IMG/VR virus record: IMGVR_UViG_3300016471_001132 | Coordinates: 1-64,000 of that record | DNA from: a virus | Direction: 5' to 3' (one strand) | DNA length: 64,000 nucleotides | Part shown: positions 1 to 64,000 of the stretch, piece after piece | How the letters are laid out: every line of letters starts with the position of its first letter | Position numbering within the stretch: the stretch's first letter is position 1 | Made by a program: the position numbers and the translations under genes | Notes under the pieces: model-generated | Told to the model about the DNA's origin: nothing | The model's database searches: none | What the model saw: the letters and a program-made list of their open reading frames with translations, nothing else

Positions 1-678
1 CTACCATGCACCAGGCCAAGCAGCATAACGGTTGATGCTTGAATACACACTAACAAGTTTCCGGGCCACTTCACTCTTGCTGGAATCGACATAAAAATAT
101 TGGTTGGCCAACTGGGCGAGATGTTCAAGATGAGGTCTAGGACCCGACCAACGCAGGCTGGCCACTGTGGGCGGACGACCACGCCAGGTAGCGAAGCCAT
201 ATTCCCAGAACCGCTGGATGATATCTTTTCTATTCCGGATGCGTTGGCCAGATTCGAGATCATAAACTCCATAGTGCGATTTCAGCACCAAGGCATGATT
301 ATAGGCGCGGACATGGAGCACGCCTCCTTGCCCACTGACATCAGTAATCATGTCCGGTGCTCTATCATTGTGTTCTTTTGCATATCGCTCATACCATGGA
401 TCTCGAGAAATAGCATGTCTAATAGGTTCCAGATGGTCAGACCCTAAGAACTGAAACTTCTGCCTGTTGATAACCAAATATCGCTGGTTGTATGCCCGAC
501 CCATAATTTTAAGGCGCTCGAGATTGCATGTACTTTCTTCTTGGGCCTGACTCTCAGTGGTGAACATCACCAGCCGGTCGCTATCCTTGGTATGATGGTC
601 GTTGTGCCAACCATAGTTGCGTCGACTAAACCGCTCCCAAGCCTGGTTATAAACCTTGACATTTTCGTTATTCATCAT
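1..678 (-). CDS. hypothetical phage protein (225 aa)
   Basis: Complete ORF (TAG at 1-3) in the minus-strand gene run; no motif recognised. Confidence 0.7.
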   Translation of the reverse strand: MMNNENVKVYNQAWERFSRRNYGWHNDHHTKDSDRLVMFTTESQAQEESTCNLERLKIMGRAYNQRYLVINRQKFQFLGSDHLEPIRHAISRDPWYERYAKEHNDRAPDMITDVSGQGGVLHVRAYNHALVLKSHYGVYDLESGQRIRNRKDIIQRFWEYGFATWRGRPPTVASLRWSGPRPHLEHLAQLANQYFYVDSSKSEVARKLVSVYSSINRYAAWPGAW

Positions 679-902
679 CGATATTGCTCCAATATGTTGC
701 GTACAGATGCAAGATTTTCAGCTGTGAACTCTTCCTGATCCAGGAGTTCAGCAGTGATCATCTGCAACATGGCATAGGCCTGGATCTGCAGGCTACGGGG
801 TAGAGTACCAAACCATTCCAGTATTTCTTCTTGAGTTTCCATGCCCCAGATCTTGTCGCAGAGTTCGACCTGTAGCGGAGTAAGTCCTTGTAATTGGATC
901 AT
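675..902 (-). CDS. hypothetical protein (75 aa)
   Basis: SD-like GAGGAG upstream; ATGA overlap with the next gene. Confidence 0.7.
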   Translation of the reverse strand: MIQLQGLTPLQVELCDKIWGMETQEEILEWFGTLPRSLQIQAYAMLQMITAELLDQEEFTAENLASVRNILEQYR

Positions 903-937
903 GCTATTCTCCTCTGTGTATCAACGATACCAGTGCT

Positions 938-1138
938 TCATTGATCAATTCTAGCCGATTTTGATGTCCGTCGGCTAGACGACTTTGGCATAGGGAAGAA
1001 ATCCACAGTCTTCCAATACCGGTGGAACAGATTGTTGATCACCAGGATGGTCACTGCTATGATCAAGGCGCCGATGCAGGCGAACATGCTGTTGATCATG
1101 AAGTTCACTGCTGATTCTAACATGAGTTCGGATTTCAT
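938..1138 (-). CDS. small membrane protein (66 aa)
   Basis: Hydrophobic stretch FACIGALIIAVTILVI; ATGA overlap with the upstream gene. Confidence 0.65.
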   Translation of the reverse strand: MKSELMLESAVNFMINSMFACIGALIIAVTILVINNLFHRYWKTVDFFPMPKSSSRRTSKSARIDQ

Positions 1139-1392
1139 GCTGTCTCCCGGTTGGTCAATGCGGAAACGATCTGTTCGGCTTCCAGTCGCTTGATTTCAGA
1201 TTCGATCAGCGCCAACTCTTGCTCGCGTTGGGCACGGGGCAGGCTCATGAGCACACGGACATAGGAACTGGATAGCCAACCCGCTTCGTAGGCATAGCCA
1301 CGAGTCTGTTCCACTACTTTACTGAAACGACGCAGGGTCTCGCCCGTGGTCCGGCTTTCCTCAATCCAGCGATGCCAGTTCTGTATCCTCAT
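1135..1392 (-). CDS. hypothetical protein (85 aa)
   Basis: SD GAGGA upstream; tight packing. Confidence 0.7.
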   Translation of the reverse strand: MRIQNWHRWIEESRTTGETLRRFSKVVEQTRGYAYEAGWLSSSYVRVLMSLPRAQREQELALIESEIKRLEAEQIVSALTNRETA

Positions 1393-1395
1393 CTT

Positions 1396-1596
1396 CTATC
1401 CTCGGTAAGCGACCAGGGCTTGCAGGCACTCCCACTGGCCCCAGGTAAATGACAAGACTCTGTCGTTGATGGTCACATCAAAACCTTCACCGTTGTGCCA
1501 CTCTGACACTTCCATGAAGTCATTGTCCTTGGCGGTGTGATCGTAGGGCCGGAGTTCAGTAAACCGGGCCTGGCGTTGGTACACTTCCATTTTCAA
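1396..1596 (-). CDS. hypothetical protein (66 aa)
   Basis: Coupled ORF in the early-gene run. Confidence 0.7.
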   Translation of the reverse strand: MKMEVYQRQARFTELRPYDHTAKDNDFMEVSEWHNGEGFDVTINDRVLSFTWGQWECLQALVAYRG

Positions 1597-1811
1597 CCCC
1601 AGTCCTTCTGGCCAAACGGTGTTTCTTCGTAGCCGGCACAGTAGGCTTCGAACTCCGGGCTGAACTCATCAGTGATCGTGACTTCGGCACTCTGGTAAGT
1701 GGCACCTAAGAAATAGTGTGGGCGAAAAGGGCGACCATACCAAGCGTCGGCTGAACCGCGATCGTAGGCACTGCCATGGCGGGTGTCAAATTGTGTTTTA
1801 GTCATGCTCAT
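1593..1811 (-). CDS. hypothetical phage protein (RHGxxxDRGSAD motif); start revised to MSMTK at 1811
   Basis: ATG at 1811 overlaps the TGA of the upstream microprotein; the motif looks like a common small phage protein. Confidence 0.65.
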   Translation of the reverse strand: MSMTKTQFDTRHGSAYDRGSADAWYGRPFRPHYFLGATYQSAEVTITDEFSPEFEAYCAGYEETPFGQKDWG

Positions 1812-1891
1812 TCTGCTTCCTTCCATGCTCGATCTTGACATTCTTTCCAAGTCCGGGCCAGCCACTCTTGCCATTCTTTTGCTGTCATCAT
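1808..1891 (-). CDS. Trp-rich microprotein (27 aa, MMTAKEWQEWLARTWKECQDRAWKEAE), not in the ORF track
   Basis: Hand translation; ATGA overlaps at both ends; SD GGAG upstream. Confidence 0.45.
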   Translation of the reverse strand: MMTAKEWQEWLARTWKECQDRAWKEAE

Positions 1892-2046
1892 TTCACTTCT
1901 CCTACGAATTTACGATAAAAAGCGATTTCAATCTCCATGGCCCGACAGAACTCCTGTGTGCCGGGCTGGTATCCAAACGCCCTGACATTGGCCTCGCATT
2001 CACGATACAAGGGCATCTCCCGTTTCAGCAGTTCGGGTGCGGTCAC
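1888..2046 (-). CDS. small hypothetical protein (52 aa, GTG start), not in the ORF track
   Basis: Hand translation; GTGA overlap with 2043..2252; fills the gap exactly. Confidence 0.45.
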   Translation of the reverse strand: MTAPELLKREMPLYRECEANVRAFGYQPGTQEFCRAMEIEIAFYRKFVGEVK

Positions 2047-2252
2047 GATTCAACTCCGAAATGTTTCTTGATCTGCTTCGATGCTGCCATGAGAACAGCA
2101 CTATCACCGCCTTCAACATCTTCCAAATCAGTATTAGGAACGATGCGGGCACATTCCCTGACAATCAACTCGGCGAACTTTTCGAATTTTTCAACATCTG
2201 GGTTGGCATAGAACCCAGCCTGTCGGGCAAGTTCTTGTAGTCGTTCGTTCAT
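2043..2252 (-). CDS. hypothetical protein (69 aa)
   Basis: Coupled ORF with SD GGAGG. Confidence 0.7.
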   Translation of the reverse strand: MNERLQELARQAGFYANPDVEKFEKFAELIVRECARIVPNTDLEDVEGGDSAVLMAASKQIKKHFGVES

Positions 2253-2551
2253 GCTGCCTCCAGTTCAAGGACCCGGGCGGGGTACTGGATGGAACCTTCG
2301 TATTCCAGTTGGCTACGCTCGAAGTCTGTGACATAGTCATCGGCCACCAACTCCCAGTCCAGGATGTACTCTTCGGTGAACTCGCCCGAGTATTCGATCT
2401 GGCCACGCACCTGCTCGACCAACAAGCCAGGAGCCTGGGTACAGGGATCTACATTCAGGATGAAGTAGTCTTCGCCGCCCTTGAACTTCCAGTAGGGCTC
2501 CGCCGCTGTGCCGTAGTTTTCACGATATTGTGTGGTGATCAGGATCTTCAT
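2249..2551 (-). CDS. hypothetical protein (100 aa)
   Basis: First gene after the promoter at 2582-2611; SD GGAG. Confidence 0.75.
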   Translation of the reverse strand: MKILITTQYRENYGTAAEPYWKFKGGEDYFILNVDPCTQAPGLLVEQVRGQIEYSGEFTEEYILDWELVADDYVTDFERSQLEYEGSIQYPARVLELEAA

Positions 2552-2581
2552 TTTGGCTCCGTTTTCTTACTGTATGCTTAT

Positions 2582-2611
2582 ATTATAGCCGAAATCGCCT
2601 TTATTGGTCAA
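2582..2611 (-). promoter_or_regulatory. sigma70-like early promoter TTGACC-N18-TATAAT
   Basis: Minus strand TTGACCAATAAAGGCGATTTCGGCTATAAT; near-identical copy at 3217-3246. Confidence 0.75.
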
Positions 2612-2645
2612 CCGTGCAGTTGACAGGCATTTTTTATAAACTGTG

Positions 2646-2744
2646 CTATTTGCCCCTGCTGATCAAAGATATGATTCCCAACACCAACGCTACCACATAG
2701 ATGATCCATGGTGATTGCAGGGGCAAGTCTCCGGGGTTCAGCAT
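2646..2744 (-). CDS. 32-aa single-TM microprotein, not in the ORF track
   Basis: MLNPGDLPLQSPWIIYVVALVLGIISLISRGK; SD AGGAGG; overlaps the upstream stop. Confidence 0.45.
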   Translation of the reverse strand: MLNPGDLPLQSPWIIYVVALVLGIISLISRGK

Positions 2745-2872
2745 ACAACCTCCTGACTAGGATGTTTGGGTCGACGCTGATAATCACGGGCACTGCGATG
2801 CCTGGCACTCTTCATGCGATTGTTCTTGGCCACCCAGTTACGGGCCTTGAGCCTATTTTTTATCTTGGTCAT
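2738..2872 (-). CDS. 44-aa basic microprotein, not in the ORF track
   Basis: MTKIKNRLKARNWVAKNNRMKSARHRSARDYQRRPKHPSQEVVC; ATGA overlap with the GIY-YIG gene. Confidence 0.5.
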   Translation of the reverse strand: MTKIKNRLKARNWVAKNNRMKSARHRSARDYQRRPKHPSQEVVC

Positions 2873-3210
2873 ATTGCTCGCTCTCTGATGTCTGTATTTA
2901 GGTTGGGACGCATCTCACGGATCAGTGCCCGCTCCAATTGATGTGCTTCAGTCTTGCCACGCACCACTGCCACGATAGTGTAGCAGAAGCATTCTGGGCC
3001 ACGCTCGCGCAGAGCCTCGTAAAGTGCCCAGCTCTTGTCTTCACTACGGCTACGATACAGATGCTTGTTCATGCGAGTGCGGACGCTTTTTTGCACGGTG
3101 CTTTCAGTCTTGGCAGTGACGCCAATGTAGAAGTCTGTGCCCGACATGATCTTGTAGATGATGTGGGTACGATCAGTTCGCTTTTTCCGTGTTGTTTTCT
3201 TACTGTCCAT
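2869..3210 (-). CDS. GIY-YIG family nuclease; start revised to MDSKK at 3210
   Basis: HIIYKI...FYIGVT, R..KH, and a C-terminal E...I...P.LN pattern. Confidence 0.7.
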   Translation of the reverse strand: MDSKKTTRKKRTDRTHIIYKIMSGTDFYIGVTAKTESTVQKSVRTRMNKHLYRSRSEDKSWALYEALRERGPECFCYTIVAVVRGKTEAHQLERALIREMRPNLNTDIRERAI

Positions 3211-3216
3211 ACACAT

Positions 3217-3246
3217 ATTATAGCCAAAATGGCCTTTATTGGTCAA
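3217..3246 (-). promoter_or_regulatory. sigma70-like early promoter TTGACC-N18-TATAAT
   Basis: Minus strand TTGACCAATAAAGGCCATTTTGGCTATAAT; ATG 6 nt after the -10 element. Confidence 0.75.
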
Positions 3247-3322
3247 GTAGGGCAGATATGTTAGTTAGTAAGCACTTACCTAGGGAGTTTGGGGTGTTGC
3301 ATAAAAACAACACTGTAGAATT

Positions 3323-3351
3323 ATTTTAGAGAAAAAGAATTTTCTGGTCAA
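3323..3351 (-). promoter_or_regulatory. sigma70-like promoter TTGACC-N17-TAAAAT
   Basis: Minus strand TTGACCAGAAAATTCTTTTTCTCTAAAAT; overlaps the stop of the upstream gene. Confidence 0.5.
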
Positions 3352-3743
3352 CCTAGGCTGTCCAGCCACTTTTGCAAATCGCCATACATGGTGGCCATCA
3401 TTGCTTCGCGACTTCCAAAGAAAATGATGCGCCGAGTTTTCTTACGGGCATTGAAATCCAAATAATAAGGCCACTGTAACTTGCGATCCATGGCCAGTAT
3501 GGCTCGTTTGGTCACGCGACTACGGAACATTTTGGCATCATCAGTTTCGGAAAGATCCAGCTGCCATGACTCCAGTTTCAATACATCATGCATGATATTA
3601 TAACCATGGTGTGTCAGCCGCATGCCGCCTTCACTGCGGATGTTGGCCCACCAGGTTATCATGGCCTGTTCGGCTGTTTCTCTAAAGGGATCAGGTATAT
3701 CAGCCAGCAGGCGCTGGACTATTTCAAGCTTTCGATTTGGCAT
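3348..3743 (-). CDS. hypothetical protein (131 aa); start revised to MPNRK at 3743
   Basis: The longer track start overlaps gene 3724..4032 extensively; SD AGGGG before 3743. Confidence 0.7.
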   Translation of the reverse strand: MPNRKLEIVQRLLADIPDPFRETAEQAMITWWANIRSEGGMRLTHHGYNIMHDVLKLESWQLDLSETDDAKMFRSRVTKRAILAMDRKLQWPYYLDFNARKKTRRIIFFGSREAMMATMYGDLQKWLDSLG

Positions 3744-4032
3744 TGGGGAATATGGTGTCCCCTTGCTTGAGCAACACCACAGAAAACTTGTCTGTCTTGA
3801 ACTGCGTGTTGAGTTTTTTGGCCAGATTGATGGCATGACCAGGATTGCTGAAAGATACTTTTTTATATTTGGGACCGGGATACTGCACAAGAAGATTGGC
3901 CGTTTTGAAGTTGATCGGTCGTCCATCGAAGAACACCGCGTATATACCCTCAGCGGCTAGGACCTGTTCGGTCTTATAGGTGGCTCGATCTGTGGTTTCA
4001 ACCAATACTTGAGGTTTGGGTCTTGACATCAT
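3724..4032 (-). CDS. conserved hypothetical phage protein (MSRPKP...)
   Basis: Strong SD AGGAG; TAAATA motif upstream. Confidence 0.8.
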   Translation of the reverse strand: MMSRPKPQVLVETTDRATYKTEQVLAAEGIYAVFFDGRPINFKTANLLVQYPGPKYKKVSFSNPGHAINLAKKLNTQFKTDKFSVVLLKQGDTIFPNAKSKA

Positions 4033-4038
4033 TAAACT

Positions 4039-4066
4039 CCTACTTTTATTTATCTCATAAAGTAGG
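4039..4066 (-). promoter_or_regulatory. 8-bp hairpin with a TAAATA late-promoter-like motif in its loop, overlapping the SD
   Basis: Minus strand CCTACTTT-ATGAGATAAATA-AAAGTAGG-AG. Confidence 0.55.
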
Positions 4067-4072
4067 TAGTTT

Positions 4073-4279
4073 TTAGAAGGTACCTCCCGATACCTGTATC
4101 TCTTGCACTTCTTCAGAAACTGCCTGAGGTTTGTGACGGGACTGTTCCAGACTCAATAACAATCGAGTGATGTCGGCTTGTAGATCTCGAGCATCATTGA
4201 TAGACAGCACAAGATCTCTCTGCTGTCGATTTTCCGCCTGACGCAATCGATCGATGAAGCGATTGATGTGCTGTGTCAT
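4073..4279 (-). CDS. hypothetical protein (68 aa); start revised to MTQHI at 4279
   Basis: ATGA overlap with 4276..4722. Confidence 0.7.
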   Translation of the reverse strand: MTQHINRFIDRLRQAENRQQRDLVLSINDARDLQADITRLLLSLEQSRHKPQAVSEEVQEIQVSGGTF

Positions 4280-4722
4280 ACCGATTGGGCTTCGGCTTGC
4301 GTGCGGAACGGCCCTTGGTAAGGATATCGTTCCAGCATGATCAGTTTGGGACACTCTACCACTGTCCACGCCCGGCCCTGGCGCACGCGATACCAACCTG
4401 CGGCCAACCACGACTTGCTGCGGCTCTCTCGGGTCCACAGCGGGACCTGATGCCGCACATCATAGATGGCATTGTAAGGTCGATGTGTGGTGGGATAACC
4501 ATAGATCTCATTGCCGGGTTCCGTGACAGGTTCTTGTCGCACGGTCTTCTCAAAATCAATGGCCACTTTGCGCTTGATAGTGGATATGTTTTTGTATCGC
4601 TCTATATGATTATTGATCTTGACTGCGAAGCCGCCGGGTTCTGCCTGGATGTTGCCGATCTTGCGATCTCCATCTTTCAGTATCCAGTACTGATTGGGTA
4701 CCACTGGTTTAGCTACGATCAT
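4276..4722 (-). CDS. hypothetical protein (148 aa)
   Basis: Follows RNase H with a short overlap; SD GGAG. Confidence 0.75.
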   Translation of the reverse strand: MIVAKPVVPNQYWILKDGDRKIGNIQAEPGGFAVKINNHIERYKNISTIKRKVAIDFEKTVRQEPVTEPGNEIYGYPTTHRPYNAIYDVRHQVPLWTRESRSKSWLAAGWYRVRQGRAWTVVECPKLIMLERYPYQGPFRTQAEAQSV

Positions 4723-5716
4723 TCAATACTCCTTGATAGGTTTGATTCAGCCAGCGACTGTACTGTTCGGCTTGATCACTCACACGAGTCAGTTCGTGAC
4801 GACCGCAGAACTTCATGAATCTCACCCCCACTTGACCGATGTCCTTGTGGCTGATTTGCGTCTTGATCGCATCATCTACATAGGTCTTTACTTCGTCCGG
4901 CTGGGCACGGAGATCGACCAAGGCACGATTCCTGTTGTAGTCATCCAACACTCGATGCTCTACTCCGTTGTGATCGGTCCACCGTTGTAGCATCAAGTTG
5001 TTCCATGCGTATCCTTTGGCGGCGCGGTCTGCATAAGCTTCTTGAAGGCCCACTTTGTTCTTAGTACCCTTGGTTCGTACGCCCGGGTAAGCGGAAAAAA
5101 CATTATCACTGGCATCGCCGCGCATGCATTTCTCAAAAAGCAGCCACTCCGGATCAGGAATGGTCTTAGGCTGTTTGGTTTTCTTGTCGATGACTTCTTT
5201 TCCTTTGGCATCGAATATACCTTTGACTGTTATCAGCTCATCAGTGATTCCATTGTACTGGTCCACATTATCTGCCAGCAGTTGGACGAAGTCAGTGTCG
5301 CTGGAAACTATGGTGTGCTGATCTTGGGGATGTAAAGCGATCCAGCGGGCTATGATATCATCGGCTTCTGCGGCCGGGTGCCGGATCACTGAGCAGTTGG
5401 TCTGTTCAGCCAAGTATTTAGTAAACTCGTCATAAGTCTCCCAAAATACCCGATCTTCTTCTTGCTCACTTTCTGTGAGAGCAGCACGAGCAACAGCACG
5501 ATTCTTTTTATAAGGTTCGTAAAAGTCTTTGCGCCAGCTTCTGCCCTCCAGGGCAAATATCACATGATCAGCGTTGAATTTGCGGGCTACTTTGTTCACC
5601 GCACTCAAGGTAATGTGCAGTGCATAGCCCACCTTTTCAGACAAGTCCGAAGCGCGGAAAGCCACATGTCGGGCTCGGAAAAAGGTATTAGCAGTATCGA
5701 TCAGCAGGTAGCGCAT
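4709..5716 (-). CDS. rnh: T4-type RNase H / 5'-3' exonuclease (FEN1-like)
   Basis: LLIDxxN, EADDII, IVSSDTDFVQL and GDASDNV motifs. Confidence 0.9.
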   Translation of the reverse strand: MRYLLIDTANTFFRARHVAFRASDLSEKVGYALHITLSAVNKVARKFNADHVIFALEGRSWRKDFYEPYKKNRAVARAALTESEQEEDRVFWETYDEFTKYLAEQTNCSVIRHPAAEADDIIARWIALHPQDQHTIVSSDTDFVQLLADNVDQYNGITDELITVKGIFDAKGKEVIDKKTKQPKTIPDPEWLLFEKCMRGDASDNVFSAYPGVRTKGTKNKVGLQEAYADRAAKGYAWNNLMLQRWTDHNGVEHRVLDDYNRNRALVDLRAQPDEVKTYVDDAIKTQISHKDIGQVGVRFMKFCGRHELTRVSDQAEQYSRWLNQTYQGVLNDRS

Positions 5717-5719
5717 GGA

Positions 5720-6430
5720 TCATATCAGTTTGTTAGCGACAATATATTGTAACATAAACCGACTCCAAGCACCATGCGCAGATTCACCAAAATGCCAAGA
5801 TTTGGGAGAAACTGTATCATGTCCGTTGTCTTTCAGCCACTGATCATATGTGCTAGTTCCATCATAGGGTCCGATATAACTGGTTCCCCACTGTTTGCGC
5901 TGATTTTCGGGTATTTTACCAAAATGATTGTTGCCATTGAAAAACACATGTTTGATCCCGTGACCGGCCAGTTCCTGATGGAAAGACCAGATCTCGTCGT
6001 GGGCTCGTGTCTGCACTTGGTTCCAATCAATATCTGCGATCCATTCTTTGTACTGCAGTTGATGAGATTCTGGCACCATGTCTATGCCCGATGCATTGAC
6101 CTGATAGTAATCACCATCGATCACCCATTCTTCGCGTTCCCAAGTGCTCCACTGTATGATCATGAATGTGCGACCAAGATCTCGAGGGTGTTGTTCGATC
6201 CAGTGGCGAGTGGTGCGCATGATCCTGGCATTGCTGGCCGCAGATTCTGCATCGCATTTAAAGGTGCATTTCAGTGCATCAGACACTCTCTTGCCCCAAC
6301 TCACTGCGAGATTGTCTGGATGGGGTAATCTGTGTAGATAATTCAGAGCAGGATCATCTTCAGCAAAGGCATACTGGTTGACTGCTTCGGCAGCAGCAGT
6401 ATGGCTGTCGCCATTAACGTACAGTATCAT
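5720..6430 (-). CDS. SGNH/GDSL-like hydrolase
   Basis: N-terminal YVNGDSH, ASN, and C-terminal HFG...H pattern. Confidence 0.6.
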   Translation of the reverse strand: MILYVNGDSHTAAAEAVNQYAFAEDDPALNYLHRLPHPDNLAVSWGKRVSDALKCTFKCDAESAASNARIMRTTRHWIEQHPRDLGRTFMIIQWSTWEREEWVIDGDYYQVNASGIDMVPESHQLQYKEWIADIDWNQVQTRAHDEIWSFHQELAGHGIKHVFFNGNNHFGKIPENQRKQWGTSYIGPYDGTSTYDQWLKDNGHDTVSPKSWHFGESAHGAWSRFMLQYIVANKLI

Positions 6431-6902
6431 CTAAACGCAGTCCCTTTTCGATCTCGGCCTGCACCACTCGCTTGCGTAAGCTCGAACTTGAGAAACTGTG
6501 ATCTCTACCATTGAACACTATCTCGATATCTCGGGTGTCACATTCCTGCCTGCCAGTGAAATGCTTGCCTTCGTATTCCACGCCCAACACACGAACATCA
6601 AGTGGAAGTATCAGCAACAGGTCCACCAAGTCCTGTTCAGTTTGATACACTACCACTTCATCTACATAGCGGCAAGCGGCCAACTGTATCTGGCGTTCCA
6701 CGATGCTTTGCACAGGCTTGTTCTTGGTATCAGGTCTATCAATGGTGGGATCAGTCTGTAAACCACAGATGAGATAGTCGCAATGATTCTTGGCTTCCGA
6801 TAGCATGGCGATGTGACCGGCATGCAGCATGTCAAAGGTACTGAAAGTGATGCCGATCTTTTTTCCCTCGGCTTTGAGTTGCTTGATGTGATTGAATATC
6901 AT
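6414..6902 (-). CDS. cytidylyltransferase (TagD-like, HIGH superfamily)
   Basis: TFDMLHAGH, LICGLQTD, RYVDEV and SSSSLR motifs. Confidence 0.85.
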   Translation of the reverse strand: MIFNHIKQLKAEGKKIGITFSTFDMLHAGHIAMLSEAKNHCDYLICGLQTDPTIDRPDTKNKPVQSIVERQIQLAACRYVDEVVVYQTEQDLVDLLLILPLDVRVLGVEYEGKHFTGRQECDTRDIEIVFNGRDHSFSSSSLRKRVVQAEIEKGLRLDDTVR

Positions 6903-7600
6903 TTAATTTTATCCAATAAAAAATTCGCAAATTTTTGGTGACCTTTGTTTGACAAATGCCCTGTTTTTTGATCGCATTCTGTATCATTGATTCCTGCCCA
7001 TTGAGGTATACAGAATGAGTCGAGATTGTATATGTTAGGATCGGCTATCACTTGTTGCACAAAAGAAAAATCACGCAAGGCCGGAAAACCTTGTATAGGA
7101 AAGTCTTGATTGTTGGCTGCGGAAAAAAATAGATAAGATATCTTCTCATACTTAAACAGGGTAGATAAAAGAAAAAGATGTAGATACCAATCGATAATTT
7201 TTTTATCTATAGTATCAACTGCAGTCAGGAAGTCTTTGGTATTGGGTGATATTTCATCATCTGGTATCCAATTCATCGATAAAAATCTCAATTGACTGCC
7301 GTTACTAAATTGATCGGGCGCACGAGAGATGACTTTTTCATTGCTGCCATGATACCAAACTTCGATTCTATGTAAAAAACTCCATCCAATAATCACCAGT
7401 GGATTTTTATATTGTGATTTCAACTTGTTGATTGTATGTACAGTGCTCCGCAGGATTCGGTCGTTGGGACTGCCAGTAACGGCGATATTGAATAATGGCA
7501 CGTCGAAATGATTAGCTAGATATTCTGCGTAAACTGGAAATTTGACATCGGGAGCCGAATAACTGTCACCATTGACTATCAGACAATCGATATCTTTCAC
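6899..7600 (-). CDS. second SGNH/GDSL-like hydrolase, low GC; start revised to GTG at 7600
   Basis: LIVNGDSYS, NIAVTGSPNDRI and GHLSNKGH motifs; GTGA overlap with the upstream stop. Confidence 0.6.
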   Translation of the reverse strand: MKDIDCLIVNGDSYSAPDVKFPVYAEYLANHFDVPLFNIAVTGSPNDRILRSTVHTINKLKSQYKNPLVIIGWSFLHRIEVWYHGSNEKVISRAPDQFSNGSQLRFLSMNWIPDDEISPNTKDFLTAVDTIDKKIIDWYLHLFLLSTLFKYEKISYLFFSAANNQDFPIQGFPALRDFSFVQQVIADPNIYNLDSFCIPQWAGINDTECDQKTGHLSNKGHQKFANFLLDKIK

Positions 7601-7983
7601 GAAACCTCTCTTCGACCACCGCCGATATCTCGGCTCTGTGTATAGCGTACCGTGGGATTCATGGCCTGTTCCTGTTCCCAAGTCTCCATGACCACGTGCC
7701 TACACACATTCTGGAACCAACGATCCACTATTTCTGCATCTGTGTCGTCTTTTTTCAGCATGTAGCCAGCCTTGATCAACCTGGTCACGAACAATGTGTT
7801 CCAGTCAAGTTCGAAACTGCCTTCATGCATGCTGTCAGGATTGACATCTATGCTGAGTATGGCCACATAAGGTTCACCCTTTTCTGTAGCGATGTCTTTG
7901 GCTGATTTCTTTGCTTTTTCTGGTTTTTCTTTGGGTTCAGCTGGTTTCTCTGGTTTTTTCTTGAATCTATCAAACAGTCCCAT
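7597..7983 (-). CDS. conserved hypothetical phage protein (128 aa)
   Basis: SD AGGAG; Lys/Pro-rich N-terminus; ELDWN..F motif. Confidence 0.75.
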   Translation of the reverse strand: MGLFDRFKKKPEKPAEPKEKPEKAKKSAKDIATEKGEPYVAILSIDVNPDSMHEGSFELDWNTLFVTRLIKAGYMLKKDDTDAEIVDRWFQNVCRHVVMETWEQEQAMNPTVRYTQSRDIGGGRREVS

Positions 7984-7992
7984 GATTTCTCC

Positions 7993-9087
7993 TTAGAATA
8001 GATCTACTCGTTCCCATGGCAATCCAGCTTTGCCAAAGTGCCCATAGGCCACGGTTTCGCTATAGATAGGACGGAACATGTCAAAGTGTTTGATGATGCC
8101 CAACGGAGTGAGATCCACGTTGTCTTTGACCCAGCGTGTCAGTGCTGCATCATCACCGTCGCTTTTGATATAGAAACTCATGGGCTGAGCAAGACCGATG
8201 GCATAACTGATCTGGCAAGTGACCTCTGTGGCACGGCCAGCTGCCACTATGTTCTTGGCAATGTAGCGCATCATATAAGCAGCCGATCGATCCACTTTCG
8301 TTGGGTCTTTGCCGGAGAATGCACCTCCACCATGGGGTGCGTACCCACCATATGTATCAACGATGATCTTACGGCCAGTGATACCACAATCGCCATCGGG
8401 TCCACCAATGACGAATCTACCAGTGGGATTGATATGGAACTCCGTCCGTTCGTCAATATACTTGCCAGGAAGAACAGCTCGGATCAAGTGTTCAACTGCT
8501 ACTCGGACTTCATGGATAGTAATAGATTCTGAGTGTTGTGTGGAGCATACTACTTTGTCGATCCTAGCCGGTGTGCCATCATCGTTATACTCAAATGTCA
8601 CTTGGCTCTTGGCGTCGGGCCCCAACCAAACTCCTGCGGGGGTTCGACGATGCCTCGACAGTGCTTCAACAATGCGGTGACTCCAGTAGATAGCCGACGG
8701 CATCAATGCTTCAGTCTCGACACAGGCATACCCAAACATCAGGCCCTGATCACCAGCACCAAATGCATCAGTTCCAAGCGCGATATCGGCACTTTGTCCG
8801 TGCATGAGATTAGTAAAGGTGAAATTGTCAGCATCAAACCCATCTTGATGATACCCAATACGATCTACTACTTTACGAATACGGTCCTCGATTATACCGG
8901 CATCAAATTCGCCCTTGTACTCACCGGCGATGATGACACGATTAGTTGTGACCAAGGTCTCACATGCGCAACGAACAGCGGTGCCGCCTTGCTCCATGAA
9001 ATAATCTACCACAGTATCTGATATAGCGTCCGCTACCTTGTCAGGATGTCCTTCAGCTACTGATTCACTTGTAAACAAATAACTCAT
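7993..9087 (-). CDS. metK: S-adenosylmethionine synthetase
   Basis: LFTSESVxEGHPDK, GAGDQG, GRFVIGGP, GGGAFSGKD motifs. Confidence 0.97.
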   Translation of the reverse strand: MSYLFTSESVAEGHPDKVADAISDTVVDYFMEQGGTAVRCACETLVTTNRVIIAGEYKGEFDAGIIEDRIRKVVDRIGYHQDGFDADNFTFTNLMHGQSADIALGTDAFGAGDQGLMFGYACVETEALMPSAIYWSHRIVEALSRHRRTPAGVWLGPDAKSQVTFEYNDDGTPARIDKVVCSTQHSESITIHEVRVAVEHLIRAVLPGKYIDERTEFHINPTGRFVIGGPDGDCGITGRKIIVDTYGGYAPHGGGAFSGKDPTKVDRSAAYMMRYIAKNIVAAGRATEVTCQISYAIGLAQPMSFYIKSDGDDAALTRWVKDNVDLTPLGIIKHFDMFRPIYSETVAYGHFGKAGLPWERVDLF

Positions 9088-9096
9088 ATTTTTTCC

Positions 9097-9987
9097 TTAG
9101 GTTCCCCAGGCATTGCGCCAGATATCCACTTGCAAGCGTGGGCTATAACGCCACCCACGCTCCATGGCCAATCGGGCCACTTCCTGTGTGTTCAAATTGT
9201 ATACTTGTGGAACTCCGCCCAATGGCATGAGATATATAGGTCCACCAAAACCAGCTTCGCGGAACTCGGCCACAGCACGATCCGCATCTTCTACATCCTT
9301 GCGAGTGGCCACGACGAACTTGAGGTAGGTATAACCAATCATCTCATAGCTCTTGACGATCTTGGGGTTGATAGCTTTGTCCCATGCTTCACCTGAGCAA
9401 GGCAGCTTTGGGCTCACTGAGAATGTCAGCTTGTCATAATCACGACCGTTGCGTGTAAACTCTTGATAAAGATACTCTCGCACTTCGGGGTACAGGGCTT
9501 GGCTACCATTGGTCTCGAATGTGAGATTGCGTAGTCCGTTGTCCTTGCACCGGTCAATCATCTGGGGATACAACCGCTGGTAGCCCAGCAAAGGTTCTCC
9601 GCCGGTGATCACCAAGTGTACATCATCGTTGGACCAGTCACCGCTCCATCGTCCGTTGGGGATCAAGGCCTGCATCTTGTCCACGATCACATCAGGTTCG
9701 TCCTGCTCATTGAAGCTCTTGAACTCAGGATAGATCGACGCATAAGTGTCACAGCCCGATGTGACCAATGGCAAGTCTTCAAACTTTTTGTATTTGTCAG
9801 GATTGGCTTTGACCATCTCGATGATGTCTACCACTTCGGGGTTGTGGCCTTCGAAGTCGTCGGTGCGACCAAACTTCCGGCATCGGAAGTTGCAACCATA
9901 AGTCCGGAAGAACACACTGGGCACACCGGCCCATTTGCCTTCGCCTTGCAAGCTGTAGAATACTTCTGTGTATGTGATTTTTTCCAT
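9097..9987 (-). CDS. queE: 7-carboxy-7-deazaguanine synthase (radical SAM)
   Basis: EVFYSLQGEG, FFRTYGCNFRC...CDT, VITGGEP, TFETNG, SVSPKL, SPRLQV motifs. Confidence 0.92.
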   Translation of the reverse strand: MEKITYTEVFYSLQGEGKWAGVPSVFFRTYGCNFRCRKFGRTDDFEGHNPEVVDIIEMVKANPDKYKKFEDLPLVTSGCDTYASIYPEFKSFNEQDEPDVIVDKMQALIPNGRWSGDWSNDDVHLVITGGEPLLGYQRLYPQMIDRCKDNGLRNLTFETNGSQALYPEVREYLYQEFTRNGRDYDKLTFSVSPKLPCSGEAWDKAINPKIVKSYEMIGYTYLKFVVATRKDVEDADRAVAEFREAGFGGPIYLMPLGGVPQVYNLNTQEVARLAMERGWRYSPRLQVDIWRNAWGT

Positions 9988-9995
9988 GATCTTAT

Positions 9996-10424
9996 TTAGA
10001 CAGACTCAAAAATTTCTTCTTGTAAATATCGTTTTAATTCTTTGTCAGTGGGCTCAACATCGTAATGCTGTTTGAAAAATATCTCATAACTGTCCGAGCC
10101 ATACTTTCCAATACCATACAACAGTGTAGCATCGTCGCCATCCCAGGTCAAGTAATCTCTGGTCATTCCAAACAATCTCTTGGTCCTCACATTGACCATT
10201 CCCAAGGGTTTTATAACCTCTTTGACTATCTCAGGGTCGGCTAGGGAGAAAAAAGCCGGTACGGGCCAGCGAGACATGAATTCTGGGAACACACGTTTCA
10301 CAGGCTTGCGACCGGTCTGGTTCAGCATGATGACAGCCACCATATGCTGCCACCGCCGGACCCAGGGATCACGGGATGGCAACTGTTGCTGGACCATGAG
10401 ATCATCGCGTAGGGGCTGGATCAT
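9996..10424 (-). CDS. HhH-GPD DNA glycosylase (MBD4-like catalytic domain)
   Basis: W..MVAVIMLNQT, PLG...R..RL and LYGIGKYGSDSY..F motifs. Confidence 0.75.
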   Translation of the reverse strand: MIQPLRDDLMVQQQLPSRDPWVRRWQHMVAVIMLNQTGRKPVKRVFPEFMSRWPVPAFFSLADPEIVKEVIKPLGMVNVRTKRLFGMTRDYLTWDGDDATLLYGIGKYGSDSYEIFFKQHYDVEPTDKELKRYLQEEIFESV

Positions 10425-10783
10425 CGGTCGTACACAAAAGGTGCTAGTTTAGGAGGTTCCCAGCCTTCGGGCTTGAGTACTTTGCCATCTTCGCGTTTAG
10501 TGACGCGTCCGGTCTTGGGATCTACTTTGTCAAAGTTTGATCGCATGACTTCTTTCCAAGCGCCTTCGGGATTCACCCCTAGACTATGTAGGGCACCCAC
10601 AGTGACGACTAAAATATCGATCAGGGCGTCAAGATCGTCCACGACATTGTCGCTGGCGCAAAGTTCATCAAATTCTTCCTTAATGAGATTGCAATACAGT
10701 TGATATTGTTCCAAATTCAACTGATCCGTGGTCTGACCACAGGCCTGCATGAATTTGCGCTGATCGTTGAATACATCACTCAT
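10421..10783 (-). CDS. MazG/PRA-PH-like nucleotide pyrophosphatase
   Basis: LIKEEFDEL...DALIDILVV, VMRSNFDK, GKVLKP motifs. Confidence 0.75.
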   Translation of the reverse strand: MSDVFNDQRKFMQACGQTTDQLNLEQYQLYCNLIKEEFDELCASDNVVDDLDALIDILVVTVGALHSLGVNPEGAWKEVMRSNFDKVDPKTGRVTKREDGKVLKPEGWEPPKLAPFVYDR

Positions 10784-11396
10784 TTAAGTCTTTCTGGATG
10801 CGGCGTTGCAGATAACTCAGTAGTAGACCATACGCTGGTAAGATCACTACTAGACTGACGATGATCTTGCTGATGCTGTTATTGGTAGCCACCACATGCC
10901 AGTTCGCTGCCATGAACTCGTTGGCACCCTGGTAGAATGCTGTGAAAAAGAACACATAGGTGTCAATGAATGTAGACACCACTGCGCTTAGGCTAGGTGC
11001 GATCCACCAGGTCTTGTAGCGTTCACGGAAATACTGGAACACATACACATCAAGCAAATTGCTGATCAAGTAAGCCACACCGGAGCCTAGGCCGATACGG
11101 AAGGCGGTGCTCCAAGGAGCTCCACCAAAGCCTACTACCAAGACCGAAACGATGATGGCTGGGATGAACGCCAGACCGATCACTGCTCGTCCCAGTTCCT
11201 TGCCCAACAACCTAACTGTGAGGTCGGTCAAGACCACCACCAAGGGGAAAGTGAACGCTGCTACAGCCAATGGGTTGCCAGCGATGTCGATCTTGAACTG
11301 CACCAGATAGTTGCTGACAGCGATGATGATCACATGCGCGATCATGAGTTTGTAGGCCAAAGCCCGATCAATACCATTTAAAATCTTAGCCAACAT
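10776..11396 (-). CDS. yhhQ: queuosine-precursor transporter (VUT/YhhQ family)
   Basis: Multi-TM protein; SNYLVQ, FTFPLVVVLTDLTVR..G, SNLLDVYVF, IDTYVFF motifs. Confidence 0.85.
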   Translation of the reverse strand: MLAKILNGIDRALAYKLMIAHVIIIAVSNYLVQFKIDIAGNPLAVAAFTFPLVVVLTDLTVRLLGKELGRAVIGLAFIPAIIVSVLVVGFGGAPWSTAFRIGLGSGVAYLISNLLDVYVFQYFRERYKTWWIAPSLSAVVSTFIDTYVFFFTAFYQGANEFMAANWHVVATNNSISKIIVSLVVILPAYGLLLSYLQRRIQKDLNE

Positions 11397-11407
11397 GTGA
11401 TTCTCCT

Positions 11408-11905
11408 TTAGTTATGTTGTTCTTCTGGGTTCCAGCGTCTCCACCACTCTTCCCAAGGGAAAACGATCCATTGTGGATCTGACACTTTGTTGATGGATTC
11501 TGCTGAGTAATCCGGCGTGTGTATGCTATCGCTGGCTTCGTTGTCGTACAGTACAGCCACACGCACATTCCTGCCCCAATCCACTTCTGGACCCCAATCA
11601 TCCTGTATCCAGTTGAGTGTAGCACCCGAGTCGTTGATGTCATCCACAATCAGGATGTTGAGTGAATCGACAGCATCGCCTTGCATCCAGAGATTGCTCT
11701 CGCAATCCGTGTCATCATCACGCAGGCTGACTTTGAGAGTATGCATGGGCACATTGAGATACTGGCTGATGAGATTGGCTGGAGTAAGTCCACCACGAGT
11801 GATACCCACCACATAGTCAGGTACCCAACGATCTGCCCACATCTGGCGCACCAGTTCCTGCACCTGGCGCTGTACATCATTCCAACTCACATAGACTTTT
11901 TTCAT
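11408..11905 (-). CDS. type I phosphoribosyltransferase (xanthine/guanine PRT-like)
   Basis: VVGITRGGL, ILIVDDINDSGATL and WIVFPWE motifs. Confidence 0.88.
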   Translation of the reverse strand: MKKVYVSWNDVQRQVQELVRQMWADRWVPDYVVGITRGGLTPANLISQYLNVPMHTLKVSLRDDDTDCESNLWMQGDAVDSLNILIVDDINDSGATLNWIQDDWGPEVDWGRNVRVAVLYDNEASDSIHTPDYSAESINKVSDPQWIVFPWEEWWRRWNPEEQHN

Positions 11906-12885
11906 GCAGCCTTTCGATCTTCTACATTGTTAGACAGCTGTTCCGAGATCCAGGCATAGGTCTTCTCGATACCATACTCGAGATTCTCGTCAGGACTCCA
12001 ACCTATGGTCTCTCGTATCAGCTTGTTGTGGCTGTTACGACCCATCACGCCCATTGGACCTGGTATATTTTTGATTGTAACAGGTTTGCCTGCGATGGTC
12101 GATATCAGTTGGACCAATCCGTTGATAGAAATCATCCGTTCTGATCCCAAATTCAGGGGGATATCACAATCAGATTCCATGATGCGATGGATGCCTTGGA
12201 TGCACTCGTCGATGTACAGGAACGATCTCGTCTGGATACCAGGACCCCATACCTCTACTTCACCATTGGTGCTGGCAGCAACTTTCCGGCACAAGGCAGC
12301 CGGCGCCTTTTCTTTGCCGTTGTTCCAACTGCCCAATGGCCCAAAGATGTTGTGGAAACGGGCGATCCTGGCACGGATTCCATAGTTCTTGGCGAAGGCC
12401 ATGAACAGGCGTTCGGAAAACAGTTTCTCCCAACCATATTCACTGTCGGGATTGGCAGGATAGGCCGACTCCTCGCTCAAGAGAGGATTGTCAGGATCTT
12501 CTTGATTATGGCTGGGATACATGCAGGCCGAGCTGGAATAGAACACATTTTTGACGCCCTTCTTCACCATCTCTTCTGCGATGTTGAGATTGATCATGGC
12601 CGAGTTGTGCATGATGTTGGCATCGTTTTCACCAGTGAAGATGTAGCCAGCACCGCCCATGTCCGCAGCCAGCTGATAGATAGTGTCGATATCTGGAGTC
12701 ACCAGTTGTCGTACATTCCGCTGCTCGCGCAGATCCATGAGATAGAATTCGTCGGCATCGCTTTTTTTATACTCGTGCTGTTTGATGTCAGCACCAATCA
12801 CATAATAACCTTTGCGTTTGAGATCGGTCACGAGATGCCCGCCTATAAAACCACCTGCTCCACATACCAAGACTTTTTTCTGCAT
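11902..12885 (-). CDS. GDP-mannose 3',5'-epimerase-like SDR; start revised to MQKKV at 12885
   Basis: GAGGFIG, LAADMGG.GYI, SSACMYP, YGWEKL, TRSFLYID motifs. Confidence 0.88.
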   Translation of the reverse strand: MQKKVLVCGAGGFIGGHLVTDLKRKGYYVIGADIKQHEYKKSDADEFYLMDLREQRNVRQLVTPDIDTIYQLAADMGGAGYIFTGENDANIMHNSAMINLNIAEEMVKKGVKNVFYSSSACMYPSHNQEDPDNPLLSEESAYPANPDSEYGWEKLFSERLFMAFAKNYGIRARIARFHNIFGPLGSWNNGKEKAPAALCRKVAASTNGEVEVWGPGIQTRSFLYIDECIQGIHRIMESDCDIPLNLGSERMISINGLVQLISTIAGKPVTIKNIPGPMGVMGRNSHNKLIRETIGWSPDENLEYGIEKTYAWISEQLSNNVEDRKAA

Positions 12886-12905
12886 TTTATTTTCCTTTAA
12901 AATAT

Positions 12906-13520
12906 CTATGCTCGTTCTAACTGGTAAAATTGCCAGTACTGTCCATTCCATCCGTGATATGATCCGGGATCAAAATATTTAGACTTCACGATTTGCAATC
13001 CTGCAACATCACACAAGTGTTGAATCTCCTCTTCGGTTCGGAAAAAATGCATGCCGCTGTCGATGAGTTGATGGCGGATTTTATGGCTAACATTTTCCAA
13101 GGCGTCGGCACTTTTGAGACAACTAAACTGACAATAGATCTTACCGCCGGGCAAAAGATTTATCGACCGCAAAATACGCTCGCACTCTTTGTCATCGCAG
13201 TGTATCATGACCAGGTGGCATATCGCCATGTCTACAGGCGGGATCTGGTCAATTTGTTGGGTGTGCCATGCACCAGATGTGTAAGGTCCGGCTTTGGTCA
13301 AGGCTTTGTCGCTGATATCTGTACAATACAAAGTCGCCACCAGTTTAGACAGAGGTTCGGTCACTGTGACTAGCCCCACACCTATCTCTAGACATTTGAT
13401 ATTTGCTAGACTTTCCTTGGTCAAATCATAGGCCTTAAGGATCTGGTCTAGGCTGGTGCCCGTAAGCCATGTTCTGGTATTTTGGGTGTGCTGATCTTCC
13501 CAGAACTCTTTGATGCTCAT
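12906..13520 (-). CDS. class I SAM-dependent methyltransferase
   Basis: CLEIGVG motif I; CTDIS motif. Confidence 0.7.
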   Translation of the reverse strand: MSIKEFWEDQHTQNTRTWLTGTSLDQILKAYDLTKESLANIKCLEIGVGLVTVTEPLSKLVATLYCTDISDKALTKAGPYTSGAWHTQQIDQIPPVDMAICHLVMIHCDDKECERILRSINLLPGGKIYCQFSCLKSADALENVSHKIRHQLIDSGMHFFRTEEEIQHLCDVAGLQIVKSKYFDPGSYHGWNGQYWQFYQLERA

Positions 13521-14353
13521 TGGCCGGATCCTAGCATCTGTTCCACTATGCGGGCTATACCTTGTCGTAGGCCTATTTCCGGTTGCCAGTACTGCAGAAT
13601 ATGTGGATCAGGTTCATTCTTCGCATCTTTTTGCACAGTGTCTTTTCCCTCTGCAGGCCGTATCACAGTCCCTGGGAAATGTTCTGCTATGATAGCAGCG
13701 ACCTCTAGCATGGTCGACCATTGGAAGTTGGTGATATGATATTCTTTATCTTTTGGCAAAGTTTGATATCGTTGAGCCAGCACATACAAAGCCCTGCTGC
13801 AGTCATCGGCGTGCAACATCTGTCGGCTTTCGGTTCCATCGGTCCGCATGTCAATGACTTTTTTGTCACGCGCCTTGTTGATAAAGTCAGTGACCACATG
13901 GGTTTTTTCTGGATCAAGTTCTATGCCATAGACATTCCAAAATTTCACTACAAGGCCATCCAATGTGCGAGTGATCTTTTCGGCCAAACTTTTGGTCAGT
14001 CCGTACGAACTATAGCTCATACTGGCCATCTGGCTGGAAGCAAAAATAAATGGTTTTTTGGCTTCTCGCAGGCATTCAAACACATTGTGCATGATGGCCA
14101 CGTTGTTCATCATGAATTCATAGGTGTCTTGGTATCGGGCCAGATAGGTACTACCGCCCACGTCCCATGCTAGGAAGTATACAAAATCACAGTCGTCCAG
14201 CGCCCGGCGCAGTCCGGGATTATACAAGCGACGAAGATCATATCGACCACCGTCCGCGATATCAAATTCTACCACTTGATGTCCTTGGGCACGGAGATAC
14301 TGGCACAGGCTGAGCCCTATCTGTCCTTTGGATCCCAACACTAGATATTTCAT
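13517..14353 (-). CDS. NAD-dependent epimerase/dehydratase; start revised to MKYLV at 14353
   Basis: GSKGQIG, FASS, YGLTK motifs; ATGA overlap. Confidence 0.85.
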   Translation of the reverse strand: MKYLVLGSKGQIGLSLCQYLRAQGHQVVEFDIADGGRYDLRRLYNPGLRRALDDCDFVYFLAWDVGGSTYLARYQDTYEFMMNNVAIMHNVFECLREAKKPFIFASSQMASMSYSSYGLTKSLAEKITRTLDGLVVKFWNVYGIELDPEKTHVVTDFINKARDKKVIDMRTDGTESRQMLHADDCSRALYVLAQRYQTLPKDKEYHITNFQWSTMLEVAAIIAEHFPGTVIRPAEGKDTVQKDAKNEPDPHILQYWQPEIGLRQGIARIVEQMLGSGQ

Positions 14354-14958
14354 CGGATGATCTGGCCTTTTTTGCGCAATATGGTCAATCCATGATTGAC
14401 CGGAATGGTGCTCCACTCCCACACAGCGGAATCTAGTTCAGCCACAGCACGATAAGGACCGCCACCGGCCCATTGGGCATCAGTGGTGTCTGGATCTGAT
14501 CTATAGTTGGGATGCCCAAATGAATGCATTAGGTCATGCAGGAGGATAACAGTAGAAGGCGTGCAGATTGGCGCTAGTAGTTCCAATTCACGTTTGACAT
14601 GAGGATAACTGTGCCAATCGTCGATGTAGATGAGATCGTATTGGCCGGGTCGAGCAGGATCTATATTTTGTTCTAGCCATGCATGAGCATCGCTTTGGAA
14701 AAATTTCCAATAAAGTTTGAGATCTTCTGGACACCGGAATGTTGTCTGATCGAGATCAACAGAATGCACGGATCCACCCAATTCTTTGGCGGCACAGAGA
14801 AATGGCAAAGTTGTGTTGCCGGTGCGCACCCCTAATTCCAATATCTTTCTCGCATGGATCTGCATGGCAATGCTGAAGCAAGTTAATACATGGCGATCGC
14901 TGTCTTCTTGGCCGTGTTTTACCTTGTTGAGGAGATATTGATAGATTTCTGATCTCAT
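14350..14958 (-). CDS. class I SAM methyltransferase (Methyltransf_24-like)
   Basis: ILELGVRTG, SVD, DLIYIDDWH, ILLHD motifs. Confidence 0.8.
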   Translation of the reverse strand: MRSEIYQYLLNKVKHGQEDSDRHVLTCFSIAMQIHARKILELGVRTGNTTLPFLCAAKELGGSVHSVDLDQTTFRCPEDLKLYWKFFQSDAHAWLEQNIDPARPGQYDLIYIDDWHSYPHVKRELELLAPICTPSTVILLHDLMHSFGHPNYRSDPDTTDAQWAGGGPYRAVAELDSAVWEWSTIPVNHGLTILRKKGQIIR

Positions 14959-15884
14959 TTGATGTCCTTAATGATTTCTGGCAGGTCCTGATCTTTGAAC
15001 CCCCAGTCGGTGGTTCCGGGCTGGGCGGCCAGACCCTTGATATCTAGACTGCCAAACGCCACATCCTGCGGGCGTCGATCGTGATGCTGATGGAACACGC
15101 ACAAAGGGCTGACCCAGACCTGCTGTTTGATCTGAGCTGAGCCAAAGCGCATGAGGCTGATGCTGTCGACGTGCCATCTGTGTTGGATGGTTTCATACAT
15201 GCCGCGTACGGTGAAGAAGACTTCTCTGGCCGCCAACATAAAATCGCCGCAGCCATTGGTATGCCAAGCATCTGCCGCGATTCCCGAACGGGGCAAGAGA
15301 TCTAAGGTTCGTTCATTTTCATGCACGGGTTCGCTCACGCTGGTAGCATCGGCCATGGCATGCACCACAAAAGTATTCTTGACAGCGAAATCCTGCAGAT
15401 CTTTGCTGTCTACATCGCAGATGCCCTCAGTATGAAAGTCATAACGATCTGTGCGATAAACGGTGTCTGCCCGCAGGCGTTGTTTTGCGATCTCGTCAAT
15501 AAGTTCTTGAGTGAAAATGATATCTGGGTTGGTCACCAGCACAAATTCTCCCCGAGCACGACGGATACCCACATTTTTACCGTGAAATTCCAACACAGGA
15601 TGTTCAGTGCCAATGGTATTATGTAACTCTGCAGACACTGTTACGACTCTCACTGGTAGATGATGCGTATCATCTACCACATCAGCCAAAGGGGCGTAAC
15701 CATCCAAGGGGTTCCATTCCACGACAATCAGTTCGAACACTCCGGGATAACCAGCGGTCTGATGATCCAAGCTGCGCACGAAAGTATTGATACGGCCGAC
15801 AAAATCGTCACCATAGCCATCATTGCGGCCCACTATGACCACGCTGACATAGGGTTTGTTGTTGCTAGTGGTTTTCTTTTTCAT
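14955..15884 (-). CDS. GT-A fold glycosyltransferase
   Basis: VSVVIVGRND, KNVGIRRARGEFVLVTNPDI, HQHH motifs. Confidence 0.75.
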   Translation of the reverse strand: MKKKTTSNNKPYVSVVIVGRNDGYGDDFVGRINTFVRSLDHQTAGYPGVFELIVVEWNPLDGYAPLADVVDDTHHLPVRVVTVSAELHNTIGTEHPVLEFHGKNVGIRRARGEFVLVTNPDIIFTQELIDEIAKQRLRADTVYRTDRYDFHTEGICDVDSKDLQDFAVKNTFVVHAMADATSVSEPVHENERTLDLLPRSGIAADAWHTNGCGDFMLAAREVFFTVRGMYETIQHRWHVDSISLMRFGSAQIKQQVWVSPLCVFHQHHDRRPQDVAFGSLDIKGLAAQPGTTDWGFKDQDLPEIIKDIK

Positions 15885-17029
15885 GTTGGGATCTCGATTA
15901 CATCTCCGGCCTGGGCCAGTGTTTGGAAATTCACATATCCGGCATATCGCAGGGCTAGTGTTTGGCGCACAGACTCTGGCATCTTGACACAGGGTTCTAT
16001 AATCATTGAATATCCTTGATCAAGCAGTTGTTTGCACAGTGCCAACTGTTGGCTTTCTTCGTAGATGTCAGTATCGGGCTTGTAACTGATAGATCTCATG
16101 TAGAATGGCTTGCGATCTGGGTTAAGCGATATAAAGTAGTTGGCCAAGAAAGCAGTGTGATCTCGGTTGAACTGGTCTACTATGGTGCCCAAAGGAAAGT
16201 CCAATCCTATCTTGCGAGCGTAGTGAGCGAATGCACGATTGTCTCGCGGTAAGCATGGTCCACCATAGCCAAATCCATAACGAAGATATTTGTTACCAAT
16301 CCTGCTGTCCGCACCGATGGCCCGCAGGGCGCGATCTACATCCTCTTCCAGTCCTGATCTTACCAGCACTTCGCCCACCATGTTGGCATAACTGATCTTG
16401 GTAGTGAGGAAACAGTTGGTCCCGATCTTGACCAGTTCGGCAGCCGTGAGGCTCATGGTATGCACATTGGGAGATTTCTCGGATTGGATCTTGTCATAAA
16501 CCAGTTTGTATCGATCCATGACTTCTTGATCTTCGCCGCCGATCAACACCATGTCAGCATGCTCGAGATCGCGGATGATGGATCCCTGGGCGATAAATTC
16601 GGGATTGTACAAAACATGCACACCACGGTCGCGCAACTGATCCTGTATCTTCTGGCAATCGCCGGGATTGGTAGTACATCCGATCACTAATACTTTTCCA
16701 GAGATATCAAACGCAGATTCTGCCACATCCTGCACCACACGCTCTACTGCAGTGATGTCATAGCTACCGTCGGCGCGGCTGGGTGTGGCCACCATGACAT
16801 AGATGATATCGCTTTGTTGTATCACGGCCCGTGTGTCGGTAGTGAAATCGATATTGCAATCTGGCAACATTTCAGCCACACCGGGTTCGGTGGTGGTGAT
16901 GCGACGATCGTTGAGTCCGGCCACATAGTTGGTCCTGATGTCACTGCCGATCACGCGATGTCCACCTCGATCCAACAGCAGTGCGAAACAGATGCCGAGT
17001 CTGCCTACTCCGATAACTCCAATGTTCAT
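15881..17029 (-). CDS. ugd: UDP-glucose/GDP-mannose 6-dehydrogenase; start revised to MNIG at 17029
   Basis: GVGRLG, YNPEF..G, AELVK...N, GFGYGGPCLPRD motifs. Confidence 0.9.
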   Translation of the reverse strand: MNIGVIGVGRLGICFALLLDRGGHRVIGSDIRTNYVAGLNDRRITTTEPGVAEMLPDCNIDFTTDTRAVIQQSDIIYVMVATPSRADGSYDITAVERVVQDVAESAFDISGKVLVIGCTTNPGDCQKIQDQLRDRGVHVLYNPEFIAQGSIIRDLEHADMVLIGGEDQEVMDRYKLVYDKIQSEKSPNVHTMSLTAAELVKIGTNCFLTTKISYANMVGEVLVRSGLEEDVDRALRAIGADSRIGNKYLRYGFGYGGPCLPRDNRAFAHYARKIGLDFPLGTIVDQFNRDHTAFLANYFISLNPDRKPFYMRSISYKPDTDIYEESQQLALCKQLLDQGYSMIIEPCVKMPESVRQTLALRYAGYVNFQTLAQAGDVIEIPT

Positions 17030-17802
17030 AGTTTCTCCGCTGTGATCATGAGATGCCAGCCCAACCTCTTCTCCAGCACGCGGAAGATTTCTGGAGGCAT
17101 GTGTTCGAACCAAGGCTGTTTCAAATATTGGCCGGCCTTGTAAGGTTCAATCTGAAAAGGAAATATATGATCTTGCTCAACAGAAACAATGCGGAATCCC
17201 GAACCGATCATGCTGATCAACTGGTCTTCGGTGTAAGTGTACGCGATGGGACAACCATATTGAGCTTCTGGTTGATCGTGCCCTGCTTCGATCATGAAGT
17301 TTTTCCAAGAATTGGCTGCATAAACCATGACTTTGAGAACAGTGCCCGGACGCATGTAAGACTGTGCTTGTCGCAATATCTCTGCAGGATTGGGGCTGTG
17401 ATGTATGACTCCCCAGGTAAACACAAGATCATATTCCTGCACGGGTACGAAATCCGTCATCTGTTCAGCATTGCCTTGATAGAATCGACCCTGATGGCCA
17501 TAGACATCAAATCTTTGTTGGGTCAGTGCAAGACTTTCTTTGCTAAGTTCTATACCTGTGTAATCGGCGCCAGCTCGGGCGAAATTGATTGCCATGGTAC
17601 CGATGCCCGAACCAATCTCCAGCACCTTTTTACCTTGCCACCGATCGAACTCACAAAAGGCCGGGATGTGGGGTTCTGCTGTGAGTTTTTTCTGTTCTAC
17701 TTCATCAAAATATTCTTTTGACCCTATGGGTTTGTTACTGTGCCTGACGTTGCAAGGTCTTGCGTCCCAAAACTCCTGCACTTGTTGGATGGTCACGGTC
17801 AT
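17026..17802 (-). CDS. class I SAM-dependent methyltransferase
   Basis: VLEIGSGIG, GIELS, YDLVFTWGVIHH motifs. Confidence 0.85.
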   Translation of the reverse strand: MTVTIQQVQEFWDARPCNVRHSNKPIGSKEYFDEVEQKKLTAEPHIPAFCEFDRWQGKKVLEIGSGIGTMAINFARAGADYTGIELSKESLALTQQRFDVYGHQGRFYQGNAEQMTDFVPVQEYDLVFTWGVIHHSPNPAEILRQAQSYMRPGTVLKVMVYAANSWKNFMIEAGHDQPEAQYGCPIAYTYTEDQLISMIGSGFRIVSVEQDHIFPFQIEPYKAGQYLKQPWFEHMPPEIFRVLEKRLGWHLMITAEKL

Positions 17803-18615
17803 CTATCGTCCCAGTCGTATTTTTTCGCCACGCCTCAGCGCAGCCATTTTCTCAAAAGGATCTTGTTTGCCTTCTCTGGCCCGATCCCACCATGACATGT
17901 CTTCACCTTGGTCTCTCAAGGTATCGGCCAACTGTTGGGCATCCTTGATTCTACGATCATTCCATGCAGCATGATAAAAATCTCTAGGATCATAAGGATT
18001 GCCCTCTAGCATGGGACGATTGGCAAAGGTCTCATCATTGTTGTTTCCAGTGAGATCAGCACGATCATGCAACACATCCACATCGATGTCTTGCATGATG
18101 TCCAGCATGTAGCCCAGATAACTGCACCATGTATCAGTGAGTTGATGCGGACTTAGATAACCGAACATTTCAAACCACTGGTGAGGCACTATGGGGAAAA
18201 TAGCATAAGGGTGTCCGTTGTGTGTGGGCATGCGCAACACACGGAATCGTCCTGTCTGCTCGCGGATACGGCTATCCCAGCCCTGGCTGCGCATCACAGC
18301 ATCGTCGCCCCAGAAAAAAAACCAATCGCCCTGAGCCGACTTTGCCAGCTCGTTGAGGTATTCGTTCAAGCGTAGATACCCCAAACGCTGAAATCCCATG
18401 GCGGTGTATCGCACACCCAGTTCTGTCAATCTCGGGGCTATATTGGCCACAAACCAGTCATAACTGGCTGTGTCATCGTCGTCGAAAGCCAACAGCATTT
18501 CGATGCTGTGTGGATCATCGGCCAATTCGGCCAGTGTCAGCAAAGCTGTTTTGAGACTGTGAGTGCGCCCTCGAGTGGGCAGGAGCATGCTGATAGCTAC
18601 AGGTTTATCGTTCAT
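17803..18615 (-). CDS. GT2-like glycosyltransferase
   Basis: LLPTRGR, FDDDD, FFFWGDD motifs. Confidence 0.75.
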   Translation of the reverse strand: MNDKPVAISMLLPTRGRTHSLKTALLTLAELADDPHSIEMLLAFDDDDTASYDWFVANIAPRLTELGVRYTAMGFQRLGYLRLNEYLNELAKSAQGDWFFFWGDDAVMRSQGWDSRIREQTGRFRVLRMPTHNGHPYAIFPIVPHQWFEMFGYLSPHQLTDTWCSYLGYMLDIMQDIDVDVLHDRADLTGNNNDETFANRPMLEGNPYDPRDFYHAAWNDRRIKDAQQLADTLRDQGEDMSWWDRAREGKQDPFEKMAALRRGEKIRLGR

Positions 18616-18653
18616 ACCTTAATTATCTGTAGCTATCGCACGCCTGAGTATTT

Positions 18654-19157
18654 TTACGACAGTAGGTCTTCATTCCACTCACGGTGTCCCTCGCGGAATG
18701 CCATGTTTGATTGTGTTTCACGCACTTCCACTCTATAGCACCATAGACGCTCGGCCTCGCTAGGACCCCACATGTCGGGGATATAGACGCCATTCACATA
18801 CTTGTACAGCATGTCAGCAAGACCTTCACAGCCCAAGCGTGGCAGCACTACGATCTTGGCCATGTTCCGGGATTGCAACAACTTGAAAGTCTCCATCTCA
18901 GGATCGTCTTGTGCCACGATCAAGGTATGGTCGAACTGATCTTCTAGGATCTTTTTCAGTTCCTTGAGCCCGCCATAGTCGGCGGCCCAGTTACGCACAT
19001 CAAGATCGTCGGTGCCGAAGTAGAACTTCATGGAAAAACTGTAACCATGGATCAGATTGCAATGGCTGTCGGCACGCCATTGGCGATAAGCACAGGGAAA
19101 TGCGTCGTGATACTCTTTGGTTGATGTGTATTTGTACACACGGGTTTGATTGCTCAT
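18654..19157 (-). CDS. queD: 6-carboxy-5,6,7,8-tetrahydropterin synthase; start revised to MSNQ at 19157
   Basis: SHCNLIHGY, DYGGLK, FDHTL motifs; SD AGGAG precedes 19157. Confidence 0.88.
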   Translation of the reverse strand: MSNQTRVYKYTSTKEYHDAFPCAYRQWRADSHCNLIHGYSFSMKFYFGTDDLDVRNWAADYGGLKELKKILEDQFDHTLIVAQDDPEMETFKLLQSRNMAKIVVLPRLGCEGLADMLYKYVNGVYIPDMWGPSEAERLWCYRVEVRETQSNMAFREGHREWNEDLLS

Positions 19158-19163
19158 GCTTGA

Positions 19164-19226
19164 TCTCCTATCATATGTTAGCATAGGCGGCAGAGTTTAT
19201 AGAGCGGGGATGACGCCAAGACCGCT
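19164..19226 (-). ncRNA. candidate riboswitch-like H-type pseudoknot in the queD leader
   Basis: P1 AGCGG/CCGCU, loop GGCG pairs with downstream CGCC, A-rich linker, competing CCUAU/AUAGG hairpin over the SD. Confidence 0.45.
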
Positions 19227-19234
19227 GGGAAAAA

Positions 19235-19639
19235 TTATTTATCAGTGGGATTTTTATATCCAGGGTTTTTATAGTTGGCCTGTCCCGGGATCACTCCGCG
19301 CACACCGCCCACTGGATCTTGGGTATCGCCGGTCCTACGCGGAATGAGATGCACATGCGGATACATCACAGTCTGTCCGGCACTGGGGCCCATGTTGATA
19401 CCTATGTTGTAGCCATCACAATCGCCCTGTTGTTTCAGGGCCTCGCCCCAACTTAATGCCACGCTCATGGCAGCACCGATATCGCTGACATTGACCATCT
19501 TGGGCACAAACAATAGATGTCCTTGTGTCACTGGATATTTGTCTCGATATATCACCAAGTTAGGCAGCTCTTTTACTATCTCCGTCCAAGGAGCCACTCC
19601 TTGTTCTTGCGCTTGCTCTAGATGTGTTTTGATTACCAT
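19235..19639 (-). CDS. HIT family hydrolase
   Basis: YPVTQGHLLFVP, GYNIGINMGPSAGQTV..HVHLIPR motifs. Confidence 0.88.
   Translation of the reverse strand: MVIKTHLEQAQEQGVAPWTEIVKELPNLVIYRDKYPVTQGHLLFVPKMVNVSDIGAAMSVALSWGEALKQQGDCDGYNIGINMGPSAGQTVMYPHVHLIPRRTGDTQDPVGGVRGVIPGQANYKNPGYKNPTDK
19236..19241 (-). promoter_or_regulatory. TAAATA late-promoter-like motif upstream of the queD leader
   Basis: Recurrent motif upstream of many minus-strand genes. Confidence 0.5.
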
Positions 19640-22059
19640 GTTGATTTGATCTCCATTTTTATAGCATGTGAACTTTGTGTTGATACCATGCCTACTGCAT
19701 TGAATGTCGTGTGCCGGGTGATCGATGTTTGATAACCCATCCTAGCGAAGGCTGTCAAGGGATTATCAAATCCGGTCTTGACACTAGTATATTGGATCTG
19801 ACCGCGATTGTCAACACCTGTGGGCAAGGTAAGGTCAACCGATCCACTGATGATCTTTGGCAAAGTACCGGCACCGATCTGCCAGTCTCCAATCATGTAA
19901 GTCACATCTCCCCAAGCCGCTGTGATGGGATTGACTCGCGTTACCAGTCCAGGATCGATCTGCGTGGTAGTATACATGCTACCACCACGCAGTCGCCAGT
20001 GATCCTGCCGCCACGCCACAGTGGCTTCTGCGGTCATCGTAGATTTCACTGTGCCCCAACTACCACTGATGTTCATCCAAGGCGAATAAGGCAAGGCGGT
20101 GAATTGCCATGTGGCCCAGGTGTGTTTTCCTAACCTGTAATCCGGCATCCCAAACACACGGCTACGATTATCCGCGCTGGCTCCATATCGGAATCCATCG
20201 CTTTGTCCGTATTGCAGATCGGTAGCCATGGCCAATGTTCGTGCGCTGTCATCTTTTTCATCAAGTCTAGAGGACCAAGCATTGAGCATGTTCGTGCTAG
20301 TCGACGAATAGTCCATTTCCCAGGCACGACCATGATCATCTTGCACCCGGAGAGAGGCAGCCAGGCCGCCCAATTTCACGCCACTGATAGAACCAGACAA
20401 GGGCCGGAATCCCGATACCGTGGGCATGGCGATGTTTCCTGTGGGCGACAGAGCCAAACTGGGATCCAGCAAGCTCAGGCCCAGATATGTCCTGGTGCTT
20501 TGGCTCATGATGGTGTCAATCTGGCTGGAACTCAACCAAGGCCAGTTGGCGGTTATGGTCGCCCGGGTTTGGTTGTAAGTCATACCATTCAGTGGCGTGA
20601 TGTAGATAGTCCTGTGCGTGGCATGGCCTAGATTGTTTGGATCGGTACCTACTGCTGTGGCGATATACATGGTGCCGCTGGCATCTTGTATCAAAGCAAC
20701 ACCTGTAGCCACGAAACTGGTATTGCTTTCCAGTGATTTGGCACCATCTTGGAAGGCCTTCAACACCGTGGCATAACTAGACTGATACTCAAAGCCGTAA
20801 ATGTTAGTGGAACTGTTCCAGATCAGCACTTGAGCACCGGAGTTGCTGGACCAAGAGTTGCCAGGCAGCACGATATCCAGTCGACCGTCACCATTGATGT
20901 CTTTGAACGAGGCATTGTAACTGGCCACAGTGCCGGTGTCGTATCCTTTGAGCACAGTGTCTGTGATATCTGTGAAGTTACCTGTTCCGCCGTTCTTCAA
21001 GAACTGCACTTCACTGAGATCCGGCCACTGTCCGCCGACTTGATTGGCTCGGCTGATGATCACAGCATCGCTGACCACGCCCTGGCTAGATGCCTTCTTG
21101 CCGGTTGAAAGTTCGATATCAGCCAACACGCGCACCTCGTGCCCACCGTTGGGTGCTTGAACTGCCCATTTCGGCAGTTCGAATCTTGGAGTAGGCAATG
21201 CACTGACATGTGTGACATCTACCCTATTATTAGCAAGATCGATCACATAAGAATAGAGATTGTTGATGCTGCCAGTGGTTGCCTTGGCGCTGCCTTGGTC
21301 AGTGAAGATCACACCCTTGGTGCCCACCGCTGTAAAATCGGCGATAGCGATGCCTGCTCCGCCGGCTTGGGGATTGCCTGCCACTGCGAGCCTGGTAAAT
21401 GTCCTGTTGGCGTTGCCGAGCAAAACCGTGGAACTCCCTCCTGCAGTACTCCAAACGTCATCTCGGCCATCACCATTGAGATCCGCGATGGCCGAGGCAT
21501 GTGCATGTGTAGTGGCTTCGAGCACGATGTCTGTTCGATGATTGAAACTGGAACTACCACTGTTAAAGAACACTGCTCCGGTGCTGGACAACTCGTAACC
21601 GCCGCGCAAGGTTATATCGTCGGTGTAAGGCCCTGCGTACATGTCAGTGTGGCCATCACCGTCAAAGTCACCAAATTTGACTTCTTCTTCGACACCTGTG
21701 ACTCTACGACTCACTCCAGTACCAAACCATTGATCAGTTTTGTCTATCAGTGTGCCACCAGACCAACCCCAGATGGAAATATCAAAATTTTGCCAAGTGG
21801 CTGCTGTGGCTCCACTGGGATTCTGCCGGCCGATCAATATCAACTCGTCGCCTGCAGTGGAATCGATGTCATGAGATATCAGAGCGGTCTCCGTGGCAAC
21901 TGCCCCTGTGCCGCTCAAAGGTTTGATCGAACCTACTCGAGTAAATTGCGAATATGAGGATCCAGAACTGCTGCCGAGCGCACCGCCTCCACCGCCTCCA
22001 CCACAGGCAGTAAGAGCCAGGCTGACTGAAACAGCCAGTGATGTCTTTGCAAAACGCAC
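19633..22059 (-). CDS. lipoprotein with FG-GAP repeats and a probable C-terminal beta-barrel (lipidated autotransporter-like), 808 aa
   Basis: Signal peptide with lipobox LTAC plus poly-Gly; DFDGDG, DLNGDGRDD, DINGDGRLD repeats; amphipathic aromatic C-terminal strands ending in W. Confidence 0.65.
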   Translation of the reverse strand: MRFAKTSLAVSVSLALTACGGGGGGGALGSSSGSSYSQFTRVGSIKPLSGTGAVATETALISHDIDSTAGDELILIGRQNPSGATAATWQNFDISIWGWSGGTLIDKTDQWFGTGVSRRVTGVEEEVKFGDFDGDGHTDMYAGPYTDDITLRGGYELSSTGAVFFNSGSSSFNHRTDIVLEATTHAHASAIADLNGDGRDDVWSTAGGSSTVLLGNANRTFTRLAVAGNPQAGGAGIAIADFTAVGTKGVIFTDQGSAKATTGSINNLYSYVIDLANNRVDVTHVSALPTPRFELPKWAVQAPNGGHEVRVLADIELSTGKKASSQGVVSDAVIISRANQVGGQWPDLSEVQFLKNGGTGNFTDITDTVLKGYDTGTVASYNASFKDINGDGRLDIVLPGNSWSSNSGAQVLIWNSSTNIYGFEYQSSYATVLKAFQDGAKSLESNTSFVATGVALIQDASGTMYIATAVGTDPNNLGHATHRTIYITPLNGMTYNQTRATITANWPWLSSSQIDTIMSQSTRTYLGLSLLDPSLALSPTGNIAMPTVSGFRPLSGSISGVKLGGLAASLRVQDDHGRAWEMDYSSTSTNMLNAWSSRLDEKDDSARTLAMATDLQYGQSDGFRYGASADNRSRVFGMPDYRLGKHTWATWQFTALPYSPWMNISGSWGTVKSTMTAEATVAWRQDHWRLRGGSMYTTTQIDPGLVTRVNPITAAWGDVTYMIGDWQIGAGTLPKIISGSVDLTLPTGVDNRGQIQYTSVKTGFDNPLTAFARMGYQTSITRHTTFNAVGMVSTQSSHAIKMEIKSTW

Positions 22060-22089
22060 GATCGCTCCTAGGGTAATAGCATTGATACT

Positions 22090-22119
22090 ATTTTACTCTA
22101 AGAGCGATTTTTTGGTCAA
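22090..22119 (-). promoter_or_regulatory. sigma70-like promoter TTGACC-N18-TAAAAT for the 808-aa gene
   Basis: Minus strand TTGACCAAAAAATCGCTCTTAGAGTAAAAT. Confidence 0.65.
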
Positions 22120-22142
22120 TCGCAGGGTTAGTGCCTACTAAC

Positions 22143-22841
22143 CTAGCGCGGAGCGTAGTCTTGCTGGAGTTTGATGTTGTCGGTGAACTCTTTTTTCACT
22201 GCAGGATCCGTCCGGAACGCACCGTGTAGCACAGTGGTCTGGGTGAGACTACTATGCGCCATGATACCACGGTTCTCGCAACAGCCATGAGTAGCTTGGA
22301 TATACACACCCACATCCTTGGAGTCAGTGGCCCGCATGATTTCTCTAGCGATGTCATTGCAGAGTTCTTCTTGTAGGGTTCCTCTACGAGCACACCATTG
22401 TGCGATACGAGTATACTTGCTGAGTCCGATCAGTTTCTGTGCGGCAAGGATGCCAATATAAGCAACCCCAACAACGGGTTGATGATGATGGCTACACATA
22501 CTACGAAGTTCACTACGAACCACGAGCATGCCCTCGTAACGGTCTTCTGAATCGTTTGGAAACGCTGTGCAATCGGGTGCTGGATCATATCGACCTCCCA
22601 TGATTTCATTGAAGTACATCTTGGCCAAACGGCGTGCTGTGCCCTTTGAGTTGGGATCGGTCTCCCTATCGATCAGGAGCCGATCCAGCACCAGTTCAAA
22701 GGCTTCGGTGGCTTCGTCGATTAGAAACTGTTTATCGGTGTCGCGCACATAGTCCGAGATGTTGTCTCCGGCCCAGAATCTTTTGTTGTTGTCACGCATG
22801 TTTTTGCGGATGATATCGCTGAGGTATTTTCCTTTTTCCAT
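22143..22841 (-). CDS. folE: GTP cyclohydrolase I
   Basis: T..RLAKMY, SMCSHH, GLSKY.RI, LQE.L, H.C...RG motifs. Confidence 0.95.
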   Translation of the reverse strand: MEKGKYLSDIIRKNMRDNNKRFWAGDNISDYVRDTDKQFLIDEATEAFELVLDRLLIDRETDPNSKGTARRLAKMYFNEIMGGRYDPAPDCTAFPNDSEDRYEGMLVVRSELRSMCSHHHQPVVGVAYIGILAAQKLIGLSKYTRIAQWCARRGTLQEELCNDIAREIMRATDSKDVGVYIQATHGCCENRGIMAHSSLTQTTVLHGAFRTDPAVKKEFTDNIKLQQDYAPR

Positions 22842-22881
22842 TCTATTTTCTCCGAGTTAGGGTCGAGGATGACCAGTCATG

Positions 22882-23463
22882 TTAATCAATGATCCGGATG
22901 TCTCTGCAGTCCGGGTATGGGATGTATTTAGGTTTTTCATTGACTTTGGGCAACAATTCAAGACCTAGTTCTGCTTCTTCTATAGTTGGTCGGTAATGGT
23001 AACCAACTCTAAACACTTTCTGTTCCGACCAAGGGGCGATGGCGAGATCCCTGCCATCATAGCGTTGTTCCAATAAAATCCTGTAAGCCTTGGCATCATC
23101 CAACAGTATAGCACCACCTCGACCTATCTGTAAAGGCTTTCCGGGTCCAAAACTCAAACACTGCATCTGTCCAGGTTTGTACATGTCACGCTCTAGTCTG
23201 CGGGCACTGTCCCAGACTCGGCTACCGTGGAATCGATATTCGCCGGTCCACTCTTCGGGGATGAGCTGATATTCTATGCCCAGTTTGTGCATCAGCATGG
23301 GAATCGATAGATAGGTATAGGCAGTGAATGACAGATGTTTTGGGCGCTCATGACGCAAACACAATTCGATTGCATGTGTACAACAATCGGTCATGATGGC
23401 ATATGGCGCACCAGTGTACTCGGCCAACGAGCGCTCAAATTCTAGTATGGCATCAAAAGTCAT
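22882..23463 (-). CDS. short DegT/DnrJ/EryC1-like PLP aminotransferase (193 aa)
   Basis: FE...AEYTGAPYA, DSA, SFGPGKPL.IG.GG (PLP Lys), GY.Y motifs. Confidence 0.7.
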   Translation of the reverse strand: MTFDAILEFERSLAEYTGAPYAIMTDCCTHAIELCLRHERPKHLSFTAYTYLSIPMLMHKLGIEYQLIPEEWTGEYRFHGSRVWDSARRLERDMYKPGQMQCLSFGPGKPLQIGRGGAILLDDAKAYRILLEQRYDGRDLAIAPWSEQKVFRVGYHYRPTIEEAELGLELLPKVNEKPKYIPYPDCRDIRIID

Positions 23464-23520
23464 TGGCTGAGATCATCTCTTTTGATTTTGGACTCACTGT
23501 CTGGGGCTGCCTTATTGAGG

Positions 23521-24471
23521 TCACCGGGTATACCATCGCCAGGCATGAGAGATGATGTCATCCAACCCAAATTTCGGAGTCCACCCAGAGATTGCATTCC
23601 ATCTGTCAGCTGATGCGGTGAGAATGGCAGGATCTCCAGATCTCTTTGGACCTATGCTGATGTCACATTGTTTGCCTGTTATGCGTTCCGCGGCTGAGAT
23701 AATCTGGCGATTACTGAATCCATTCTTTGTGCCAAGATTGAAAACACCCGCGGCATATTGCCTATCTATGGCCTGCACATGGGCGTCGGCTATGTCTTCT
23801 ACATGCACATAATCTCTCACACAAGTACCGTCATCTGTGGGATAATCATCACCATTGAGTACAAACTCGCGGTTGTCTCTCAAGCTCTCCAAGACTCTAG
23901 CGATGATGTGTGTGGCACCAGGTTTTTGTCCATGGCGTGCCTGGCTGTCTGCGCCGCAGGCATTGAAATAACGGAAAGCCACGAAATCCAGTCCATAGGC
24001 CTGGCGATAGCTCTGCAGCATCCACTCGATCATGAGTTTGCTTTCGCCGTAGGGGCTGATAGGCTCACAGGGATCAACTTCGCTACAAGGAACCATGACT
24101 GGCTCTCCATAACAGGCAGCCGAACTGCTGAAGATCACACGGGTATTGATTTTATTGTCCACGATGTAATCTAATAATTTTTTTGTTTTGACAAAATTAT
24201 TATGATAATAGTCGGCAGGTCTTCCCAGGCTAGGTCCTACCAGACTGGAACCGGCACAATGCACAATAGCCGCTGGCTCAAATTGTTGCAGGAGATCCAG
24301 CCCATATGAACTACTAAAATCTTCTTGATAGAATCTATCGGCCACGGATCCTAGATGTCTCGGGCAGACTACAGTATCTACACCAATGACTGTGTGCTCT
24401 TGATCTTTGAGACGCAACATGGTCTCGCCACCGATATATCCGGCAGCTCCTGTGACGATGATGGTGCTCAT
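23521..24471 (-). CDS. galE: UDP-glucose 4-epimerase
   Basis: TGAAGYIG, FSSSAA.YG, PYGESK, RYFNACG, DGTCVRDYVHV motifs. Confidence 0.92.
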   Translation of the reverse strand: MSTIIVTGAAGYIGGETMLRLKDQEHTVIGVDTVVCPRHLGSVADRFYQEDFSSSYGLDLLQQFEPAAIVHCAGSSLVGPSLGRPADYYHNNFVKTKKLLDYIVDNKINTRVIFSSSAACYGEPVMVPCSEVDPCEPISPYGESKLMIEWMLQSYRQAYGLDFVAFRYFNACGADSQARHGQKPGATHIIARVLESLRDNREFVLNGDDYPTDDGTCVRDYVHVEDIADAHVQAIDRQYAAGVFNLGTKNGFSNRQIISAAERITGKQCDISIGPKRSGDPAILTASADRWNAISGWTPKFGLDDIISHAWRWYTR

Positions 24472-25670
24472 GGCTGTCTCCGTTGGTATTTGTCCCCGGA
24501 TACATGATCACGATATCTATTGCCTGCGCGATTCCACTGCTCACCGGCCCCGGTGATTATGTCCACGATCCTATCTATTGTACCATCGTTCCAGTCAGAG
24601 ATCCGACCCATGTTGTGATGGGGTTCATCCAACAACAATTCTAATTTAATAAAGGCATCATCCATGCTCCAAGGAATATAGAGCCTATCAGGATCATTAG
24701 CAAAAGTTTCAGGAAAACTACGATAAGCAGGATATAGAACATTACAACCAAGAGTGTCGGCCTCCGAGACGGTGTTTGAGACCCAGTCCTGTAGAGCGCA
24801 ATTAAATAATACGCGAGTATCATTAAGCAGATCGTAATAATCATTTTTCTTCAGGCCATCATAGATTTTTAGTTTACCGTCTCTTTGCATCTGCTCAGCA
24901 CGCTGCAGATAGTCAGGATTGTTGCTACGCAAAGGCCCACCAGAAAACACAGCGAACTCAACGTCTCGGTATCTGCCTTGTGTGTGATACATCTCGATGA
25001 GATCCATAAAGAATCCAGGTTGTTTTTCTTGATCGAATCGGGCAGCGAACCCCACACGCATTGTGCGACCGTCAAATGGTCTGATACGGCCAGCGCCGCC
25101 GATGCGTTCCTGTACTTCCTGTTTGCCAAACGCCAAGCCCGAGATGTTGTAGATGGGAGCGGTCCAGCCAGCGATGCGCATATGTGCCACCATCTCTTCG
25201 TTGGTAGCCAGCACATGCACACCGGGGATCTGGTTTACCATCTTTTCATAAGTCGACATCCAGCCTGCCATGCCCCAGACATGAACGAAATCATCCGGAT
25301 CAATGGCTTGAGCAAGACAACGGACAAAAATGCGAGGACGCTGAGACTCAGGCACTTGATCAAGAATATAAGGTAGGCTCTCGATACCGGGCTGAAACAT
25401 GTCTTCAAAGTAGATAACATCTTCATTGGTGACCTCTCCGTTGCGCATCATCTGCACTAGGTTCATCATCTGACTCATGGAGAAATAACTGCGACCATGT
25501 GCGTCTAACACTTGGCCCACAGAGATCGATTGTGTGTTGTCGATGGTCGAACCGGGCACATATACAACATCTAGCCCACGACGATCAAACACACGCCGAT
25601 TCCATTCTGTGAGTTGAAGGGTATAGCGAGCCTCATATGATTCGAGGCCCATGTAGAACAACTTACGCAT
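24468..25670 (-). CDS. GT-B (GT4-like) glycosyltransferase; start revised to MRKLF at 25670
   Basis: FAARFDQEK.P and QDWVSNTVSEA..LG (variant of the E-x7-E motif). Confidence 0.75.
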   Translation of the reverse strand: MRKLFYMGLESYEARYTLQLTEWNRRVFDRRGLDVVYVPGSTIDNTQSISVGQVLDAHGRSYFSMSQMMNLVQMMRNGEVTNEDVIYFEDMFQPGIESLPYILDQVPESQRPRIFVRCLAQAIDPDDFVHVWGMAGWMSTYEKMVNQIPGVHVLATNEEMVAHMRIAGWTAPIYNISGLAFGKQEVQERIGGAGRIRPFDGRTMRVGFAARFDQEKQPGFFMDLIEMYHTQGRYRDVEFAVFSGGPLRSNNPDYLQRAEQMQRDGKLKIYDGLKKNDYYDLLNDTRVLFNCALQDWVSNTVSEADTLGCNVLYPAYRSFPETFANDPDRLYIPWSMDDAFIKLELLLDEPHHNMGRISDWNDGTIDRIVDIITGAGEQWNRAGNRYRDHVSGDKYQRRQP

Positions 25671-25675
25671 GGCTA

Positions 25676-25882
25676 TTACCTCCGGGCGTCTTGCTGCCAC
25701 ATGTCCTTGGCGTGTTTGCCCTGGATCTTTTTGTTGAACTGTTGGTAAGCGTAGCTCTTCCAGTTATAGAGATCTTTCTCGTCATATTTGTAGCCATAGT
25801 CCTGGCAGAATCGCAAGTATTGTTCGAGATCATCAAAAACTTGGGTCACGCGATGGTTGGGTTTGAATGTGGGTCGAGCCAC
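25676..25882 (-). CDS. hypothetical protein (68 aa)
   Basis: SD AGGAG; tight packing. Confidence 0.7.
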   Translation of the reverse strand: MARPTFKPNHRVTQVFDDLEQYLRFCQDYGYKYDEKDLYNWKSYAYQQFNKKIQGKHAKDMWQQDARR

Positions 25883-25892
25883 GATAGTCTCC

Positions 25893-26333
25893 TTAGATGA
25901 CTAGGTTTTGTGAAGGACGGGTTGTATTATATTCAATTACACAGCCGTTTTCGTTGTCTTCGGCCACTGAGATAGTGACATCTCGGCCTGGATAACGATC
26001 GGCTATGTGTATATATAGGTCGTCGGCAATCATCTCACAACTTTTGTAGTCGAGCTGTAGTGTGCCTTGATAGAGACGCTCCAACCAGCGTTTGAACTGG
26101 ATGAACTCGATGTCGCGATCATTGTGGAACACTTGGATGCCGACTCGGAAATGGAAGATATGGCGATGGGCTACACCCAGGAATGCGACATCATCCCAGT
26201 CACCTGTGGCCAGTTTGGGATCTGTATCAGCACCAGGATACTTGTGGATGCCTTCCCGCTGGAAAGTGACCCAGATCATCCTTCGAGCATGATCCTTGAT
26301 GCGTTCTGCTGTTTCTCTTTGTTCTTGGTTCAT
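25893..26333 (-). CDS. dpdL: QueD-like T-fold protein, DpdL-like (putative CDG decarboxylase)
   Basis: LGVAHRHIF matches the LxxxHRHxF signature I recall for DpdL; SCEMIA and EDNENG T-fold motifs; next to the TGT-like gene. Confidence 0.65.
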   Translation of the reverse strand: MNQEQRETAERIKDHARRMIWVTFQREGIHKYPGADTDPKLATGDWDDVAFLGVAHRHIFHFRVGIQVFHNDRDIEFIQFKRWLERLYQGTLQLDYKSCEMIADDLYIHIADRYPGRDVTISVAEDNENGCVIEYNTTRPSQNLVI

Positions 26334-26860
26334 ACCACTTTGTCCTCATCATATTTAGACCAATCAGTGAATACTGATCTTCGTTGCAGGCTGTGCAGGC
26401 TGTGAACCCACACGCCAGGGTTGGTGGCTGCGAAGTCTCGATCGTCGATCTTGACACAGGTGTTGTAGTTCCACAGTCGGATGTAAGGCACGGGTACCTT
26501 GATGATGGGGATGAATCTGTCGTATTCGTTCAACCCACCTTCGTGGAACTCTTCCACATATTCAAAAGGAATGTCCAAGCTACAGAAATAACCACGCATC
26601 AGGAATGTCGCGATCATGTTCTCCCATTTGACATAATCATCGCGGGTCTTGGGATGATATGAATCGTTGGCACCAAAGAAGATGTGCTTGACTGCCCCAC
26701 CTACGCTGGCAAAGGGATCATCAAGGATCGCATCGATTTCATCCTGCTGATGATAGCCGATCACGAACAAGGTCTTCATACTATGGGCTGGCGTGTGTTC
26801 TACTTCATTACCGAAGAAGAACTCTGCTGATTCGTGTCCAGATCTATTCATCGTGGCCAA
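26330..26860 (-). CDS. conserved hypothetical protein in the dpdA neighbourhood (176 aa)
   Basis: Coupled ORF between dpdL and dpdA; no family recognised. Confidence 0.75.
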   Translation of the reverse strand: MATMNRSGHESAEFFFGNEVEHTPAHSMKTLFVIGYHQQDEIDAILDDPFASVGGAVKHIFFGANDSYHPKTRDDYVKWENMIATFLMRGYFCSLDIPFEYVEEFHEGGLNEYDRFIPIIKVPVPYIRLWNYNTCVKIDDRDFAATNPGVWVHSLHSLQRRSVFTDWSKYDEDKVV

Positions 26861-27044
26861 CTTCTTGATCGTGTTCGTACTGTTTGCGACGCAACTCAGA
26901 CAGTTGGTCTTTGAGTGCCAGTTTCTGTTTCTTTAGCGTCTGCATAGTAGCGTCGTCGAATCTACCTGTTGATTCCAGTCCACGGATCTTTTTGTCCAAG
27001 GTCTCGTGCATCATCTCCAGGTGACGGATACGATTCTCATACAT
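26844..27044 (-). CDS. DUF465/YdcH-like small coiled-coil protein
   Basis: L...H..LD..I...LKKQKL.LKDQL pattern. Confidence 0.65.
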   Translation of the reverse strand: MYENRIRHLEMMHETLDKKIRGLESTGRFDDATMQTLKKQKLALKDQLSELRRKQYEHDQEVGHDE

Positions 27045-28572
27045 CTACGCTCTCCTCTAGGTCGTCTAGTTTGTGTTGATCTAATTCTTCTTGGGGTTCA
27101 AATTCTTCTTCTACATCAAACAGGTTGGCAAACATGGTATGTGCGTTCACTGCCCGTTTTCCGGTAAAGCCGCGTGTGCCCACAACCCTTTCCCATACTT
27201 TAGCATGATCATCGATTATGGCCAAGCTCTTTTGGCGATCGCGAGCCGCGAATATCCGATCGATGACTTTTCGAACATCATAGTCGCTGTTAGTGGGATG
27301 CACCATCATGTCCGGACAGATCCCTTGGTCGTACAAGCGATTGGCGCGCTGCACAGATTCGATGTGCATCCAAACGTTGTGACCCATCATCAGGGCGTAA
27401 CTAAAGCTGTCCCAAGATGTTTTGCCTTCTTTACCGATCTTGTTGACATCACCGGGCTTGTACACGCAGACATCTCGGATCTTCAATCGAGACGAGATAG
27501 GACTGTCTTCAAATTCTGCATGGATGCCATCTGCCATCACTGCATCACGGAAGGATCTATTGTCAGTGGCATATTTTTTGTCATCGGCTGTGGGACTCAT
27601 CTGGTATGACCATTTGCTTCGATTGTCTGCCAAAATGCTATGATAGATCTGCCCATTGGCCGTGGCCAGGAACGGACTGGCACAGTCAAAACTGATGGTG
27701 AAGTTGGAGTTGTGATACTTGCGAACAGCACGTTGGATGTCAGTGAGCAACACTGCCCATTCCAGTTTTGATGTGCCCAAGAAGTGCATCCAGTCATGCG
27801 CACCTTTTTCCAACAAGCCATCGTGGATGAGATGAACCAATCGTTTCAGCACAAGATGCACATCACACATGTTCTGGCCTCCCATGCCCCACCCATTGAA
27901 ATGATTCTTGTGTTTTGCAGGATCACAATAATCTTTCATTAGATCGTACCAGTGGTCGGCTTCGGCGTGGTTACCGCCTTGCAACACATTTAGTATCTTG
28001 GTCTCACCGTAGCGATTGGACATCCAGTATTCGTTATTGTGCTGCGTGGCTCGCACAGCATCTTCATAACTGAAGATACCGCAGGCCTGGGCAGCAATTG
28101 GATCACGGAAGGTCCATGTGGGAATATCCATGGTCATGCCATAGGTAGCAATACCCATCTGCCACTTCAATACCTTTTCGCGTTGTGCTTCGGCTTTTTT
28201 ATCAGTGAAGTCTGCCCAACGACCTGGCCACACACCCTTGGCGATCTGGAATCCTCCAGAGTCGGCCAGCATGATAGTGTTAGCATCTCTATTGCGTACC
28301 ATGTCCTCTTTGGGATCTGGCTTGTTGAGGTCTAAGTTGGCATGACCAGCTGAGTAAAGGCTCCAGCGATACGGGAACAATCCTTGTTGTGGATTGAGCC
28401 AGTTCATCTGCTCCATGTCTGGCATGGCCGAGGGCATGCGACTGGGTTCTACATAGGTAGTGGTCCTCTGCCGACCGATGTAGCTGGCGTAGAATGAACT
28501 GATGGCCGGCAGGAATATAGCATAATCATTCTGCTTGGCTGTGAGATCGTCTTGTGCGTTATTTTGATCCAT
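27037..28572 (-). CDS. dpdA: TGT-fold guanine transglycosylase, DpdA-like (alternative start 28590)
   Basis: ADSGGFQI, MTMDIP, NVLQG, GWGMGG, HFLGTS, SFDCASP, HN motifs; in the folE/queD/queE neighbourhood. Confidence 0.8.
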   Translation of the reverse strand: MDQNNAQDDLTAKQNDYAIFLPAISSFYASYIGRQRTTTYVEPSRMPSAMPDMEQMNWLNPQQGLFPYRWSLYSAGHANLDLNKPDPKEDMVRNRDANTIMLADSGGFQIAKGVWPGRWADFTDKKAEAQREKVLKWQMGIATYGMTMDIPTWTFRDPIAAQACGIFSYEDAVRATQHNNEYWMSNRYGETKILNVLQGGNHAEADHWYDLMKDYCDPAKHKNHFNGWGMGGQNMCDVHLVLKRLVHLIHDGLLEKGAHDWMHFLGTSKLEWAVLLTDIQRAVRKYHNSNFTISFDCASPFLATANGQIYHSILADNRSKWSYQMSPTADDKKYATDNRSFRDAVMADGIHAEFEDSPISSRLKIRDVCVYKPGDVNKIGKEGKTSWDSFSYALMMGHNVWMHIESVQRANRLYDQGICPDMMVHPTNSDYDVRKVIDRIFAARDRQKSLAIIDDHAKVWERVVGTRGFTGKRAVNAHTMFANLFDVEEEFEPQEELDQHKLDDLEESVDV

Positions 28573-29239
28573 AAAATTCCACAGATGCAATCAAATCGTA
28601 GTCGTCTTGATAGTGTCGCATCAATCGTTGTTTTAACTCCGGGCGTATTTGTAGTCTATTCCGGAAAAATTCCTGTATCTTCTTTTGTTCTGGATTGGAG
28701 GACCCTTGATTACGATCGAGATCGTCTTGATCCTGGAATCCAAGATAGATTGCTATATTTTTATTAAGATTTTGATCGAGGAAAAAATAAGTGCGTGGTG
28801 TTCCGGGTAGCACATCATTTATCAGTTCCGATTGAGGCCAGACATGGTCATCAAATCTGCTGGCTACATCGATAAACAATCGTTCTACGAGATCCGTGTA
28901 TTGATCAACAAAAAGATCTGCAGACAAAAAATAATCTCTGTCGGTAACAGCCATGCCATCAAACACGGGCCCATTGGGGCCATGGACACTCTGTATATAG
29001 GTGCAGATATACTGAGAGATGCCACTGATCCACCTATCCACTGGATCTCTCAATATCACAATCATTTCATTAATCCTATGATAATCTGCAGACTGGGCAG
29101 CTCGCCATCCATGCCGTGAGGCCCAGTCAAGCATGTAACTGCTGGCGTTCTTAGGTATGTTGACGATAAACTGATCGTGCCCGGGATTGATCACCCCTGA
29201 TCCATGTCCAAACCCTCGAGAGATCAATGCAGGTATCAC
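28559..29239 (-). CDS. sulfotransferase-fold protein (Sulfotransfer_2-like)
   Basis: IPKNASS (5'-PSB-like), ILRDPVDRWISG (3'-PB-like), DDH..PQ, Y..DY motifs. Confidence 0.65.
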   Translation of the reverse strand: MIPALISRGFGHGSGVINPGHDQFIVNIPKNASSYMLDWASRHGWRAAQSADYHRINEMIVILRDPVDRWISGISQYICTYIQSVHGPNGPVFDGMAVTDRDYFLSADLFVDQYTDLVERLFIDVASRFDDHVWPQSELINDVLPGTPRTYFFLDQNLNKNIAIYLGFQDQDDLDRNQGSSNPEQKKIQEFFRNRLQIRPELKQRLMRHYQDDYDLIASVEFYGSK

Positions 29240-29967
29240 TTGCTCTGTGCTGGAAGGATATAGTTGTACTCGGCGATGCCTGAATTCACTGTGATCATGG
29301 CAGCACCATCATCTGAAATCTTAACGGTCTTGTCGCCAGTGAGATCCAAGATCGAGATCACTTGTTTGACAGGCCATGCCCAAGCACGCTTGAGAGAACC
29401 TGTGATGCCAGCATGGAACACGAACTCTCCAGCGTGTGTGGAGTGATCACCAAAGAAAAACTTCAATGTATCTTTGTCTGTCTTGGCCTGGAAGTTGTTT
29501 TCTTCGGCGTTGGCCTGGGCTTGCATTTTCAGCCGCTGGATGCCGGCTATGGTAGGCTCGAACTCAATGTGCCAGTTAGCACCACGGAACTTGGCAGTCT
29601 TGAGCTTTTCTGCGATGATCTCAGAAGTCATGAAACGATAGTCGTTCTTGAAATCCCCCGACGAGTTCTTGAAATGCAGTCCCACCGGAGTAGGTGCGCC
29701 ATTGCGATCTTGTTGTGTGACTGAGATGTCGGCATTCTCTCGATACTCGCCGAGATTCAACAAAATCTTGAGTTTACTGAGATTAGGCATGCCAAAGGTT
29801 CCAATGAACTCAGGTACAGGAGCAAGGAATCGCCCTTGCACTACCACTGATTTGTCTTCGGCGATGCCGTCGATCACGGTCTCTTTGTCTGTGCCGGTGA
29901 TCTTGATCAGATCGATACAGCCAAGGTCGTAAGTGTGTTCTACTAGGTCTAATAAATGGTCTCTCAT
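29236..29967 (-). CDS. probable DNA polymerase sliding clamp (gp45-like)
   Basis: 243 aa, beta-rich, near polB; C-terminal YNYILPA; assigned by size, context and weak resemblance. Confidence 0.5.
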   Translation of the reverse strand: MRDHLLDLVEHTYDLGCIDLIKITGTDKETVIDGIAEDKSVVVQGRFLAPVPEFIGTFGMPNLSKLKILLNLGEYRENADISVTQQDRNGAPTPVGLHFKNSSGDFKNDYRFMTSEIIAEKLKTAKFRGANWHIEFEPTIAGIQRLKMQAQANAEENNFQAKTDKDTLKFFFGDHSTHAGEFVFHAGITGSLKRAWAWPVKQVISILDLTGDKTVKISDDGAAMITVNSGIAEYNYILPAQSK

Positions 29968-31097
29968 TGTGGTTTCCTTTGTTTAATGGCTTTCTTCAGT
30001 TGTTTAAGGCTATAATGATGTTCTAATCGATCCGGGGTATCGATATTTAGATCTATGGCTTTCTGTACTAAAATTCTTCTCTCATCTTGATCACTGTACA
30101 GGTTTTTAGGCTTGTTGTCAACCTGTGCTACCGGCACCGGAACAGTGTTTTTGGGTATGATCTTGGCCAAGGCCTGCCCGGCTCGCAGACTACGCCGCTT
30201 GCCCGGCTTCTGCAGTTCTATCCATGTCACTGCCCGATCTAATTCCTGTCTGAATACCACTTCAAATCCTATATGTTCACTGATGGACATTATCATCGAT
30301 CCGGGTGTGTAACACATGAACATCCTTTCGGCATTGGCCACACCACCTGATAGATCTCCATCGTTGATGCTGAAGGCAAACACTCCACCCGGCCGTAATT
30401 TTGTATAGACTTCGGTGATGTATTGTTTGATCACTTCAAATGGCTTGTAATGGAAAAAATTCCACGCAATCACGAAGCCCATCTGATCGTCGGGCAGTGA
30501 GGCCAGCATCTCTTGATCGTCTTTTTCTGCTATGGTGATCCACCGCACTCGGTTGTTGTAGACTTCATTGAATCTTGACTGTGCAGGAACCAATAGATCC
30601 ACATGATGATCAACCACATACAAAGGATCAAATGACACCATGTGATCGATCCATTCTTCCAGCCCCGGTCGCATGATTGCCGCAGGAAATTGCCAGGAAT
30701 CTCTACGGCGGATCCTGGACAGCACGAAATCTCTAGTTTGTTCTGTGATGTGTATGCGACGACCCAGTATATACTCAGGAGAATCACCGCGGCACATATC
30801 TTGATAAAGACTGTAGCTCCTAGATAGGTATGCTGGCTGATTCTTTTCTATTTCACTTACAATATCTTGTTTGATGCGATCCAAGGATGTTTGGAATTGC
30901 TGCAAACCTTCTACTATCTTGTTCTTGGCTTGTTCGAGTGCTGTGACATGAACGGCATTGGGATTTTTACAGTTGGCCACTGAGTAAATCACTGGATCGA
31001 TCTCTTGCCGTAGATAATTTACACTGCCATCGTGGGTGATCTCCTGGAGGTGTCTGCGGTAGGCCACGAGTTCAGATAGGATCATTTTAATATTCAA
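29964..31097 (-). CDS. coiled-coil plus methyltransferase-like protein (377 aa)
   Basis: IMRPG, WNFFHY, VYTKLRPGGVFAFS motifs. Confidence 0.55.
   Translation of the reverse strand: MNIKMILSELVAYRRHLQEITHDGSVNYLRQEIDPVIYSVANCKNPNAVHVTALEQAKNKIVEGLQQFQTSLDRIKQDIVSEIEKNQPAYLSRSYSLYQDMCRGDSPEYILGRRIHITEQTRDFVLSRIRRRDSWQFPAAIMRPGLEEWIDHMVSFDPLYVVDHHVDLLVPAQSRFNEVYNNRVRWITIAEKDDQEMLASLPDDQMGFVIAWNFFHYKPFEVIKQYITEVYTKLRPGGVFAFSINDGDLSGGVANAERMFMCYTPGSMIMSISEHIGFEVVFRQELDRAVTWIELQKPGKRRSLRAGQALAKIIPKNTVPVPVAQVDNKPKNLYSDQDERRILVQKAIDLNIDTPDRLEHHYSLKQLKKAIKQRKPQ
30093..30121 (-). promoter_or_regulatory. possible intragenic promoter TTGACA-N17-TACAGT upstream of the clamp-like gene
   Basis: Near-consensus spacing inside the 3' end of the 377-aa gene. 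Confidence 0.35.
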
Positions 31098-33744
31098 ACA
31101 ATGATTGGAATGTGTTATCGGTATTGGTAGATGATTCGAGATCCCACTCTAGCACTCCCAATAGGTTTTCAATCTTGCTGTCGATCACAGTGGCTTCCAT
31201 CTCGCTGTCATCAAAAGGCAACTCACGGAACCATTGCGGCAGATGCAACTCATCAGTAGGATACCCGATGCTGGTCCAGTCTAGCACGTTGGGTTTGAGT
31301 TTGCACACGATGGTCTTCATACCGTCTACTATCTGCATGCTGTAGTTGTCCCCGTTCATCTTGCGTAGACTGTTCCAATTCAAAGCTGCCCGCACATGTC
31401 CGGGCATGTTGGCACGCCCCAGTCGCTCTTCTTCTTTCTGGAATTTGGTGAGATTGTTCACACGCTTGGGTGTGCCTTTTTCCCAGCCTGGTCTTTCTTT
31501 AAACGCGAATTTAAATTGTTTGATTTTTTCTACCACTGTGTCTCTGTCACTGCCGGTCAAGACATCATTGAGCACATCGCTGAGAAAGTCTTGGATGATC
31601 TTGGGAGTATCGCTGCGTTTGAGATCCAGTCCCATGGCCTTGACCTTGCCAGGCTTGCCGTTGACATCTATGCGCTTGCCTTCTTTGTCTATGATCATCA
31701 CCGCATAGCGTTTCTTTGTGATGAACAGTCCACGGCTGGCTACCACTTCACGGCCACCTCGGATGACCGAACCCATTTCTCTGGGCACATGGAAAGCTCG
31801 TTCCATGAATGCTGGAAAACTCTGATTGACTTGATCAGCGATGCCATCGTATAAGGCGATGCAGGTTTCTTTGGACCATTCCATGCGGCCTTCTTCTACT
31901 TCCTTTTTCAGCACTGGCCATGCAGAAAAGTAACAAGAATCTGTGTCTCCATAGATGATGCATTCGCCCACATGGTCATATTTGCCCGTGATGCATTCGT
32001 TGACATAGGCATCCATGTGGTGTGCGATAGCCCGACCCGTCAGTGTGGTGCTCTGTCCGATGCGTTTGTCAAAAAATCTACAGCCAGGATTCAAGATCGC
32101 CCCATACAGACTGTTCAAGTTGATCTTCTTTACCAACTGCCGTTTGTCCCAGTACTCCTCATCTTCTTTGGTGGTACACTCTTTCAACTCGGCCTGCATC
32201 TCTTTCCGTTCTGCGTACCACCGTTTGAGCAGTCCCGGAATCACAGCCTCTGTTTCATATGTGAATATGGTACCGTTGGCACTGAGCATCCAAGGTTGGT
32301 TTGAGTCAAAGATCATCTTCCATATTTCAGCGGCACTATGCACACTCTCATCACCGTCCTTCCAGTCGACGGTGATCTCTGTGCCACGCTGTTGTTCCAT
32401 CACAGCAGTGTACTCTAAGGTACCAAACAGGCCTTCCCAGGCCGCAGCGAAACTGGACCCATTGCGCTGCTTGTCCTGGATATAATGATCGGTCATTACC
32501 GGGCGGAGTTGCCCCACGATGGTTTCTGGGCCCATGTTAAGAGCACGGATCGCTGAGGGATACAGACTGTTGATGTCGATGCTACCAACCCAGTCGTGCA
32601 TGCCTTTCTTGGGATAAGCAACATAGGCACCTGCGGCTTGCGTGTCTTCATCTGTGAACCTTTCTTTCCTTACGGGCACTACCATGCCTCGTTCGTGTGC
32701 TTCGTTGATAATGGCCTGCTCTGTCACGGCCACTGCACCCATGGTAGTGGGTAGCAATACTGTGTTTTCGTGTGCAAGAGTGTTGGCGAGATCTAAGAAC
32801 TTGAGTTTTTTATCTATGTTGGCCAGCAATTTAACGTCCTGCCGGTTGTATTCGATAAATGTCTTCCAGTTCTGATTGTAAAGCTGGTCCAAGGTACCTT
32901 CGAACGCTGTCTTGGAGCCCAGCTCTTCGTATTCACCTATGGCATCCAAACTGTAACTATGCCGCTCTTCATAGGTGTATTTGCGATACAGTTGCATGTA
33001 GTCTAGATGCACACGACCTATGAGATCGAATGTGAGATTCTCAGCACCAAAGCGTTCAAAGGTCCGTTGCTTGGGCATTTGATCCCACAGGCAAAATCTG
33101 CGTGTGTCATCTTTACTGAGCACCCGCGTGGTACGCATCACGGTGTAAGGAATATCATAACCCTCGGAGTTCCAACCGCTCAACACATCAGCATCTTGTA
33201 TGAGATTGAGGAAGGTGTCCAGCAAGTCTCGCTCTTCCCAGAACACAAAGGTGTTGGGGAATTCGGCAGCGATCTCATCGGCTGTTTCTTTGCTCATGTG
33301 GCGCGGCGGCATGACCAAGGACACCAGTTGATCCAGCCAATCGAGATACACAGAAATAGCAGTGATGGCATTGAATGGATCGTCTGGGCGGCTGAAGCCT
33401 CGCACAGGATCAAAATCTACTTCGATGTCAAAAAACGCTGTGTGGAGACGCGGTGCATCTTGTCCTTTGTAGTTTTCTTCCAAACATCGGAATATGGGAT
33501 TGATATCGCCCTCGTAGAGATTCTTGCCTTTCTGTATGGCCATTTCTTTGCGGAACTCTTTTGAGTTACGGGTGGAAAAACGGGCCACAGGTGTGCCGTA
33601 GATCGATCGGAACTTGCCCCGAGGATCGTCATAATAAAAGATGTAGTTGGCAGGAAATTCTTCGTAGTACCGTTCGCCGTCTCGGCGACCTACGATATGG
33701 ATGCGATCGTGATCACGATCAAATAATGCGTCGATGTAACTCAT
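31087..33744 (-). CDS. polB: family B DNA polymerase (T4 gp43-like) with 3'-5' exonuclease
   Basis: FDIE, GWNSEGYD, YNRQD exonuclease motifs; DINSLYPS, K...NSLYG, YGDTDS, KKRY polymerase motifs; 885 aa, uninterrupted. Confidence 0.97.
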   Translation of the reverse strand: MSYIDALFDRDHDRIHIVGRRDGERYYEEFPANYIFYYDDPRGKFRSIYGTPVARFSTRNSKEFRKEMAIQKGKNLYEGDINPIFRCLEENYKGQDAPRLHTAFFDIEVDFDPVRGFSRPDDPFNAITAISVYLDWLDQLVSLVMPPRHMSKETADEIAAEFPNTFVFWEERDLLDTFLNLIQDADVLSGWNSEGYDIPYTVMRTTRVLSKDDTRRFCLWDQMPKQRTFERFGAENLTFDLIGRVHLDYMQLYRKYTYEERHSYSLDAIGEYEELGSKTAFEGTLDQLYNQNWKTFIEYNRQDVKLLANIDKKLKFLDLANTLAHENTVLLPTTMGAVAVTEQAIINEAHERGMVVPVRKERFTDEDTQAAGAYVAYPKKGMHDWVGSIDINSLYPSAIRALNMGPETIVGQLRPVMTDHYIQDKQRNGSSFAAAWEGLFGTLEYTAVMEQQRGTEITVDWKDGDESVHSAAEIWKMIFDSNQPWMLSANGTIFTYETEAVIPGLLKRWYAERKEMQAELKECTTKEDEEYWDKRQLVKKINLNSLYGAILNPGCRFFDKRIGQSTTLTGRAIAHHMDAYVNECITGKYDHVGECIIYGDTDSCYFSAWPVLKKEVEEGRMEWSKETCIALYDGIADQVNQSFPAFMERAFHVPREMGSVIRGGREVVASRGLFITKKRYAVMIIDKEGKRIDVNGKPGKVKAMGLDLKRSDTPKIIQDFLSDVLNDVLTGSDRDTVVEKIKQFKFAFKERPGWEKGTPKRVNNLTKFQKEEERLGRANMPGHVRAALNWNSLRKMNGDNYSMQIVDGMKTIVCKLKPNVLDWTSIGYPTDELHLPQWFRELPFDDSEMEATVIDSKIENLLGVLEWDLESSTNTDNTFQSLFEY

Positions 33745-33748
33745 CTGT

Positions 33749-33801
33749 CTCCTGGCAGTTTATGGCCTGCCTGCACCGTTCTACATGCCCGTGTCGTGGG
33801 C
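33749..33801 (-). promoter_or_regulatory. tandem hairpins directly upstream of the polB SD (candidate translational operator)
   Basis: GCCC-ACGACAC-GGGC and GGCAG-GCCAUAAA-CUGCC immediately followed by AGGAG. Confidence 0.45.
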
Positions 33802-33826
33802 GAATCGCTGTTGATAATAACAGTAA

Positions 33827-34087
33827 TTATAGAGTCTTGCCCACAGTGGTCAGAATATTTTCCAACAATGAATGATCCTGCTGCTCTTTGCCAAACTCAG
33901 CTTTGTGAGCGATTCGGATGGCTTTTTTCAAGATGTTGGGCTTGATTTCTAATTCTTCGGCCACTGCCTTGATGGTGTCAGAAAGTCCACCGTTGAGGGT
34001 TTCGATCTCGTGCATGACCTGCATGCCTTCGTTGATGATCTGGGTGAGTTTGGCTTTTTGTTCTGCTGAAAAATTTCGGTTATCCAT
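33827..34087 (-). CDS. small dsDNA-binding protein / transcription regulator-like (86 aa); start revised to MDNRN at 34087
   Basis: SD AAGGAG; helical L...IK.VAEEL.I....LKKAIR pattern reminiscent of T4 DsbA-like proteins. Confidence 0.6.
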   Translation of the reverse strand: MDNRNFSAEQKAKLTQIINEGMQVMHEIETLNGGLSDTIKAVAEELEIKPNILKKAIRIAHKAEFGKEQQDHSLLENILTTVGKTL

Positions 34088-34108
34088 TGATTTCTCCTTT
34101 GCTGGACA

Positions 34109-34138
34109 ATTATATAACAAATATGTTTGGGTTGTCAA
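34109..34138 (-). promoter_or_regulatory. consensus sigma70 promoter TTGACA-N18-TATAAT
   Basis: Minus strand TTGACAACCCAAACATATTTGTTATATAAT. Confidence 0.75.
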
Positions 34139-34145
34139 AAGAATT

Positions 34146-34230
34146 TTGCTCACTTTCAATCCAAGGGTAGCGAATCCAGGACTGGGGCAGCAGCCGCCCA
34201 CTCATAACCCTAGCGGTCCTAAGGTTGAGA
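34146..34230 (-). ncRNA. candidate structured RNA (three hairpins, possible 4-way junction or pseudoknot), class unknown
   Basis: Stems ACCUUAG/CUAGGGU, GGGCGG/CUGCCC and CAGUCC/GGAUUG; alternative AGGAC/GUCCU and CUCA/UGAG pairings; GC-rich island in an AT-rich context. Confidence 0.4.
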
Positions 34231-34470
34231 TTTCAATGAATGATATACTTCTGCTTGTTCTAGTAATTCTCTCAGCCGGGGATCGTTACGACTGGCTCTC
34301 AGTATTTCAATCCATTTGAACCAAAGCCTTTCATCCTCCATCTCCTGTCTTTTTTTGTCGGATATGGAATGGAGTGTTTTTTCTGTCGAGCCCGGTCTGC
34401 GCCGATAGACTGTTTCCCCGCCGTCAGGACTTTCGTAGATGTATTTTTCTTGTGTTTGGTTCACTTGCAT
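34219..34470 (-). CDS. hypothetical protein (83 aa)
   Basis: YIYESPDGGETVYRR motif; short overlap with the upstream gene. Confidence 0.7.
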   Translation of the reverse strand: MQVNQTQEKYIYESPDGGETVYRRRPGSTEKTLHSISDKKRQEMEDERLWFKWIEILRASRNDPRLRELLEQAEVYHSLKSQP

Positions 34471-35030
34471 CCTATGACCATGAATCTGGTATAAGGGGTT
34501 TCGGGATCTTGGAGATCCAATTCTCCTTGATACAAAACTTCCTGCATAGGGAATTTATCTAAGATATCCTGAGTGCTGTGAAATTGTTGGCCGGGGTCGT
34601 GGTCTCGGGCTTGTAGTGCTACTAGAGTACCCTCGGGTACATTGTCAAACCATTCACGTCCTGGCATGTCAGTGAGGCTGGTGTTGACCACTAGACCGTT
34701 CCGATCTAACTGTCTATAATCCAGATCATTAGCATCTGCTCGCATGTGATCCACGCAGGCGGCACCGATATGATCCAGCATGCGTTTACTCTGTTTCAGA
34801 AATTTGGGATTGGTTTCCACATTGATGATGCGCTCGGTCTTGACTGCAGGATGCAGCTTCATATATAGGCTGAGATTGCCAAACCATGATCCTAGAATGT
34901 ACACAGTGCTCACACGATCTTTTATTTTAGAAAGTTCTTGTAGCAACCAAAGTTTGCTCTTGGTAAGATCATGCGTAAAACTGCCCGGGAGGCTGTATCC
35001 GCTGCTTTCAGTGAGATCTCGGATCTTCAT
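34461..35030 (-). CDS. class I methyltransferase-like protein with a CTS-like N-terminus (MKIRDLTE)
   Basis: VYILGSWFG, INVE, DANDLDY, VVNTS motifs. Confidence 0.6.
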   Translation of the reverse strand: MKIRDLTESSGYSLPGSFTHDLTKSKLWLLQELSKIKDRVSTVYILGSWFGNLSLYMKLHPAVKTERIINVETNPKFLKQSKRMLDHIGAACVDHMRADANDLDYRQLDRNGLVVNTSLTDMPGREWFDNVPEGTLVALQARDHDPGQQFHSTQDILDKFPMQEVLYQGELDLQDPETPYTRFMVIGCK

Positions 35031-35098
35031 ACCGGGCTGAAGGGGTACCGGGCGCTGTCTGTGCCGTCATCCTCGGGCCATACAGGATATTCGTTCAT
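35027..35098 (-). CDS. 23-aa micropeptide (MNEYPVWPEDDGTDSARYPFSPV)
   Basis: ATGA overlaps at both ends. Confidence 0.45.
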   Translation of the reverse strand: MNEYPVWPEDDGTDSARYPFSPV

Positions 35099-35379
35099 AC
35101 ACCCGACGCGGCTATGGCCGCTCCATTGTTGAAACTTTGGCTCCAAGAGTTGGGATTCTTTCTTTTGCGTTTGTACCAGGCATAGCCAGCTCGATGTCCT
35201 GAACAATCCTTGGTGCAAGGGCTGCCGTGGAAAGATAATTCGTCTAGTTGCTCATCTTCGTTGTGTTTCTTCCTGCCTTGGCAATGAGCACGCTGGCTAA
35301 AGCCACGAGGCCGGGCACAGTTGATCGACCGTTTGTATTTTTCGGACCACTTTTCTGATACAAACTCTTTGGCTCTCAT
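35095..35379 (-). CDS. CTS-tagged small basic two-module protein (MRAKEFVSE)
   Basis: Two Cys-containing basic modules separated by EQLDE. Confidence 0.75.
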   Translation of the reverse strand: MRAKEFVSEKWSEKYKRSINCARPRGFSQRAHCQGRKKHNEDEQLDELSFHGSPCTKDCSGHRAGYAWYKRKRKNPNSWSQSFNNGAAIAASGV

Positions 35380-35480
35380 GCCAATGCCAATCTCTTTTTC
35401 AGTTCATTGAGAGCTGCAGTCAATGATTCTGCCATGATCTGATACACAGTTTCTCCAACAGTGAAGGTATAGTTTTTCAT
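35376..35480 (-). CDS. 34-aa microprotein, not in the ORF track
   Basis: MKNYTFTVGETVYQIMAESLTAALNELKKRLALA; ATGA overlaps at both ends. Confidence 0.5.
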   Translation of the reverse strand: MKNYTFTVGETVYQIMAESLTAALNELKKRLALA

Positions 35481-35737
35481 TTTTTCTTCGTCGCCACGTT
35501 GATGGCTGCTCCTTTTCTTTCTGGATTGGGATCTTGTCTACGCTTCCTTGCTGCTGCGGATGCTCGGCCTTTTTTGCCCAAGGCATGCGCTTTGCTTTGC
35601 GGCAGACACTTGGGTTTACCTTCCTTGCTGCTGCCACGGGCGCAAGGACCCATGATCTTGCCTTGGGGATTGAATCGTACCCATTTTTCACGGAACCATT
35701 TTTTTAGGTCTTCGGTGATGAATTCCTCAGCTCTCAT
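35477..35737 (-). CDS. CTS-tagged small basic protein (MRAEEFITE)
   Basis: DLKKWFREKWV...PC...KPKCLP; highly basic. Confidence 0.75.
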   Translation of the reverse strand: MRAEEFITEDLKKWFREKWVRFNPQGKIMGPCARGSSKEGKPKCLPQSKAHALGKKGRASAAARKRRQDPNPERKGAAINVATKKK

Positions 35738-37401
35738 TTTTTCTTTCCGCCGGTGCCCCAGTTTGCAGCACCTTTTTTACGGCATTGAACCAAAGCACCC
35801 GATGCGTAAGCGCTGGGCCATACTTTGTACCGGCTACGCACTTTGTGATAGCAGGCATCTTTGCCAGCCTCGTCGAGGATTATATTTTCATTTTCGTCGC
35901 GTCTGACAGCCAAACTCCGGGTCTCTCCCAGAGTGCCGGTCTTGGCCTGTGGTTGGAATGGCTCTTCTCCGTCCAGGGGAAGCTCTTTCTGCGGTCCTCG
36001 GCTGCGCCGACGGATATCTATCACATTAGATGGCACTGGTTCGGCAGTAGGCACAGATAGTGCAGTGGGTTCGGTTGATGGAGTGACCGTGGCAGCTGGA
36101 GCGATATCCAATTGAGGCTGGTCCAAAGGCAGTTGATCTCTGCTCTTGACAGAAGATTTTTTCGTGGCTGTTTTTTTCAGCGATGTTTTTTTGACTGCTG
36201 GTGCTGTGATTTGTGCCGCTGGTTGTCCTCCTACAGAAGGTCCTGCTGGTGCAGCAGTCACATCTGATCGTGGTTCAACAGCAGGTTCGATCTTGCTTGC
36301 TTGTTTGAGATCATTGATGGCTTTTTGTTGATCACGATCAACATCAAGGATCTTTTTTATCGCATCGCTTTGAGCTTGATTAGTGGCCTGTATTTGTTTG
36401 ACCATGGTGCTACTGGCACCTTTACGCCCTTGCAGTTGTGCCAGGCTTTTCCGGAGATCAGCTTTGACATCGGTTTCGAGATCGTCGATTTCACGCTCAA
36501 GCTTGTCTATATCTTGCTGATCTCGTTTGCGTTTGTCTTCTATATCGTAGGCCAAGGCTTCGATGTCACTGGTGGCCTGAGGCTGGCGTGCCCGTATCCG
36601 GGCGATCATTTTTTGGGTACGAGCAGTGGCATCGGCACCGCCGATCGACCCAGCAGCTACTTCACTCTTTTTTTTTACTTCGCTGGCTTCTCGGGTGTAC
36701 CGTGGTGCCTGGGTGCGGCTGCTTTGTCCGCCTAGGGCCACATCTCCGGATTGGCCTTCGAGTTGGTTCAGTAGATAATGTAAGCTATCGGGCTGTCCTA
36801 GGTTGAGCAAAAATTGTGGTAAAGCACCTTTTTTCTGATAACCAGCCGCCATCTGCAGTATTCGGTTTTTAACTTCAGGATCGTAAATCAAAAACTGCTC
36901 GTTGCTCATGTTGAAACGCAAAGGCCTACGGCTCATGCGTGCAAACTCTTTGTCTTTTTGCAGTACTGTCAGTATCAACGCGCCGCGATTTTCTGGGTTC
37001 ATTGAGGCAGGAACATCAACCTCTTGTTCGTCAAGAATTTCTTCTGATATAGGCTCGACCCGTCCATTGACAGTACGGGCATATTTTTCAGCCGACGCTT
37101 GATCTTGGAAAGCAGCGGTCGGCCGATTGGGCCTGGGATCGACGACCCGGTGTGTAAGTTTGGGTTGATTACCTTGCGGCTGTTGCGAAAGAGGCTCGAC
37201 TTGACCGCCTGTGCTCCGCGCATATGCATCAGCAGCAGCGCGATCCATGAACTGGCTGTTGCCCACTTGGAAGCGGAAGGCACCCTGGGGGCGCTCTTTT
37301 TCTACATCACGCATGGTGATATCGGGCTTGCCTTGCTGCCTACGGAGATAAGTGGGCATGTCGCTGGGTTTGAGTGCTTCAAAAATTTCGTCGAGGATCA
37401 T
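35734..37401 (-). CDS. modular putative internal head protein (555 aa, MILDEIFE)
   Basis: Modules separated by ILDE/LGE/ILDE; coiled coil; Pro/Ala linker; basic C-terminal Cys-pair module. Confidence 0.7.
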   Translation of the reverse strand: MILDEIFEALKPSDMPTYLRRQQGKPDITMRDVEKERPQGAFRFQVGNSQFMDRAAADAYARSTGGQVEPLSQQPQGNQPKLTHRVVDPRPNRPTAAFQDQASAEKYARTVNGRVEPISEEILDEQEVDVPASMNPENRGALILTVLQKDKEFARMSRRPLRFNMSNEQFLIYDPEVKNRILQMAAGYQKKGALPQFLLNLGQPDSLHYLLNQLEGQSGDVALGGQSSRTQAPRYTREASEVKKKSEVAAGSIGGADATARTQKMIARIRARQPQATSDIEALAYDIEDKRKRDQQDIDKLEREIDDLETDVKADLRKSLAQLQGRKGASSTMVKQIQATNQAQSDAIKKILDVDRDQQKAINDLKQASKIEPAVEPRSDVTAAPAGPSVGGQPAAQITAPAVKKTSLKKTATKKSSVKSRDQLPLDQPQLDIAPAATVTPSTEPTALSVPTAEPVPSNVIDIRRRSRGPQKELPLDGEEPFQPQAKTGTLGETRSLAVRRDENENIILDEAGKDACYHKVRSRYKVWPSAYASGALVQCRKKGAANWGTGGKKK

Positions 37402-38350
37402 GATTTTTTTCTTCTATATAATCTGCATTTTCCATCTGCCCACGGCGCCGGGCACAATACATTTCAACAGCCATTGTTGCTTCATCAAGATTCTTGAACT
37501 TTGCTTTAGATTCTTGGTTCTTGATAGTGATACGGAATCCATCGTCTTCGTTGCCGTGGATCTTGATCTCGTGACCGTCATCGGTCTTGAGAGTTTTTAC
37601 AGCAGGACCGATCTGGTCGATGTCTCGTTCCAGTTTATCTTTGAGGTCTGGATCCTTCTTTATCTCTTTAGTAAGATCCGAAAGATAGTCGCCCAGTTTC
37701 TTTTTAACTGAGGAAATCACATCTTCTGTGGTGGCAGCTGACTCTGCGAATGGCCTGCGGTCGTCCATCTCTTCTCGGCTGCCCATGCGATCATCCAAGG
37801 CATCTTTCACATACTGAACATAAGCTGAGATATCAGAGGACCCAATTTCTTCGAAATCGCCTTCACCTTCGGTGACATCATCGATGGCCTGCATCAATGC
37901 TTCTACGCCATATTTGACGATCCATTCGGGATGCTGATTAACGATCCTGCGGGTGACAGCCTGCGCCATGGGATTGGCATCCTGGTCTTCTTTGATGATG
38001 CCAGCATTTCTTGCGGCTAAATCTAGTGTGGCTAATCTTTCTTTGGCTGCAGCTTTGCTTTCTGTGTCCAATCCGGGTTGACTCAACATGCGGAACAAAA
38101 TATCACGCTTGTCGAGGTAATCTTTTTTGTCTTTGATGACATTGTACCCGCTTCGATTGAAAGAGACGACATCGCCTTCTTGCATCTCATCTTCACCCAC
38201 GAGATATCCCAGCGTGGCATTTTTTCCGGGATATGGTCCTGCTAACTGAGGAGAGGTATCGGCGGGTCGGAACAGGGCCGGCAACTGCTTGACCGACTTC
38301 TGTGCAGCGTCAAGATTTTCTAGGATGCGATAGATGTCGTGATCGCTCAT
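37379..38350 (-). CDS. modular putative internal head protein (323 aa)
   Basis: MSDHDIYRILE; internal MQE, IKE, FAE, LDE, YIEE motifs. Confidence 0.7.
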   Translation of the reverse strand: MSDHDIYRILENLDAAQKSVKQLPALFRPADTSPQLAGPYPGKNATLGYLVGEDEMQEGDVVSFNRSGYNVIKDKKDYLDKRDILFRMLSQPGLDTESKAAAKERLATLDLAARNAGIIKEDQDANPMAQAVTRRIVNQHPEWIVKYGVEALMQAIDDVTEGEGDFEEIGSSDISAYVQYVKDALDDRMGSREEMDDRRPFAESAATTEDVISSVKKKLGDYLSDLTKEIKKDPDLKDKLERDIDQIGPAVKTLKTDDGHEIKIHGNEDDGFRITIKNQESKAKFKNLDEATMAVEMYCARRRGQMENADYIEEKNHDPRRNF

Positions 38351-38787
38351 TCTCTGTTCTCTTTGAGGTAAGCTTTCATCTGCCAGGCATATTTGCCATG
38401 GCTCTCTTGACGCTCGGCGGCGAAATTAGCGATGTCTTCACGACCTTCTTGGCTGGCAGCATCAAACAATTGTTTGCTGAGATCGATCATGGTCTGTGTA
38501 TCCGCCAAAAGTTCTGTGAGCATAAGCCGTGCCCGGGGAACTTTGATTTGTTCAGTGATCAAGCTGAGTTCTTGGAAACGCTGCAGGCTACCCGGTGCAT
38601 ATTCACCGGTGGTGCGGATGAATTCAGCAGTCTTGTCGATGCTGTCTTGAGTGTCTTCGTAGACCTTAGACAGGAATTTGTGTAATTCACCAAAGTTACT
38701 GCCCTCCACATTCCAATGGAATCCCCAGGCCTTGGTGAAATAGGCATAACTTGTGCCTAAAAATGTTTTGAGATCATCTACCAGCAT
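38347..38787 (-). CDS. dps: Dps / ferritin-like protein
   Basis: FHWNVEG..F..LH..L...YE...D..AE.IR ferroxidase pattern. Confidence 0.85.
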   Translation of the reverse strand: MLVDDLKTFLGTSYAYFTKAWGFHWNVEGSNFGELHKFLSKVYEDTQDSIDKTAEFIRTTGEYAPGSLQRFQELSLITEQIKVPRARLMLTELLADTQTMIDLSKQLFDAASQEGREDIANFAAERQESHGKYAWQMKAYLKENRE

Positions 38788-38953
38788 TGCGTTTCCGTTT
38801 CTTTCCTGATTTAAAACTATTCATATATTTAGCAGGCCCGCTCAAACCCTGCCGCGAGATCATAGTGCCCAGAGGTTGGATTACAGGCGCCATGCTGCCA
38901 GCTACACTGGCCCCGGCAGACGCATCTTCACGCATGAATTCTCGGGCTCTCAC
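38774..38953 (-). CDS. CTS-tagged small basic protein (59 aa, GTG start, MRAREFMRE)
   Basis: GTGA overlap with the upstream stop; the track start at 39115 is in a different gene. Confidence 0.65.
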   Translation of the reverse strand: MRAREFMREDASAGASVAGSMAPVIQPLGTMISRQGLSGPAKYMNSFKSGKKRKRNAGR

Positions 38954-39237
38954 GGTCGTATCTCCAAAGTCTTTTTGTCCAACCAGGCAGCAGGACCACG
39001 GTCTATACGATGTCCACCTATGGTAAATTTGGCGATCTGTGGACCCACTGGTTCCACTCTGATCTGATATTGTCCCGGGGGTGCTGAAATCTGCAAGTGT
39101 TCTTCTAGATAACAATCAGGCCAACGGTAGGTGCGTTCGGCAAACATTTCGTCATTGACATAGATGCGATATACCGGATCTAGTCCTTCCCACTTGCAAT
39201 CTAGATTGAATACAGCCCTGACGAATACTGGTTCCAT
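38950..39237 (-). CDS. hypothetical beta-rich protein (95 aa)
   Basis: TAAATA 4 nt upstream of the ATG. Confidence 0.7.
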   Translation of the reverse strand: MEPVFVRAVFNLDCKWEGLDPVYRIYVNDEMFAERTYRWPDCYLEEHLQISAPPGQYQIRVEPVGPQIAKFTIGGHRIDRGPAAWLDKKTLEIRP

Positions 39238-39241
39238 CCAG

Positions 39242-39247
39242 TATTTA
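39242..39247 (-). promoter_or_regulatory. TAAATA late-promoter-like motif
   Basis: 4 nt before the ATG; no SD. Confidence 0.5.
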
Positions 39248-39255
39248 TGTACTGT

Positions 39256-39450
39256 TTACTTGACTTCTTTGGGTTGTCCTACCAGCACATTGGGATTGAG
39301 ATACTGTGCCCGGATCACCCGCCTTGCCATTTCGGCATTGCGGGCCATCACAGTAGTGTCCATCTGCTGTGTATATCCTTTTTGCTGCAGTTTAAGCCTC
39401 ACTCGGTAGGTCTTGAGAGGTGGACGAGTTTGGAATTCCTGAGCTCGCAT
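39256..39450 (-). CDS. small basic protein with a CTS-like start (MRAQEF)
   Basis: Same ATGCGAGC.CAGGAATTC start as 47593..49047. Confidence 0.7.
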   Translation of the reverse strand: MRAQEFQTRPPLKTYRVRLKLQQKGYTQQMDTTVMARNAEMARRVIRAQYLNPNVLVGQPKEVK

Positions 39451-39451
39451 A

Positions 39452-39955
39452 CTAGAACACCGGGGGAGGGGGCAAGTTGGGAGGTCCCGGGGGAGCAGAA
39501 CTCACTGGTGCCACTCCTGGTGGGGGAGGCGGAGGAGGCATCCCAACAGGTGCAGCTGGTGCAGCAGGTTTGAATGCAGGTGGTGCCACAGATGCAGTGG
39601 ATGTGGGTGCGGGAGACACAGGTCTAGCGTTGGGCACAGCACCAGCAGCAGCATCCAAGGCCTTGGCTTTGAGATCTTTGTCGTTGCCGGCCAACATGAT
39701 GCCCGACAGGGTACCAGTCAAGAATGTGGCTATGGGTATGATCAGCTCAAAGAACTTCTGGTCGATGGGGCTGATAGCGTTGAGAGGCTGTGTGACGAAG
39801 ATGATGCTGTACAGAACAACAAACACGATGCCCACCAAGGTCAGTGCCAGACAGATGCCTATGAAAAACTTGAGGCGAGCCATCAACTGTTCTTCGGTGT
39901 ACATGAAAAACGGTTCGGGTTGTTTGTCTTTGTCGAAAGGGTTGGGTAGGTTCAT
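39452..39955 (-). CDS. 2-TM membrane protein with a Pro/Ala-rich tail
   Basis: Two hydrophobic helices; poly-Pro C-terminus. Confidence 0.75.
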   Translation of the reverse strand: MNLPNPFDKDKQPEPFFMYTEEQLMARLKFFIGICLALTLVGIVFVVLYSIIFVTQPLNAISPIDQKFFELIIPIATFLTGTLSGIMLAGNDKDLKAKALDAAAGAVPNARPVSPAPTSTASVAPPAFKPAAPAAPVGMPPPPPPPGVAPVSSAPPGPPNLPPPPVF

Positions 39956-40236
39956 TTACAAGCGACTCCTGTGGTAGAAGGGGTTGGCACGGCTGGTTTC
40001 GCTGCAGCCGAGGCTGGTGTGTCACTGGGTGGTCCCAGTCTCGGGTCTCGTTGACCCTTGAATATGTGCTCGGGGCAGGTGCGAGTGACATCACACAAGG
40101 GTTTTTGGCATTGTGGGCTGTCCCAGTTGGCTGGATCCTGGCAAGGGTAGCGGAAACTGTCACCGCCGAAGATGGCCAACATCAGCGGTACGAAAATCAG
40201 CAGGCCCAACCATTTGAATAGTTTTTTATCGTTCAT
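39952..40236 (-). CDS. small exported Cys-rich protein; start revised to MNDKK at 40236
   Basis: SD AGGAG; N-terminal TM/signal; FRYPCQDPANW...CQKPLC...C. Confidence 0.7.
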   Translation of the reverse strand: MNDKKLFKWLGLLIFVPLMLAIFGGDSFRYPCQDPANWDSPQCQKPLCDVTRTCPEHIFKGQRDPRLGPPSDTPASAAAKPAVPTPSTTGVACK

Positions 40237-40259
40237 TGCGTTAGGTGCTCCTATGCCAA

Positions 40260-40265
40260 TATTTA
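40260..40265 (-). promoter_or_regulatory. TAAATA late-promoter-like motif
   Basis: Immediately after the terminator, upstream of the SD of 39952..40236. Confidence 0.5.
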
Positions 40266-40268
40266 GCC

Positions 40269-40297
40269 AAAACAAAGCCCGCCAAAGTGACGGGCTT
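40269..40297 (-). terminator. intrinsic terminator
   Basis: AAGCCCG-TCACTTTGG-CGGGCTT followed by TGTTTT, after the stop at 40318. Confidence 0.75.
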
Positions 40298-40317
40298 GTT
40301 ACGCAAATAGGCGTACT

Positions 40318-40818
40318 TTATTTGTTGGCCAAGGGATTGTCCAAGGCTTTCTTGATCTTGTCATCCACTTCTTTCCTGACTTCACGCAGCTCATTGCGGA
40401 CTTCTTTGACATCTTGCATGGTCTCTCGCTGTGTCTGCTTGGCACCACGCTCCACTGAATCCACTGTGTTTTCCAGCCTGCGTATATCGCCTTTGAGATC
40501 GTTCTTGATGTTGTTGGTGTACTCAGTGGCCTGCTCGGCCTGCTTGGTTATCACAGCCAGCCGCTTGTCAAATTCACTGAGATCTGGTGCCACATACTCG
40601 GCGATACGCTTCTTCATGCTGGTGTAGTCTTTGTAGACTTCAAAAGCACCATACAAGCCGCCCAAGATGGAACTTATGATGGTGGCTGCCACCATGAGTT
40701 TGGCCGGCGTGAACTCGTAGCCACCTATAGAGATCACTGTGTCCTTGCTGGCATACTTCTTGACCGCTGCATCCATGGCATCGATGTGCTTGTTTACATC
40801 TTTGATTTCTTCACCCAT
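40318..40818 (-). CDS. single-TM coiled-coil protein (166 aa)
   Basis: TM segment LMVAATIISSILGGLYGAF followed by heptad repeats. Confidence 0.75.
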   Translation of the reverse strand: MGEEIKDVNKHIDAMDAAVKKYASKDTVISIGGYEFTPAKLMVAATIISSILGGLYGAFEVYKDYTSMKKRIAEYVAPDLSEFDKRLAVITKQAEQATEYTNNIKNDLKGDIRRLENTVDSVERGAKQTQRETMQDVKEVRNELREVRKEVDDKIKKALDNPLANK

Positions 40819-40972
40819 TTTCCTGCTCCTTTATTTGTTTAAGACCCAGTGGATCCCATATTTTCTTTTTTTCTACCTTTTTCGGTTCGTAATGGAAGTA
40901 CAGTATGTAATACAGTACCGCAAAACACTCCAGTATCACGAACACAAAAAATGATTCCATTATCAATGACAT
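40811..40972 (-). CDS. 53-aa single-TM protein, not in the ORF track
   Basis: MSLIMESFFVFVILECFAVLYYILYFHYEPKKVEKKKIWDPLGLKQIKEQENG fills the AT-rich gap. Confidence 0.55.
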   Translation of the reverse strand: MSLIMESFFVFVILECFAVLYYILYFHYEPKKVEKKKIWDPLGLKQIKEQENG

Positions 40973-40986
40973 GATTATTTTTCTTG

Positions 40987-43386
40987 TTATCTCCTCAACT
41001 GATACTGTTGATCTATCATGTCTTGGTGCATCCTATCGCTGGCTCCGTTGAGTTGACGTAGCAGGCTGCGATTGTCCACATTGTCTTTGTTGTATTGCCG
41101 TGCCATGGCTCTGGCGTTGATGTCGGGCACTATGGCATTGTTGTAGCTGTCAAATCCCGGAGTATAGTTCATGAGTCCCAGGACCACTGCTTGGCTGGCA
41201 GTCTGGGCTTCGATGGTGGCGGCCCGTGATATGTCATTGGCCAGCTCTCGGGCTTTTTCTGTGGCAGCCTTCTTTACTGCTTCTCGTCGTTGGGCCTGTG
41301 AGTTGGTGTCGGACTTTTTGTCTGATTTGGCATCGGATGACGAGGTTTTCTCTTTTGAGTCTCCGGATGTTTCCTTGGTGTCCTTTTTAGTATCAGCACT
41401 GGCTGTCTCCCGTTTCTCCACTGTATTTACTACGGCCTCTACAGCGGCAGCCGTCTGCTTTTGTTCGGCCTGTGCTGCCTGTGTTTGTTGCTGTGTGGGC
41501 GCTGCCGCAGGTGTGGGCTGCTGGGGTTGAATGTCTCGGTTGTCGGAACCACCAGTGGTCTTGACCACAGCAGTGGGATCAGCGGCATCGCTTTTGGTAG
41601 TCAGTACCGAGTTCACTGTGCTGTCTGACACCAAGGCCACTGTAGTGTTTATAGTGCCGTTGGATTTGATGTCTATGGCGGGTTCAGAAGTAGATGCTGT
41701 GGCAGTAGATGATGTAGAGGTCGTGGAATAGTTGGGACACAATGTATTGCTCTGGCTGTTGGTGCTGCAGGCCGCCAGCGTGGTCTGATAACTAGGGCAA
41801 TAGGTGTACAACAGTTGATTCACTGAGCATTCTGCTGATGCTGTCTGATAGGCAGGACAATAGGTATGGCTCAAGGGATTGGCTGAACATTGTTCCACTG
41901 CTGCAGTATATCCAGTACAACCTGAATCATAGAAAGGGTTGAGGCTGCACTGCTGGCTGTAGTAGGCCTGGGCGTAACCGGGACAGGTCACAGCATACAA
42001 GGAATTGATGCTGCACTGCTGGGCATGATAGGCAACAGCATAGCCAGGACAGGTGCTGTCATAGAGAGCATTGATCGAGCACTGCTGATTGAAATAGGCT
42101 TGAGCATAACCAGGACAATTGGGAGAAAACAAAGGATTCTGGGCACACACATCCGTGGTCTCTGTGCCTGAGAATGTGTAGGCAGTACCGGCAGTGGCAG
42201 TCATAGTAGCGGCTGGTCCAAAATGTTTCTGATAGTATTGACCCTGGCTGATGTCACCGGCGATACCGATCAAAGGTGTTGCGTTGGCCGACAGATTGAT
42301 TTGGCTGTAGTTGATGCCGATGTAGCCGGAATCTTTGATGTTGACGCTGAAGGTGTTTTCGTTGTTGGTGCCGATCTCATTCACACGATTCCAAGTGTAT
42401 TTGATGCCAGTGCCAGCATCAGTCTGCTCTGTGTAGAAAGTGCTGTTGGCACCGGGGATGAGATCTGTGTTGAGTGCATAGATGGCATAACGCCAGGGAG
42501 AGTTAGGCGATAATACTTGACCGTTGAGATCAGTTCCTGAACAACAGAAACCACCAGGGTTGGGATCCAAGAAGCCCACTACACCGTTGGTGTACATCAC
42601 CGATGTGGTGAACAGTTGACCGTAGAAGGGAAATATAAACGGCAAGTTCACTATGGCATAGCCATCGTCGCTCATGTTGTAGTAGGTCTTGTAACCTGGA
42701 CAGGAGGGATTGCTCTGTGGATTGGCCACGCAAGGATCCACTGGTGCTGCTGTATAGTTGAGCTGCAGACTGACATTACGCACCTGCGGGCCATAATAAC
42801 CGTTCCAAGAGCCAGCGTCACTGCCGGTGAATTCTACACCAAGCGTGCCAGCGTTGGCGATTTCCAAAGGTGTGGCCAAAGACTTGGTGCCACCATACCA
42901 GTTCCATTCGCTGGGCCCAGTGTAGGTGCGAGTGTCAGACAGTATCCTGGTACCTCCGGAGTTGGTCATGAATGTGGTGGCTGTGAGCACATCATTGTAG
43001 GCGGGTTGACCACCCAGACCGCCGTTCATGTTACGGACTTCATAACCCCAGTTGTAACCGTTGATTTGTACACCAGCATTTACTCCGGCCAAGGCTTGAT
43101 TGATGGCTATGACTTGTGCCACAGTGGTCTGGCCATAACTCCAGTGTATCTTGCCTGATTGACCATTGCTGCTACCCGATGTGTCCAAGAAGGGTGCCGA
43201 CCCTGAATAGGAAGTACAACATCCCCATAATTGCCCAGGCGGGGTACCATTGAGTTGGCTGTAACCCCCGATCCCAGTCCACACGCCCGTACCGGCGATG
43301 CCGGGCTGATTGGTGATCAGATTGGCAGTGGTGTCAGCCCAGGCTATGGAACTAACGAGTAGGAGCAGCGACAGCAGGCGACGCAC
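40987..43386 (-). CDS. secreted 799-aa protein: beta-sandwich, NIDO-like domain, Cys-rich tandem repeats, coiled-coil tail
   Basis: Signal peptide; LPFIFPFYG...YTNGVVGF; about 7 C-x9-C-P-G/A/S-Y repeats. Confidence 0.7.
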   Translation of the reverse strand: MRRLLSLLLLVSSIAWADTTANLITNQPGIAGTGVWTGIGGYSQLNGTPPGQLWGCCTSYSGSAPFLDTSGSSNGQSGKIHWSYGQTTVAQVIAINQALAGVNAGVQINGYNWGYEVRNMNGGLGGQPAYNDVLTATTFMTNSGGTRILSDTRTYTGPSEWNWYGGTKSLATPLEIANAGTLGVEFTGSDAGSWNGYYGPQVRNVSLQLNYTAAPVDPCVANPQSNPSCPGYKTYYNMSDDGYAIVNLPFIFPFYGQLFTTSVMYTNGVVGFLDPNPGGFCCSGTDLNGQVLSPNSPWRYAIYALNTDLIPGANSTFYTEQTDAGTGIKYTWNRVNEIGTNNENTFSVNIKDSGYIGINYSQINLSANATPLIGIAGDISQGQYYQKHFGPAATMTATAGTAYTFSGTETTDVCAQNPLFSPNCPGYAQAYFNQQCSINALYDSTCPGYAVAYHAQQCSINSLYAVTCPGYAQAYYSQQCSLNPFYDSGCTGYTAAVEQCSANPLSHTYCPAYQTASAECSVNQLLYTYCPSYQTTLAACSTNSQSNTLCPNYSTTSTSSTATASTSEPAIDIKSNGTINTTVALVSDSTVNSVLTTKSDAADPTAVVKTTGGSDNRDIQPQQPTPAAAPTQQQTQAAQAEQKQTAAAVEAVVNTVEKRETASADTKKDTKETSGDSKEKTSSSDAKSDKKSDTNSQAQRREAVKKAATEKARELANDISRAATIEAQTASQAVVLGLMNYTPGFDSYNNAIVPDINARAMARQYNKDNVDNRSLLRQLNGASDRMHQDMIDQQYQLRR
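41730..42155 (-). repeat. intragenic Cys-rich tandem repeat, about 7 units of 20-22 aa
   Basis: QQCSINxLYxxTCPGYAxAY-like units in the 799-aa protein. Confidence 0.8.
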
Positions 43387-43978
43387 AGCCCATCCGCTCC
43401 CTGACTAAAAGATCTTCACCACGATAATCACCGCAAGCGGCCTTGGCTCCGGGCCTGACATCCTCGGGTTTCTCTTCCCGCTTGGGCGGGTTGGGTATGT
43501 TGTAGAAACCTACATTTTCCTTCTGTGCAGAATCAGGTTTGACACCACGCTCGTCCCAGATGGCACGGGCTTCAGCACCGATCTTGCCTTCTACAGGACA
43601 GGGTGTACCAGCGTTGAGCATGGCAGTGAACACACGCTCGTCTTGGCAAAGTGTGGCAACAGCAGCCACTTTCATGCCCATGTCATAGAGATTCTTGCTG
43701 AGTTTCAAGCGTTCGCAGTTCTTGTCTACGAATGTAGATCCGATGGCTATGCCCAGGATCTGTGTCTGGGCAGCACCCGATACGCCCACAGCACACAGGT
43801 CATTGTTCATGCTCGTGACAGCAGGTGCCACAGCCGACGGTGGTGGCGATTTGACCGTGGTCTCGCTCTTGGAAGTGCTGTTGGAAGTTGAATTGGAAGT
43901 TGATTCCGTGACGATGGCCTGTGCCAACGCCGAACTGGCCACCAGGGCCAGGATACCGCTTATAATTATTTTTTTCAT
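43352..43978 (-). CDS. secreted protein (208 aa) with a conserved Cys-containing core
   Basis: Signal peptide; Ser/Thr linker; NCERLKLSK.L...GMKVAAVATLCQD. Confidence 0.75.
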   Translation of the reverse strand: MKKIIISGILALVASSALAQAIVTESTSNSTSNSTSKSETTVKSPPPSAVAPAVTSMNNDLCAVGVSGAAQTQILGIAIGSTFVDKNCERLKLSKNLYDMGMKVAAVATLCQDERVFTAMLNAGTPCPVEGKIGAEARAIWDERGVKPDSAQKENVGFYNIPNPPKREEKPEDVRPGAKAACGDYRGEDLLVRERMGCASPAVAAPTR

Positions 43979-44011
43979 TTTACAGTCTAGCTCCTTAGGC
44001 TAACTCAAGTT

Positions 44012-44017
44012 TATTTA
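44012..44017 (-). promoter_or_regulatory. TAAATA late-promoter-like motif
   Basis: Upstream of SD AAGGAG for 43352..43978. Confidence 0.5.
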
Positions 44018-44068
44018 CAAGGAACCGACTAGTAAGTTTTGTGCAGTGTTTTCTGTGTAAGAGTATTT

Positions 44069-44302
44069 TTACGCGATACTGCTGGCCACCATCACGGCCG
44101 ACACCAAAGCCGACTTGACATCGAGGTCGTCGGCTTCGCTGTCAAGGCGATCAGCACGCACGAGATCTTCCATGAGTTCTTTGTATTCGCTTGTAGATAT
44201 CTCACGAGCAGCATAGGATTCAGCCAGTTGCAGGGCCATCTGGGCACGCTGTTCTGCCCAAGGACGACCACAGGCCGCCAATTGTTGTAGTTGTTCAAAC
44301 AT
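44069..44302 (-). CDS. hypothetical helical protein (77 aa)
   Basis: Abuts the upstream stop (TAAATG). Confidence 0.7.
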   Translation of the reverse strand: MFEQLQQLAACGRPWAEQRAQMALQLAESYAAREISTSEYKELMEDLVRADRLDSEADDLDVKSALVSAVMVASSIA

Positions 44303-44692
44303 TTACCATCTCCCTAAGACAGAACCAGCGGCTCTGTCTATCTGTCCTACGAGAACTTTCTTCTTGATCTCGCAATAGGTCCGTGACCCTTCTTGGGTGG
44401 CAGATCTCTTGGCCCAATCAACAGCCGTCTGCTCCATGGGTTCTACTAATTTTAATACATCTTGTTGGCTACGGCCCTTGCTGTCGGAATACAGTCGGAA
44501 CCATTGTATGTCCTGGACGATGGCATCGGCCTGGGCGGCCTGTGCTTTCGTACAGTCTATGTTGTGTATCTTTTGCCGCACATCAATGATTTTCGCACTC
44601 TGATTGTCGTCCCAGAAACTGGGAATATATTTGTACATGTTGGCACAACCAGTCAAGGTCATGACCATAGCTATGACGAGTATCTTTTTCAT
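44303..44692 (-). CDS. lipoprotein (129 aa)
   Basis: MKK + hydrophobic stretch + LTGC lipobox. Confidence 0.75.
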   Translation of the reverse strand: MKKILVIAMVMTLTGCANMYKYIPSFWDDNQSAKIIDVRQKIHNIDCTKAQAAQADAIVQDIQWFRLYSDSKGRSQQDVLKLVEPMEQTAVDWAKRSATQEGSRTYCEIKKKVLVGQIDRAAGSVLGRW

Positions 44693-44713
44693 TTTTTCTT
44701 TTTTCCTATAATC

Positions 44714-45373
44714 CTACTTATCATACGGAAGGAATCTAAATCCCATCTCAAATGGTGTTTTTCCAATGTGTTTCTCTTCGAGATACGCTTTGCTTCTACA
44801 TACGCTCAAAAGATTTATTGGAACATGATTGTTAGTAGTACAGAGTTTTATGATATAGTTGCCAGTGATCGATACTGGACAATGCTTGGCCGCTAATCTC
44901 GATGATTCATATTGTCCCCACGGCGTGAGAAAGTATCCACGAGCATTGGGATTATTTCTCCCCGTCTTTGATTGAGAATATCTCTGTTTGGCCAGTTCGC
45001 TGCGAGGAGGTTGTTGGCAACCTTTTTTCTTCTGGCTCACTATCTGTGCTAACTCTTGCCGTAGTTTTTCATAAAAACGAGATTGTTTGATGACATTGTG
45101 TCTATCTGCTTTGCCTCGACCTGTAAGATAGAACACAGACATCACCATCTTTTTACGGGCTTCATTTGTGGTCATACGGGTAAGCAAGAGATGGCAAACA
45201 AAGTGTTCTCTGGCTGTGAGATCTACAAGATTGGATGGACTATTATCGCCGCCTAAACTGCGAGGGATGATGTGATGTCGTTCAGTATAGCCTGCGATGG
45301 TTCTTGATCTTGCTCGATCAACGATGTTATTATACCAACGGCTGTATTTGTTTTGTAAATACACGGCTGACAT
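44714..45373 (-). mobile_element. free-standing HNH (homing) endonuclease gene, low GC
   Basis: ERHHIIPRSLGG.N...NLV.LTAREHFVCHLLL motif; basic C-terminal DNA-binding-like region. Confidence 0.8.
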
Positions 45374-45385
45374 GGTCCTTTCATG

Positions 45386-45431
45386 TTAGAGTGGGTGGAG
45401 GTTGCCGCCTCGCGACCCGCACTATTACTTA
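45386..45431 (-). promoter_or_regulatory. structured leader hairpin of the HNH gene with a TAAGTA motif
   Basis: GGGU-CGC-GAGG-CGGCAA-CCUC-C-ACCC then ACUCUAAC; TAAGTA at 45426-45431. Confidence 0.4.
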
Positions 45432-45802
45432 TCGCGGAACAAGCGATTTATCCGAGCGATAGGATCTTCTTCCGCAGTTTCTTCCAAGGCGGCTTCCGAC
45501 TTGAAATATTTTTTGCCGAGAGATACCACATGGTCATCGTTGGCTCTTCGGATGGCTTCCATGCTGTTTTCAGCCGAAGCAATATAGTCATAAACTTCTT
45601 GTTTGAATTTGGGGAAGTTGGGATGCCCTTCCATCTTTGTACCTGGTGATTTTTGATTCAACTGCCTGATGGTGGAAGCAGCGACCTCTTTTGGAGTAGT
45701 GCCTGCGTTGACACGATTTTTCAAGAATGAACCGATGATACCTTCCGCCACACCTTGCTCGGCGGATTCGATAAGATTGATGTATTCGCGAAGTGTTTTC
45801 AT
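45425..45802 (-). CDS. CTS-tagged modular protein (125 aa, MKTLREYINLIE)
   Basis: QGVAEG and ALEE linkers bracket an insert module. Confidence 0.75.
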   Translation of the reverse strand: MKTLREYINLIESAEQGVAEGIIGSFLKNRVNAGTTPKEVAASTIRQLNQKSPGTKMEGHPNFPKFKQEVYDYIASAENSMEAIRRANDDHVVSLGKKYFKSEAALEETAEEDPIARINRLFRDK

Positions 45803-45808
45803 AGTCTA

Positions 45809-47596
45809 TTATTTATCCTTCCTTGCTTTGCCACGCCGCATGTTGAGTTGCCATTGTGCCATCCTGCGACGCTCGCCTGTGCTGCTCTTGGCTATCTTTT
45901 CCAGTTGGCCCAGCGTGGCTTTCTTGGGTATGCCCACTCTGCGACTCAGACCCTTGCGGCCAGGTTTCTTGCCATCTGCGAAATTTTCATCCAATGATTG
46001 TTTTTTAGCATAACGATTGGCCCAATTTGTATAACCATTGAAAGTATCAAAGGTTCCTTGACGATCTCGTAAGAATCGTTGTTCGGGCTTGGGTATTTTC
46101 CACACAGCAATGGGTTTCATCACGCCATAGTTAACAACATTCATATATCTTTGCATGAGATATTGTAGTGTCTGTGGTTTAAGTTTACTGATCAACCATT
46201 TGCCAGCCATGGCTATGGTTTCAAAACTTACATTGGGTTTAGATAACTCTGCTTTAAGATCCTCGGGTATGCCTTGAATCAATGCCGACAAGTTAAGCGG
46301 AAGATTTTTTGCCTTAACAAATTTTTCTAGCAGTCTTCCTAATTCATCCTCATCTGGCGATGTTTGTGAAAGACTCTTACCTGAAAATTCAAACACATAA
46401 CCATAGGGTTCTTGTTTGATATAATCAGCATATTGTTCATCTGGAACATCGCTCATAAAACTATATCTCACAGCGTTGCCAAACTCTTTTGACAGATACA
46501 CTCCTGGCAACGGAGAAAAGTTTTTACTTCCTTTGTATTTTTGTGCAATTAGTTCGGGATCAAACTTCAACCCATTTCTCATGATTCCTTGAGCATTGCT
46601 CAAACTAGGAGTTCCGTGATAAAGTGTAGAGGATTGGACCGAAATTGGTGGGGGTGCCATTTCTTTGACCCGACCATCGGCGAAGTTTTCGCCCATTTCT
46701 GCCTCCCAGACCTCCTTGCCTTTCCAGTGCCGGCGGCCCGCATCAGTCTGATTAGCGTTGGGCACGATCCGGCCCAGTTGAGACTTGGCGAAATCATACA
46801 TCACACGGGCGATGCCTTGGCCACGATAGCGTTCATCCACCTGGAGTTCTTCGCCTTCCCAACCATGACCAGTGTCAGTGAAGTAACCGCTGCCTAACTC
46901 GCGTTCGCCCGTGCCATCCATGGCAGTGACATACAGGGTTTTACCATCATCAGAATATTCGTACTGGATGTTGAGACCATCTTGGCTGGCTCGGGCTTCC
47001 GCAACCACAGGCTCGTCCATGAAATCGCTCAAGGGATCCACTATCACGAGTTGTCCGTTGGCACGCTGCATGATGTTGGCCACATTGCCGAGATCGTACT
47101 CATATTTGTCTGCTCGGCCACTGCCATACAGTTGATCCACGGCCTGGACCAAGCCATCCACTTGTTGTGCTGTCAGTCCTGCGGGCACCTGATCCAAGTC
47201 GGGATATTCACCGCGACCCATCTTGGCCATGGCCTGTTCCAGATAGTCTAGTACTGCTTGGTCACCGGGCAAGGAATACAGTCGTTCTTGTGTGTACATA
47301 TAGTAGGTTTTGCCGTTCCAACGCAGGGTCTTGTCTACACCCACTCGGGGAAAGTGTGGATTGCGTTGATGCTCACGGAAGAAGTTGACATATCTACGCA
47401 CCACATCTTGTCTCACATCGCTGCCCTGTCCCACTATCTTCAACACGGTGCGGCTGCCGGGCTTGGACATCACGATCTGATCGCGACCTTCGCCGTCGAT
47501 CTCCCAGCCCCGATCGGTGAATCTTTCGATGAGATCAGGATCCACCGTGAGTTCACCGGCGGCATTGACTTCGGAGATGAAATCTCGGGCTCTCAT
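45809..47596 (-). CDS. CTS-tagged polyvalent protein: kinase-like + GNAT + ADP-ribosyltransferase-like + basic tail (595 aa); start revised to MRARDFISE at 47596
   Basis: VLKIV...DLGNVANIM...LVIVDP; VDERYRGQGIA...QT..G; LYHGT...GVYLS...RY; ENFADG twice. Confidence 0.75.
   Translation of the reverse strand: MRARDFISEVNAAGELTVDPDLIERFTDRGWEIDGEGRDQIVMSKPGSRTVLKIVGQGSDVRQDVVRRYVNFFREHQRNPHFPRVGVDKTLRWNGKTYYMYTQERLYSLPGDQAVLDYLEQAMAKMGRGEYPDLDQVPAGLTAQQVDGLVQAVDQLYGSGRADKYEYDLGNVANIMQRANGQLVIVDPLSDFMDEPVVAEARASQDGLNIQYEYSDDGKTLYVTAMDGTGERELGSGYFTDTGHGWEGEELQVDERYRGQGIARVMYDFAKSQLGRIVPNANQTDAGRRHWKGKEVWEAEMGENFADGRVKEMAPPPISVQSSTLYHGTPSLSNAQGIMRNGLKFDPELIAQKYKGSKNFSPLPGVYLSKEFGNAVRYSFMSDVPDEQYADYIKQEPYGYVFEFSGKSLSQTSPDEDELGRLLEKFVKAKNLPLNLSALIQGIPEDLKAELSKPNVSFETIAMAGKWLISKLKPQTLQYLMQRYMNVVNYGVMKPIAVWKIPKPEQRFLRDRQGTFDTFNGYTNWANRYAKKQSLDENFADGKKPGRKGLSRRVGIPKKATLGQLEKIAKSSTGERRRMAQWQLNMRRGKARKDK
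45810..45815 (-). promoter_or_regulatory. TAAATA late-promoter-like motif
   Basis: 7 nt before the ATG; overlaps the upstream stop. Confidence 0.5.
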
Positions 47597-49047
47597 GCGG
47601 CCGCTCCGATCCAGGCGTTGATCTTGAATCCTTCGGGATTCAGCCGGAAAGCAGCCATAGTCCTGTGCCAACCTTCCACCAGTTCTAATCCGTTGGGGTG
47701 TTGCAACATGATCACTGGGGGGAGATTCTCCATGCCCTTGGCCTTGACTAATTCTATGGCCTGCTCCAAGCGTTCACGATCTCTGGGTATCATGAAGGGA
47801 TTTTTATTGCCAAAGTCTCGTTTGATCTTCATGCGATATCTAGTAGTAGGATCCAGCATATCGAAAGTCAAAGGCATCCGCTGCACCAACCGCCATTGAT
47901 CCGCCATGGTAGCCAACTCACGCACATGATCCAGTTTCAGTTCGAGATCCTGTGGTGACTTGATCTTGGATATCACCATATCTTTTAGCACATAGTCGGG
48001 CCAACCTGGTAATTCATCTCGCAGGATGTCCATGACACCACGCTGCACTTCTGTGATACCTGATCGCTTGCGTTCCCAAACAAATACGGTCATGTCTCCG
48101 GGCACGATCGTCAACTGCCACTGATCGCCCAGGATGTCTTGGATCACTGGCACGAAATATCGCTTGTACAGCTCGATGCGGCTGGCACCTTTGGCTGTAA
48201 ATGTGACCCGGGGTGGGCGTGCTGACTTCATGTACTGGGGTAACTGTTCGCGGACGATGTTCAGCACAGTGCTGAGGATGCGTATCACCGATCCACTGGC
48301 CTTTGTGGGCCGGGGTGGTGCTTCGTAGTTTTGATTCACTGTGAATGTGATCTGTAGGCTGTCATTGATAGGGCTGCGGTCAAAGAACACATCCACCCAT
48401 TGGCTGTCTACTGTGGCATGAAACAGGCTACGCCGCCTGCGACGATTGGGCTCATACTCGCTGGGTGAGTCACCTATCTCGTTCAGCGTACCCCTCACAC
48501 GATCAAAGAATGTGGGGTTGGGTGCACCCTTGACCTCGCCATGTCGTTTATGTTGTCCAGCATAGTCATAATAGCGACCCACCACATCAAACGCAGGCTC
48601 AAAGAACACTGCTTGTGGTGTGAGCCCACCTTTGAGTATGCCCACACGACGCTTGCCTGGGGGTGCGTCTCGGACCTCTCGAGGATCTCTATGCCCGATG
48701 GGCTGTAACCAAGCATCGGGTCGTTTCTTGACCAACCACACATAGGGAAAGTCCATGGCATATTCGCCCTGTGACATCATGCTGAGATAGGTTCGCAAGG
48801 GATAGAACCACAAAGCCCTGCGGCCACCTCCACGACTGCTTGTACCTATGCTCGAGACTGAGAAACTGGGATCATCGATTTCCACATGCCGCTTGAACTT
48901 CTGCCGATCGCTGAAACCTATTTTATCTACTTCGGTGAAACGCACGAAGTAGTCCCGGGGATCACCACCGTGTTGACGCACGGCATCCTGTATCTGTCCA
49001 CGGATGCTGGCCGCCTTACGCTCGGTGATGAATTCCTGTGCTCGCAT
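47593..49047 (-). CDS. CTS-tagged three-module protein (484 aa) with a C-terminal ParB/Srx-like module
   Basis: MRAQEFITE; LNE and ITE junctions; PPVI...LVEGWHR motif. Confidence 0.7.
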   Translation of the reverse strand: MRAQEFITERKAASIRGQIQDAVRQHGGDPRDYFVRFTEVDKIGFSDRQKFKRHVEIDDPSFSVSSIGTSSRGGGRRALWFYPLRTYLSMMSQGEYAMDFPYVWLVKKRPDAWLQPIGHRDPREVRDAPPGKRRVGILKGGLTPQAVFFEPAFDVVGRYYDYAGQHKRHGEVKGAPNPTFFDRVRGTLNEIGDSPSEYEPNRRRRRSLFHATVDSQWVDVFFDRSPINDSLQITFTVNQNYEAPPRPTKASGSVIRILSTVLNIVREQLPQYMKSARPPRVTFTAKGASRIELYKRYFVPVIQDILGDQWQLTIVPGDMTVFVWERKRSGITEVQRGVMDILRDELPGWPDYVLKDMVISKIKSPQDLELKLDHVRELATMADQWRLVQRMPLTFDMLDPTTRYRMKIKRDFGNKNPFMIPRDRERLEQAIELVKAKGMENLPPVIMLQHPNGLELVEGWHRTMAAFRLNPEGFKINAWIGAAA

Positions 49048-49101
49048 ATCAGTTATGTATAGGTCCGCCTTTCACCAACCTCTTCACCCCGGGTTGCTCT
49101 A

Positions 49102-49785
49102 TCACGAGTTAATCTGGTTCTGTACAATAAGGTCATGTGTTCTTTGGTTTAATTTAACTGTAAGAATCATAGAATAAACATGATTAGTAAAACTAAAAAC
49201 AGAATGTTCTCTTTGAAAGTTAACAAAATAAAAATATCCCGGATCAAAGTATGTAGGAACTCCCCCTAACATTTGAACAAAGTTTTCAGGTTTGCATTTT
49301 CCAAATACTGTAATTAATCTAATATATTCCGGACAAGCACCTACAAAGTCAACGTGTGGCGGAAAGTATCCGCCAGCGTCTAATTTTAGAAAATGTACTC
49401 TACCTATGTCAGGCTGAAACATATCAACTACGGGTTGTATCTGCGGCAATGCGTGATATACCTGCGTAGGTGTTGCAAAGTTCTCTTCCTTCATCTCAAT
49501 GTTGTGGTATTGTTGCATACCCCCAAAACTCTTAAGATGATAGTTATCCATTACATCTCCTGTATGACTAGTTATTGGGAGTCCCCATCTGGTACTATGT
49601 GTGTCTTCATTTTGACCTGGGGGCCGCTGTCCCCAGGACGGACTGTAAGGGCACCAGTTATTTTCAAATTGTGCAAGATCCTTTTCTAACTTAATGGGAT
49701 TAACAAACATTTTTAATTTAAAATATTCTCCCATATTAGCAAGGCTGTTGAACAACATGCCTCTTTCAAGCTCTTCGTATGTCAT
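49102..49785 (-). CDS. 2OG-Fe(II) oxygenase (aspartyl/asparaginyl beta-hydroxylase-like), low GC
   Basis: RVHFLKL..GG..PPHVD, RL, ..N...EHSV (HxD...H) motifs. Confidence 0.7.
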   Translation of the reverse strand: MTYEELERGMLFNSLANMGEYFKLKMFVNPIKLEKDLAQFENNWCPYSPSWGQRPPGQNEDTHSTRWGLPITSHTGDVMDNYHLKSFGGMQQYHNIEMKEENFATPTQVYHALPQIQPVVDMFQPDIGRVHFLKLDAGGYFPPHVDFVGACPEYIRLITVFGKCKPENFVQMLGGVPTYFDPGYFYFVNFQREHSVFSFTNHVYSMILTVKLNQRTHDLIVQNQINS

Positions 49786-49820
49786 TTAACTCTCTCTGAT
49801 AATATCTCATTAATTCTCAT
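49782..49820 (-). pseudogene. 12-aa CTS-only stub ORF MRINEILSERVK
   Basis: Copy of the 5' end of gene 50287..50757; its TGA overlaps the oxygenase ATG. Confidence 0.5.
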
Positions 49821-49867
49821 CTCTTCCAAACTTTGTTCTTGTAGGCCAGGAACTGCTTGAATTGTTC
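49801..49867. repeat. 67-bp direct repeat, copy 1
   Basis: 61/67 identical to 50738-50804 by manual alignment. Confidence 0.9.
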
Positions 49868-49873
49868 TCGCAT
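49817..49873 (-). pseudogene. 18-aa ORF MREQFKQFLAYKNKVWKR, a remnant of the 3' end of gene 50754..51158
   Basis: Matches EQFKQFLAYKKKVWKR; has its own ATG and an ATGA overlap. Confidence 0.5.
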
Positions 49874-49874
49874 G

Positions 49875-50285
49875 CTAATCCTTGGAGACAGGTCCGCCTT
49901 CGACCCAAGCATCACAGGTGCGCTTGGCAGCACACTTGAATTTCAGGAACTTGCAGTAGCCCAACTGTCCAGCGTCGATGGTGTCGTGGGGATCACTTCC
50001 AGGTTCACTGCCGATGCCCTTGGCTATGCAATCCAGCATGTCGGGGCTGATGTCAAAGGCCGCACAGTTGCCGCAGCGATTCTGTTTCACTGATTCGATA
50101 TCGTCGGTGTTCCACTTGTCGGCCAACTTCTGCCAGTATTCTTCGTTGGGTTCGTTGGGATTGAGAGGACCATAATGATATTCGTCTATGGCCTTCTGGC
50201 GATTCTCCAGATTGAGATCGATGTTCTGCGTGGCGGGTGGGCAGCCTTTTTCGATGGCTTCCAATAGGTTGATTATGTCTCTCAT
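49875..50285 (-). CDS. CTS-tagged Cys-rich (probable metal-binding) protein (136 aa); start revised to MRDIINLLE at 50285
   Basis: CPPAT, RCGNC..F, C..L.FKCAAKRTC.AW motifs. Confidence 0.75.
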   Translation of the reverse strand: MRDIINLLEAIEKGCPPATQNIDLNLENRQKAIDEYHYGPLNPNEPNEEYWQKLADKWNTDDIESVKQNRCGNCAAFDISPDMLDCIAKGIGSEPGSDPHDTIDAGQLGYCKFLKFKCAAKRTCDAWVEGGPVSKD

Positions 50286-50286
50286 G

Positions 50287-50757
50287 TTATCCACCATGCA
50301 TGCCTTGCTTGATGATGTGTCGGAGATCGCCCAAGGCCTCTTCTTCAGTGTCATAGCCACTGTTGTCCTTGCCCGAAGCATAGTGCCGCATGTAGTATTG
50401 ACCAACACCGGCACTGGATTCTCTGTCGATACCGACTTCGCCCACGGGCTGGCCTTTGTGTTTGACGATCTTGCGTTGTTGATCGGCATGACCTTCCTGC
50501 ACAGGTTTGATTGGTCCACGCAAGGTATCTATGAGTTCACCCCCAAAATCGGGGTCTCTCATGATGGCACGCACCCGGATGTCGCTCATGCCCATGCGTA
50601 GGAGTTCACGAGCAGCATCACTGAGTATGTCATCTTCCGAGGCCTTCAGATAACTTTTACCAGGATTGTTGTCCAGCATGGCTCTGCTGACCTGATATAT
50701 GGTGTTGTCTTGGCCTTCCGCCACACCTTGTTCTACTAATATCTCGTTGATTCTCAT
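50287..50757 (-). CDS. CTS-tagged two-module protein; start revised to MRINEILVE at 50757
   Basis: QGVAEG and VQEG linkers; ATGA overlap. Confidence 0.75.
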   Translation of the reverse strand: MRINEILVEQGVAEGQDNTIYQVSRAMLDNNPGKSYLKASEDDILSDAARELLRMGMSDIRVRAIMRDPDFGGELIDTLRGPIKPVQEGHADQQRKIVKHKGQPVGEVGIDRESSAGVGQYYMRHYASGKDNSGYDTEEEALGDLRHIIKQGMHGG

Positions 50758-50804
50758 CTCTTCCACACTTTCTTCTTGTAGGCCAGGAACTGTTTGAACT
50801 GTTC
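50738..50804. repeat. 67-bp direct repeat, copy 2
   Basis: Spans the junction between genes 50754..51158 and 50287..50757. Confidence 0.9.
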
Positions 50805-51158
50805 CAGGGTTGATTCATACTTGGCCAGCATCTCGGCCATCTCACTATCGGTCCGGGGCACGGGCCAAGCACGGATCACATCCAAGTCTGCTTCGATGCC
50901 GGGATCCATGCCCAGTCTTGTGCGGCCGATGCGTTCGGCCGTTTTCTCTATCATGTTGGCCACTGCCAGGATTTTTTCCAGCCTGCGGATCTCTGCTTGT
51001 AATGTGGCCAAGTCCTTGCCAGGGGCAGCAGGCACAGGAGCCACTGATATCTGTGCCACTTGTTCGCCGGGCTGATTCATGGCCTGTTTGATCTGCGTGA
51101 GAGCAGCCATGGCTCGATCTGTCAGTGGTGCTTCTGTAAGTATTTCTTGTACTCTCAT
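50754..51158 (-). CDS. CTS-tagged helical protein (134 aa, MRVQEILTE)
   Basis: Coupled to the 1608-aa gene (TAATG). Confidence 0.75.
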   Translation of the reverse strand: MRVQEILTEAPLTDRAMAALTQIKQAMNQPGEQVAQISVAPVPAAPGKDLATLQAEIRRLEKILAVANMIEKTAERIGRTRLGMDPGIEADLDVIRAWPVPRTDSEMAEMLAKYESTLEQFKQFLAYKKKVWKR

Positions 51159-54100
51159 TATCTCATCTCCGGCACTACTTCTGCTTCGTTGCCCAGCGTG
51201 CCTTGTCTATAACCTTGTTGTGCCAACCAGCGAGCAGCATATCTGTTGGCATCACTTTGCGAATTGCCTATGCCGTGGAATCTGGTAAGTTCACGCCCTT
51301 CAGCATCTCGCACGATCCAGTGGCCGGTCCACTCGCCCGGTGGCACATCAAGCCTGGCACGCACATCGTCAGCGTCTTGATTGTCATCTCTCTGCTGTTG
51401 GTTCTGTTGGCGTATGCGTTCCTGATCCATGCGATAGGTCTCGATCTCTTGTTGATCGGCCAGCCTGGCTCTGGCATCCTCATGACCAAAGTCGCTGTCT
51501 ATCATGGCGGCTTTTTGGATGGCTTCGGCTTGACTACGGGCCACGATGTTCTTTATCTTGCTGTGAAAGTTCACACGCCACAGTTGCTCGCCCACATCCC
51601 GGGTGCTGCGAGTCACACGCTTGGCCAACTCGGCTCTACGGCTGGGGGGTGCTTTGGGTTTTTTTGGTTCTTGGTGCACACGCACTTTCCACGTTGGATT
51701 CTGTGGTCTGAAGTTCGAATTGAAATATTTGATCGCTGCTTCGTCATCTTCGGCGTGGAATACACTGATCACGTTGCCAGATTCTGGGTCGTAGACATCA
51801 TAGTCTTTGTCGATGAAGGGAGGAATATCCTCTTCTTGCTCTGCATCCTGTTCGGCTCGCAGCACAGTTTCAGCCCACTGGCGCTTGAGTTCATCACCCG
51901 AGATGTAACCGGTGGAGTAGTCAGCGAACAATCGCATGAAAGGATCCTCGTCTTCGGTCTCGATACGGGTCTGGAATCTGGTATCCTTGGCACCTTTGGC
52001 TATCTCGGCACCTTTGTAGCCCGACAGCATTTTGTAGAGTTTCTTGGCATATTCTTTACGGTGCAGTTCGGGACTGCCGGCTATGCTCATGGCATAGGCC
52101 AAGCGTAACATGGTGTTTTCCAAGGTGCCTTCGATCTCGCTTTCTTTAGAGAGATAGTCTCCGCCAGGACCGCGGAACTCGATGTAGCCATCGTGTGGAT
52201 TCACGCTCACATACTTTTCGCCCAGCACACCACGCTGGAGTTCACGGTCGGCCAACTCGATGAGATTTTTCTTCATCAGTTCCATAACACCCGCGATCTG
52301 CTTGGGACCGGCTCTTTTCATGCTGGAGATCTTGTTTTGCAGTCGTTCGTAGGCGGACCGGGTGTAGTAGTTGCTGGCCCGGTCGAACTTGTCCAGCAGG
52401 TCCCGGTCGCCCATGAACAGGATCAGTTTGATGGGATCCACATCTCCGCCCTTGAACGGCAGACTCACGCCCATGTGCAGGCCGGTACTGCTGTTGGTAT
52501 AAGCATCACCGGAGCCATTGGCCCAGTCTATGACCTTGTTCAGTTGCTCGATGGCTTCAGGCAAGGGCATGGGAGGTGATACGATCTCCAAGCCGTAGTC
52601 TTCCGAGTCATCGGCATCCAGGCTGCCATCGGGTTCGATCACATAATAATCGCCACGACGGGTGCCGTGATAGCCCGAGCTCACACGCACATCCAGGCCA
52701 GTGGCACGCTCCAGGCTGTTGGCGATGTCCCGCCATTCACGCTCGCCACCATTGCCACCGCCTTCGGTCCAGTAGGGCCATTCCAGGCTCCACTCGTTGC
52801 TGACATCACTCATGTAGCGCATGCCCGAACTATCTAGCCAATCGGCTTGGTCGGCTTCGGCAGCATATTCGTCATAGAGTTCTTCCCTAGCACGGTCATA
52901 CCAGTCGCCACTGCGATCCCAATCACGCTCGGCATCGTCACGGAACAGTTGAACGGCCTGCTTTTCCAGTTCTTCATCTGAGATTTCTTCGTCGCCCAGG
53001 GCATCACGGGCCTGCTCTCGATATTCGTCGTCGACTTCGGGCCAGATGTTGTCATCGACCCAACTCATGTATCGATCCATGTCAAAGTAGTTTTCGATGA
53101 AACTGTCGTTGACCCAGTCATAGAACTGTTCAGTCAAATCTTGCGACAAGCGATCGGCCGCTCGGGCCGAAATACCATTGTCGCCGCCACGGAAGAAGTC
53201 GATGATTTCTTGGATGCTGGATGCACGCTCGTCCATGTCCCAGTCGGGCTCGCTCTCGCCACCGTCGCCGTCGTGCTGGGTGTCGCGGAATATGAGTTCG
53301 GCCTCGAAGCCAGCACGGATACCCTTGGCAGCATCACTGTTGAGGAATTTTTTGAACGCCGATGGACTCATCTCTACTTCCATGAGATCTTCATCTTCAG
53401 CAAGGCTTTCTACACTGAATGGACTCATATCTTCTACTGGAATAATTTTGGCTGTGATGGCAGGTTGTTTGGTCAGGATGGCTTTATGTGCCCTATGCGT
53501 TCCGTCAGCGATCCATAAACTACCATTCTTCCGTCGAACCACGATAATGGGATACTTGAGATCGGCTTTTGCCACTCGAGATTGCGATTGTGCAGGGTCT
53601 TCTTCGCGACCAACAATTTGGTCGTGGAACTGCGTAGGATCGACTTTTTCAGTTGGATATTTTGCAGCAAAATCTACTAAATCTTTTATGTTGAAACGGA
53701 ATGATTCGCCATCAATACCAATACCTGCAGTTTGATCCAGGCCAGATCCTTCCGACACTTTCACACAGTTGGGAACCTGGCGGTCGCCCTTCCGTTTCAT
53801 ACCTTGTTGTTTGTATCCTGACCAGCAATCTTCGTCGGTCTTGACGCTCTCTAATAGATTGTTCAACTTCTTCATCAGCAGCGGAGGAACACCAGCGGCG
53901 TCGGTCTTGAATCCCATCTTCCGAGCCTGGCGTTGGATCTCACCTGGTTTTATATCCTGCGTGATGGCCATGCTATATCTTGGATCTCGCGCTTCTCGGT
54001 CGTCGATGGGAATGTAGCCGGTGGCTTCGTTCACAGGCTGTTCACCAGCAGCACGGATGTCGGGTATGGGCAAGCGTGTGGGTTGATCAGTGTGACCACC

Positions 54101-55984
54101 TTGACGACGCAGCCAGTTATGGAACTCTTGCGCAAATTCAGCCTTGACATCAGGAGAACGAAGTTGACTGGCACCATAGATCCAGCGAGCGGCATTCAAG
54201 ATCTTGGCAGCAGTCACAGGCTCTTGTGGTTGTGCTGTAGGCTCTTGTGCCTGTACGAAACTGGCAGCAGCAGCGAACACAGCGGTCAACAAGGCTTTGG
54301 ACACTGCACCTTCGGCCACTTGGCCCTTCATCTTCATCACTGCCGCAAAGCTAGTCAGGAACTGCTGTTCGGCTTTGGAGAGAGGACGACCCATGCGGGC
54401 TTTGCCCTGTAAGAAGTCATAGTACTGTTTGATGTGCCGGGGATCTTGGCTTACAGGAGTCTGGATGGCTTCGTCTAGTTCACCGGCAAATATCTCAGGA
54501 TGATGCTCGCGGAAGTCACGCATGATGCGACCGGCTAGAGCGTTGGCCTCGTCTTCGAATCTGCTGCCAGTCTCACCACCATCGGCTGGAATACCTTCGC
54601 GCTCTTCTTGGTGATGATGCACCAGTTCGTGTGCTAATGTACGCATGACATCGGCCATGTGTCGTCCAGCCACACTGACTTCTAATGTATTATTGTCAGG
54701 ATCATAATGACCGAATGTGCCATTGACTTGGCTCCATTGTGGATCTCGGCGTATTTTGATTTTGGGACACGATTCGATTCCTAGTTTATCACAAACATAT
54801 TCTGTGAATTTTTGCAAGATAGACGCCGAGCTCTGCTGCTCGTCCATCCGGTATTCCGCTTCAGGATCTTTGTTCTTGGCTCGGCGATCTATATCCAGGG
54901 TCTTCATGCCCAAGCGGTCTAGATCCTTCTTGTACATGTGTTCGATAGGCTCGCTACCAAAACTCAGCACAGTTTGCGGAGCACCTTTGCCATAGGCCTT
55001 GGGGTCAGCATGTTTGAGATCGCTGATATCCTGTCCCAGTTTGTACCAATCATAAACATCACTTACATTGACCAATATTGTACCTGCTGGCATCTCGGGT
55101 TTGAACTCAGGTCCAGGTGGTTCAGCATTGGGATCATAATCTTCTTTCGTGCTTTCGCCACCACCATCACCACCGCCATCTGTGGCAGCATCACTACCAC
55201 CATAATAATGATAGCCTGGGAACCAGTAAGCACCATAGCCGTAACGGGTTTTCTTCTTTTTGGTTTTGCGCTCGTCAAGGCTCATCATCGAGTCTTTGGC
55301 TTCTTTTCTGGCATCACGTAGTTTTTCTAGTGTACCGTTGCCACGAAGTATTTTGAATGCTAGATTCTCCGGGCCAAACTCGCCAGTGGTCTCCAATCCA
55401 GCCTGCCGCATCTCTCGGATCTTGGCAGCCATTGCGTCCATCCGGCCAAGATCACCACTCTTGATGGCTTGTTCTATGCGTTGCCCTATGTCTTCGTATT
55501 TGCTCCGGACAGAGATATCATCCACTGTGGGCCGGCGGCGTGCAGGGACCTTGATCCAGTCATTGTTGAGGACCGAGTAGATGCCTTGGCTCACATGCGG
55601 CTGGTTGGCGTTTTGCACATACAGCTCTACATCGTAGCCGCCGATCTTGTAGTCGTGCTGATCGTTATATTGGTACTTTTTGGCATCAAAAAGCTCGCGG
55701 TAGACATCGCTGGCATCAGCTCGAGGTAGGTCTACCACCAGATGCAAATCGATGTCCGAATGTGGTGTATATGTGTAAGCAGCGTTTGATCCAGAGATCG
55801 TTATATCTTTGATCTCGAGATCGGTGATGCCCAGGCTTTCGCGGAAATCATCTGCTATCTGTAGAAGCTTTTGCCGCACTTCGGGCAAGAGATGTTCATC
55901 TGAACCCCACAGTCGGGGGTTCAGATTATCATTGAATTTTACAGCGTCGGAAAGACGATAGGTTTCTAACTCACGGAGGTCCAT
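51158..55984 (-). CDS. 1608-aa polyvalent protein: Pol-beta nucleotidyltransferase, HExxH peptidase, basic micro-modules, ParB-like module, putative amidoligase
   Basis: ISGSN...SDIDLH; HELVH; CWSGY...VPNC; YPIIV...IADGTHR; GFEAE...EPDGSL...LEIVSP...TGLHM...IEFRGPGG. Confidence 0.8.
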   Translation of the reverse strand: MDLRELETYRLSDAVKFNDNLNPRLWGSDEHLLPEVRQKLLQIADDFRESLGITDLEIKDITISGSNAAYTYTPHSDIDLHLVVDLPRADASDVYRELFDAKKYQYNDQHDYKIGGYDVELYVQNANQPHVSQGIYSVLNNDWIKVPARRRPTVDDISVRSKYEDIGQRIEQAIKSGDLGRMDAMAAKIREMRQAGLETTGEFGPENLAFKILRGNGTLEKLRDARKEAKDSMMSLDERKTKKKKTRYGYGAYWFPGYHYYGGSDAATDGGGDGGGESTKEDYDPNAEPPGPEFKPEMPAGTILVNVSDVYDWYKLGQDISDLKHADPKAYGKGAPQTVLSFGSEPIEHMYKKDLDRLGMKTLDIDRRAKNKDPEAEYRMDEQQSSASILQKFTEYVCDKLGIESCPKIKIRRDPQWSQVNGTFGHYDPDNNTLEVSVAGRHMADVMRTLAHELVHHHQEEREGIPADGGETGSRFEDEANALAGRIMRDFREHHPEIFAGELDEAIQTPVSQDPRHIKQYYDFLQGKARMGRPLSKAEQQFLTSFAAVMKMKGQVAEGAVSKALLTAVFAAAASFVQAQEPTAQPQEPVTAAKILNAARWIYGASQLRSPDVKAEFAQEFHNWLRRQGGHTDQPTRLPIPDIRAAGEQPVNEATGYIPIDDREARDPRYSMAITQDIKPGEIQRQARKMGFKTDAAGVPPLLMKKLNNLLESVKTDEDCWSGYKQQGMKRKGDRQVPNCVKVSEGSGLDQTAGIGIDGESFRFNIKDLVDFAAKYPTEKVDPTQFHDQIVGREEDPAQSQSRVAKADLKYPIIVVRRKNGSLWIADGTHRAHKAILTKQPAITAKIIPVEDMSPFSVESLAEDEDLMEVEMSPSAFKKFLNSDAAKGIRAGFEAELIFRDTQHDGDGGESEPDWDMDERASSIQEIIDFFRGGDNGISARAADRLSQDLTEQFYDWVNDSFIENYFDMDRYMSWVDDNIWPEVDDEYREQARDALGDEEISDEELEKQAVQLFRDDAERDWDRSGDWYDRAREELYDEYAAEADQADWLDSSGMRYMSDVSNEWSLEWPYWTEGGGNGGEREWRDIANSLERATGLDVRVSSGYHGTRRGDYYVIEPDGSLDADDSEDYGLEIVSPPMPLPEAIEQLNKVIDWANGSGDAYTNSSTGLHMGVSLPFKGGDVDPIKLILFMGDRDLLDKFDRASNYYTRSAYERLQNKISSMKRAGPKQIAGVMELMKKNLIELADRELQRGVLGEKYVSVNPHDGYIEFRGPGGDYLSKESEIEGTLENTMLRLAYAMSIAGSPELHRKEYAKKLYKMLSGYKGAEIAKGAKDTRFQTRIETEDEDPFMRLFADYSTGYISGDELKRQWAETVLRAEQDAEQEEDIPPFIDKDYDVYDPESGNVISVFHAEDDEAAIKYFNSNFRPQNPTWKVRVHQEPKKPKAPPSRRAELAKRVTRSTRDVGEQLWRVNFHSKIKNIVARSQAEAIQKAAMIDSDFGHEDARARLADQQEIETYRMDQERIRQQNQQQRDDNQDADDVRARLDVPPGEWTGHWIVRDAEGRELTRFHGIGNSQSDANRYAARWLAQQGYRQGTLGNEAEVVPEMR

Positions 55985-55989
55985 GAGTG

Positions 55990-55995
55990 TATTTA
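55990..55995 (-). promoter_or_regulatory. TAAATA late-promoter-like motif
   Basis: 5 nt before the ATG of the 1608-aa gene; no SD. Confidence 0.55.
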
Positions 55996-55998
55996 CCG

Positions 55999-56874
55999 CT
56001 AGGCTGTTTTAGCCTCTGTAGGTTCAGCCGCTGCCACAGGGGTGGGTTGATTGCTACCCAGCACCCTGGGCTTGGTGGGAGGAGCAACACTGGCAGGCGG
56101 ATTAGGCACATTGACCGCCCCTGCTGTGCCGTTTTGCAGGGCGATCTCATGCAGCTGTCGGTACAAGGGTTCCTGTGCGTTGAAATCAAACACATAGGTT
56201 CCGGTGTGACGCAGCAACACACGCTTGTCTACCCAGACTTTTCCACCGAGATCTCGCCAGTTCTCACAGAATGTCCAATCTTCTGAGTAATAACGATTTT
56301 CGCGCACTGCTGTATCGTAATAAGTGCGAAGATATTGATCCAGTTCTTTGGGTAGGCCAATGTCGTTGTTGAATGGTTTCACAGCTGGGTGGTCGTTGAG
56401 TTTTTCAAACACATGACGCTTGACCAACATAAAACCTGTTCCAGTCTTGGATACTTCTTGCAATCCGTCGGGCCCGGTCTCGGCACCATCGAATCCATTG
56501 ACTACCCACTTGATGGGCAGGGTCTTCATGGGATAAAGTCCCCCGATGACGTCCACATCGCGGTTCAGCATGACCAGCAGATGCCAGGGTTCCCAACCGA
56601 TGTCGGCATCGATGAACATGAGATGAGTTGATGTGGGATTCGAAAGGAATTTGGCCACAAGGGTGTTGCGAGCCCGGCTGATCAACGACTCGTTGGTCAT
56701 GGTCTCCATGGTCCACTCGATGCCCAACTGGCGGCAGGTGTTGGCCCATTTGATGTAACTCATGAAAGTGGATTCTGTGAGCATGCCACCGTAGCAGGGC
56801 ATGCAGATGTGTGGTCTGCAGGTACGCAGATAATCCACATTGACTTGTACTTGGGTTTGAGTTTGTTCGGACAT
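55999..56874 (-). CDS. GT-A-like glycosyltransferase (291 aa)
   Basis: ESLISRARN, THLMFIDADI, GTGFMLVKR, YSEDWTFC motifs. Confidence 0.7.
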   Translation of the reverse strand: MSEQTQTQVQVNVDYLRTCRPHICMPCYGGMLTESTFMSYIKWANTCRQLGIEWTMETMTNESLISRARNTLVAKFLSNPTSTHLMFIDADIGWEPWHLLVMLNRDVDVIGGLYPMKTLPIKWVVNGFDGAETGPDGLQEVSKTGTGFMLVKRHVFEKLNDHPAVKPFNNDIGLPKELDQYLRTYYDTAVRENRYYSEDWTFCENWRDLGGKVWVDKRVLLRHTGTYVFDFNAQEPLYRQLHEIALQNGTAGAVNVPNPPASVAPPTKPRVLGSNQPTPVAAAEPTEAKTA

Positions 56875-56900
56875 TGTGTTCCTCGTGGTTGATTATATGA

Positions 56901-56906
56901 TATTTA
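56901..56906 (-). promoter_or_regulatory. TAAATA late-promoter-like motif
   Basis: Upstream of SD GAGGA for 55999..56874. Confidence 0.5.
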
Positions 56907-57015
56907 ACGGCGCATATTACGGCCGATATATTTTCAACCTAAAGGAACACGCACAGGAACGTTGATGGGATTGGGAGGACTGCGACGGCCCGGTCTGGGC
57001 ATGTTGGGAATAGGG

Positions 57016-58245
57016 CTAGGATGCCTGACCATCTGACCGTTTCTCGTCGAGATAGTCTGACATTTCTATTTCTCGTCCACGGGCCAGGGGACGGCGGCCC
57101 TGTTTTTTCTGGAAGGCCTCATATTCGGCCAAGGCACGCACTAGATTTTCTACCACTCCGGCCTTGTACAGCACATGATACAATCCTGAGTAGTTTTTGT
57201 TCTTGACCATGTTGACCATGTCCCCAAACTTGCGAGCGAGATTGGATACCATAGATTGCTCGTCCCAGGTGCCCATGCCACCTTCGGGCTGTATCCTGTG
57301 ACCAGCGTCAGGATCATTGATCAGTACTGCTTCTTTTAGTGCTTGTTGGGCCATGGGATCTTTCATGGCTGTAGCAAGATCTTGTGGCGGAGTCTTTGTT
57401 ACATATTGTGCAAGATGATCTCCAACTGTCAATCGCACACGATATTCACCTTTGGCATTGGGACCTGTCACACTGAATATGTTTTCATCAGATTGATCAC
57501 CCACGGTTTGTCGTTGACTGTCAACTGATTGACTTTGCTGCGCCAAACGATCCCAACTTGGATCTGTGGGCGATGTTGCTGCTTTACCACCCATGGCACC
57601 AAGAGCTATAGAACCAGCCAAAGCACCAGTGGCCAGGGCTTTGCCTATGCCTTCTTCGACTGCACTGCCCATGATCTCATCTAGCATAGAAACGATCTTG
57701 CCGGCAGCCGCATCTTTGCCAGCTGTGCTAGGGTACAAAACATTGACCAGCGATATCTTTTCTTCAGGAGTCATCTCAGGCCATTTGGCACGGATCTCAG
57801 TGGCAGAGGTCATGCCTGGACCAAACTGTACTGTGGGCAGGTATGCCATGTAACCGTGTTTGCTGAAAGGTTGTAAGCCATTCCGTTTGTAAGGTTGTAG
57901 ATAGGACGGTGATCCGTCTTTTTTAACACCACCGGCCTGAGGCTGTTTCTGGGCGTCTTTTTCACTGCGAACGAATATCAAGGCAGTGTCATCGGGATCA
58001 TACATCTGCGTGATCTCTTCGGCCTTGAAAGGTGATTTAACGCGGATGAATCTGTTGCCGGGCACCCCGGCTTGTTGTGCCAGGAATTTCTTGGTCTTGA
58101 AAGGAAATGGCCTTCCAGAAGTGTCGTCGGTGGCAGCCACGAAAACATCTGCCGAGGGAAATGCAGCTCGTGCTGCATCGTACAGGGCCATGTGCCCAGC
58201 ATGGAAAGGGTGGAAACCACCTGGCATGATCACGATCTTTTTCAT
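57016..58245 (-). CDS. HIGH-superfamily nucleotidyltransferase fused to E-delimited accessory modules (409 aa)
   Basis: PGGFHPFHAGH and SATEIR motifs; VEEG, LKE and YLDE junctions. Confidence 0.7.
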   Translation of the reverse strand: MKKIVIMPGGFHPFHAGHMALYDAARAAFPSADVFVAATDDTSGRPFPFKTKKFLAQQAGVPGNRFIRVKSPFKAEEITQMYDPDDTALIFVRSEKDAQKQPQAGGVKKDGSPSYLQPYKRNGLQPFSKHGYMAYLPTVQFGPGMTSATEIRAKWPEMTPEEKISLVNVLYPSTAGKDAAAGKIVSMLDEIMGSAVEEGIGKALATGALAGSIALGAMGGKAATSPTDPSWDRLAQQSQSVDSQRQTVGDQSDENIFSVTGPNAKGEYRVRLTVGDHLAQYVTKTPPQDLATAMKDPMAQQALKEAVLINDPDAGHRIQPEGGMGTWDEQSMVSNLARKFGDMVNMVKNKNYSGLYHVLYKAGVVENLVRALAEYEAFQKKQGRRPLARGREIEMSDYLDEKRSDGQAS

Positions 58246-58250
58246 ACCAG

Positions 58251-58256
58251 TATTTA
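58251..58256 (-). promoter_or_regulatory. TAAATA late-promoter-like motif
   Basis: 5 nt before the ATG; no SD. Confidence 0.55.
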
Positions 58257-58260
58257 CCGT

Positions 58261-58695
58261 TTACATGTTTTCCAGCAACCAGAGGTATACAGGTGTGGTG
58301 AAATTGAAGTCTACCCGACCGTTGCAACCCATTGTTCCATAGAAAGGAACAGTGACCAGGTCCGAAGTTCCATTGAGATCGTGGGTGTACTGTGCTGTTT
58401 TTGTGAAAACATATCCTAGTTCTATGTCATCGATGCGCACATCGGTGATTTCTATCACACGATCTTCCAGTATCTGTCCTTGGTCGTCGATCTTGGTGTG
58501 ATCCATTTGTTTGCCGCTCATGACTAATGTGAGGCAATGTTCTGTTTCCACATCATCATTGATCTGTAGAGATATTTTTTGATCTTCTGCTGTGGGTTGA
58601 ACTACTTGGATTTGTTGTCCATCCAGTATCACAGTGAGATATAGATCACTACCCGTGGATCGTACCGAAAAAGCGATTTCTGCTTGCTGCATCAA
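58261..58695 (-). CDS. hypothetical beta-rich protein (144 aa), possibly virion-associated
   Basis: MGCNG..F.F.TP.YLWLLE C-terminus; late-gene context. Confidence 0.7.
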   Translation of the reverse strand: MMQQAEIAFSVRSTGSDLYLTVILDGQQIQVVQPTAEDQKISLQINDDVETEHCLTLVMSGKQMDHTKIDDQGQILEDRVIEITDVRIDDIELGYVFTKTAQYTHDLNGTSDLVTVPFYGTMGCNGRVDFNFTTPVYLWLLENM

Positions 58696-59060
58696 TACGC
58701 CATGGTCACATAGTTGATGGTACCCGCAGTGAAATCCAACACCCTGGCACGGATCCAGGTGAAGTTTCCGGTGATGTTCCTAGCGAAGTTTTCGGTGACC
58801 TGTGTGCTGGCGGTATCGAACTCGTTGACCAGGAACCAGTCGGTTTCTGCAGTGGGATCCGAGTCCAGACTGGCTTGGATGTGGATCTTGCCTTCAAAAT
58901 TCGTGAGGTAAAAGGCGATGGTCTGCAAGCCACCAAATCCACCGTAGTAGTTGGCTGCCTGCTGTCGATCCCCATCGAAATCCAAGCTGGACCCATCGTA
59001 GTTGCCAGACGGAGTACCGTGGGAAGTGGTGGGTAGCAGTTCAAGCGTGGTGGTTTTCAT
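58692..59060 (-). CDS. hypothetical beta-sandwich protein (122 aa), possibly virion-associated
   Basis: QASL...P...DWF...GNFTWIRA pattern. Confidence 0.7.
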   Translation of the reverse strand: MKTTTLELLPTTSHGTPSGNYDGSSLDFDGDRQQAANYYGGFGGLQTIAFYLTNFEGKIHIQASLDSDPTAETDWFLVNEFDTASTQVTENFARNITGNFTWIRARVLDFTAGTINYVTMAY

Positions 59061-59224
59061 TTATCGATAGCCAGTTCTACCAGGGTGTTGGCACCGGCCA
59101 GTTCCTGGATCACTGCTTCAAGATTGGCCACAGCATCGGGTCCCATGATGGGTGTGCTTTGCTCGGCATCCTTGAGCAGTTTGCTTACTTTTACAACTAT
59201 GATTTCTTCTTGGATTTTAGCCAT
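59057..59224 (-). CDS. 55-aa protein (MAKIQEEIIVVKVSKLLKD...), not in the ORF track
   Basis: Hand translation; TAAATA 7 nt upstream; ATGA overlap downstream. Confidence 0.65.
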   Translation of the reverse strand: MAKIQEEIIVVKVSKLLKDAEQSTPIMGPDAVANLEAVIQELAGANTLVELAIDK

Positions 59225-59231
59225 AGTGTTT

Positions 59232-59237
59232 TATTTA
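59232..59237 (-). promoter_or_regulatory. TAAATA late-promoter-like motif
   Basis: 7 nt before the ATG. Confidence 0.5.
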
Positions 59238-59918
59238 GTATATTTTGATGGGCAGTGTTTTTCTCACTATGTGTCCCAGAGCCAAGGCCAACAGGGTGAG
59301 CACACCGGAATCATTGTGATCGACGAAGTAATGATCATTGAGATGCAGTTGCGTATCGCTGTCCAACCACGCATCCAAACTTGGGCTCAGTCTGATATCA
59401 GTTTGATTTCTCAACACAGTGCGCAGATTGTTTTTCTGCGACAAAGTCACTGCGGACCAGCGGAAATAAGTGCGTTGTTGATAGTCGCTGCGCTTGAGAT
59501 TGATAGCTCCGGGATTTCCTGTGAGTTGAGCCTTTGATAGTTGTCCAGAATTTTTTCCATACGATGCAATGAGCTGGTCTCCCACCGACGAGTCGTTGGT
59601 ATAAAGGTGCAACCAGTCACTGTGGAGCATGATCTTGACACTGTCCCCAAGGGACATGATATAATCCAAAACATTGTGTAAATTCTGGGATTCTTCCTCT
59701 GTGATATCCATCCGCGACCACAACCAGCTGCCTGGTTGCTGGGACATTTTTTGTCCCCACTCTCGCCGATTTTGCAATACCTTGTCCATCACGGCGTGAG
59801 ATCGATGACGCAATACAAAGGCTTCACGCAGTCGGATCGTGGCACAGAATTCGTACTTTCCGAAAAACAGCGTGCTGCGTTTTTTTGTGGATATTTTAAC
59901 TGACAACGATGTATCCAT
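59235..59918 (-). CDS. hypothetical protein (227 aa)
   Basis: Long ORF directly after clpA. Confidence 0.7.
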   Translation of the reverse strand: MDTSLSVKISTKKRSTLFFGKYEFCATIRLREAFVLRHRSHAVMDKVLQNRREWGQKMSQQPGSWLWSRMDITEEESQNLHNVLDYIMSLGDSVKIMLHSDWLHLYTNDSSVGDQLIASYGKNSGQLSKAQLTGNPGAINLKRSDYQQRTYFRWSAVTLSQKNNLRTVLRNQTDIRLSPSLDAWLDSDTQLHLNDHYFVDHNDSGVLTLLALALGHIVRKTLPIKIY

Positions 59919-62157
59919 TGGGATCTACCACAGGTTGTGCACCGTCGGCTGTTGTATCAAAAACGATTTCACCACCTTTGATATCCACAGTGATCGAACA
60001 ATCTTTGAGCCTATCGAACAAGATGCGCTTGCTCAGTGGCACCCGAATCAGTTCATCGATCTTACGGTTCAAGGGTCTAGCACCCATGCGGCTGTCATAG
60101 CCTTTGTCGGCTAGATATTCCACTGCGGCTTCGGTGAGGTTCAACCGGATGTTCTTGTCTGCCAGTCCTGTGCGCAGTTGATCCATGAACTTGATCACGA
60201 TCTTCTTGATGGCCAGCATGTCCAGTTTGGAGAATTTCACCGTGGCGTCGATCCTGTTGCGCATCTCCGGACGGAAAAAATCTTTAAGCGCACGATCTTC
60301 TGAGCCTGTACGCTCGAGATCTTGACCGAAACCGATGTTGTTGTTTTCGTTGTCGCGAGCACCCAAATTAGATGTCATGATGATGATGGTGTTTTTGCAG
60401 TCAACCGTCTTGCCGTTGCTGGATGTGATCCTACCTTCGTCCAACATCTGTAGCAGGATGTTAGAAACATCTGGGTGTGCTTTTTCTATCTCGTCGAACA
60501 GGATGATGGCGTAAGGATTCTTGGTCAGATCGGAAATGAGTTTGCCTCCACCTACATTACCGTCTTGGAAACCCACATATCCCGGGGGAGCACCGATCAG
60601 GCTGCTGACAGTATGTTTTTCCTGATACTCACTCATGTCATATTTCAACAATGGCATGTCCAGATACTTCTCCAGCAAGCGAGCCAGTTCTGTTTTTCCT
60701 GTGCCGGTGGGCCCTATGAACAGGAAACTGGCCATGGGCCGGCTGCCGGGCCCGATTCCGGCGTAATTGATGTATATACGCTCCAGCACAGTATCTACCG
60801 CGGTGTCTTGTCCATGTAGATATTGCTTGATGTTGATGTCTAGATCCCTGATGCGGTCAGTGATATCGTTGCGCAATCGATCCAGTGGCACTCCTACTAC
60901 TCTACTGACCTGGGCCTGGATCATGTCCCGTGTGATGGTCACTGTGCCTGCATCCTTCACACGCTCACGAGCACATGCACCATCTAAGAGATCGATGCTC
61001 TTGTCGGGATTCTTTTTGTCATGGATATATCTTCCTGACAACTCAACCGCTGCTGTCATGGCTTCTGTTTCAATCATGACATCGTGGAATGTTTCTAGTC
61101 TGGGGCTCAAGCCGATCAGGATCTGTTCCGTGACTGCGGCAGTGGGTTCGTCTATGCTGAGTCTATGGAATCGGCGCATCAACGCCCGATCCTGCTCAAA
61201 GCTTTCGTAATATTCTTCCCATGTAGTGCTGGCAATCACTTTGAGATGTCCTTTGGTGATAGCCGGTTTGATCATGTTGGCGAAGTCTAGGCTGCTTTGT
61301 GAACTGGCCCCTGCGCCTTTCATGGTGTGCGCTTCGTCGATAAACAGAACACAGTTCTTTTTGGATTCTAGCGCAGTGATCACTACCTTGAGCTTTTCTT
61401 CGAACTCGCCACGATATTTAGATCCAGCCAACAGGCCACCGATCTCCAAGCTCCATACTTCGTGATTCTTGAGGAACCTGGGCACATCGTTTTGGGCGAT
61501 CCGTTGTGCCAAACCTTCTACGATGGCTGTCTTGCCCACCCCGGGGTCTCCCACCATGAGCACATTGGCCTTGAATCGTCGGGCCAACACCGTGACCATT
61601 TCTTCGACTTCGGTGTCGCGACCGATCATGGGTTCCAGTCTGTCTTGTTTGGCCAGTTCAGTGAGATTGGTGCAATATTCTTCCAGGATCTCCTGGGCCT
61701 GCTGGTCAGTGATTTTGTGCCCTGTATGGTTGTAATTTTTTTCCCAGAAGGTCACGAACTCTTGTTTGGTCACACCGTACTTCAAAAAGAAGTAATGTGC
61801 ATGGCTGTTGGTTTCGCTCATCATGGCCAGGAACAGATCCGCAGTGGTCATGGTCCGTCTGCCAGTGAACAGCACTTGTGTCAGGGCGCGATTGAACACC
61901 CTTTCCAGCGAATTGGTTTTCCTGGGATTTACTTCGGCATCGTTCGTGGTCAAGTTTTGCAAAGAGCCAAGATAATTTTCAACATCTTGTATCATGGTAC
62001 CAAGATCAGCACCAAATTTTTCCAAAACAGTTGCAAATGGTTGATGTTGCAAAAGACTGAGCATGAGGTGCTCTGTGAGCACATAACGATGGCCGCGTTC
62101 TTTGGCCAACTTCATAGCATTTTCAATGATGTGCTCGATTTCAGGATTATTCTGCAT
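59896..62157 (-). CDS. clpA: ClpA-type AAA+ unfoldase; start revised to MQNNP at 62157
   Basis: Clp N-domain (LTEHLML); GDPGVGKT and FIDEAH; GPTGTGKTE and FDEIEKAHP; IGF loop (NNIGFG); no ClpB middle domain. Confidence 0.9.
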   Translation of the reverse strand: MQNNPEIEHIIENAMKLAKERGHRYVLTEHLMLSLLQHQPFATVLEKFGADLGTMIQDVENYLGSLQNLTTNDAEVNPRKTNSLERVFNRALTQVLFTGRRTMTTADLFLAMMSETNSHAHYFFLKYGVTKQEFVTFWEKNYNHTGHKITDQQAQEILEEYCTNLTELAKQDRLEPMIGRDTEVEEMVTVLARRFKANVLMVGDPGVGKTAIVEGLAQRIAQNDVPRFLKNHEVWSLEIGGLLAGSKYRGEFEEKLKVVITALESKKNCVLFIDEAHTMKGAGASSQSSLDFANMIKPAITKGHLKVIASTTWEEYYESFEQDRALMRRFHRLSIDEPTAAVTEQILIGLSPRLETFHDVMIETEAMTAAVELSGRYIHDKKNPDKSIDLLDGACARERVKDAGTVTITRDMIQAQVSRVVGVPLDRLRNDITDRIRDLDINIKQYLHGQDTAVDTVLERIYINYAGIGPGSRPMASFLFIGPTGTGKTELARLLEKYLDMPLLKYDMSEYQEKHTVSSLIGAPPGYVGFQDGNVGGGKLISDLTKNPYAIILFDEIEKAHPDVSNILLQMLDEGRITSSNGKTVDCKNTIIIMTSNLGARDNENNNIGFGQDLERTGSEDRALKDFFRPEMRNRIDATVKFSKLDMLAIKKIVIKFMDQLRTGLADKNIRLNLTEAAVEYLADKGYDSRMGARPLNRKIDELIRVPLSKRILFDRLKDCSITVDIKGGEIVFDTTADGAQPVVDPNGYIVVS

Positions 62158-62587
62158 GCTTTTCCTTTTGTCTATCATACATGGTTACGCCATCCAAATG
62201 ATCCAGTTCATGCTGGAAACATCTTGCTTCTAATCCCACGAGATCTTCCTCTATCCACAGCCCTTGGGCATCTTGATAGCGGACACTTATGGCATCGGGT
62301 CGTGTTATTGTACATGATTCTCCGGGAAAACTCAAGCAACCTTCTGCATATTTGGTTAATACGGTGCTACTTTGGATGATCTCCGGGTTGAAACACACAC
62401 GGGCCCTATCTTCAACTTCCATGACAAACAATCTAAGACTGTGCCCTATCTGTGGAGCTGCCAGTCCAATGGCCCTATGTTGCTGCATGAATTGGATCAT
62501 TTGTTTGACTAGACTTTGATTTTTATGCGGCCAGACAAAGTCGACGGTTTTGGCCTTTTTGTACAGGACTCTTTTGGTCAGCTTCAT
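62147..62587 (-). CDS. def: peptide deformylase
   Basis: GLAAPQIG, EGCLS and QHELDHL motifs. Confidence 0.95.
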   Translation of the reverse strand: MKLTKRVLYKKAKTVDFVWPHKNQSLVKQMIQFMQQHRAIGLAAPQIGHSLRLFVMEVEDRARVCFNPEIIQSSTVLTKYAEGCLSFPGESCTITRPDAISVRYQDAQGLWIEEDLVGLEARCFQHELDHLDGVTMYDRQKEKHAE

Positions 62588-62592
62588 TGAAA

Positions 62593-62598
62593 TATTTA
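62593..62598 (-). promoter_or_regulatory. TAAATA late-promoter-like motif
   Basis: 5 nt before the def ATG; overlaps the dnaJ stop. Confidence 0.5.
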
Positions 62599-63387
62599 TT
62601 GGCCGCGCTCTTTCCTGACAGCATCTAGAAAATGATCGCTGAATCTATCCGGAATTTTTACGGATAATCGTACCATAATATCTCCCACTCGATTGGTGGA
62701 TTTACCAGGGATAGTGCTGGGTGGAATCCCTTGTGCTCGCATCCTTAGGCTGGTACCAGGTTGGGTACCTGCGGGCACAGTCAGCATGAGCTCACGACCA
62801 CGCACATCGCGAACTGTGATCTGTCCACCCAATATGAGATCATACAAGGGCACTGGTATCTCTGTGATTAGATCTTGTCCTTCCCGTTGCCATCCGGGTT
62901 CGGGTCTGATGCGATAATTGATGATGAGATCTGCCCCGCCTGGTGCCAGTCCAGGGTATCGTATGGTATCATTTTCAGCCACCCCCTGTGGGATGTCGAT
63001 CTGTATGTGGCTGACCTGATCGCCTAACTGCAATGCCACTGTTCTTGGTCCACCCTCTATGACATCTTTGAGGGTCACCCACAGTGTCATCCTAGGAACT
63101 CTGGGATTGTGCCCTCGTAGATTCGCACCAAACATGTTGAAGATCTGGTCGAAATCGAATCCGCCTTGTGCAAAATTCACATGTACACCGGACGGCATGG
63201 GATTGTCGTACTGTTGGCGCTGTTCCGGGTCTCCCAGTATATTGTACGCTTCCTGTATCTCCTGGAATCGTGCTTTATCGCCGCCCTTGTCTGGATGATG
63301 CTGACTGGCCAACTTCCTATAGGCCCGTTTGATATCTTCGGCGGTGGCTGTTTTTGGCACACCAAGAATTTGGTAATAATTCTTCAC
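62596..63387 (-). CDS. dnaJ: DnaJ/CbpA-type co-chaperone (J domain plus C-terminal domain, no Zn finger)
   Basis: YYQILGV...IKRAYRKLA...HPDK; C-terminal LRMRAQGIP...GD..V motif. Confidence 0.88.
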   Translation of the reverse strand: MKNYYQILGVPKTATAEDIKRAYRKLASQHHPDKGGDKARFQEIQEAYNILGDPEQRQQYDNPMPSGVHVNFAQGGFDFDQIFNMFGANLRGHNPRVPRMTLWVTLKDVIEGGPRTVALQLGDQVSHIQIDIPQGVAENDTIRYPGLAPGGADLIINYRIRPEPGWQREGQDLITEIPVPLYDLILGGQITVRDVRGRELMLTVPAGTQPGTSLRMRAQGIPPSTIPGKSTNRVGDIMVRLSVKIPDRFSDHFLDAVRKERGQ

Positions 63388-63393
63388 AATGGA

Positions 63394-63422
63394 ATTATAG
63401 CACGACCTTGATCAATGGTCAA
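63394..63422 (-). promoter_or_regulatory. sigma70-like promoter TTGACC-N17-TATAAT
   Basis: Minus strand TTGACCATTGATCAAGGTCGTGCTATAAT; GTG start 6 nt after the -10 element. Confidence 0.65.
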
Positions 63423-63773
63423 TCAAGACGGGTTTGGGGGTGGCGGGGACGAAGATTGTTCTTTGATATTGAGCCATTTGTTGACCAAGGCATTGCCAGC
63501 CCAGGCGGCCATGTAACCGGCAAAATACCACTCAGAAAATCTCTGGTCCACGATGAGATAAACGAAACCCCAGGTAGACACCAAAAAGGTAACGAAGCGC
63601 ATGAATTTGGCTTCATTGAGGCGGCCATTGGTACAAACTAGATCTTTGATATCAACCTGGTTGTCTTTGTCTCGCTGTATGTTCCAGATGATCATGATGA
63701 ACACGATAGCGACAAATGCCAGCACCAGGTTCATCCCGTGAGAGGGTTGCATGGCATTTATTATTTCGTTCAT
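63423..63773 (-). CDS. small multi-TM protein, possible holin
   Basis: Three hydrophobic segments; next to the spanin-like gene. Confidence 0.45.
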   Translation of the reverse strand: MNEIINAMQPSHGMNLVLAFVAIVFIMIIWNIQRDKDNQVDIKDLVCTNGRLNEAKFMRFVTFLVSTWGFVYLIVDQRFSEWYFAGYMAAWAGNALVNKWLNIKEQSSSPPPPNPS

Positions 63774-64000
63774 TTCTTATCTTCTGTGGGTTTTTTGGGT
63801 TCGTAATACTCGCGATATTTCACGATGATATCTCGCTGTTGCGCGATGAATGCACGGATCTGCGCCATGTCCACAGCCAGTTCTTCATAGCCGTCGTCGG
63901 TCAAAGCAAACAATACCATGTCGGTGTTTTTTGATTTGAGATCAGAAAAGACCTGGGCAGAATTTTCGGGCGTGATGATGATCCATTGTGGCACGCTGGG
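63770..64000 (-). CDS. possible o-spanin-like protein, 5'-truncated by the window edge
   Basis: Frame open to 64000; W..ITP...LFAL...YE.L.......YREYYE pattern reminiscent of T4-like spanins. Confidence 0.4.
   Translation of the reverse strand, partial: PSVPQWIIITPENSAQVFSDLKSKNTDMVLFALTDDGYEELAVDMAQIRAFIAQQRDIIVKYREYYEPKKPTEDKK

Follow-up and report, generated by a model that had tools for sequence, protein, structure and literature searches.

The 77-nt gap upstream of a QueD-like gene in an uncultured, T4-like giant phage carries a leader whose predicted RNA pseudoknot is kept in well over a hundred related phage contigs through compensating changes. We regard this queD leader as a phage-specific cis-regulatory RNA, most likely a translational ON riboswitch, a reading that we favor while leaving considerable weight to others. 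The DNA analyzed here, hereafter the window, is the first 64 kb (64,000 nucleotides) of the 136-kb IMG/VR phage record IMGVR_UViG_3300016471_001132, estimated to be 39% complete; its genes lie on the minus strand throughout, and all window features given below are on that strand. The first-pass annotation had described the leader as a riboswitch-like pseudoknot of preQ1-I layout, and the RNA string on which it relied is letter-exact for 19155-19241. Its overall interpretation is partly supported by comparison with relatives, and the riboswitch label is one that we infer.

Structure and conservation of the queD leader

The leader gap (19158-19234) separates a HIT-family gene (19235-19639; PF01230), whose TAA stop lies at 19237-19235, from the gene for a 167-aa QueD-like protein of the 6-pyruvoyl-tetrahydropterin-synthase (PTPS) type (18654-19157; PF01242 at 3.2e-15; phrog_2389, QueD-like, at 2e-36). 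Translation of the latter is assigned to the AUG at 19157-19155, and its product is 53% identical to the QueD-like protein gp119 of phage ACP17. An alternative 176-aa ORF starting at 19184 was rejected as the queD start: its AUG is part of a UAUG that is conserved as one arm of a hairpin, and in other loci it is out of frame. The window protein, the protein of locus L082 (3950-4426) and ACP17 gp119 all carry the motif CxxxHGY in place of the canonical QueD motif CxxxHGH, so that one zinc-ligand histidine is changed. At another locus (L081, 2044-3492), a gene for a 276-aa class-I SAM methyltransferase stands between the leader and the QueD-like gene, and the leader there directly precedes the methyltransferase.

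The predicted aptamer, about 45 nt long, is an H-type pseudoknot built of two crossing helices, P1 and P2. P1 joins AGCGG (19222-19226) to CCGCU (19203-19207), with 99.6% of the alignment cells paired, and encloses L1, UCUU (19218-19221), whose C and U are near-invariant (conservation line of alignment A2, invariant columns of alignment A1). The 5' strand of P2 (19211-19217) consists of GGCG, a mismatched U and CA, and its 3' strand (19186-19192) of UG, a mismatched C and CGCC; GGCG (19217-19214) pairs with CGCC (19186-19189) and CA (19212-19211) with UG (19192-19191). L2, UCC (19208-19210), has one extra C in the window copy, and the C that adjoins the 3' strand of P1 (P1b) is invariant. L3, CUAUAAACUC (19193-19202), is a highly conserved A-rich loop of 10 nt with an invariant U, three invariant A residues and an invariant UC. 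The 5-bp P1 proposed in the first-pass annotation is borne out by covariation, as is the loop-to-tail pairing GGCG/CGCC, but P2 is longer than had been drawn, since it continues beyond the U.C mismatch into CA/UG, where A:U is replaced by G:C in three leaders.

Both helices vary in a manner that preserves pairing. Compensation is seen at two P1 pairs (G-C replaced by C-G or U-A; C-G replaced by U-A or A-U), and the P1 combination AGCGG/CCGCU is exchanged for ACCGG/CCGGU, AGUGG/CCACU, AGAGG/CCUCU or AUCGG/CCGAU. The combinations seen in P2 include GGCG/CGCC, GGCA/UGCC, GGCU/AGCC, GGUG/CACC, GGCUU/AAGCC, GACA/UGUC, GGCAU/AUGCC, AUGGCAU/AUGUCAU, UGACGC/GUGUCA, GACUU/AAGUC and AGACAU/AUGUCU. In the structure-naive MAFFT alignment (A1), 91% of pair cells are paired compared with 39-54% when the partners are slid, and 34 cells carry double changes against 9.4 ± 2.4 in shuffles, a value reached by none of 500 shuffles. 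In an alignment of 100 distinct leaders that was model-fitted to P2 but not to P1 (A3), standard pairs occupy 95.7% of pair cells compared with 29-45% for slid partners, and double changes occur in 8 of the 12 pairs (6 of the 7 in P2) and in 73 cells against 16.5 (0 of 500 shuffles); the fitting of A3 and A2 to P2 inflates these pair counts, a caveat that A1 and a mutual-information scan soften without removing, and the shuffle counts are not probabilities, as the leaders are related sequences. About 20% of the cells of the fourth P2 pair in A3 are unpaired unless a bulge is allowed.

In the unsupervised mutual-information scan, the highest-ranking pairs are again those of P1 and P2, and a further link appears between the fourth base of L3 and the central P1 pair. 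A central C-G accompanies C, U or G in L3 in 104 of 105 leaders, and a central U-A or A-U accompanies A in 10 of 10. Such covariation is like that of a base triple, as a minor-groove triple would give. G.U combinations outnumber A.C (29 versus 17, with 14 of the A.C cells being an alignment artefact of a bulged A), which points to an RNA of this strand. RNAalifold alone recovers P1. A different partner for the P1 5' strand, UCUGC, was considered and dismissed, as it fails to follow the P1 variants. The folding energy of the window copy by itself is no better than that of shuffled sequences (MFE -15.7 kcal/mol versus a shuffle mean of -18.1 ± 2.9; z = +0.83). On the comparative evidence, P1 is a real helix, and so is P2 between loop and tail.

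The element is widespread among relatives of the source phage. A protein-guided search of IMG/VR provided 80 loci, out of at least 589, with QueD-like proteins 86-95% identical, and a leader profile (nhmmer) found a single copy in the window and a single copy in every one of the 79 loci for which upstream sequence exists. The gene upstream varies among these loci, and the leader is conserved regardless. A covariance model gave one strong match per large phage record in five records, including a complete 364-kb genome. An independent degenerate-pattern scan recovered more than 120 further stretches, and a QueD-type gene follows in all 79 testable cases, at identities down to 37%, so the RNA core is better kept than the protein behind it. 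The first-pass annotation had held that an absence of conservation or covariation in homologous leaders would speak against the element, and the contrary was found.

Outside these phages, the element appears to be missing. The QueD genes of the cultured phages ACP17 and Xanthomonas X1 abut the upstream gene with no leader between, and a blastn search of 50,697 phage records with the aptamer as query returned chance matches only. A pattern scan of bacterial genomes gave 41 matches, close to the estimated chance number, of which one alone scores as the element; this match lies on an 8-kb contig of a metagenome-assembled genome that is probably phage, and the next-best lies antisense within a moaA-like radical-SAM gene. 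By these searches, the element is phage-only, found in none of the cultured phage records or bacterial genomes searched apart from the one probably-phage contig.

Expression platforms and promoter-like boxes

The 3' strand of P2 is shared with sequences that mask the ribosome-binding site. In the window, the hairpin P3 (19167-19187) pairs CCUAU (19187-19183) with AUAGG (19171-19167) over the Shine-Dalgarno (SD) sequence AGGAG (19165-19169), which lies 7 nt before the AUG and whose GGAG is near-invariant. P3 is present in the MFE fold, and its CC is the last two C residues of the P2 3' strand, as the first-pass annotation had described for a competing, SD-covering hairpin. This platform, type 1, covers the SD with CCUAUG/CAUAGG, CCUAUG/UAUAGG or CCUAUA/UAUAGG in relatives, with the CC common to P2. 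In type 2, UGUCAUC/GAUGGCA covers the start codon and encloses an inner SD hairpin, a structure that is the MFE fold in most of the type-2 leaders that were folded, whereas in type 3 the P2 3' strand AUGUCU faces an AGACAU just after GGAG, with the downstream sequence copying the P2 5' strand. In all three types, the YUCU at the 3' end of L3 can also pair with the GGAG of the SD. No terminator was found at the leader.

Because the SD- or AUG-masking strand of all three platforms draws on the P2 3' strand, an ON logic is implied, in which knot formation would remove the masking strand; the ON-type wiring suggested in the first-pass annotation thus gains support from three separate designs. Generic features of riboswitches are present in the leader: an aptamer that is conserved and covaries, whose unpaired L1, L2 and L3 include invariant bases and which precedes the coding region of a metabolic gene, and a shared strand through which one aptamer is kept while the platforms vary. 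In the fold that covariation indicates, the P1 loop and the 3' tail form P2, the short L2 ends in the invariant C, and the A-rich L3 would contact P1. In the mechanism that we propose, transcription would start a few bases before P1 from an AT-rich box. The P2 3' strand together with the preceding YUCU would be the same strand that masks the SD or start codon. Once the knot is formed, presumably stabilized by a small ligand, the masking strand would be captured, the ribosome site would open and QueD would be made. End-product ON control of a committed biosynthetic step would be unusual, which counts against an ON riboswitch.

A genuine pseudoknot could also work under the control of a protein or small RNA, or free of any ligand, and all of the structural evidence fits such control equally well. 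It might serve as an autoregulatory or translational-repressor site in the manner of T4 gene 32, as a 5'-end stabilizer, or as a folding-kinetics or temperature switch. The hosts of the element are T4-like giant phages, in which autoregulation through an mRNA pseudoknot is known, and many H-type pseudoknots build a triplex with an A-rich L3 even when no ligand is bound. Nevertheless, the strict tie to one metabolic enzyme gene across protein identities of 37-95% and the retention of the aptamer while platforms are swapped, which is the usual signature of a riboswitch, argue in the other direction; in an unsystematic look, no gene for an RNA-binding protein was recognized as accompanying the element. 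We judge control of this kind rather unlikely.

Upstream of the aptamer lies a promoter-like ATAAATA box (19236-19242) that overlaps the TAA stop of the HIT-family gene. An AT-rich box of the form (A)TAA(A/G)TA or TATAAT occurs in 110 of 131 unique leaders, mostly ending 5-11 nt before P1, compared with 3.5% of random 40-mers. The window also holds a sigma70-like TGGATA-17-AATAAT ending at 19234, and some loci have a perfect TTGACA-16-TATAAT at the position of the upstream box. Transcription from this box would leave P1 at the 5' terminus of the mRNA. The first-pass proposal of a TAAATA motif from which the transcript starts near P1 therefore stands as far as the recurrent box is concerned, but the box itself is only promoter-like. 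ATAAATA occurs five times in the window (4047-4053, 19236-19242, 39242-39248, 45810-45816 and 62593-62599), always on the coding strand and at gene junctions, with a total count equal to chance expectation and only strand and position being suggestive; it may be a promoter motif of the phage. A reading of the box as a T4 late promoter was unsupported, the exact T4 late consensus TATAAATA being absent from the window.

The conserved block could instead act chiefly at the DNA level, as a promoter whose inverted repeats resemble an operator, the RNA fold then being incidental. Most type-1 leaders do embed a strong, near-consensus sigma70-like promoter, TTTACA-18-TGnTATAAT, which the first-pass annotation had not noted and whose -35 falls in L3 and -10 in the P3 loop; it scores 11/12 in L021 (2956-2985) and 10/12 in L066 (2936-2965), and at least 9 of 12 with the extended -10 (TG) in 83 of 90 type-1 leaders. 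Transcripts from this promoter would lack the aptamer, a complication for the riboswitch reading. However, such a -10 is found in 0 of 36 type-2 and 1 of 7 type-3 leaders, all of which keep L3 and the knot, so the embedded promoter cannot explain the knot, and the internal match of the window copy (19172-19202) is weak. The tolerance of G.U on this strand, the Watson-Crick compensatory changes in crossing helices and the complementarity of the P2 3' strand to the SD or AUG in three designs likewise argue for RNA, making a DNA element an improbable account of the block. The embedded promoter may be an aptamer-bypass promoter or a sigma-dependent pause site.

Comparison with known RNAs

The leader matches no catalogued RNA family in Rfam 15 by covariance-model searches. 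At a lax threshold, scans of a wide stretch and three narrow ones gave chance matches only (snoRNA, HTT-AS1, U6 and a gutted preQ1-II). The preQ1-I model (RF00522), with a gathering score of 39 bits, matched none of five leaders at E up to 10; the five records match it elsewhere only, at no more than 15.3 bits, and narrow scans of the window, L046 and L015 leaders at the same limit were empty. For preQ1-II and preQ1-III (RF01054 and RF02680), the sole match was a spurious 14.2-bit alignment of preQ1-II to the flanks with the whole aptamer deleted. The Infernal check suggested in the first-pass annotation thus gave no membership in preQ1-I, II or III. Text searches of the literature found no description of a queD or PTPS phage riboswitch.

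Even so, preQ1-I is the closest known family, and the preQ1-I-like layout upstream of a que gene that had been noticed first holds at the level of topology but not of family membership by the Rfam models. Both RNAs are H-type pseudoknots with a 5-bp P1 and a P2 formed by the P1 loop and the 3' tail, for which covariation in both crossing helices speaks in the leader. They also share a pyrimidine L1, an A-rich L3 of the UUACAAA type, a C at the end of L2 directly 5' of P1b, and a site before a gene of the 7-deazaguanine pathway. In preQ1-I, the A-rich L3 is docked on P1 and the conserved L2 cytosine pairs with the ligand. In contrast, the leader aptamer is about 45 nt compared with about 34 nt in preQ1-I, its P2 comprises 6-9 bp, interrupted by a U.C mismatch, compared with 3-4 bp, its L3 is longer (10 nt, ending in YUC) and its L2 is only 2-3 nt long. 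In the leader, the 3' strand of P2 is the anti-SD or anti-AUG strand, giving ON logic, whereas that of preQ1-I overlaps the SD or an antiterminator, giving OFF logic; moreover, the leader element is phage-only and occurs in phages without QueC. That the leader is a divergent true preQ1-I riboswitch, binding preQ1 or preQ0 and repressing queD, is the least probable explanation despite the shared topology, loops and pathway gene, given the empty RF00522 scans, the much longer P2 and L3, the ON wiring of the P2 3' strand and the lack of QueC, without which no preQ0 is made.

Other compact pseudoknots are more distant. Guanidine-III, SAM-II and SAM-V riboswitches are also H-type pseudoknots that control access to the SD, guanidine-III being an ON switch as well, but they show no sequence or model match to the leader and differ in gene context and conserved loop bases. 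The 5' pseudoknot of T4 gene 32 mRNA resembles the leader in that it precedes the ribosome site at the 5' end of an mRNA from a T4-like phage. It nucleates the binding of its own single-stranded DNA-binding protein, whereas the queD leader stands before the gene for a T-fold enzyme and its platform acts through competition between strands.

The 7-deazaguanine route and the candidate ligand

Further genes in the window bear on the 7-deazaguanine route. Besides the QueD-like gene, it contains FolE (22143-22841), a QueE-like radical-SAM protein (9097-9987), a YhhQ-family transporter (10776-11396) and a 146-aa T-fold protein (25893-26333) with no Pfam match and with a match to phrog_17812 (function unknown), whose LGVAHRHIF fits the signature LxxxHRHxF of DpdL, proposed for CDG decarboxylase (PMC10516641). 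A 517-aa ORF (27037-28590) with no Pfam or PHROG match gave a weak lead (0.93) to a TGT-like cluster in a protein-atlas feature search and may be a divergent DpdA. Neither QueC nor a Pfam TGT domain was found in the five large records, including the complete 364-kb genome, which confirms the absence of queC noted from the window. The que genes are interleaved at 11902-25700 with an 808-aa FG-GAP repeat protein and many nucleotide-sugar enzymes, among them epimerases or dehydratases, UDP-glucose dehydrogenase, methyltransferases and a short DegT-like protein.

The presence of FolE, QueD, QueE and a DpdL-like protein and the absence of QueC suggest that the probable end point of the route is CDG or 7-deazaguanine in DNA, as is the case for Cellulophaga phage phiST and for ACP17. 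Together with the invariant C beside P1, this pathway points to a ligand that is most likely guanine-faced, the candidates being pterins (H2NTP, for example), CDG, 7-deazaguanine, guanine and guanine nucleotides. More specifically, the leader may define a new riboswitch class restricted to phages. Its preQ1-I-like knot would respond to a guanine-faced metabolite from the 7-deazaguanine route by turning QueD on, and would thereby set the timing or the dose of phage DNA hypermodification. We advance this fuller proposal tentatively, as a possibility that falls short of being probable; H2NTP, CDG, 7-deazaguanine and guanine released by DNA transglycosylation are the candidate metabolites for it.

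To our knowledge, hardly any riboswitch class is confined to viruses, and we know of none that governs a DNA-hypermodification pathway. The element offers a clean test case, with abundant natural covariation, three natural platforms and a short list of candidate ligands from a defined pathway. If a ligand is found, the leader would represent a new aptamer on the smallest known riboswitch fold with the opposite logic, would provide a compact ON switch for engineering, and would show how giant phages tune the DNA modification that protects them against restriction.

Follow-up and report, generated by a model that had tools for sequence, protein, structure and literature searches.

Leader-bearing genes form a block upstream of the DNA polymerase gene

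The window analyzed here, a stretch of 64,000 nucleotides, is part of a 136-kb contig that is 39% complete and carries about 180 further ORFs besides those with a strict leader. The source is an uncultured freshwater jumbo phage of the T4 superfamily, with a polB that is 45-50% identical to those of Atu_ph07 and Phosso and 79-84% identical to those of the near-complete contigs G002, G004, and G005. Upstream of its DNA polymerase gene lies a block of minus-strand genes that the initial annotation had credited with a common T4-like N-terminus, and the 15 N-termini it named were all found in place. The features of this block are listed below.

47593..49047, minus: 484-aa cargo gene, canonical leader MRAQEFITE, strict match
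45809..47596, minus: 595-aa multi-module cargo gene, leader MRARDFISE, strict match
50754..51158, minus: 134-aa gene, leader MRVQEILTE, strict match
50287..50757, minus: 156-aa gene, leader MRINEILVE followed directly by a Q-G-V-A-E-G joint, strict match
35477..35737, minus: 86-aa basic gene (pI 11.2), leader MRAEEFITE, strict match
35095..35379, minus: 94-aa basic gene, leader MRAKEFVSE, strict match
38774..38953, minus: 59-aa basic gene starting at GTG, leader MRAREFMRE
49875..50285, minus: 136-aa Cys-rich gene, variant leader MRDIINLLE
45425..45802, minus: 125-aa gene, T4-like variant leader MKTLREYINLIE followed by a Q-G-V-A-E-G joint
35734..37401, minus: 555-aa gene, variant leader MILDEIFE
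34461..35030, minus: 189-aa gene, short variant leader MKIRDLTE
39256..39450, minus: 64-aa basic gene, decayed leader MRAQEF with no phi-x-E after it
49795..49867, minus: duplication relic, not a gene, containing a 12-codon 'MRINEILSE' ORF
37379..38350, minus: 323-aa gene from the earlier list of N-termini, leader unsupported
51158..55984, minus: 1608-aa polyvalent-type protein, no detachable leader

The block is a hypervariable cargo locus, strongly rearranged among relatives, in which seven ATG starts and one small GTG start carry a nine-residue leader (M-R-A-x-E-F-I-x-E or its I-L variant) and about four others carry looser variants.

The leader exceeds chance and is selected as a peptide

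The whole 136-kb contig was scanned with the strict pattern M-[RK]-[AIVTL]-x-[DE]-[FIL]-[ILVMF]-x-E, which was observed at 7 of 3078 minus-strand ATGs and at none of 2689 plus-strand ATGs, where we estimate that about 0.05 would be expected by chance. Every one of these ATG matches is an ORF start located within 35-51 kb, and the GTG start at 38953 is an eighth. Together, the eight minus-strand starts have the form M-R-[A/I/V]-x-[D/E]-[F/I]-phi-x-E, which is observed at the start of none of the other approximately 180 ORFs of the contig, and the same scan bore out that the metabolic genes at 8-33 kb lack the leader. In this contig and three relatives, a start codon stood directly ahead of the eight-residue motif body in 8, 7, 4, and 4 cases, and the body occurred internally, in six frames, 3, 9, 9, and 9 times. 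The shared leader is genuine and well above chance. Leader scores from a position-specific scoring matrix (PSSM) were bimodal. As had been proposed, the leaders precede unrelated bodies: after removal of the first 12 residues, 14 of the proteins had no mutual BLAST similarity at E < 0.01.

Across IMG/VR, exact MRAQEFITE starts 66 ORFs and the variant MRINEIL-x-E starts 82 ORFs in 29 families. In approximately 1.06 Mb of related phage DNA there were 139 strict-leader ORFs, whose bodies fall into 27 families. The best-conserved positions are Phe6, Ile/Val7, and Glu9, which are near-invariant, while conservation is at background level from residue 10 onward. The leader ends in the gp21 cleavage motif (L/I/V)-x-E, and ahead of this motif the position that corresponds to the T4 targeting residue is conserved as hydrophobic or aromatic. 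The DNA upstream of the leaders is not conserved and codon usage varies from leader to leader; the single nonapeptide MRAQEFITE is encoded by 31 different 27-mers, so that selection acts on the peptide. In addition, leader subclasses interchange on one and the same body.

The system was not found in cultured relatives: CBB has no leader-like start, and Atu_ph07 and Phosso have one apiece, each on a hypothetical gene. Likewise, a search of cultured phages gave no homologue of an abundant 123-aa protein with a leader. The top-ranked results of a literature search contained neither leader nor joint strings, the ranking being swamped by an unrelated word.

The putative cargo proteins are diverse and several are basic

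Pfam, PHROGs, and PDB sequence searches yielded almost nothing on the function of the cargo. The 484-aa protein with the canonical leader (47593..49047) had no match in Pfam, PHROG or PDB; its leader is retained in the G002 orthologue, and another homologue carries the MRINEILVE variant. No family match was found for the 134-aa protein (50754..51158) in Pfam and PHROG searches. The 595-aa gene (45809..47596) overlaps its upstream neighbor by ATGA, and its product has weak matches to GNAT (Pfam) and to the NleH kinase (PDB). It also contains phi-x-E|NFADG joints at two internal positions (residues 303 and 537) and a basic tail of pI 11.9, and its modules are found again behind leaders in other contigs. 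Several of the small cargo proteins are strongly basic (pI 10-11.9). The family of the 59-aa protein (38774..38953) includes members with other leaders that also end in phi-x-E, and this protein can be aligned to the capsid protein of G005, in its N-arm.

Variant leaders were assessed through homologues, since a permissive regular expression returned largely false positives and the PSSM was too tight to detect them. The starts at 35030, 37401, 45802, and 50285 fall outside the strict pattern, yet homologues back them as variant leaders. The Cys-rich protein (49875..50285) has 365 IMG/VR relatives; among the 23 N-terminal variants seen in this family Glu9 is invariant and position 4 is mostly aromatic. 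In L020 this domain stands behind a canonical MRAQEFITE leader, and an actinophage homologue adjoins capsid protease genes. The first 21 residues of the 125-aa protein (45425..45802) are common to L146 and L147, which are otherwise unrelated proteins. MILDEIFE, the leader of the 555-aa protein (35734..37401), is retained in three relatives, and the module behind it is placed after an internal Q-G-V-S-E joint in L235. The conserved domain of the 189-aa protein (34461..35030) is preceded by L-T-E, L-K-E, L-Q-E or L-E-E in all four distinct junctions. A short N-terminal stretch with the features of a propeptide, within the range of about 6-20 residues, is found on otherwise unrelated proteins, in eight strict and four variant forms.

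About 11 of the 15 genes originally proposed to share the leader were supported. Four sites failed, of which one is a relic, one has a decayed leader, and two are unconserved starts. The 12-codon ORF at 49820 lies in a 73-nt duplication that is 89% identical to the junction at 50732-50804. At 39450 the first six residues of the leader are present and the phi-x-E cut site has been lost, while the family members L036 and L044 have an intact MRAQEFITE. The supposed cut-site Glu of the start at 38350 is Gln in the G005 orthologue. The MDLRELE start at 55984 has its Glu7 replaced by Asp in orthologues, and this N-terminus is continuous with a conserved domain.

No TATAAATA late promoter was present in the window. 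Sigma-70-like sites and terminators were at background level there, except for a single perfect promoter and a single strong terminator, and the signal of a k-mer search for a common promoter was drowned by fiber-gene repeats.

Cargo modules nearly always follow phi-x-E

The cargo is built of modules that either follow a leader or are joined by short phi-x-E linkers, for instance Q-G-V-A-E|G or x-phi-x-E|N-F-A-D-G. These modules recur behind leaders or within longer proteins, almost always straight after phi-x-E, as in Q-G-V-A-E|G. One domain, for example, has MRAQEFITE-G in front of it in G005, where G004 has Q-G-V-A-E-G. For four modules in positions not behind a strict leader, [LIVM]-x-E was observed immediately before the module in 6 of 6, 7 of 7, 11 of 13, and 4 of 4 distinct junctions. 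Over all contexts, it was found in 34 of 73 cases at the module boundary, whereas the control offsets (2, 4, 6, 8, and 9) gave 0-1 of 73; in this test boundaries were taken from leader ends in one genome, and offset 0 is favored for closely related copies. The W-S-x-K-Y-K module of the 94-aa protein (35095..35379) has phi-x-E before it in six of six non-leader junctions, and that of the 86-aa protein (35477..35737) is preceded in other proteins by L-E-E, L-D-E, V-P-E or M-E-E.

The 1608-aa protein shares modules with this cargo pool. It contains an Amidoligase_2 domain above the Pfam cut-off, matches to NTP_transf_2, a metallopeptidase family, and KleA that are all below the cut-off, and one G-Q-V-A-E-G joint near residue 560. 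Its residues 368-499 form a separate protein, tagged with a leader, in L065.

A gp21-type protease gene is present in most large leader-bearing contigs

Neither head genes nor a gene for a gp21-type protease were found in the window's own 136-kb contig (39% complete), and therefore the protease was deduced from relatives. A Peptidase_S77 (gp21) gene was observed above the Pfam cut-off in nine of ten large contigs, all of them leader-bearing; the exception is 76% complete. The contigs with both protease and leader include the relatives with 79-84% identical polB. Near-complete relatives have the protease gene adjacent to scaffold-like and major capsid genes. In G005 it occupies 224562-225188 and is located among portal, scaffold-like, and major capsid genes, and most leader genes are distant from this head module (approximately 54-74 kb versus 224 kb).

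Comparison to known head-loading systems

The T4 ipII/ipIII leader MKTYQEFIAE, which had been cited as the model and is processed by gp21, was confirmed directly from the T4 record. T4 genetics has assigned targeting to positions 4 and 7 of this tag, and processing to positions 8 and 10 (PMC9026906). Like the window leader, it contains Q-E-F-I-x-E within an N-terminal tag of about 10 residues that ends in phi-x-E, and the mapped residues (Phe for targeting, Ile and Glu for processing) correspond to the conserved Phe6, Ile/Val7, and Glu9. The T4 tag is also found on unrelated, often basic proteins. Internal-protein loci are polymorphic among T-even phages (PMC3012670), and as is the case here, the T4 ip genes lie off the head module in such a locus (PMC3012670, PMC9026906). 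The window leader differs in having R-A where T4 has K-T-Y, which makes it one residue shorter. Whereas T4 has three internal proteins (IPI, IPII, and IPIII), about 11 tagged genes are present here in a single 22-kb block, and by gene counts the proposal of a repertoire larger than that of T4 holds. This locus further differs in having several coexisting leader subclasses and multi-module cargo of 500-600 residues with internal joints.

A second precedent is Alt, a packaged ADP-ribosyltransferase of T4 that is cut at ITE-6 and LTE-619 (PMC5694885). This large enzyme is carried as cargo; its N-terminal propeptide is very short and ends in phi-T-E, and gp21 cuts it a second time at an internal site (PMC5694885). 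The eight-residue leaders found here at 35030 and 37401 are comparable to the former, and the internal joints described above to the latter. In contrast to Alt, no Alt-family ART domain was found here by Pfam, and the joints divide exchangeable modules, whereas in Alt a C-terminal propeptide is removed.

Numerous head-internal proteins processed after Glu by a gp21-related protease are also known from other jumbo phages. In phiKZ and SPN3US, inner-body or ejection proteins are cut by the prohead protease at S/A-x-E (PMC9026906, PMC5694885). These phages belong to another lineage, and they differ in that their propeptides are mostly longer than 100 residues with no common short leader and in that P3 is small, not aliphatic.

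Polyvalent proteins of phages and conjugative elements, as described by Iyer, Burroughs, Anand, de Souza, and Aravind (2017), are long chains in which enzymatic domains of disparate kinds are united, and their entry into the host together with the DNA is predicted (PMC5512222). The 1608-aa protein may be similar, with an amidoligase module and putative nucleotidyltransferase-like and metallopeptidase-like modules. A term search of that article gave no occurrence of 'capsid targeting', and to the extent of this search the article makes no link to a T4-type targeting leader or to phi-x-E joints (PMC5512222). Here, in contrast, identical modules also occur singly behind a leader, a hint that the head machinery loads and splits them.

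Interpretation and alternative explanations

The leader is nearly identical to the T4 head-loading signal, and therefore these proteins are probably packed, trimmed, and injected. We consider it likely that the leader genes encode T4-type cargo that is loaded into the head, trimmed by protease, and injected, and that this cargo is arranged as exchangeable modules. The proposed capsid-targeting role is partly supported: about 11 of the 15 genes agreed with it in every computational test that was run. Docking, cleavage, packaging, ejection, and a role of the cargo in the host are what we infer beyond this. By analogy to T4, the leader would dock the protein to the scaffolding core during prohead assembly, and a gp21-type prohead protease would then cleave behind the last Glu of phi-x-E. 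The mature protein would be retained in the head and delivered into the next host alongside the DNA. Polyproteins with phi-x-E joints would probably be split into pieces by the same gp21-type protease. A more far-reaching version, to which we give somewhat less than an even chance, is that of plug-and-play cargo, in which domains flanked by phi-x-E may be placed behind a leader or into polyproteins and the head protease may act as a general 'unpacker' that produces separate injected effectors.

Among the alternatives, it is conceivable, though we judge it unlikely, that the proteins are cut at phi-x-E and never packaged, with the leader as a propeptide and the joints as processing sites of cytoplasmic polyproteins. 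The cutter could be a phage protease or, within the 1608-aa protein, its metallopeptidase module, and such cleavage might for instance keep toxic enzymes inactive until they are required. The junction rule is compatible with this, as it indicates a likely cut site and no location. Moreover, the 1608-aa protein has an HExxH-type module (the metallopeptidase-family match below the Pfam cut-off), and Iyer et al. suggest that polyvalent proteins undergo autoprocessing by such domains (PMC5512222). However, phi-x-E is the specificity of gp21, which in T4 works within the prohead (PMC5694885), the leader retains the T4 targeting residue Phe in addition to the cut site, and most leader-bearing loci lack a metallopeptidase module.

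A very unlikely alternative is that the leader is a tag recognized by some other machine, for example as an N-terminal degron for ClpXP, as a signal for export or as the site that a modifying enzyme recognizes. Some ORFs of the contig have ClpP- and ClpX-like N-termini, as judged by eye without a family search, and one leader-like N-terminus on the contig stands before a Tat signal. Nevertheless, the leader has neither a hydrophobic core nor a signal-peptidase site, a degron or export tag leaves the internal phi-x-E joints that interchange with the leader unexplained, and the leader directly matches the T4 tag, which has been mapped by experiment. A radical-SAM partner was rejected, as no such gene lies in or beside the locus; the contig has three, located at 72, 101, and 109 kb. 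Finally, that the common start has no function and merely arises when cassettes recombine or duplicate at gene boundaries, as the 73-nt junction duplication with a leader at 49795-49867 and the much rearranged locus might suggest, is scarcely credible given the lack of common upstream DNA, the varying codons and 31 DNA versions for one peptide, conservation that ends exactly at Glu9, and retention of the motif on dozens of unrelated bodies in hundreds of contigs.

Implications for jumbo-phage biology

The head-loading principle is already known from T4; what is new here is the larger, modular repertoire. Being short and portable, the leader and the Q-G-V-A-E-G joint lend themselves to testing in T4 packaging, and so could serve as parts for loading multiple proteins into heads. 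If the head-loading reading is true, a nine-residue peptide labels the injected proteome of a large group of uncultured freshwater jumbo phages, dozens of candidate early effectors and anti-defense proteins could be listed by sequence alone, and polyvalent proteins would be tied to the T4 head-loading pathway. Should the plug-and-play reading also be true, the polyvalent proteins of T4-superfamily jumbo phages would gain a defined route of loading and maturation, and the fast shuffling of modules among relatives would be explained.

A leader motif heads unrelated genes in one block

All 15 N-termini listed in the initial annotation between 34461 and 55984 were present at their positions. From them we derived a strict pattern, M-[RK]-[AIVTL]-x-[DE]-[FIL]-[ILVMF]-x-E, which occurs at 7 of 3078 minus-strand ATGs and at none of 2689 plus-strand ATGs on the whole contig, against an estimated ~0.05 matches expected by chance from residue frequencies. 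All seven matches lie between 35 and 51 kb and each is an ORF start; an eighth leader is read from a GTG start at 38953. The eight-residue motif body follows a start codon 8 times on the contig and 7, 4 and 4 times in the related uncultured contigs G005, G004 and G002, and its internal occurrences in all six frames number 3, 9, 9 and 9, respectively. PSSM scores are bimodal, with an empty gap between the leader class and noise.

About 11 tagged genes share one 22-kb block, and at least two leader-like genes lie elsewhere on the contig. As the initial annotation had proposed, the motif is missing from the genes at 8-33 kb (no carriers) and precedes unrelated bodies: 14 of the proteins, stripped of their first 12 residues, have no pairwise similarity at E < 0.01. 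The leader genes have no common upstream DNA, and the codons vary from gene to gene. Other features of the locus and contig are as follows.

34109-34138 (-), sigma-70 promoter with all 12/12 consensus positions matched, immediately 5′ of the small gene that precedes polB
38347-38787 (-), leaderless gene of Dps/ferritin type (Pfam Ferritin, 3e-18) within the cargo block; conservation extends to G002, G004 and G005
39452-45373 (-), block encoding membrane proteins, lipoproteins and proteins with signal peptides, among them a secreted protein of 799 aa, which divides the cargo locus into two halves
40275-40297 (-), strong intrinsic terminator after a 166-aa gene
44714-45373 (-), HNH endonuclease gene within the 39452-45373 block
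86255-86836 (-), outside the window, superoxide-dismutase-like protein (judged by eye from sequence) whose N-terminus is extended by 11 leader-like residues with L-I-E at their end; possibly a packaged SOD
118732-119079 (+), outside the window, small protein whose first twelve residues resemble a leader and end in L-D-E, ahead of a twin-arginine (Tat) signal

Corrected and variant leaders

Although every listed N-terminus exists, not all stood as leaders. The one at 49820 heads an ORF of 12 codons and is a recombination relic, not a gene. It lies in a 73-nt direct repeat (49795-49867, 89% identical to 50732-50804) that contains the 3′ end of the 134-aa gene and the leader of the next, 156-aa gene, and that suggests an exchange of cassettes by recombination at a leader boundary. 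In the 64-aa gene at 39450, M-R-A-Q-E-F remains and the phi-x-E end, the gp21-type cleavage motif, has been lost; relatives of this gene in two other loci (L036 and L044) have the nonapeptide intact. Two starts were rejected as not conserved in this role: the G005 orthologue of the gene at 38350 has Gln in place of the putative cut-site Glu, and the start of the 1608-aa protein (51158-55984 (-)) is conserved as part of the first domain, with Glu7 replaced by Asp in two of three orthologues.

Comparison with homologues supports four non-strict starts as probable variant leaders. The 189-aa domain (34461-35030 (-)) is preceded by L-T-E, L-K-E, L-Q-E or L-E-E in four different contexts. In three contigs M-I-L-D-E-I-F-E precedes the first module of the 555-aa protein (35734-37401 (-)), and in a fourth an internal Q-G-V-S-E takes that place. 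The N-terminal 21 residues of the 125-aa protein (45425-45802 (-)) also head otherwise unrelated proteins. The Cys-rich 136-aa protein (49875-50285 (-)) has 365 IMG/VR relatives; Glu9 is invariant across the 23 N-terminal variants seen in this family, and its domain has a canonical leader in front in locus L020. A homologue with 56% identity, annotated HiPIP, is encoded in Actinomycetia phage DSL-LC01 (OQ999401.1 63051-63785), where genes for three capsid maturation proteases and the major capsid protein come immediately downstream.

Relatives and spread of the leader

The source record is 136 kb long (CheckV completeness 39%), with the window as its first 64 kb; nearly all long ORFs are on the minus strand. 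Its B-family DNA polymerase (31087-33744) matches more than 2600 T4-superfamily records, with 45-50% identity to jumbo phages Atu_ph07 and Phosso, 42% to the Rak2-like group and 79-84% to three near-complete uncultured contigs, G002, G004 and G005, the last of 352,754 bp with terminal repeats. DNA similarity to the 34-56 kb block was not found in any cultured phage.

Searching IMG/VR by back-translation recovered the exact nonapeptide in 66 loci (estimated chance expectation <1), written by 31 different 27-mers. Each match starts an open frame; two of the frames are truncated by the end of their locus (36 and 26 aa), and the others have at least 59 codons. Strict-leader ORFs number 139 in 1.06 Mb of related DNA, in 27 body families. 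For the variant M-R-I-N-E-I-L-x-E, 82 of 83 matches were open and fell into 29 families, with ~3 matches estimated by chance. Among its carriers are homologues of two proteins of the window, with 484 and 595 aa (47593-49047 (-) and 45809-47596 (-)), which indicates that leader subclasses are interchangeable on one body.

A junction rule for modular cargo

The conserved modules of the cargo turn up in several settings, with [LIVM]-x-E in front of them even where the strict leader is absent. With module boundaries defined from leader ends, this was the case at non-strict-leader junctions before the W-S-x-K-Y-K module (6/6), the module of the 86-aa gene (35477-35737 (-); 7/7), the 189-aa domain (4/4) and the basic N-F-A-D-G tail (11/13). 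Over all contexts, phi-x-E is at the boundary in 34 of 73 cases; at control offsets 2, 4, 6, 8 and 9 the figure is 0-1 of 73. Each genome has 2-4 copies of the six-residue joint Q-G-V-A-E-G, all of them in genes of the variable block. One domain follows leader plus Gly in G005 and this joint in G004; the 1608-aa protein has one joint of the same type inside, and its metallopeptidase-like module stands alone behind a leader in locus L065. The end of a leader and an internal joint thus act as equivalent boundaries between modules, both with the gp21 cleavage signature. This rule goes beyond the initial annotation.

Probable capsid targeting and its alternatives

The T4 record, read directly, confirms that ipII and ipIII start with M-K-T-Y-Q-E-F-I-A-E. 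Q-E-F-I-x-E is common to both systems, and the leader here is one residue shorter. Across 53 dissimilar leader proteins the positions equivalent to T4 Phe7, Ile8 and Glu10 are nearly invariant, and information content is at background level from residue 10. With pI values of 10-11.9, the N-F-A-D-G tail and several of the small cargo proteins are strongly basic; the T4 internal proteins are basic too. The first ten residues of T4 IPIII are enough for encapsidation; in this capsid-targeting sequence (CTS) targeting depends on residues 4 and 7 and processing on residues 8 and 10, an Asp at position 10 prevents cleavage and leaves targeting intact, and the CTS may be a general route for T4-like phages to load varied proteins (PMC9026906). 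From T4 Alt just six residues are removed, at I-T-E, and a second cut falls at L-T-E-619 (PMC5694885), a precedent for eight-residue variant leaders and the proposed internal cuts. A hypothetical T4 protein, gp61.1 (54 aa; NC_000866.4 18966-19130, locus L108), has an N-terminal decapeptide with three differences from the ipII/ipIII targeting sequence, ending in I-K-E.

Peptidase_S77 (T4 gp21) scored above the Pfam cut-off in 4/5 and 5/5 large contigs of two sets, all leader-bearing; the sole one without it is 76% complete. In G005 the protease gene neighbours portal, acidic 275-aa, scaffold-like and major capsid genes. The most abundant leader family (121-133 aa, 68 members) has two tandem genes in G005 at 263 kb, close to an ORF resembling the large terminase. 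Neither gp21 nor gp23 was found on the window's own contig (39% complete), so we infer both for its phage. The 59-aa leader protein (38774-38953 (-)) aligns to residues 36-94 of the G005 major capsid protein (L082:6300-6600; E 6e-7 in a single comparison), its leader end lying over the likely L-K-E maturation site, and may mimic the N-arm of the capsid protein.

We consider it likely, judging from sequence, that the leader would direct T4-type loading of the cargo proteins, that the prohead protease would cut after Glu, splitting polyproteins at their joints, and that the cargo would be delivered with the DNA. Processing without packaging is an unlikely reading of the same sites. Still less probable is a tag for another machine, whether ClpXP degron, export signal or substrate of a modifying enzyme: internal joints speak against a pure N-terminal degron or export tag, and no radical-SAM gene was found in or adjoining the locus. 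That the leaders are a by-product of recombination is very improbable.

CTS-tagged, polymorphic internal proteins are already established in T-even phages (PMC3012670; PMC9026906). A term search of the paper describing polyvalent proteins returned no occurrence of 'capsid targeting' (PMC5512222). The novel elements are the phage lineage, the number of proteins in the set, the coexisting leader subclasses, the arrangement of modules into polyproteins with fixed joints, and the connection with polyvalent-type proteins.

Follow-up and report, generated by a model that had tools for sequence, protein, structure and literature searches.

The open reading frame at positions 45809-47596 (minus strand) of the window, by which we mean the whole 64,000-nucleotide stretch that was analysed, encodes a 595-aa protein, P0001, that appears to be a small 'polyvalent' cargo protein assembled from interchangeable modules. 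Taken as the joint best explanation, and including packaging and cleavage of the protein, this reading was given a probability of about 0.62. The analysis revealed the folds of the modules, intact catalytic-type residues, the shuffling of modules between related proteins, and the insertion of an ART cassette into a pre-existing kinase-GNAT protein. P0001 comes from an uncultured jumbo phage that has core genes of the T4 type and a DNA polymerase sharing 45-50% identity with the polymerases of Sinorhizobium phage Phosso and Agrobacterium phage Atu_ph07.

Modular organisation of P0001

The reading frame is uninterrupted and begins MRARDFISE. The architecture and module limits, which were obtained by BLAST mapping of 77 homologues, follow the order 9-aa leader, truncated kinase-like core, short GNAT, ENFADG, ART-fold module, second ENFADG and basic tail (Table 1). 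The tail comprises about 53-55 aa, and the kinase and GNAT limits fell at aa 195/198 by BLAST. The initial annotation had described the frame and its motifs, and all of these were found in place: DLGNVANIM (aa 168-176), VVAE (196-199), HGT (327-329), GVYLS (365-369) and two copies of ENFADG, at aa 303-308 (nt 46690-46673) and aa 537-542 (nt 45988-45971). Its further proposal, that the segments were separate catalytic-type modules, was upheld by structure prediction and fold searches for the kinase-like and ART modules; for the GNAT, only a motif and weak HMM matches were obtained.

Table 1. Positions of the P0001 modules and joints in the window.
Feature	Position	Strand	Remarks
Leader MRARDFISE (aa 1-9), ends phi-x-E	47570..47596	-	T4 capsid-targeting-sequence-like
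Protein-kinase-like core (aa 10-195), N-lobe and C-lobe to the DFG-equivalent (VDP)	47012..47569	-	Predicted fold
Linker MDEPVVAE (aa 193-199), kinase/GNAT junction, two phi-x-E	47000..47020	-	Sequence
Short GNAT-like module (aa 200-302), motif A RGQGIA	46691..46999	-	Motif, weak HMM matches
First linker ENFADG-RVK-E (aa 303-312), left recombination joint	46661..46690	-	End of DNA homology
ART-fold module (aa 313-536), H-Y-E type, low-GC	45989..46660	-	Predicted fold, profiles, GC3
Second ENFADG (aa 537-542), right joint, preceded by L-D	45971..45988	-	GC step up
ENFADG and basic tail, type 2, ends ...MAQWQLNM...	45812..45988	-	Conserved C-terminal module of uncultured-phage proteins

The kinase-like and GNAT-like modules

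The AF2 model of the kinase module (mean pLDDT 84.2, pTM 0.80) has a bilobal kinase fold, with an N-lobe beta-sheet and alphaC, a hinge and a C-lobe catalytic core, which was also recovered by fold search. All matches listed by Foldseek in the PDB (about 45 rows, E 9e-5 to 7e-4) were kinases, namely protein kinases plus amicoumacin kinase, and the best 50 VIA rows were all kinases or pseudokinases (for PknE, Z 9.8, rmsd 3.3 over 129 residues). The matches in BFVD included phage proteins annotated as protein kinase (E 3e-7 to 1e-5, TM 0.55-0.63). Residues K53 (VLKIVG), D168, N174 and D187 (VDP), which were assigned as catalytic from the motif, were invariant in 24 homologues. The catalytic loop, DLGNVANIM, has one more residue between D and N than the canonical D-x4-N. 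The module ends about 8 residues past VDP and has neither an activation segment nor alphaF-alphaI, so it is possibly not a protein kinase of the conventional sort. The VIA alignments end near the DFG of the target, and in relatives of 385-444 aa the whole protein stops where the module ends. The kinase-like module that had been proposed thus stands with regard to its fold and catalytic-type residues, but not as a complete kinase, since the core is truncated after the DFG-equivalent. The module gave a weak match to phrog_15752, the PHROG description of which fits T7 gp0.7, in the catalytic-loop region (E 0.0023, 18.2 bits); no stretch passed alone.

The GNAT module matched Pfam Acetyltransf_7 with an E value of 0.0031 and 18.3 bits, under the gathering cut-off of 27. 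Homologues had precomputed PF13508/PF00583 matches and carried the source name 'GNAT superfamily', and a profile of the module gave weak matches in the PDB that were mostly acyl-CoA N-acyltransferases (E 0.013-0.5). The sequence RGQGIA at aa 258-263 satisfies the R/Q-x-x-G-x-G/A pattern of the acetyl-CoA-binding motif A; Q, G, A and Y were invariant (13 sequences for Q, G and A). On the motif and the weak HMM matches, aa 200-302 was designated a putative GNAT-like module.

The ART module

The AF2 model of the third module had a pLDDT of 93.1 and a pTM of 0.88. About 45 of the best 50 VIA rows were ART-superfamily chains, with Z from 6.8 to 3.4 (Tpt1, 6.8; pertussis toxin S1, 6.3; DarT1, 5.2; PARP10, 5.0). 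No ART match was obtained at E <= 0.001 when the PDB was searched with Foldseek; almost all of the better-scoring rows were ARTs, but with E values of 0.02 or worse. A profile of the module had Tpt1 as its best match in the PDB (E 1.4e-4, with the HGT region aligned), and Pfam PARP matched the module family with an E value of 1.9e-5 for the best member. Since the fold searches scored only moderately (Z 5-7; Foldseek E 0.02), the ART call rests on the homogeneity of the lists and on the profile matches. In a tblastn search of GenBank phages with the whole of P0001, one distant ART match was returned, in Tunturiibacter phage Tunturi_5.

The catalytic-type residues are H327 (HGT), Y367 (GVYLS) and E416 (PDED), a triad assigned by motif; H, Y, E and D were invariant in 49 diverse sequences. 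The ARTs of the T4 Alt type are of the R-S-E type (Arg, Ser-x-Ser, Glu-x-Glu). In the P0001 family HGT replaces the Arg, no invariant STS-like motif was seen in the conserved columns of the 49 sequences, and no R-S-E-type ART family was detected in the Pfam scans. The module is of the H-Y-E (PARP/Tpt1-like) type and is not a member of the T4 Alt/ModA/ModB (R-S-E) group. The earlier ART assignment was consequently retained for the fold and the HGT and GVYLS motifs, and its likeness to T4 Alt/Mod was discarded, since the module is H-Y-E and not R-S-E. The module may still function like Alt, as a packaged ART.

One or more of the modules could be dead binding domains, that is, decoys or pseudoenzymes, in which case three activities would not be delivered. 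The truncated kinase core, the catalytic loop that is one residue too long, a GNAT of just about 100 aa and family HMM scores that all fell under the curated cut-offs would fit this explanation, which we nevertheless consider doubtful: K53, D168, N174, D187, RGQGIA, H327, Y367 and E416 do not vary among divergent homologues, and a similar predicted fold occurs in phage proteins, 180-260 aa long, that are annotated as kinases. P0001 is predicted to carry all three enzyme activities.

Gain of the ART cassette

The initial annotation had noted that the ART module was low in GC compared to the GNAT, and both GC and GC3 confirmed this at the level of whole modules. Values of GC (GC3) were 0.540 (0.605) for the kinase, 0.564 (0.579) for the GNAT and 0.548 (0.593) for the tail, compared to 0.387 (0.316) for the ART (aa 312-536), so that GC3 is 0.316 in the ART and 0.58-0.61 in its flanks. 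Among windows of equal size in the 136-kb record (mean 0.488, sd 0.032), the ART tract ranks at the 0.7th percentile. The right GC step falls within the second ENFADG and the left step about 10-15 codons past the first. Amino-acid composition was ruled out as the source of the low GC because the effect sits in GC3. ART relatives that are 64-65% identical reside in phages of 37-39% GC, where their GC3 of 0.18-0.20 matches the surroundings; a low-GC3 ART was also present in a second phage of 49% GC.

It had also been proposed that the ART was inserted at a conserved linker, and relatives with a single ENFADG and no ART were sought. Two were found, P0002 and P0003, which are 89% identical to P0001 over aa 1-316/329 and then pass directly into a tail, giving the order kinase-GNAT-ENFADG-tail. 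After ENFADG these empty-site proteins read on as RVK-GKSRPG. Empty-site DNA was available from one contig only (L055), which was recovered with a degenerate DNA pattern; it is 87.6% identical to the P0001 gene over 934 nt (47596 to 46663), at the end of which the homology runs out, one base past the ENFADG-RVK codons. The ENFADG-bounded ART cassette, 81-91% identical, was present in four other contexts (P0004, P0005, P0006 and P0079); in P0005 it follows a SET domain, and in P0079 it follows the leader only and is joined to tail type 1. The empty sites, the breakpoint at ENFADG-RVK and the recurrence of the cassette together bear out insertion at the linker.

The joint ENFADG(K/R)VKE-MAPPP is identical in five independent contexts. 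The left joint is a 27-nt word, ENFADG-(K/R)VK, with which a second tail type (type 1) begins. Stand-alone ART relatives have a short leader ending in phi-x-E and followed by MA.P, and E-MAPPP at the first joint marks the point where leader and mature protein meet in the ART family.

The two ENFADG copies of P0001 are identical at 15/18 nt. All three differences are synonymous third positions, so the DNA repeat is conserved no more than the peptide requires. The codons of the first copy are GC-rich and those of the second are AT-rich in the 5' half. A target-site duplication was ruled out because these codon styles differ and because the empty sites already have the word. The copies, which had been described as duplicated linkers, are instead homologous linkers from two parents.

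On this evidence an ancestor with the order kinase-GNAT-ENFADG-tail gained a low-GC cassette, ENFADG(K/R)VKE-MAPPP...ART...ENFADG, through crossovers inside linker-coding words, the left within the 27 nt of ENFADG-RVK and the right within the second ENFADG. The breakpoints may instead lie in ENFADG as a result of selection for in-frame linker joints after random illegitimate recombination of the Hendrix type, with no directing role for the linker DNA; we hold this to be possible rather than probable. The shared word is just 18-27 nt long, none of the three variable third positions is shared by the two ENFADG copies, some relatives join the same ART through another linker word (KQGVAEG), and others join elsewhere in the tail (P0014, for example, has 17 tail residues before the next module), all of which agrees with selection acting on the joints. 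On the other hand, the same ENFADG(K/R)VKE-MAPPP joint recurs without change in independent contexts and the DNA breakpoint falls within the shared word. The joint data are predicted by the homology-directed and the selection models alike, and so do not separate the two. P0001 and its empty-site relatives offer a clean natural comparison of a gene before and after it acquired a complete enzyme domain at a short, defined joint; to our knowledge such pairs have rarely been caught for phage multidomain effectors.

Leader, tail and a model for delivery

The leader pattern MRAxEFxxE starts at least six genes in the window (at 35379, 35737, 47596, 49047, 50757 and 51158). A strict DNA pattern of the leader was present in 6 copies in one complete relative (G002) and 3 in another (G001), with 0 for the reversed control, and 31/74 of the homologues that begin with M had the strict form of the leader (60/74 the loose form). 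The pattern was absent from Atu_ph07 and occurred once in Phosso, possibly by chance. In sequence it resembles the T4 capsid-targeting sequence (CTS), MKTYQEFIAE (PMC8442874).

Peptidase_S77 was detected above its cut-off in 4/5 related records, including both complete genomes (in G002 at 204450-204905); the complete relatives encode a prohead protease of the T4 gp21 type. Neither Peptidase_S77 (gp21) nor Gp23 was found in the 136-kb record, which is itself rated 39% complete. The specificity of the T4 gp21 prohead protease is hydrophobic-x-Glu, and phi-x-E is present at every module boundary of P0001, including L-D-E before NFADG at the second joint. There are 13 phi-x-E in P0001, some of them within domains, and for this reason the motif alone does not establish cleavage. 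The T4 late-promoter word TATAAATA was not found in the window; as 0.8 copies were expected by chance, its absence is uninformative.

ENFADG and the tail were found at 53 IMG/VR loci, with 81-96% identity, in proteins of 65-1851 aa, and 33 columns were invariant across 34 different proteins. They constitute an undescribed C-terminal module on more than 50 different uncultured-phage proteins. The cargo that bears it includes NUDIX, NT5C, HD, ParB_N, Pol-beta NTase and amidoligase domains, which agree with the repertoire reported for injected polyvalent proteins (PMC7824862), among others. Some tail-bearing cargo, such as dCMP deaminase and NT5C, could equally serve nucleotide metabolism in the infected cell. 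The tail had no PHROG match and no convincing Pfam match, the only one being to PF21476, a winged-helix-like family, at an E value of 0.0076 and under its cut-off. The gene (blastn) and the tail (tblastn) had no match among 50,697 GenBank phages, and 'ENFADG' was not found as a word in the literature searched. Searches of the ESM Atlas with the tail returned viral clusters and short-helix structural look-alikes only, which are leads.

Two residues before the E of ENFADG (P3), L, I, V, M or F was present in 54/59 distinct contexts (background 0.256; binomial p about 1e-26). Mini-proteins that consist of leader and tail also occur, in which the last E of the leader is the E of ENFADG (L035, 65 aa).

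From these observations we infer that P0001 is packaged in the virion and cleaved at the phi-x-E joints. The leader would carry P0001 into the prohead. There a gp21-type protease would remove the leader and cut the joints at phi-x-E, E|NFADG among them, to release the enzymes together with the basic tail peptide, all of which would then be ejected with the DNA. Because the enzymes would enter with the DNA, it is proposed that host proteins or nucleic acids could be modified before phage genes are expressed. All relatives of P0001 are uncultured, and this virion reading is drawn from sequence.

The modular protein and the ART insertion would stand equally if P0001 were not packaged and its leader and tail served another purpose in the infected cell, for instance control of translation or expression, localisation or nucleic-acid binding, the enzymes acting after their synthesis, as T7 gp0.7 and T4 ModA/ModB act following de novo synthesis. 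Head genes were not found in the 136-kb fragment, the leader genes of G002 are at least 140 kb from the protease gene, nucleotide-metabolism enzymes are among the tail-bearing proteins, and the weak match of the tail is to a winged-helix-like family. We nonetheless regard this explanation as unlikely. The leader is close to the experimentally defined T4 CTS and occurs in phages with the cognate protease family, the hydrophobic P3 rule before ENFADG is a prediction of a protease site that a DNA-binding tail would not need, and the mini-proteins of leader and tail are hard to explain as cytoplasmic enzymes.

If P0001 is packaged and processed, the leader and ENFADG tail might, more tentatively, form a general cargo-loading system of a clade of uncultured T4-core jumbo phages, in which prohead-protease sites double as in-frame joints for domain cassettes and the freed tail is a DNA-associated internal peptide. 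If this is true, the exchange of whole enzyme domains between genes and phages would make the system the counterpart of an integron at the level of protein domains. The leader and tail are two short portable signals that mark many mostly unannotated candidate injected proteins of environmental jumbo phages; were they to work like the T4 CTS, the cargo set would be predictable from sequence, and they could serve as packaging and processing tags. The set of kinase, GNAT, ART, NUDIX, HD, NT5C and ParB domains suggests that host targets are modified early and that signalling nucleotides are degraded.

Comparison with known systems

The viral models nearest to the kinase module are phage proteins annotated as protein kinases, which likens it to kinases of the T7 gp0.7 type. 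Unlike T7 gp0.7, to which its sequence similarity is marginal, the module stops right past the DFG-equivalent; T7 gp0.7 is, moreover, an early-expressed protein and not a virion protein. The ART module shares the ART fold and the HGT...Y...E pattern with Tpt1/KptA and PARP catalytic domains, but the sequence alignment covers only the N-terminal beta-alpha unit, and the P0001 ART family has a five-helix insert of its own (about aa 416-484).

Polyvalent proteins of phages and conjugative elements (Iyer et al. 2017, in PMC7824862) combine a number of unrelated enzyme domains, ART and GNAT among them, in one polypeptide, vary in domain content among relatives and are proposed to be delivered with the DNA to act early in the conflict with the host. 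Chains with multiple unrelated catalytic domains, and architectures that differ between relatives, were likewise found here, and two of the ART relatives that are 64-65% identical (L080 and L081) belong to open frames of at least 1178 and at least 1745 aa that are of the polyvalent type. P0001 differs in being small, in its T4-CTS-like leader and its conserved basic tail starting at ENFADG, for both of which Pfam families, PHROG families and the literature searched gave no match, in the phi-x-E at each joint, and in the empty/filled pair that records the gain of one cassette.

The T4 internal proteins IPI-III and Alt resemble the P0001 system in that a short leader ending in phi-x-E is borne by otherwise unrelated proteins clustered in variable loci. 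They are a diverse set with only the CTS as a common feature (PMC3012670), and the family is thought to act against host defence (PMC3012670, PMC12373910). Alt is itself an ART, from which gp21 removes both N- and C-terminal propeptides (PMC9026906). Outside the leader motif there is no sequence homology between the two systems, and the ART of P0001 is H-Y-E where that of Alt is R-S-E. P0001 also chains several enzymes in one putative precursor and carries a leader that is not characteristic of its nearest cultured relatives. With these differences, the P0001 system belongs with the known polyvalent proteins and the T4 internal proteins, as a variant of them.

Domain architecture of P0001

The minus-strand ORF at 45809-47596 was uninterrupted and encoded a 595-aa protein (P0001), its start overlapping by 4 bases the stop of the upstream gene (47593-49047). 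Every sequence feature listed in the initial annotation was found where it had been placed (see table). BLAST mapping of 77 homologues divided the protein into four parts (aa 1-195, 198-300, 310-535 and 535-595).

Features of P0001 and further settings of its ART cassette
Feature	Position	Strand	Basis	GC3 or setting
Leader MRARDFISE	N-terminus	-	sequence	
Kinase module				GC3 0.605
DLGNVANIM	aa 168-176	-	sequence	
VVAE	aa 196-199	-	sequence	
GNAT module				GC3 0.579
ENFADG copy 1	aa 303-308, nt 46690-46673	-	sequence	
ART	aa 312-536			GC3 0.316
HGT	aa 327-329	-	sequence	
GVYLS	aa 365-369	-	sequence	
ENFADG copy 2	aa 537-542, nt 45988-45971	-	sequence	
Lys/Arg-rich tail	C-terminus	-	sequence	GC3 0.593
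Cassette, P0004				behind unrelated 70-aa segment
Cassette, P0005				behind SET domain
Cassette, P0006				behind unrelated 290-aa segment
Cassette, P0079				immediately behind leader, then tail type 1, not P0001's type

The predicted structure of the kinase-like module (module A, aa 10-195) had a mean pLDDT of 84. The matches listed by Foldseek against the PDB were all kinases (protein kinases and amicoumacin kinase, E = 9e-5 to 7e-4), the best 50 rows of a structure-alignment fold search (VIA) were protein kinases or pseudokinases only (PknE, Z = 9.8, rmsd 3.3, 129 residues), and the closest named viral models were phage proteins with a protein-kinase annotation (E = 3e-7 to 1e-5). Residues K53, D168, N174 and D187 were invariant among homologues. 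The module ended just past the DFG-equivalent (VDP), where in one subfamily the entire protein stops, and so forms a truncated kinase core lacking the activation segment and alphaF-alphaI. Thus the proposed kinase holds as a separate kinase-like fold, on structure prediction and fold searches, but with a core cut short after VDP; relatedness to T7 gp0.7 is doubtful.

Module B (aa 200-302) appears to be GNAT-like on sequence comparison: its matches to GNAT families were weak yet consistent, RGQGIA corresponds to GNAT motif A, and several relatives are named GNAT in their source annotation.

Module C (aa 313-536) was predicted with a pLDDT of 93, and ART-superfamily chains made up about 45 of the best 50 VIA rows (Tpt1, Z = 6.8; pertussis toxin S1, 6.3; DarT1, 5.2; PARP10, 5.0). 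A profile of 49 diverse members matched Tpt1 (E = 1.4e-4), and five members matched Pfam PARP (best E = 1.9e-5). H327, Y367 and E416 were invariant in the family, and module C is an H-Y-E-type ART. Structure prediction upheld the separate ART fold, but placed module C outside the family of T4 Alt and Mod, which are R-S-E type enzymes. An exhaustive search gave 295 cluster representatives, many of them stand-alone (215-250 aa) and some within proteins of 2464-3974 aa.

Insertion of the ART at a conserved linker

The low GC content of the ART module was borne out and was most marked at third codon positions (GC3 of 0.316 versus 0.579-0.605); the tract lay at the 0.7th percentile of same-size windows across the 136-kb record.

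The check suggested initially turned up relatives that lack the ART and have a single ENFADG. P0002 (361 aa) and P0003 (363 aa) aligned with P0001 at 89% identity over aa 1-329 and 1-316, respectively, and in both ENFADG-RVK led directly to a basic tail (type 1) of the other type than that of P0001 (type 2). The contig encoding P0003 (L055) was 87.6% identical to the window in DNA from 47596 to 46663; this homology stopped one base past the RVK codons, and the genes on either side were unrelated. The cassette itself, ENFADG(K/R)VKE-MAPPP, the ART and the second ENFADG, occurred in four further settings (81-91% identity; see table). One of these, P0079, looks like a leader-plus-tail mini-protein, comparable to the 65-aa ORF of locus L035, that has taken up the cassette at its ENFADG.

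On the right-hand side of the ART in P0001, GC stepped up within the second ENFADG, which makes two crossovers, one per linker word, the simplest account. The two ENFADG copies were identical at 15 of 18 nt, all three mismatches being synonymous third positions. They are homologous linkers, one from each of two parents, and not a duplication produced by insertion. ART relatives 64-65% identical were found in phages of 37-39% GC, where their GC3 (0.18-0.20) matched the surroundings, and a low-GC3 ART was also present in a second phage of 49% GC; an origin of the P0001 ART in lower-GC phages is plausible. The empty sites, the end of DNA homology after ENFADG-RVK and the other cassette settings support insertion at the linker, and the architecture and insertion described here are assigned a probability of about 0.9. 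The same pattern would be expected whether the linker DNA itself guided the crossovers, as initially proposed, or selection merely retained joints made at linkers.

The ENFADG tail and phi-x-E joints

ENFADG and its tail (about 59 aa) formed the C-terminal end of proteins of 65 to 1851 aa at 53 IMG/VR loci (81-96% identity), with 33 columns invariant across 34 different proteins. This module had no PHROG match, no GenBank phage match and no convincing Pfam match, and a literature search for ENFADG gave no match. The domains joined to it were NUDIX, NT5C, HD, HAD phosphatase, ParB_N, nucleotidyltransferases of the Pol-beta and poly(A)-polymerase types, amidoligase, dCMP deaminase, DUF5661 and DUF6934, overlapping the domain repertoire described for injected polyvalent proteins (PMC7824862).

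Two positions ahead of the E of ENFADG, the residue was L, I, V, M or F in 54 of the 59 distinct contexts (background 0.256, p about 1e-26), so that the conserved word is phi-x-E-N-F-A-D-G, phi being hydrophobic. The T4 prohead protease gp21 cuts at phi-x-E. In P0001 this motif ended the leader (I-S-E) and occurred at the kinase/GNAT joint (M-D-E and V-A-E) and the cassette joints (M-G-E before the first NFADG, V-K-E before MAPPP, L-D-E before the second NFADG). Among stand-alone ARTs, 40 of 102 began with a short leader ending in phi-x-E followed by M-A-x-P, which marks E-MAPPP of P0001 as a relic of a leader/mature junction.

Mini-proteins of leader and ENFADG tail alone were encoded at L035 (65-aa ORF), where the leader's last E doubles as the E of ENFADG, L011 (76 aa) and L012 (68 aa). 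Another linker word, (K/E)QGVAEG, also recurred; it includes V-A-E, stood behind leaders at 45425-45802 and 50287-50757 (minus strand) and replaced ENFADG as module joint, ART included, in the low-GC relatives L080 and L081.

Leader and possible packaging

The MRAxEFxxE leader was present on at least six window genes (starts 35379, 35737, 47596, 49047, 50757 and 51158) and, among the 74 homologues beginning with M, on 31 by a strict and 60 by a loose pattern. The leader is similar to the capsid-targeting sequence of T4, MKTYQEFIAE (PMC8442874), which is sufficient for proteins to be loaded into the T4 prohead and is cleaved off by gp21 (PMC9026906). T4 internal proteins have been described as diverse defence proteins with only this sequence in common (PMC3012670), and Alt is a packaged ART from which propeptides are removed at both ends (PMC9026906).

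Metagenomic records sharing modules with P0001 included two complete genomes, 337 and 347 kb long, that have terminal repeats. The strict leader DNA pattern hit six and three genes in these, and the reversed control none; it did not find the leader in Atu_ph07, so that packaging is argued by analogy within an uncultured clade. A Peptidase_S77 (gp21-type) gene exceeded its cut-off score in four out of five related records, both complete genomes included, and was not found in the window's own IMG/VR record of 136 kb, rated 39% complete.

The leader would bring the precursor into the core of the prohead and a protease of the gp21 type would trim it at the joints; the modules and basic tail peptide would exit with the DNA and act on targets in the host as infection begins. 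By this analogy, packaging of P0001 in the virion is slightly favoured; for cleavage after the E of ENFADG the odds are even.

Neighbouring genes

The upstream gene (47593-49047, minus strand, 484 aa) carried a leader of the same type, MRAQEFITE. Its C-terminus (GWHR...AWIG) matched those of P0049 and P0050, in which this domain comes after a kinase module within a single polypeptide; the modules fused there are thus encoded by adjacent genes in the window. A low-GC island (0.36-0.41) two genes downstream of P0001 contained an HNH-motif homing endonuclease (44714-45373, minus strand; phrog_655, E = 2.5e-41). A second island (down to 0.28), within the leader-gene block, contained a 227-aa ORF (49102-49785, minus strand) that had neither a PHROG match nor a significant one in Pfam.

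Mini-genes at 35095-35379 (94 aa) and 35477-35737 (86 aa), both on the minus strand, encoded a leader and, immediately behind it, small basic Trp/Cys-rich modules (KWSEKYK..., KKWFREKWV...) that also terminate large polyvalent proteins in L080 and P0023. Different stretches of a 1608-aa protein (51158-55984, minus strand) matched several PHROG families of unknown function; its N-terminal word, MDLRELETYRL, resembled those of the 1851-aa tail-bearing protein of L003 and of P0041. The 799-aa product of 40987-43386 (minus strand), with a hydrophobic signal-peptide-like N-terminal stretch, C-P-G-Y...Q-Q-C-S repeats and a Thr/Gln/Lys-rich C-terminal half, looks from its sequence like a secreted or envelope protein.

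Comparison with known systems

The family-B DNA polymerase (31087-33744) shared 45-50% identity with the enzymes of Sinorhizobium phage Phosso (469 kb) and Agrobacterium phage Atu_ph07 (490 kb) and about 42% with those of other jumbo phages of 350-380 kb, such as GAP32 and CBB; these belong to a group with T4-type core genes (PMC7824862). The ENFADG tail module, the documentation of sites both with and without an in-frame domain cassette, and a cargo set marked by the leader in uncultured jumbo phages are new. P0001 would work like a small version of the polyvalent proteins joined to T4-style internal-protein signals.
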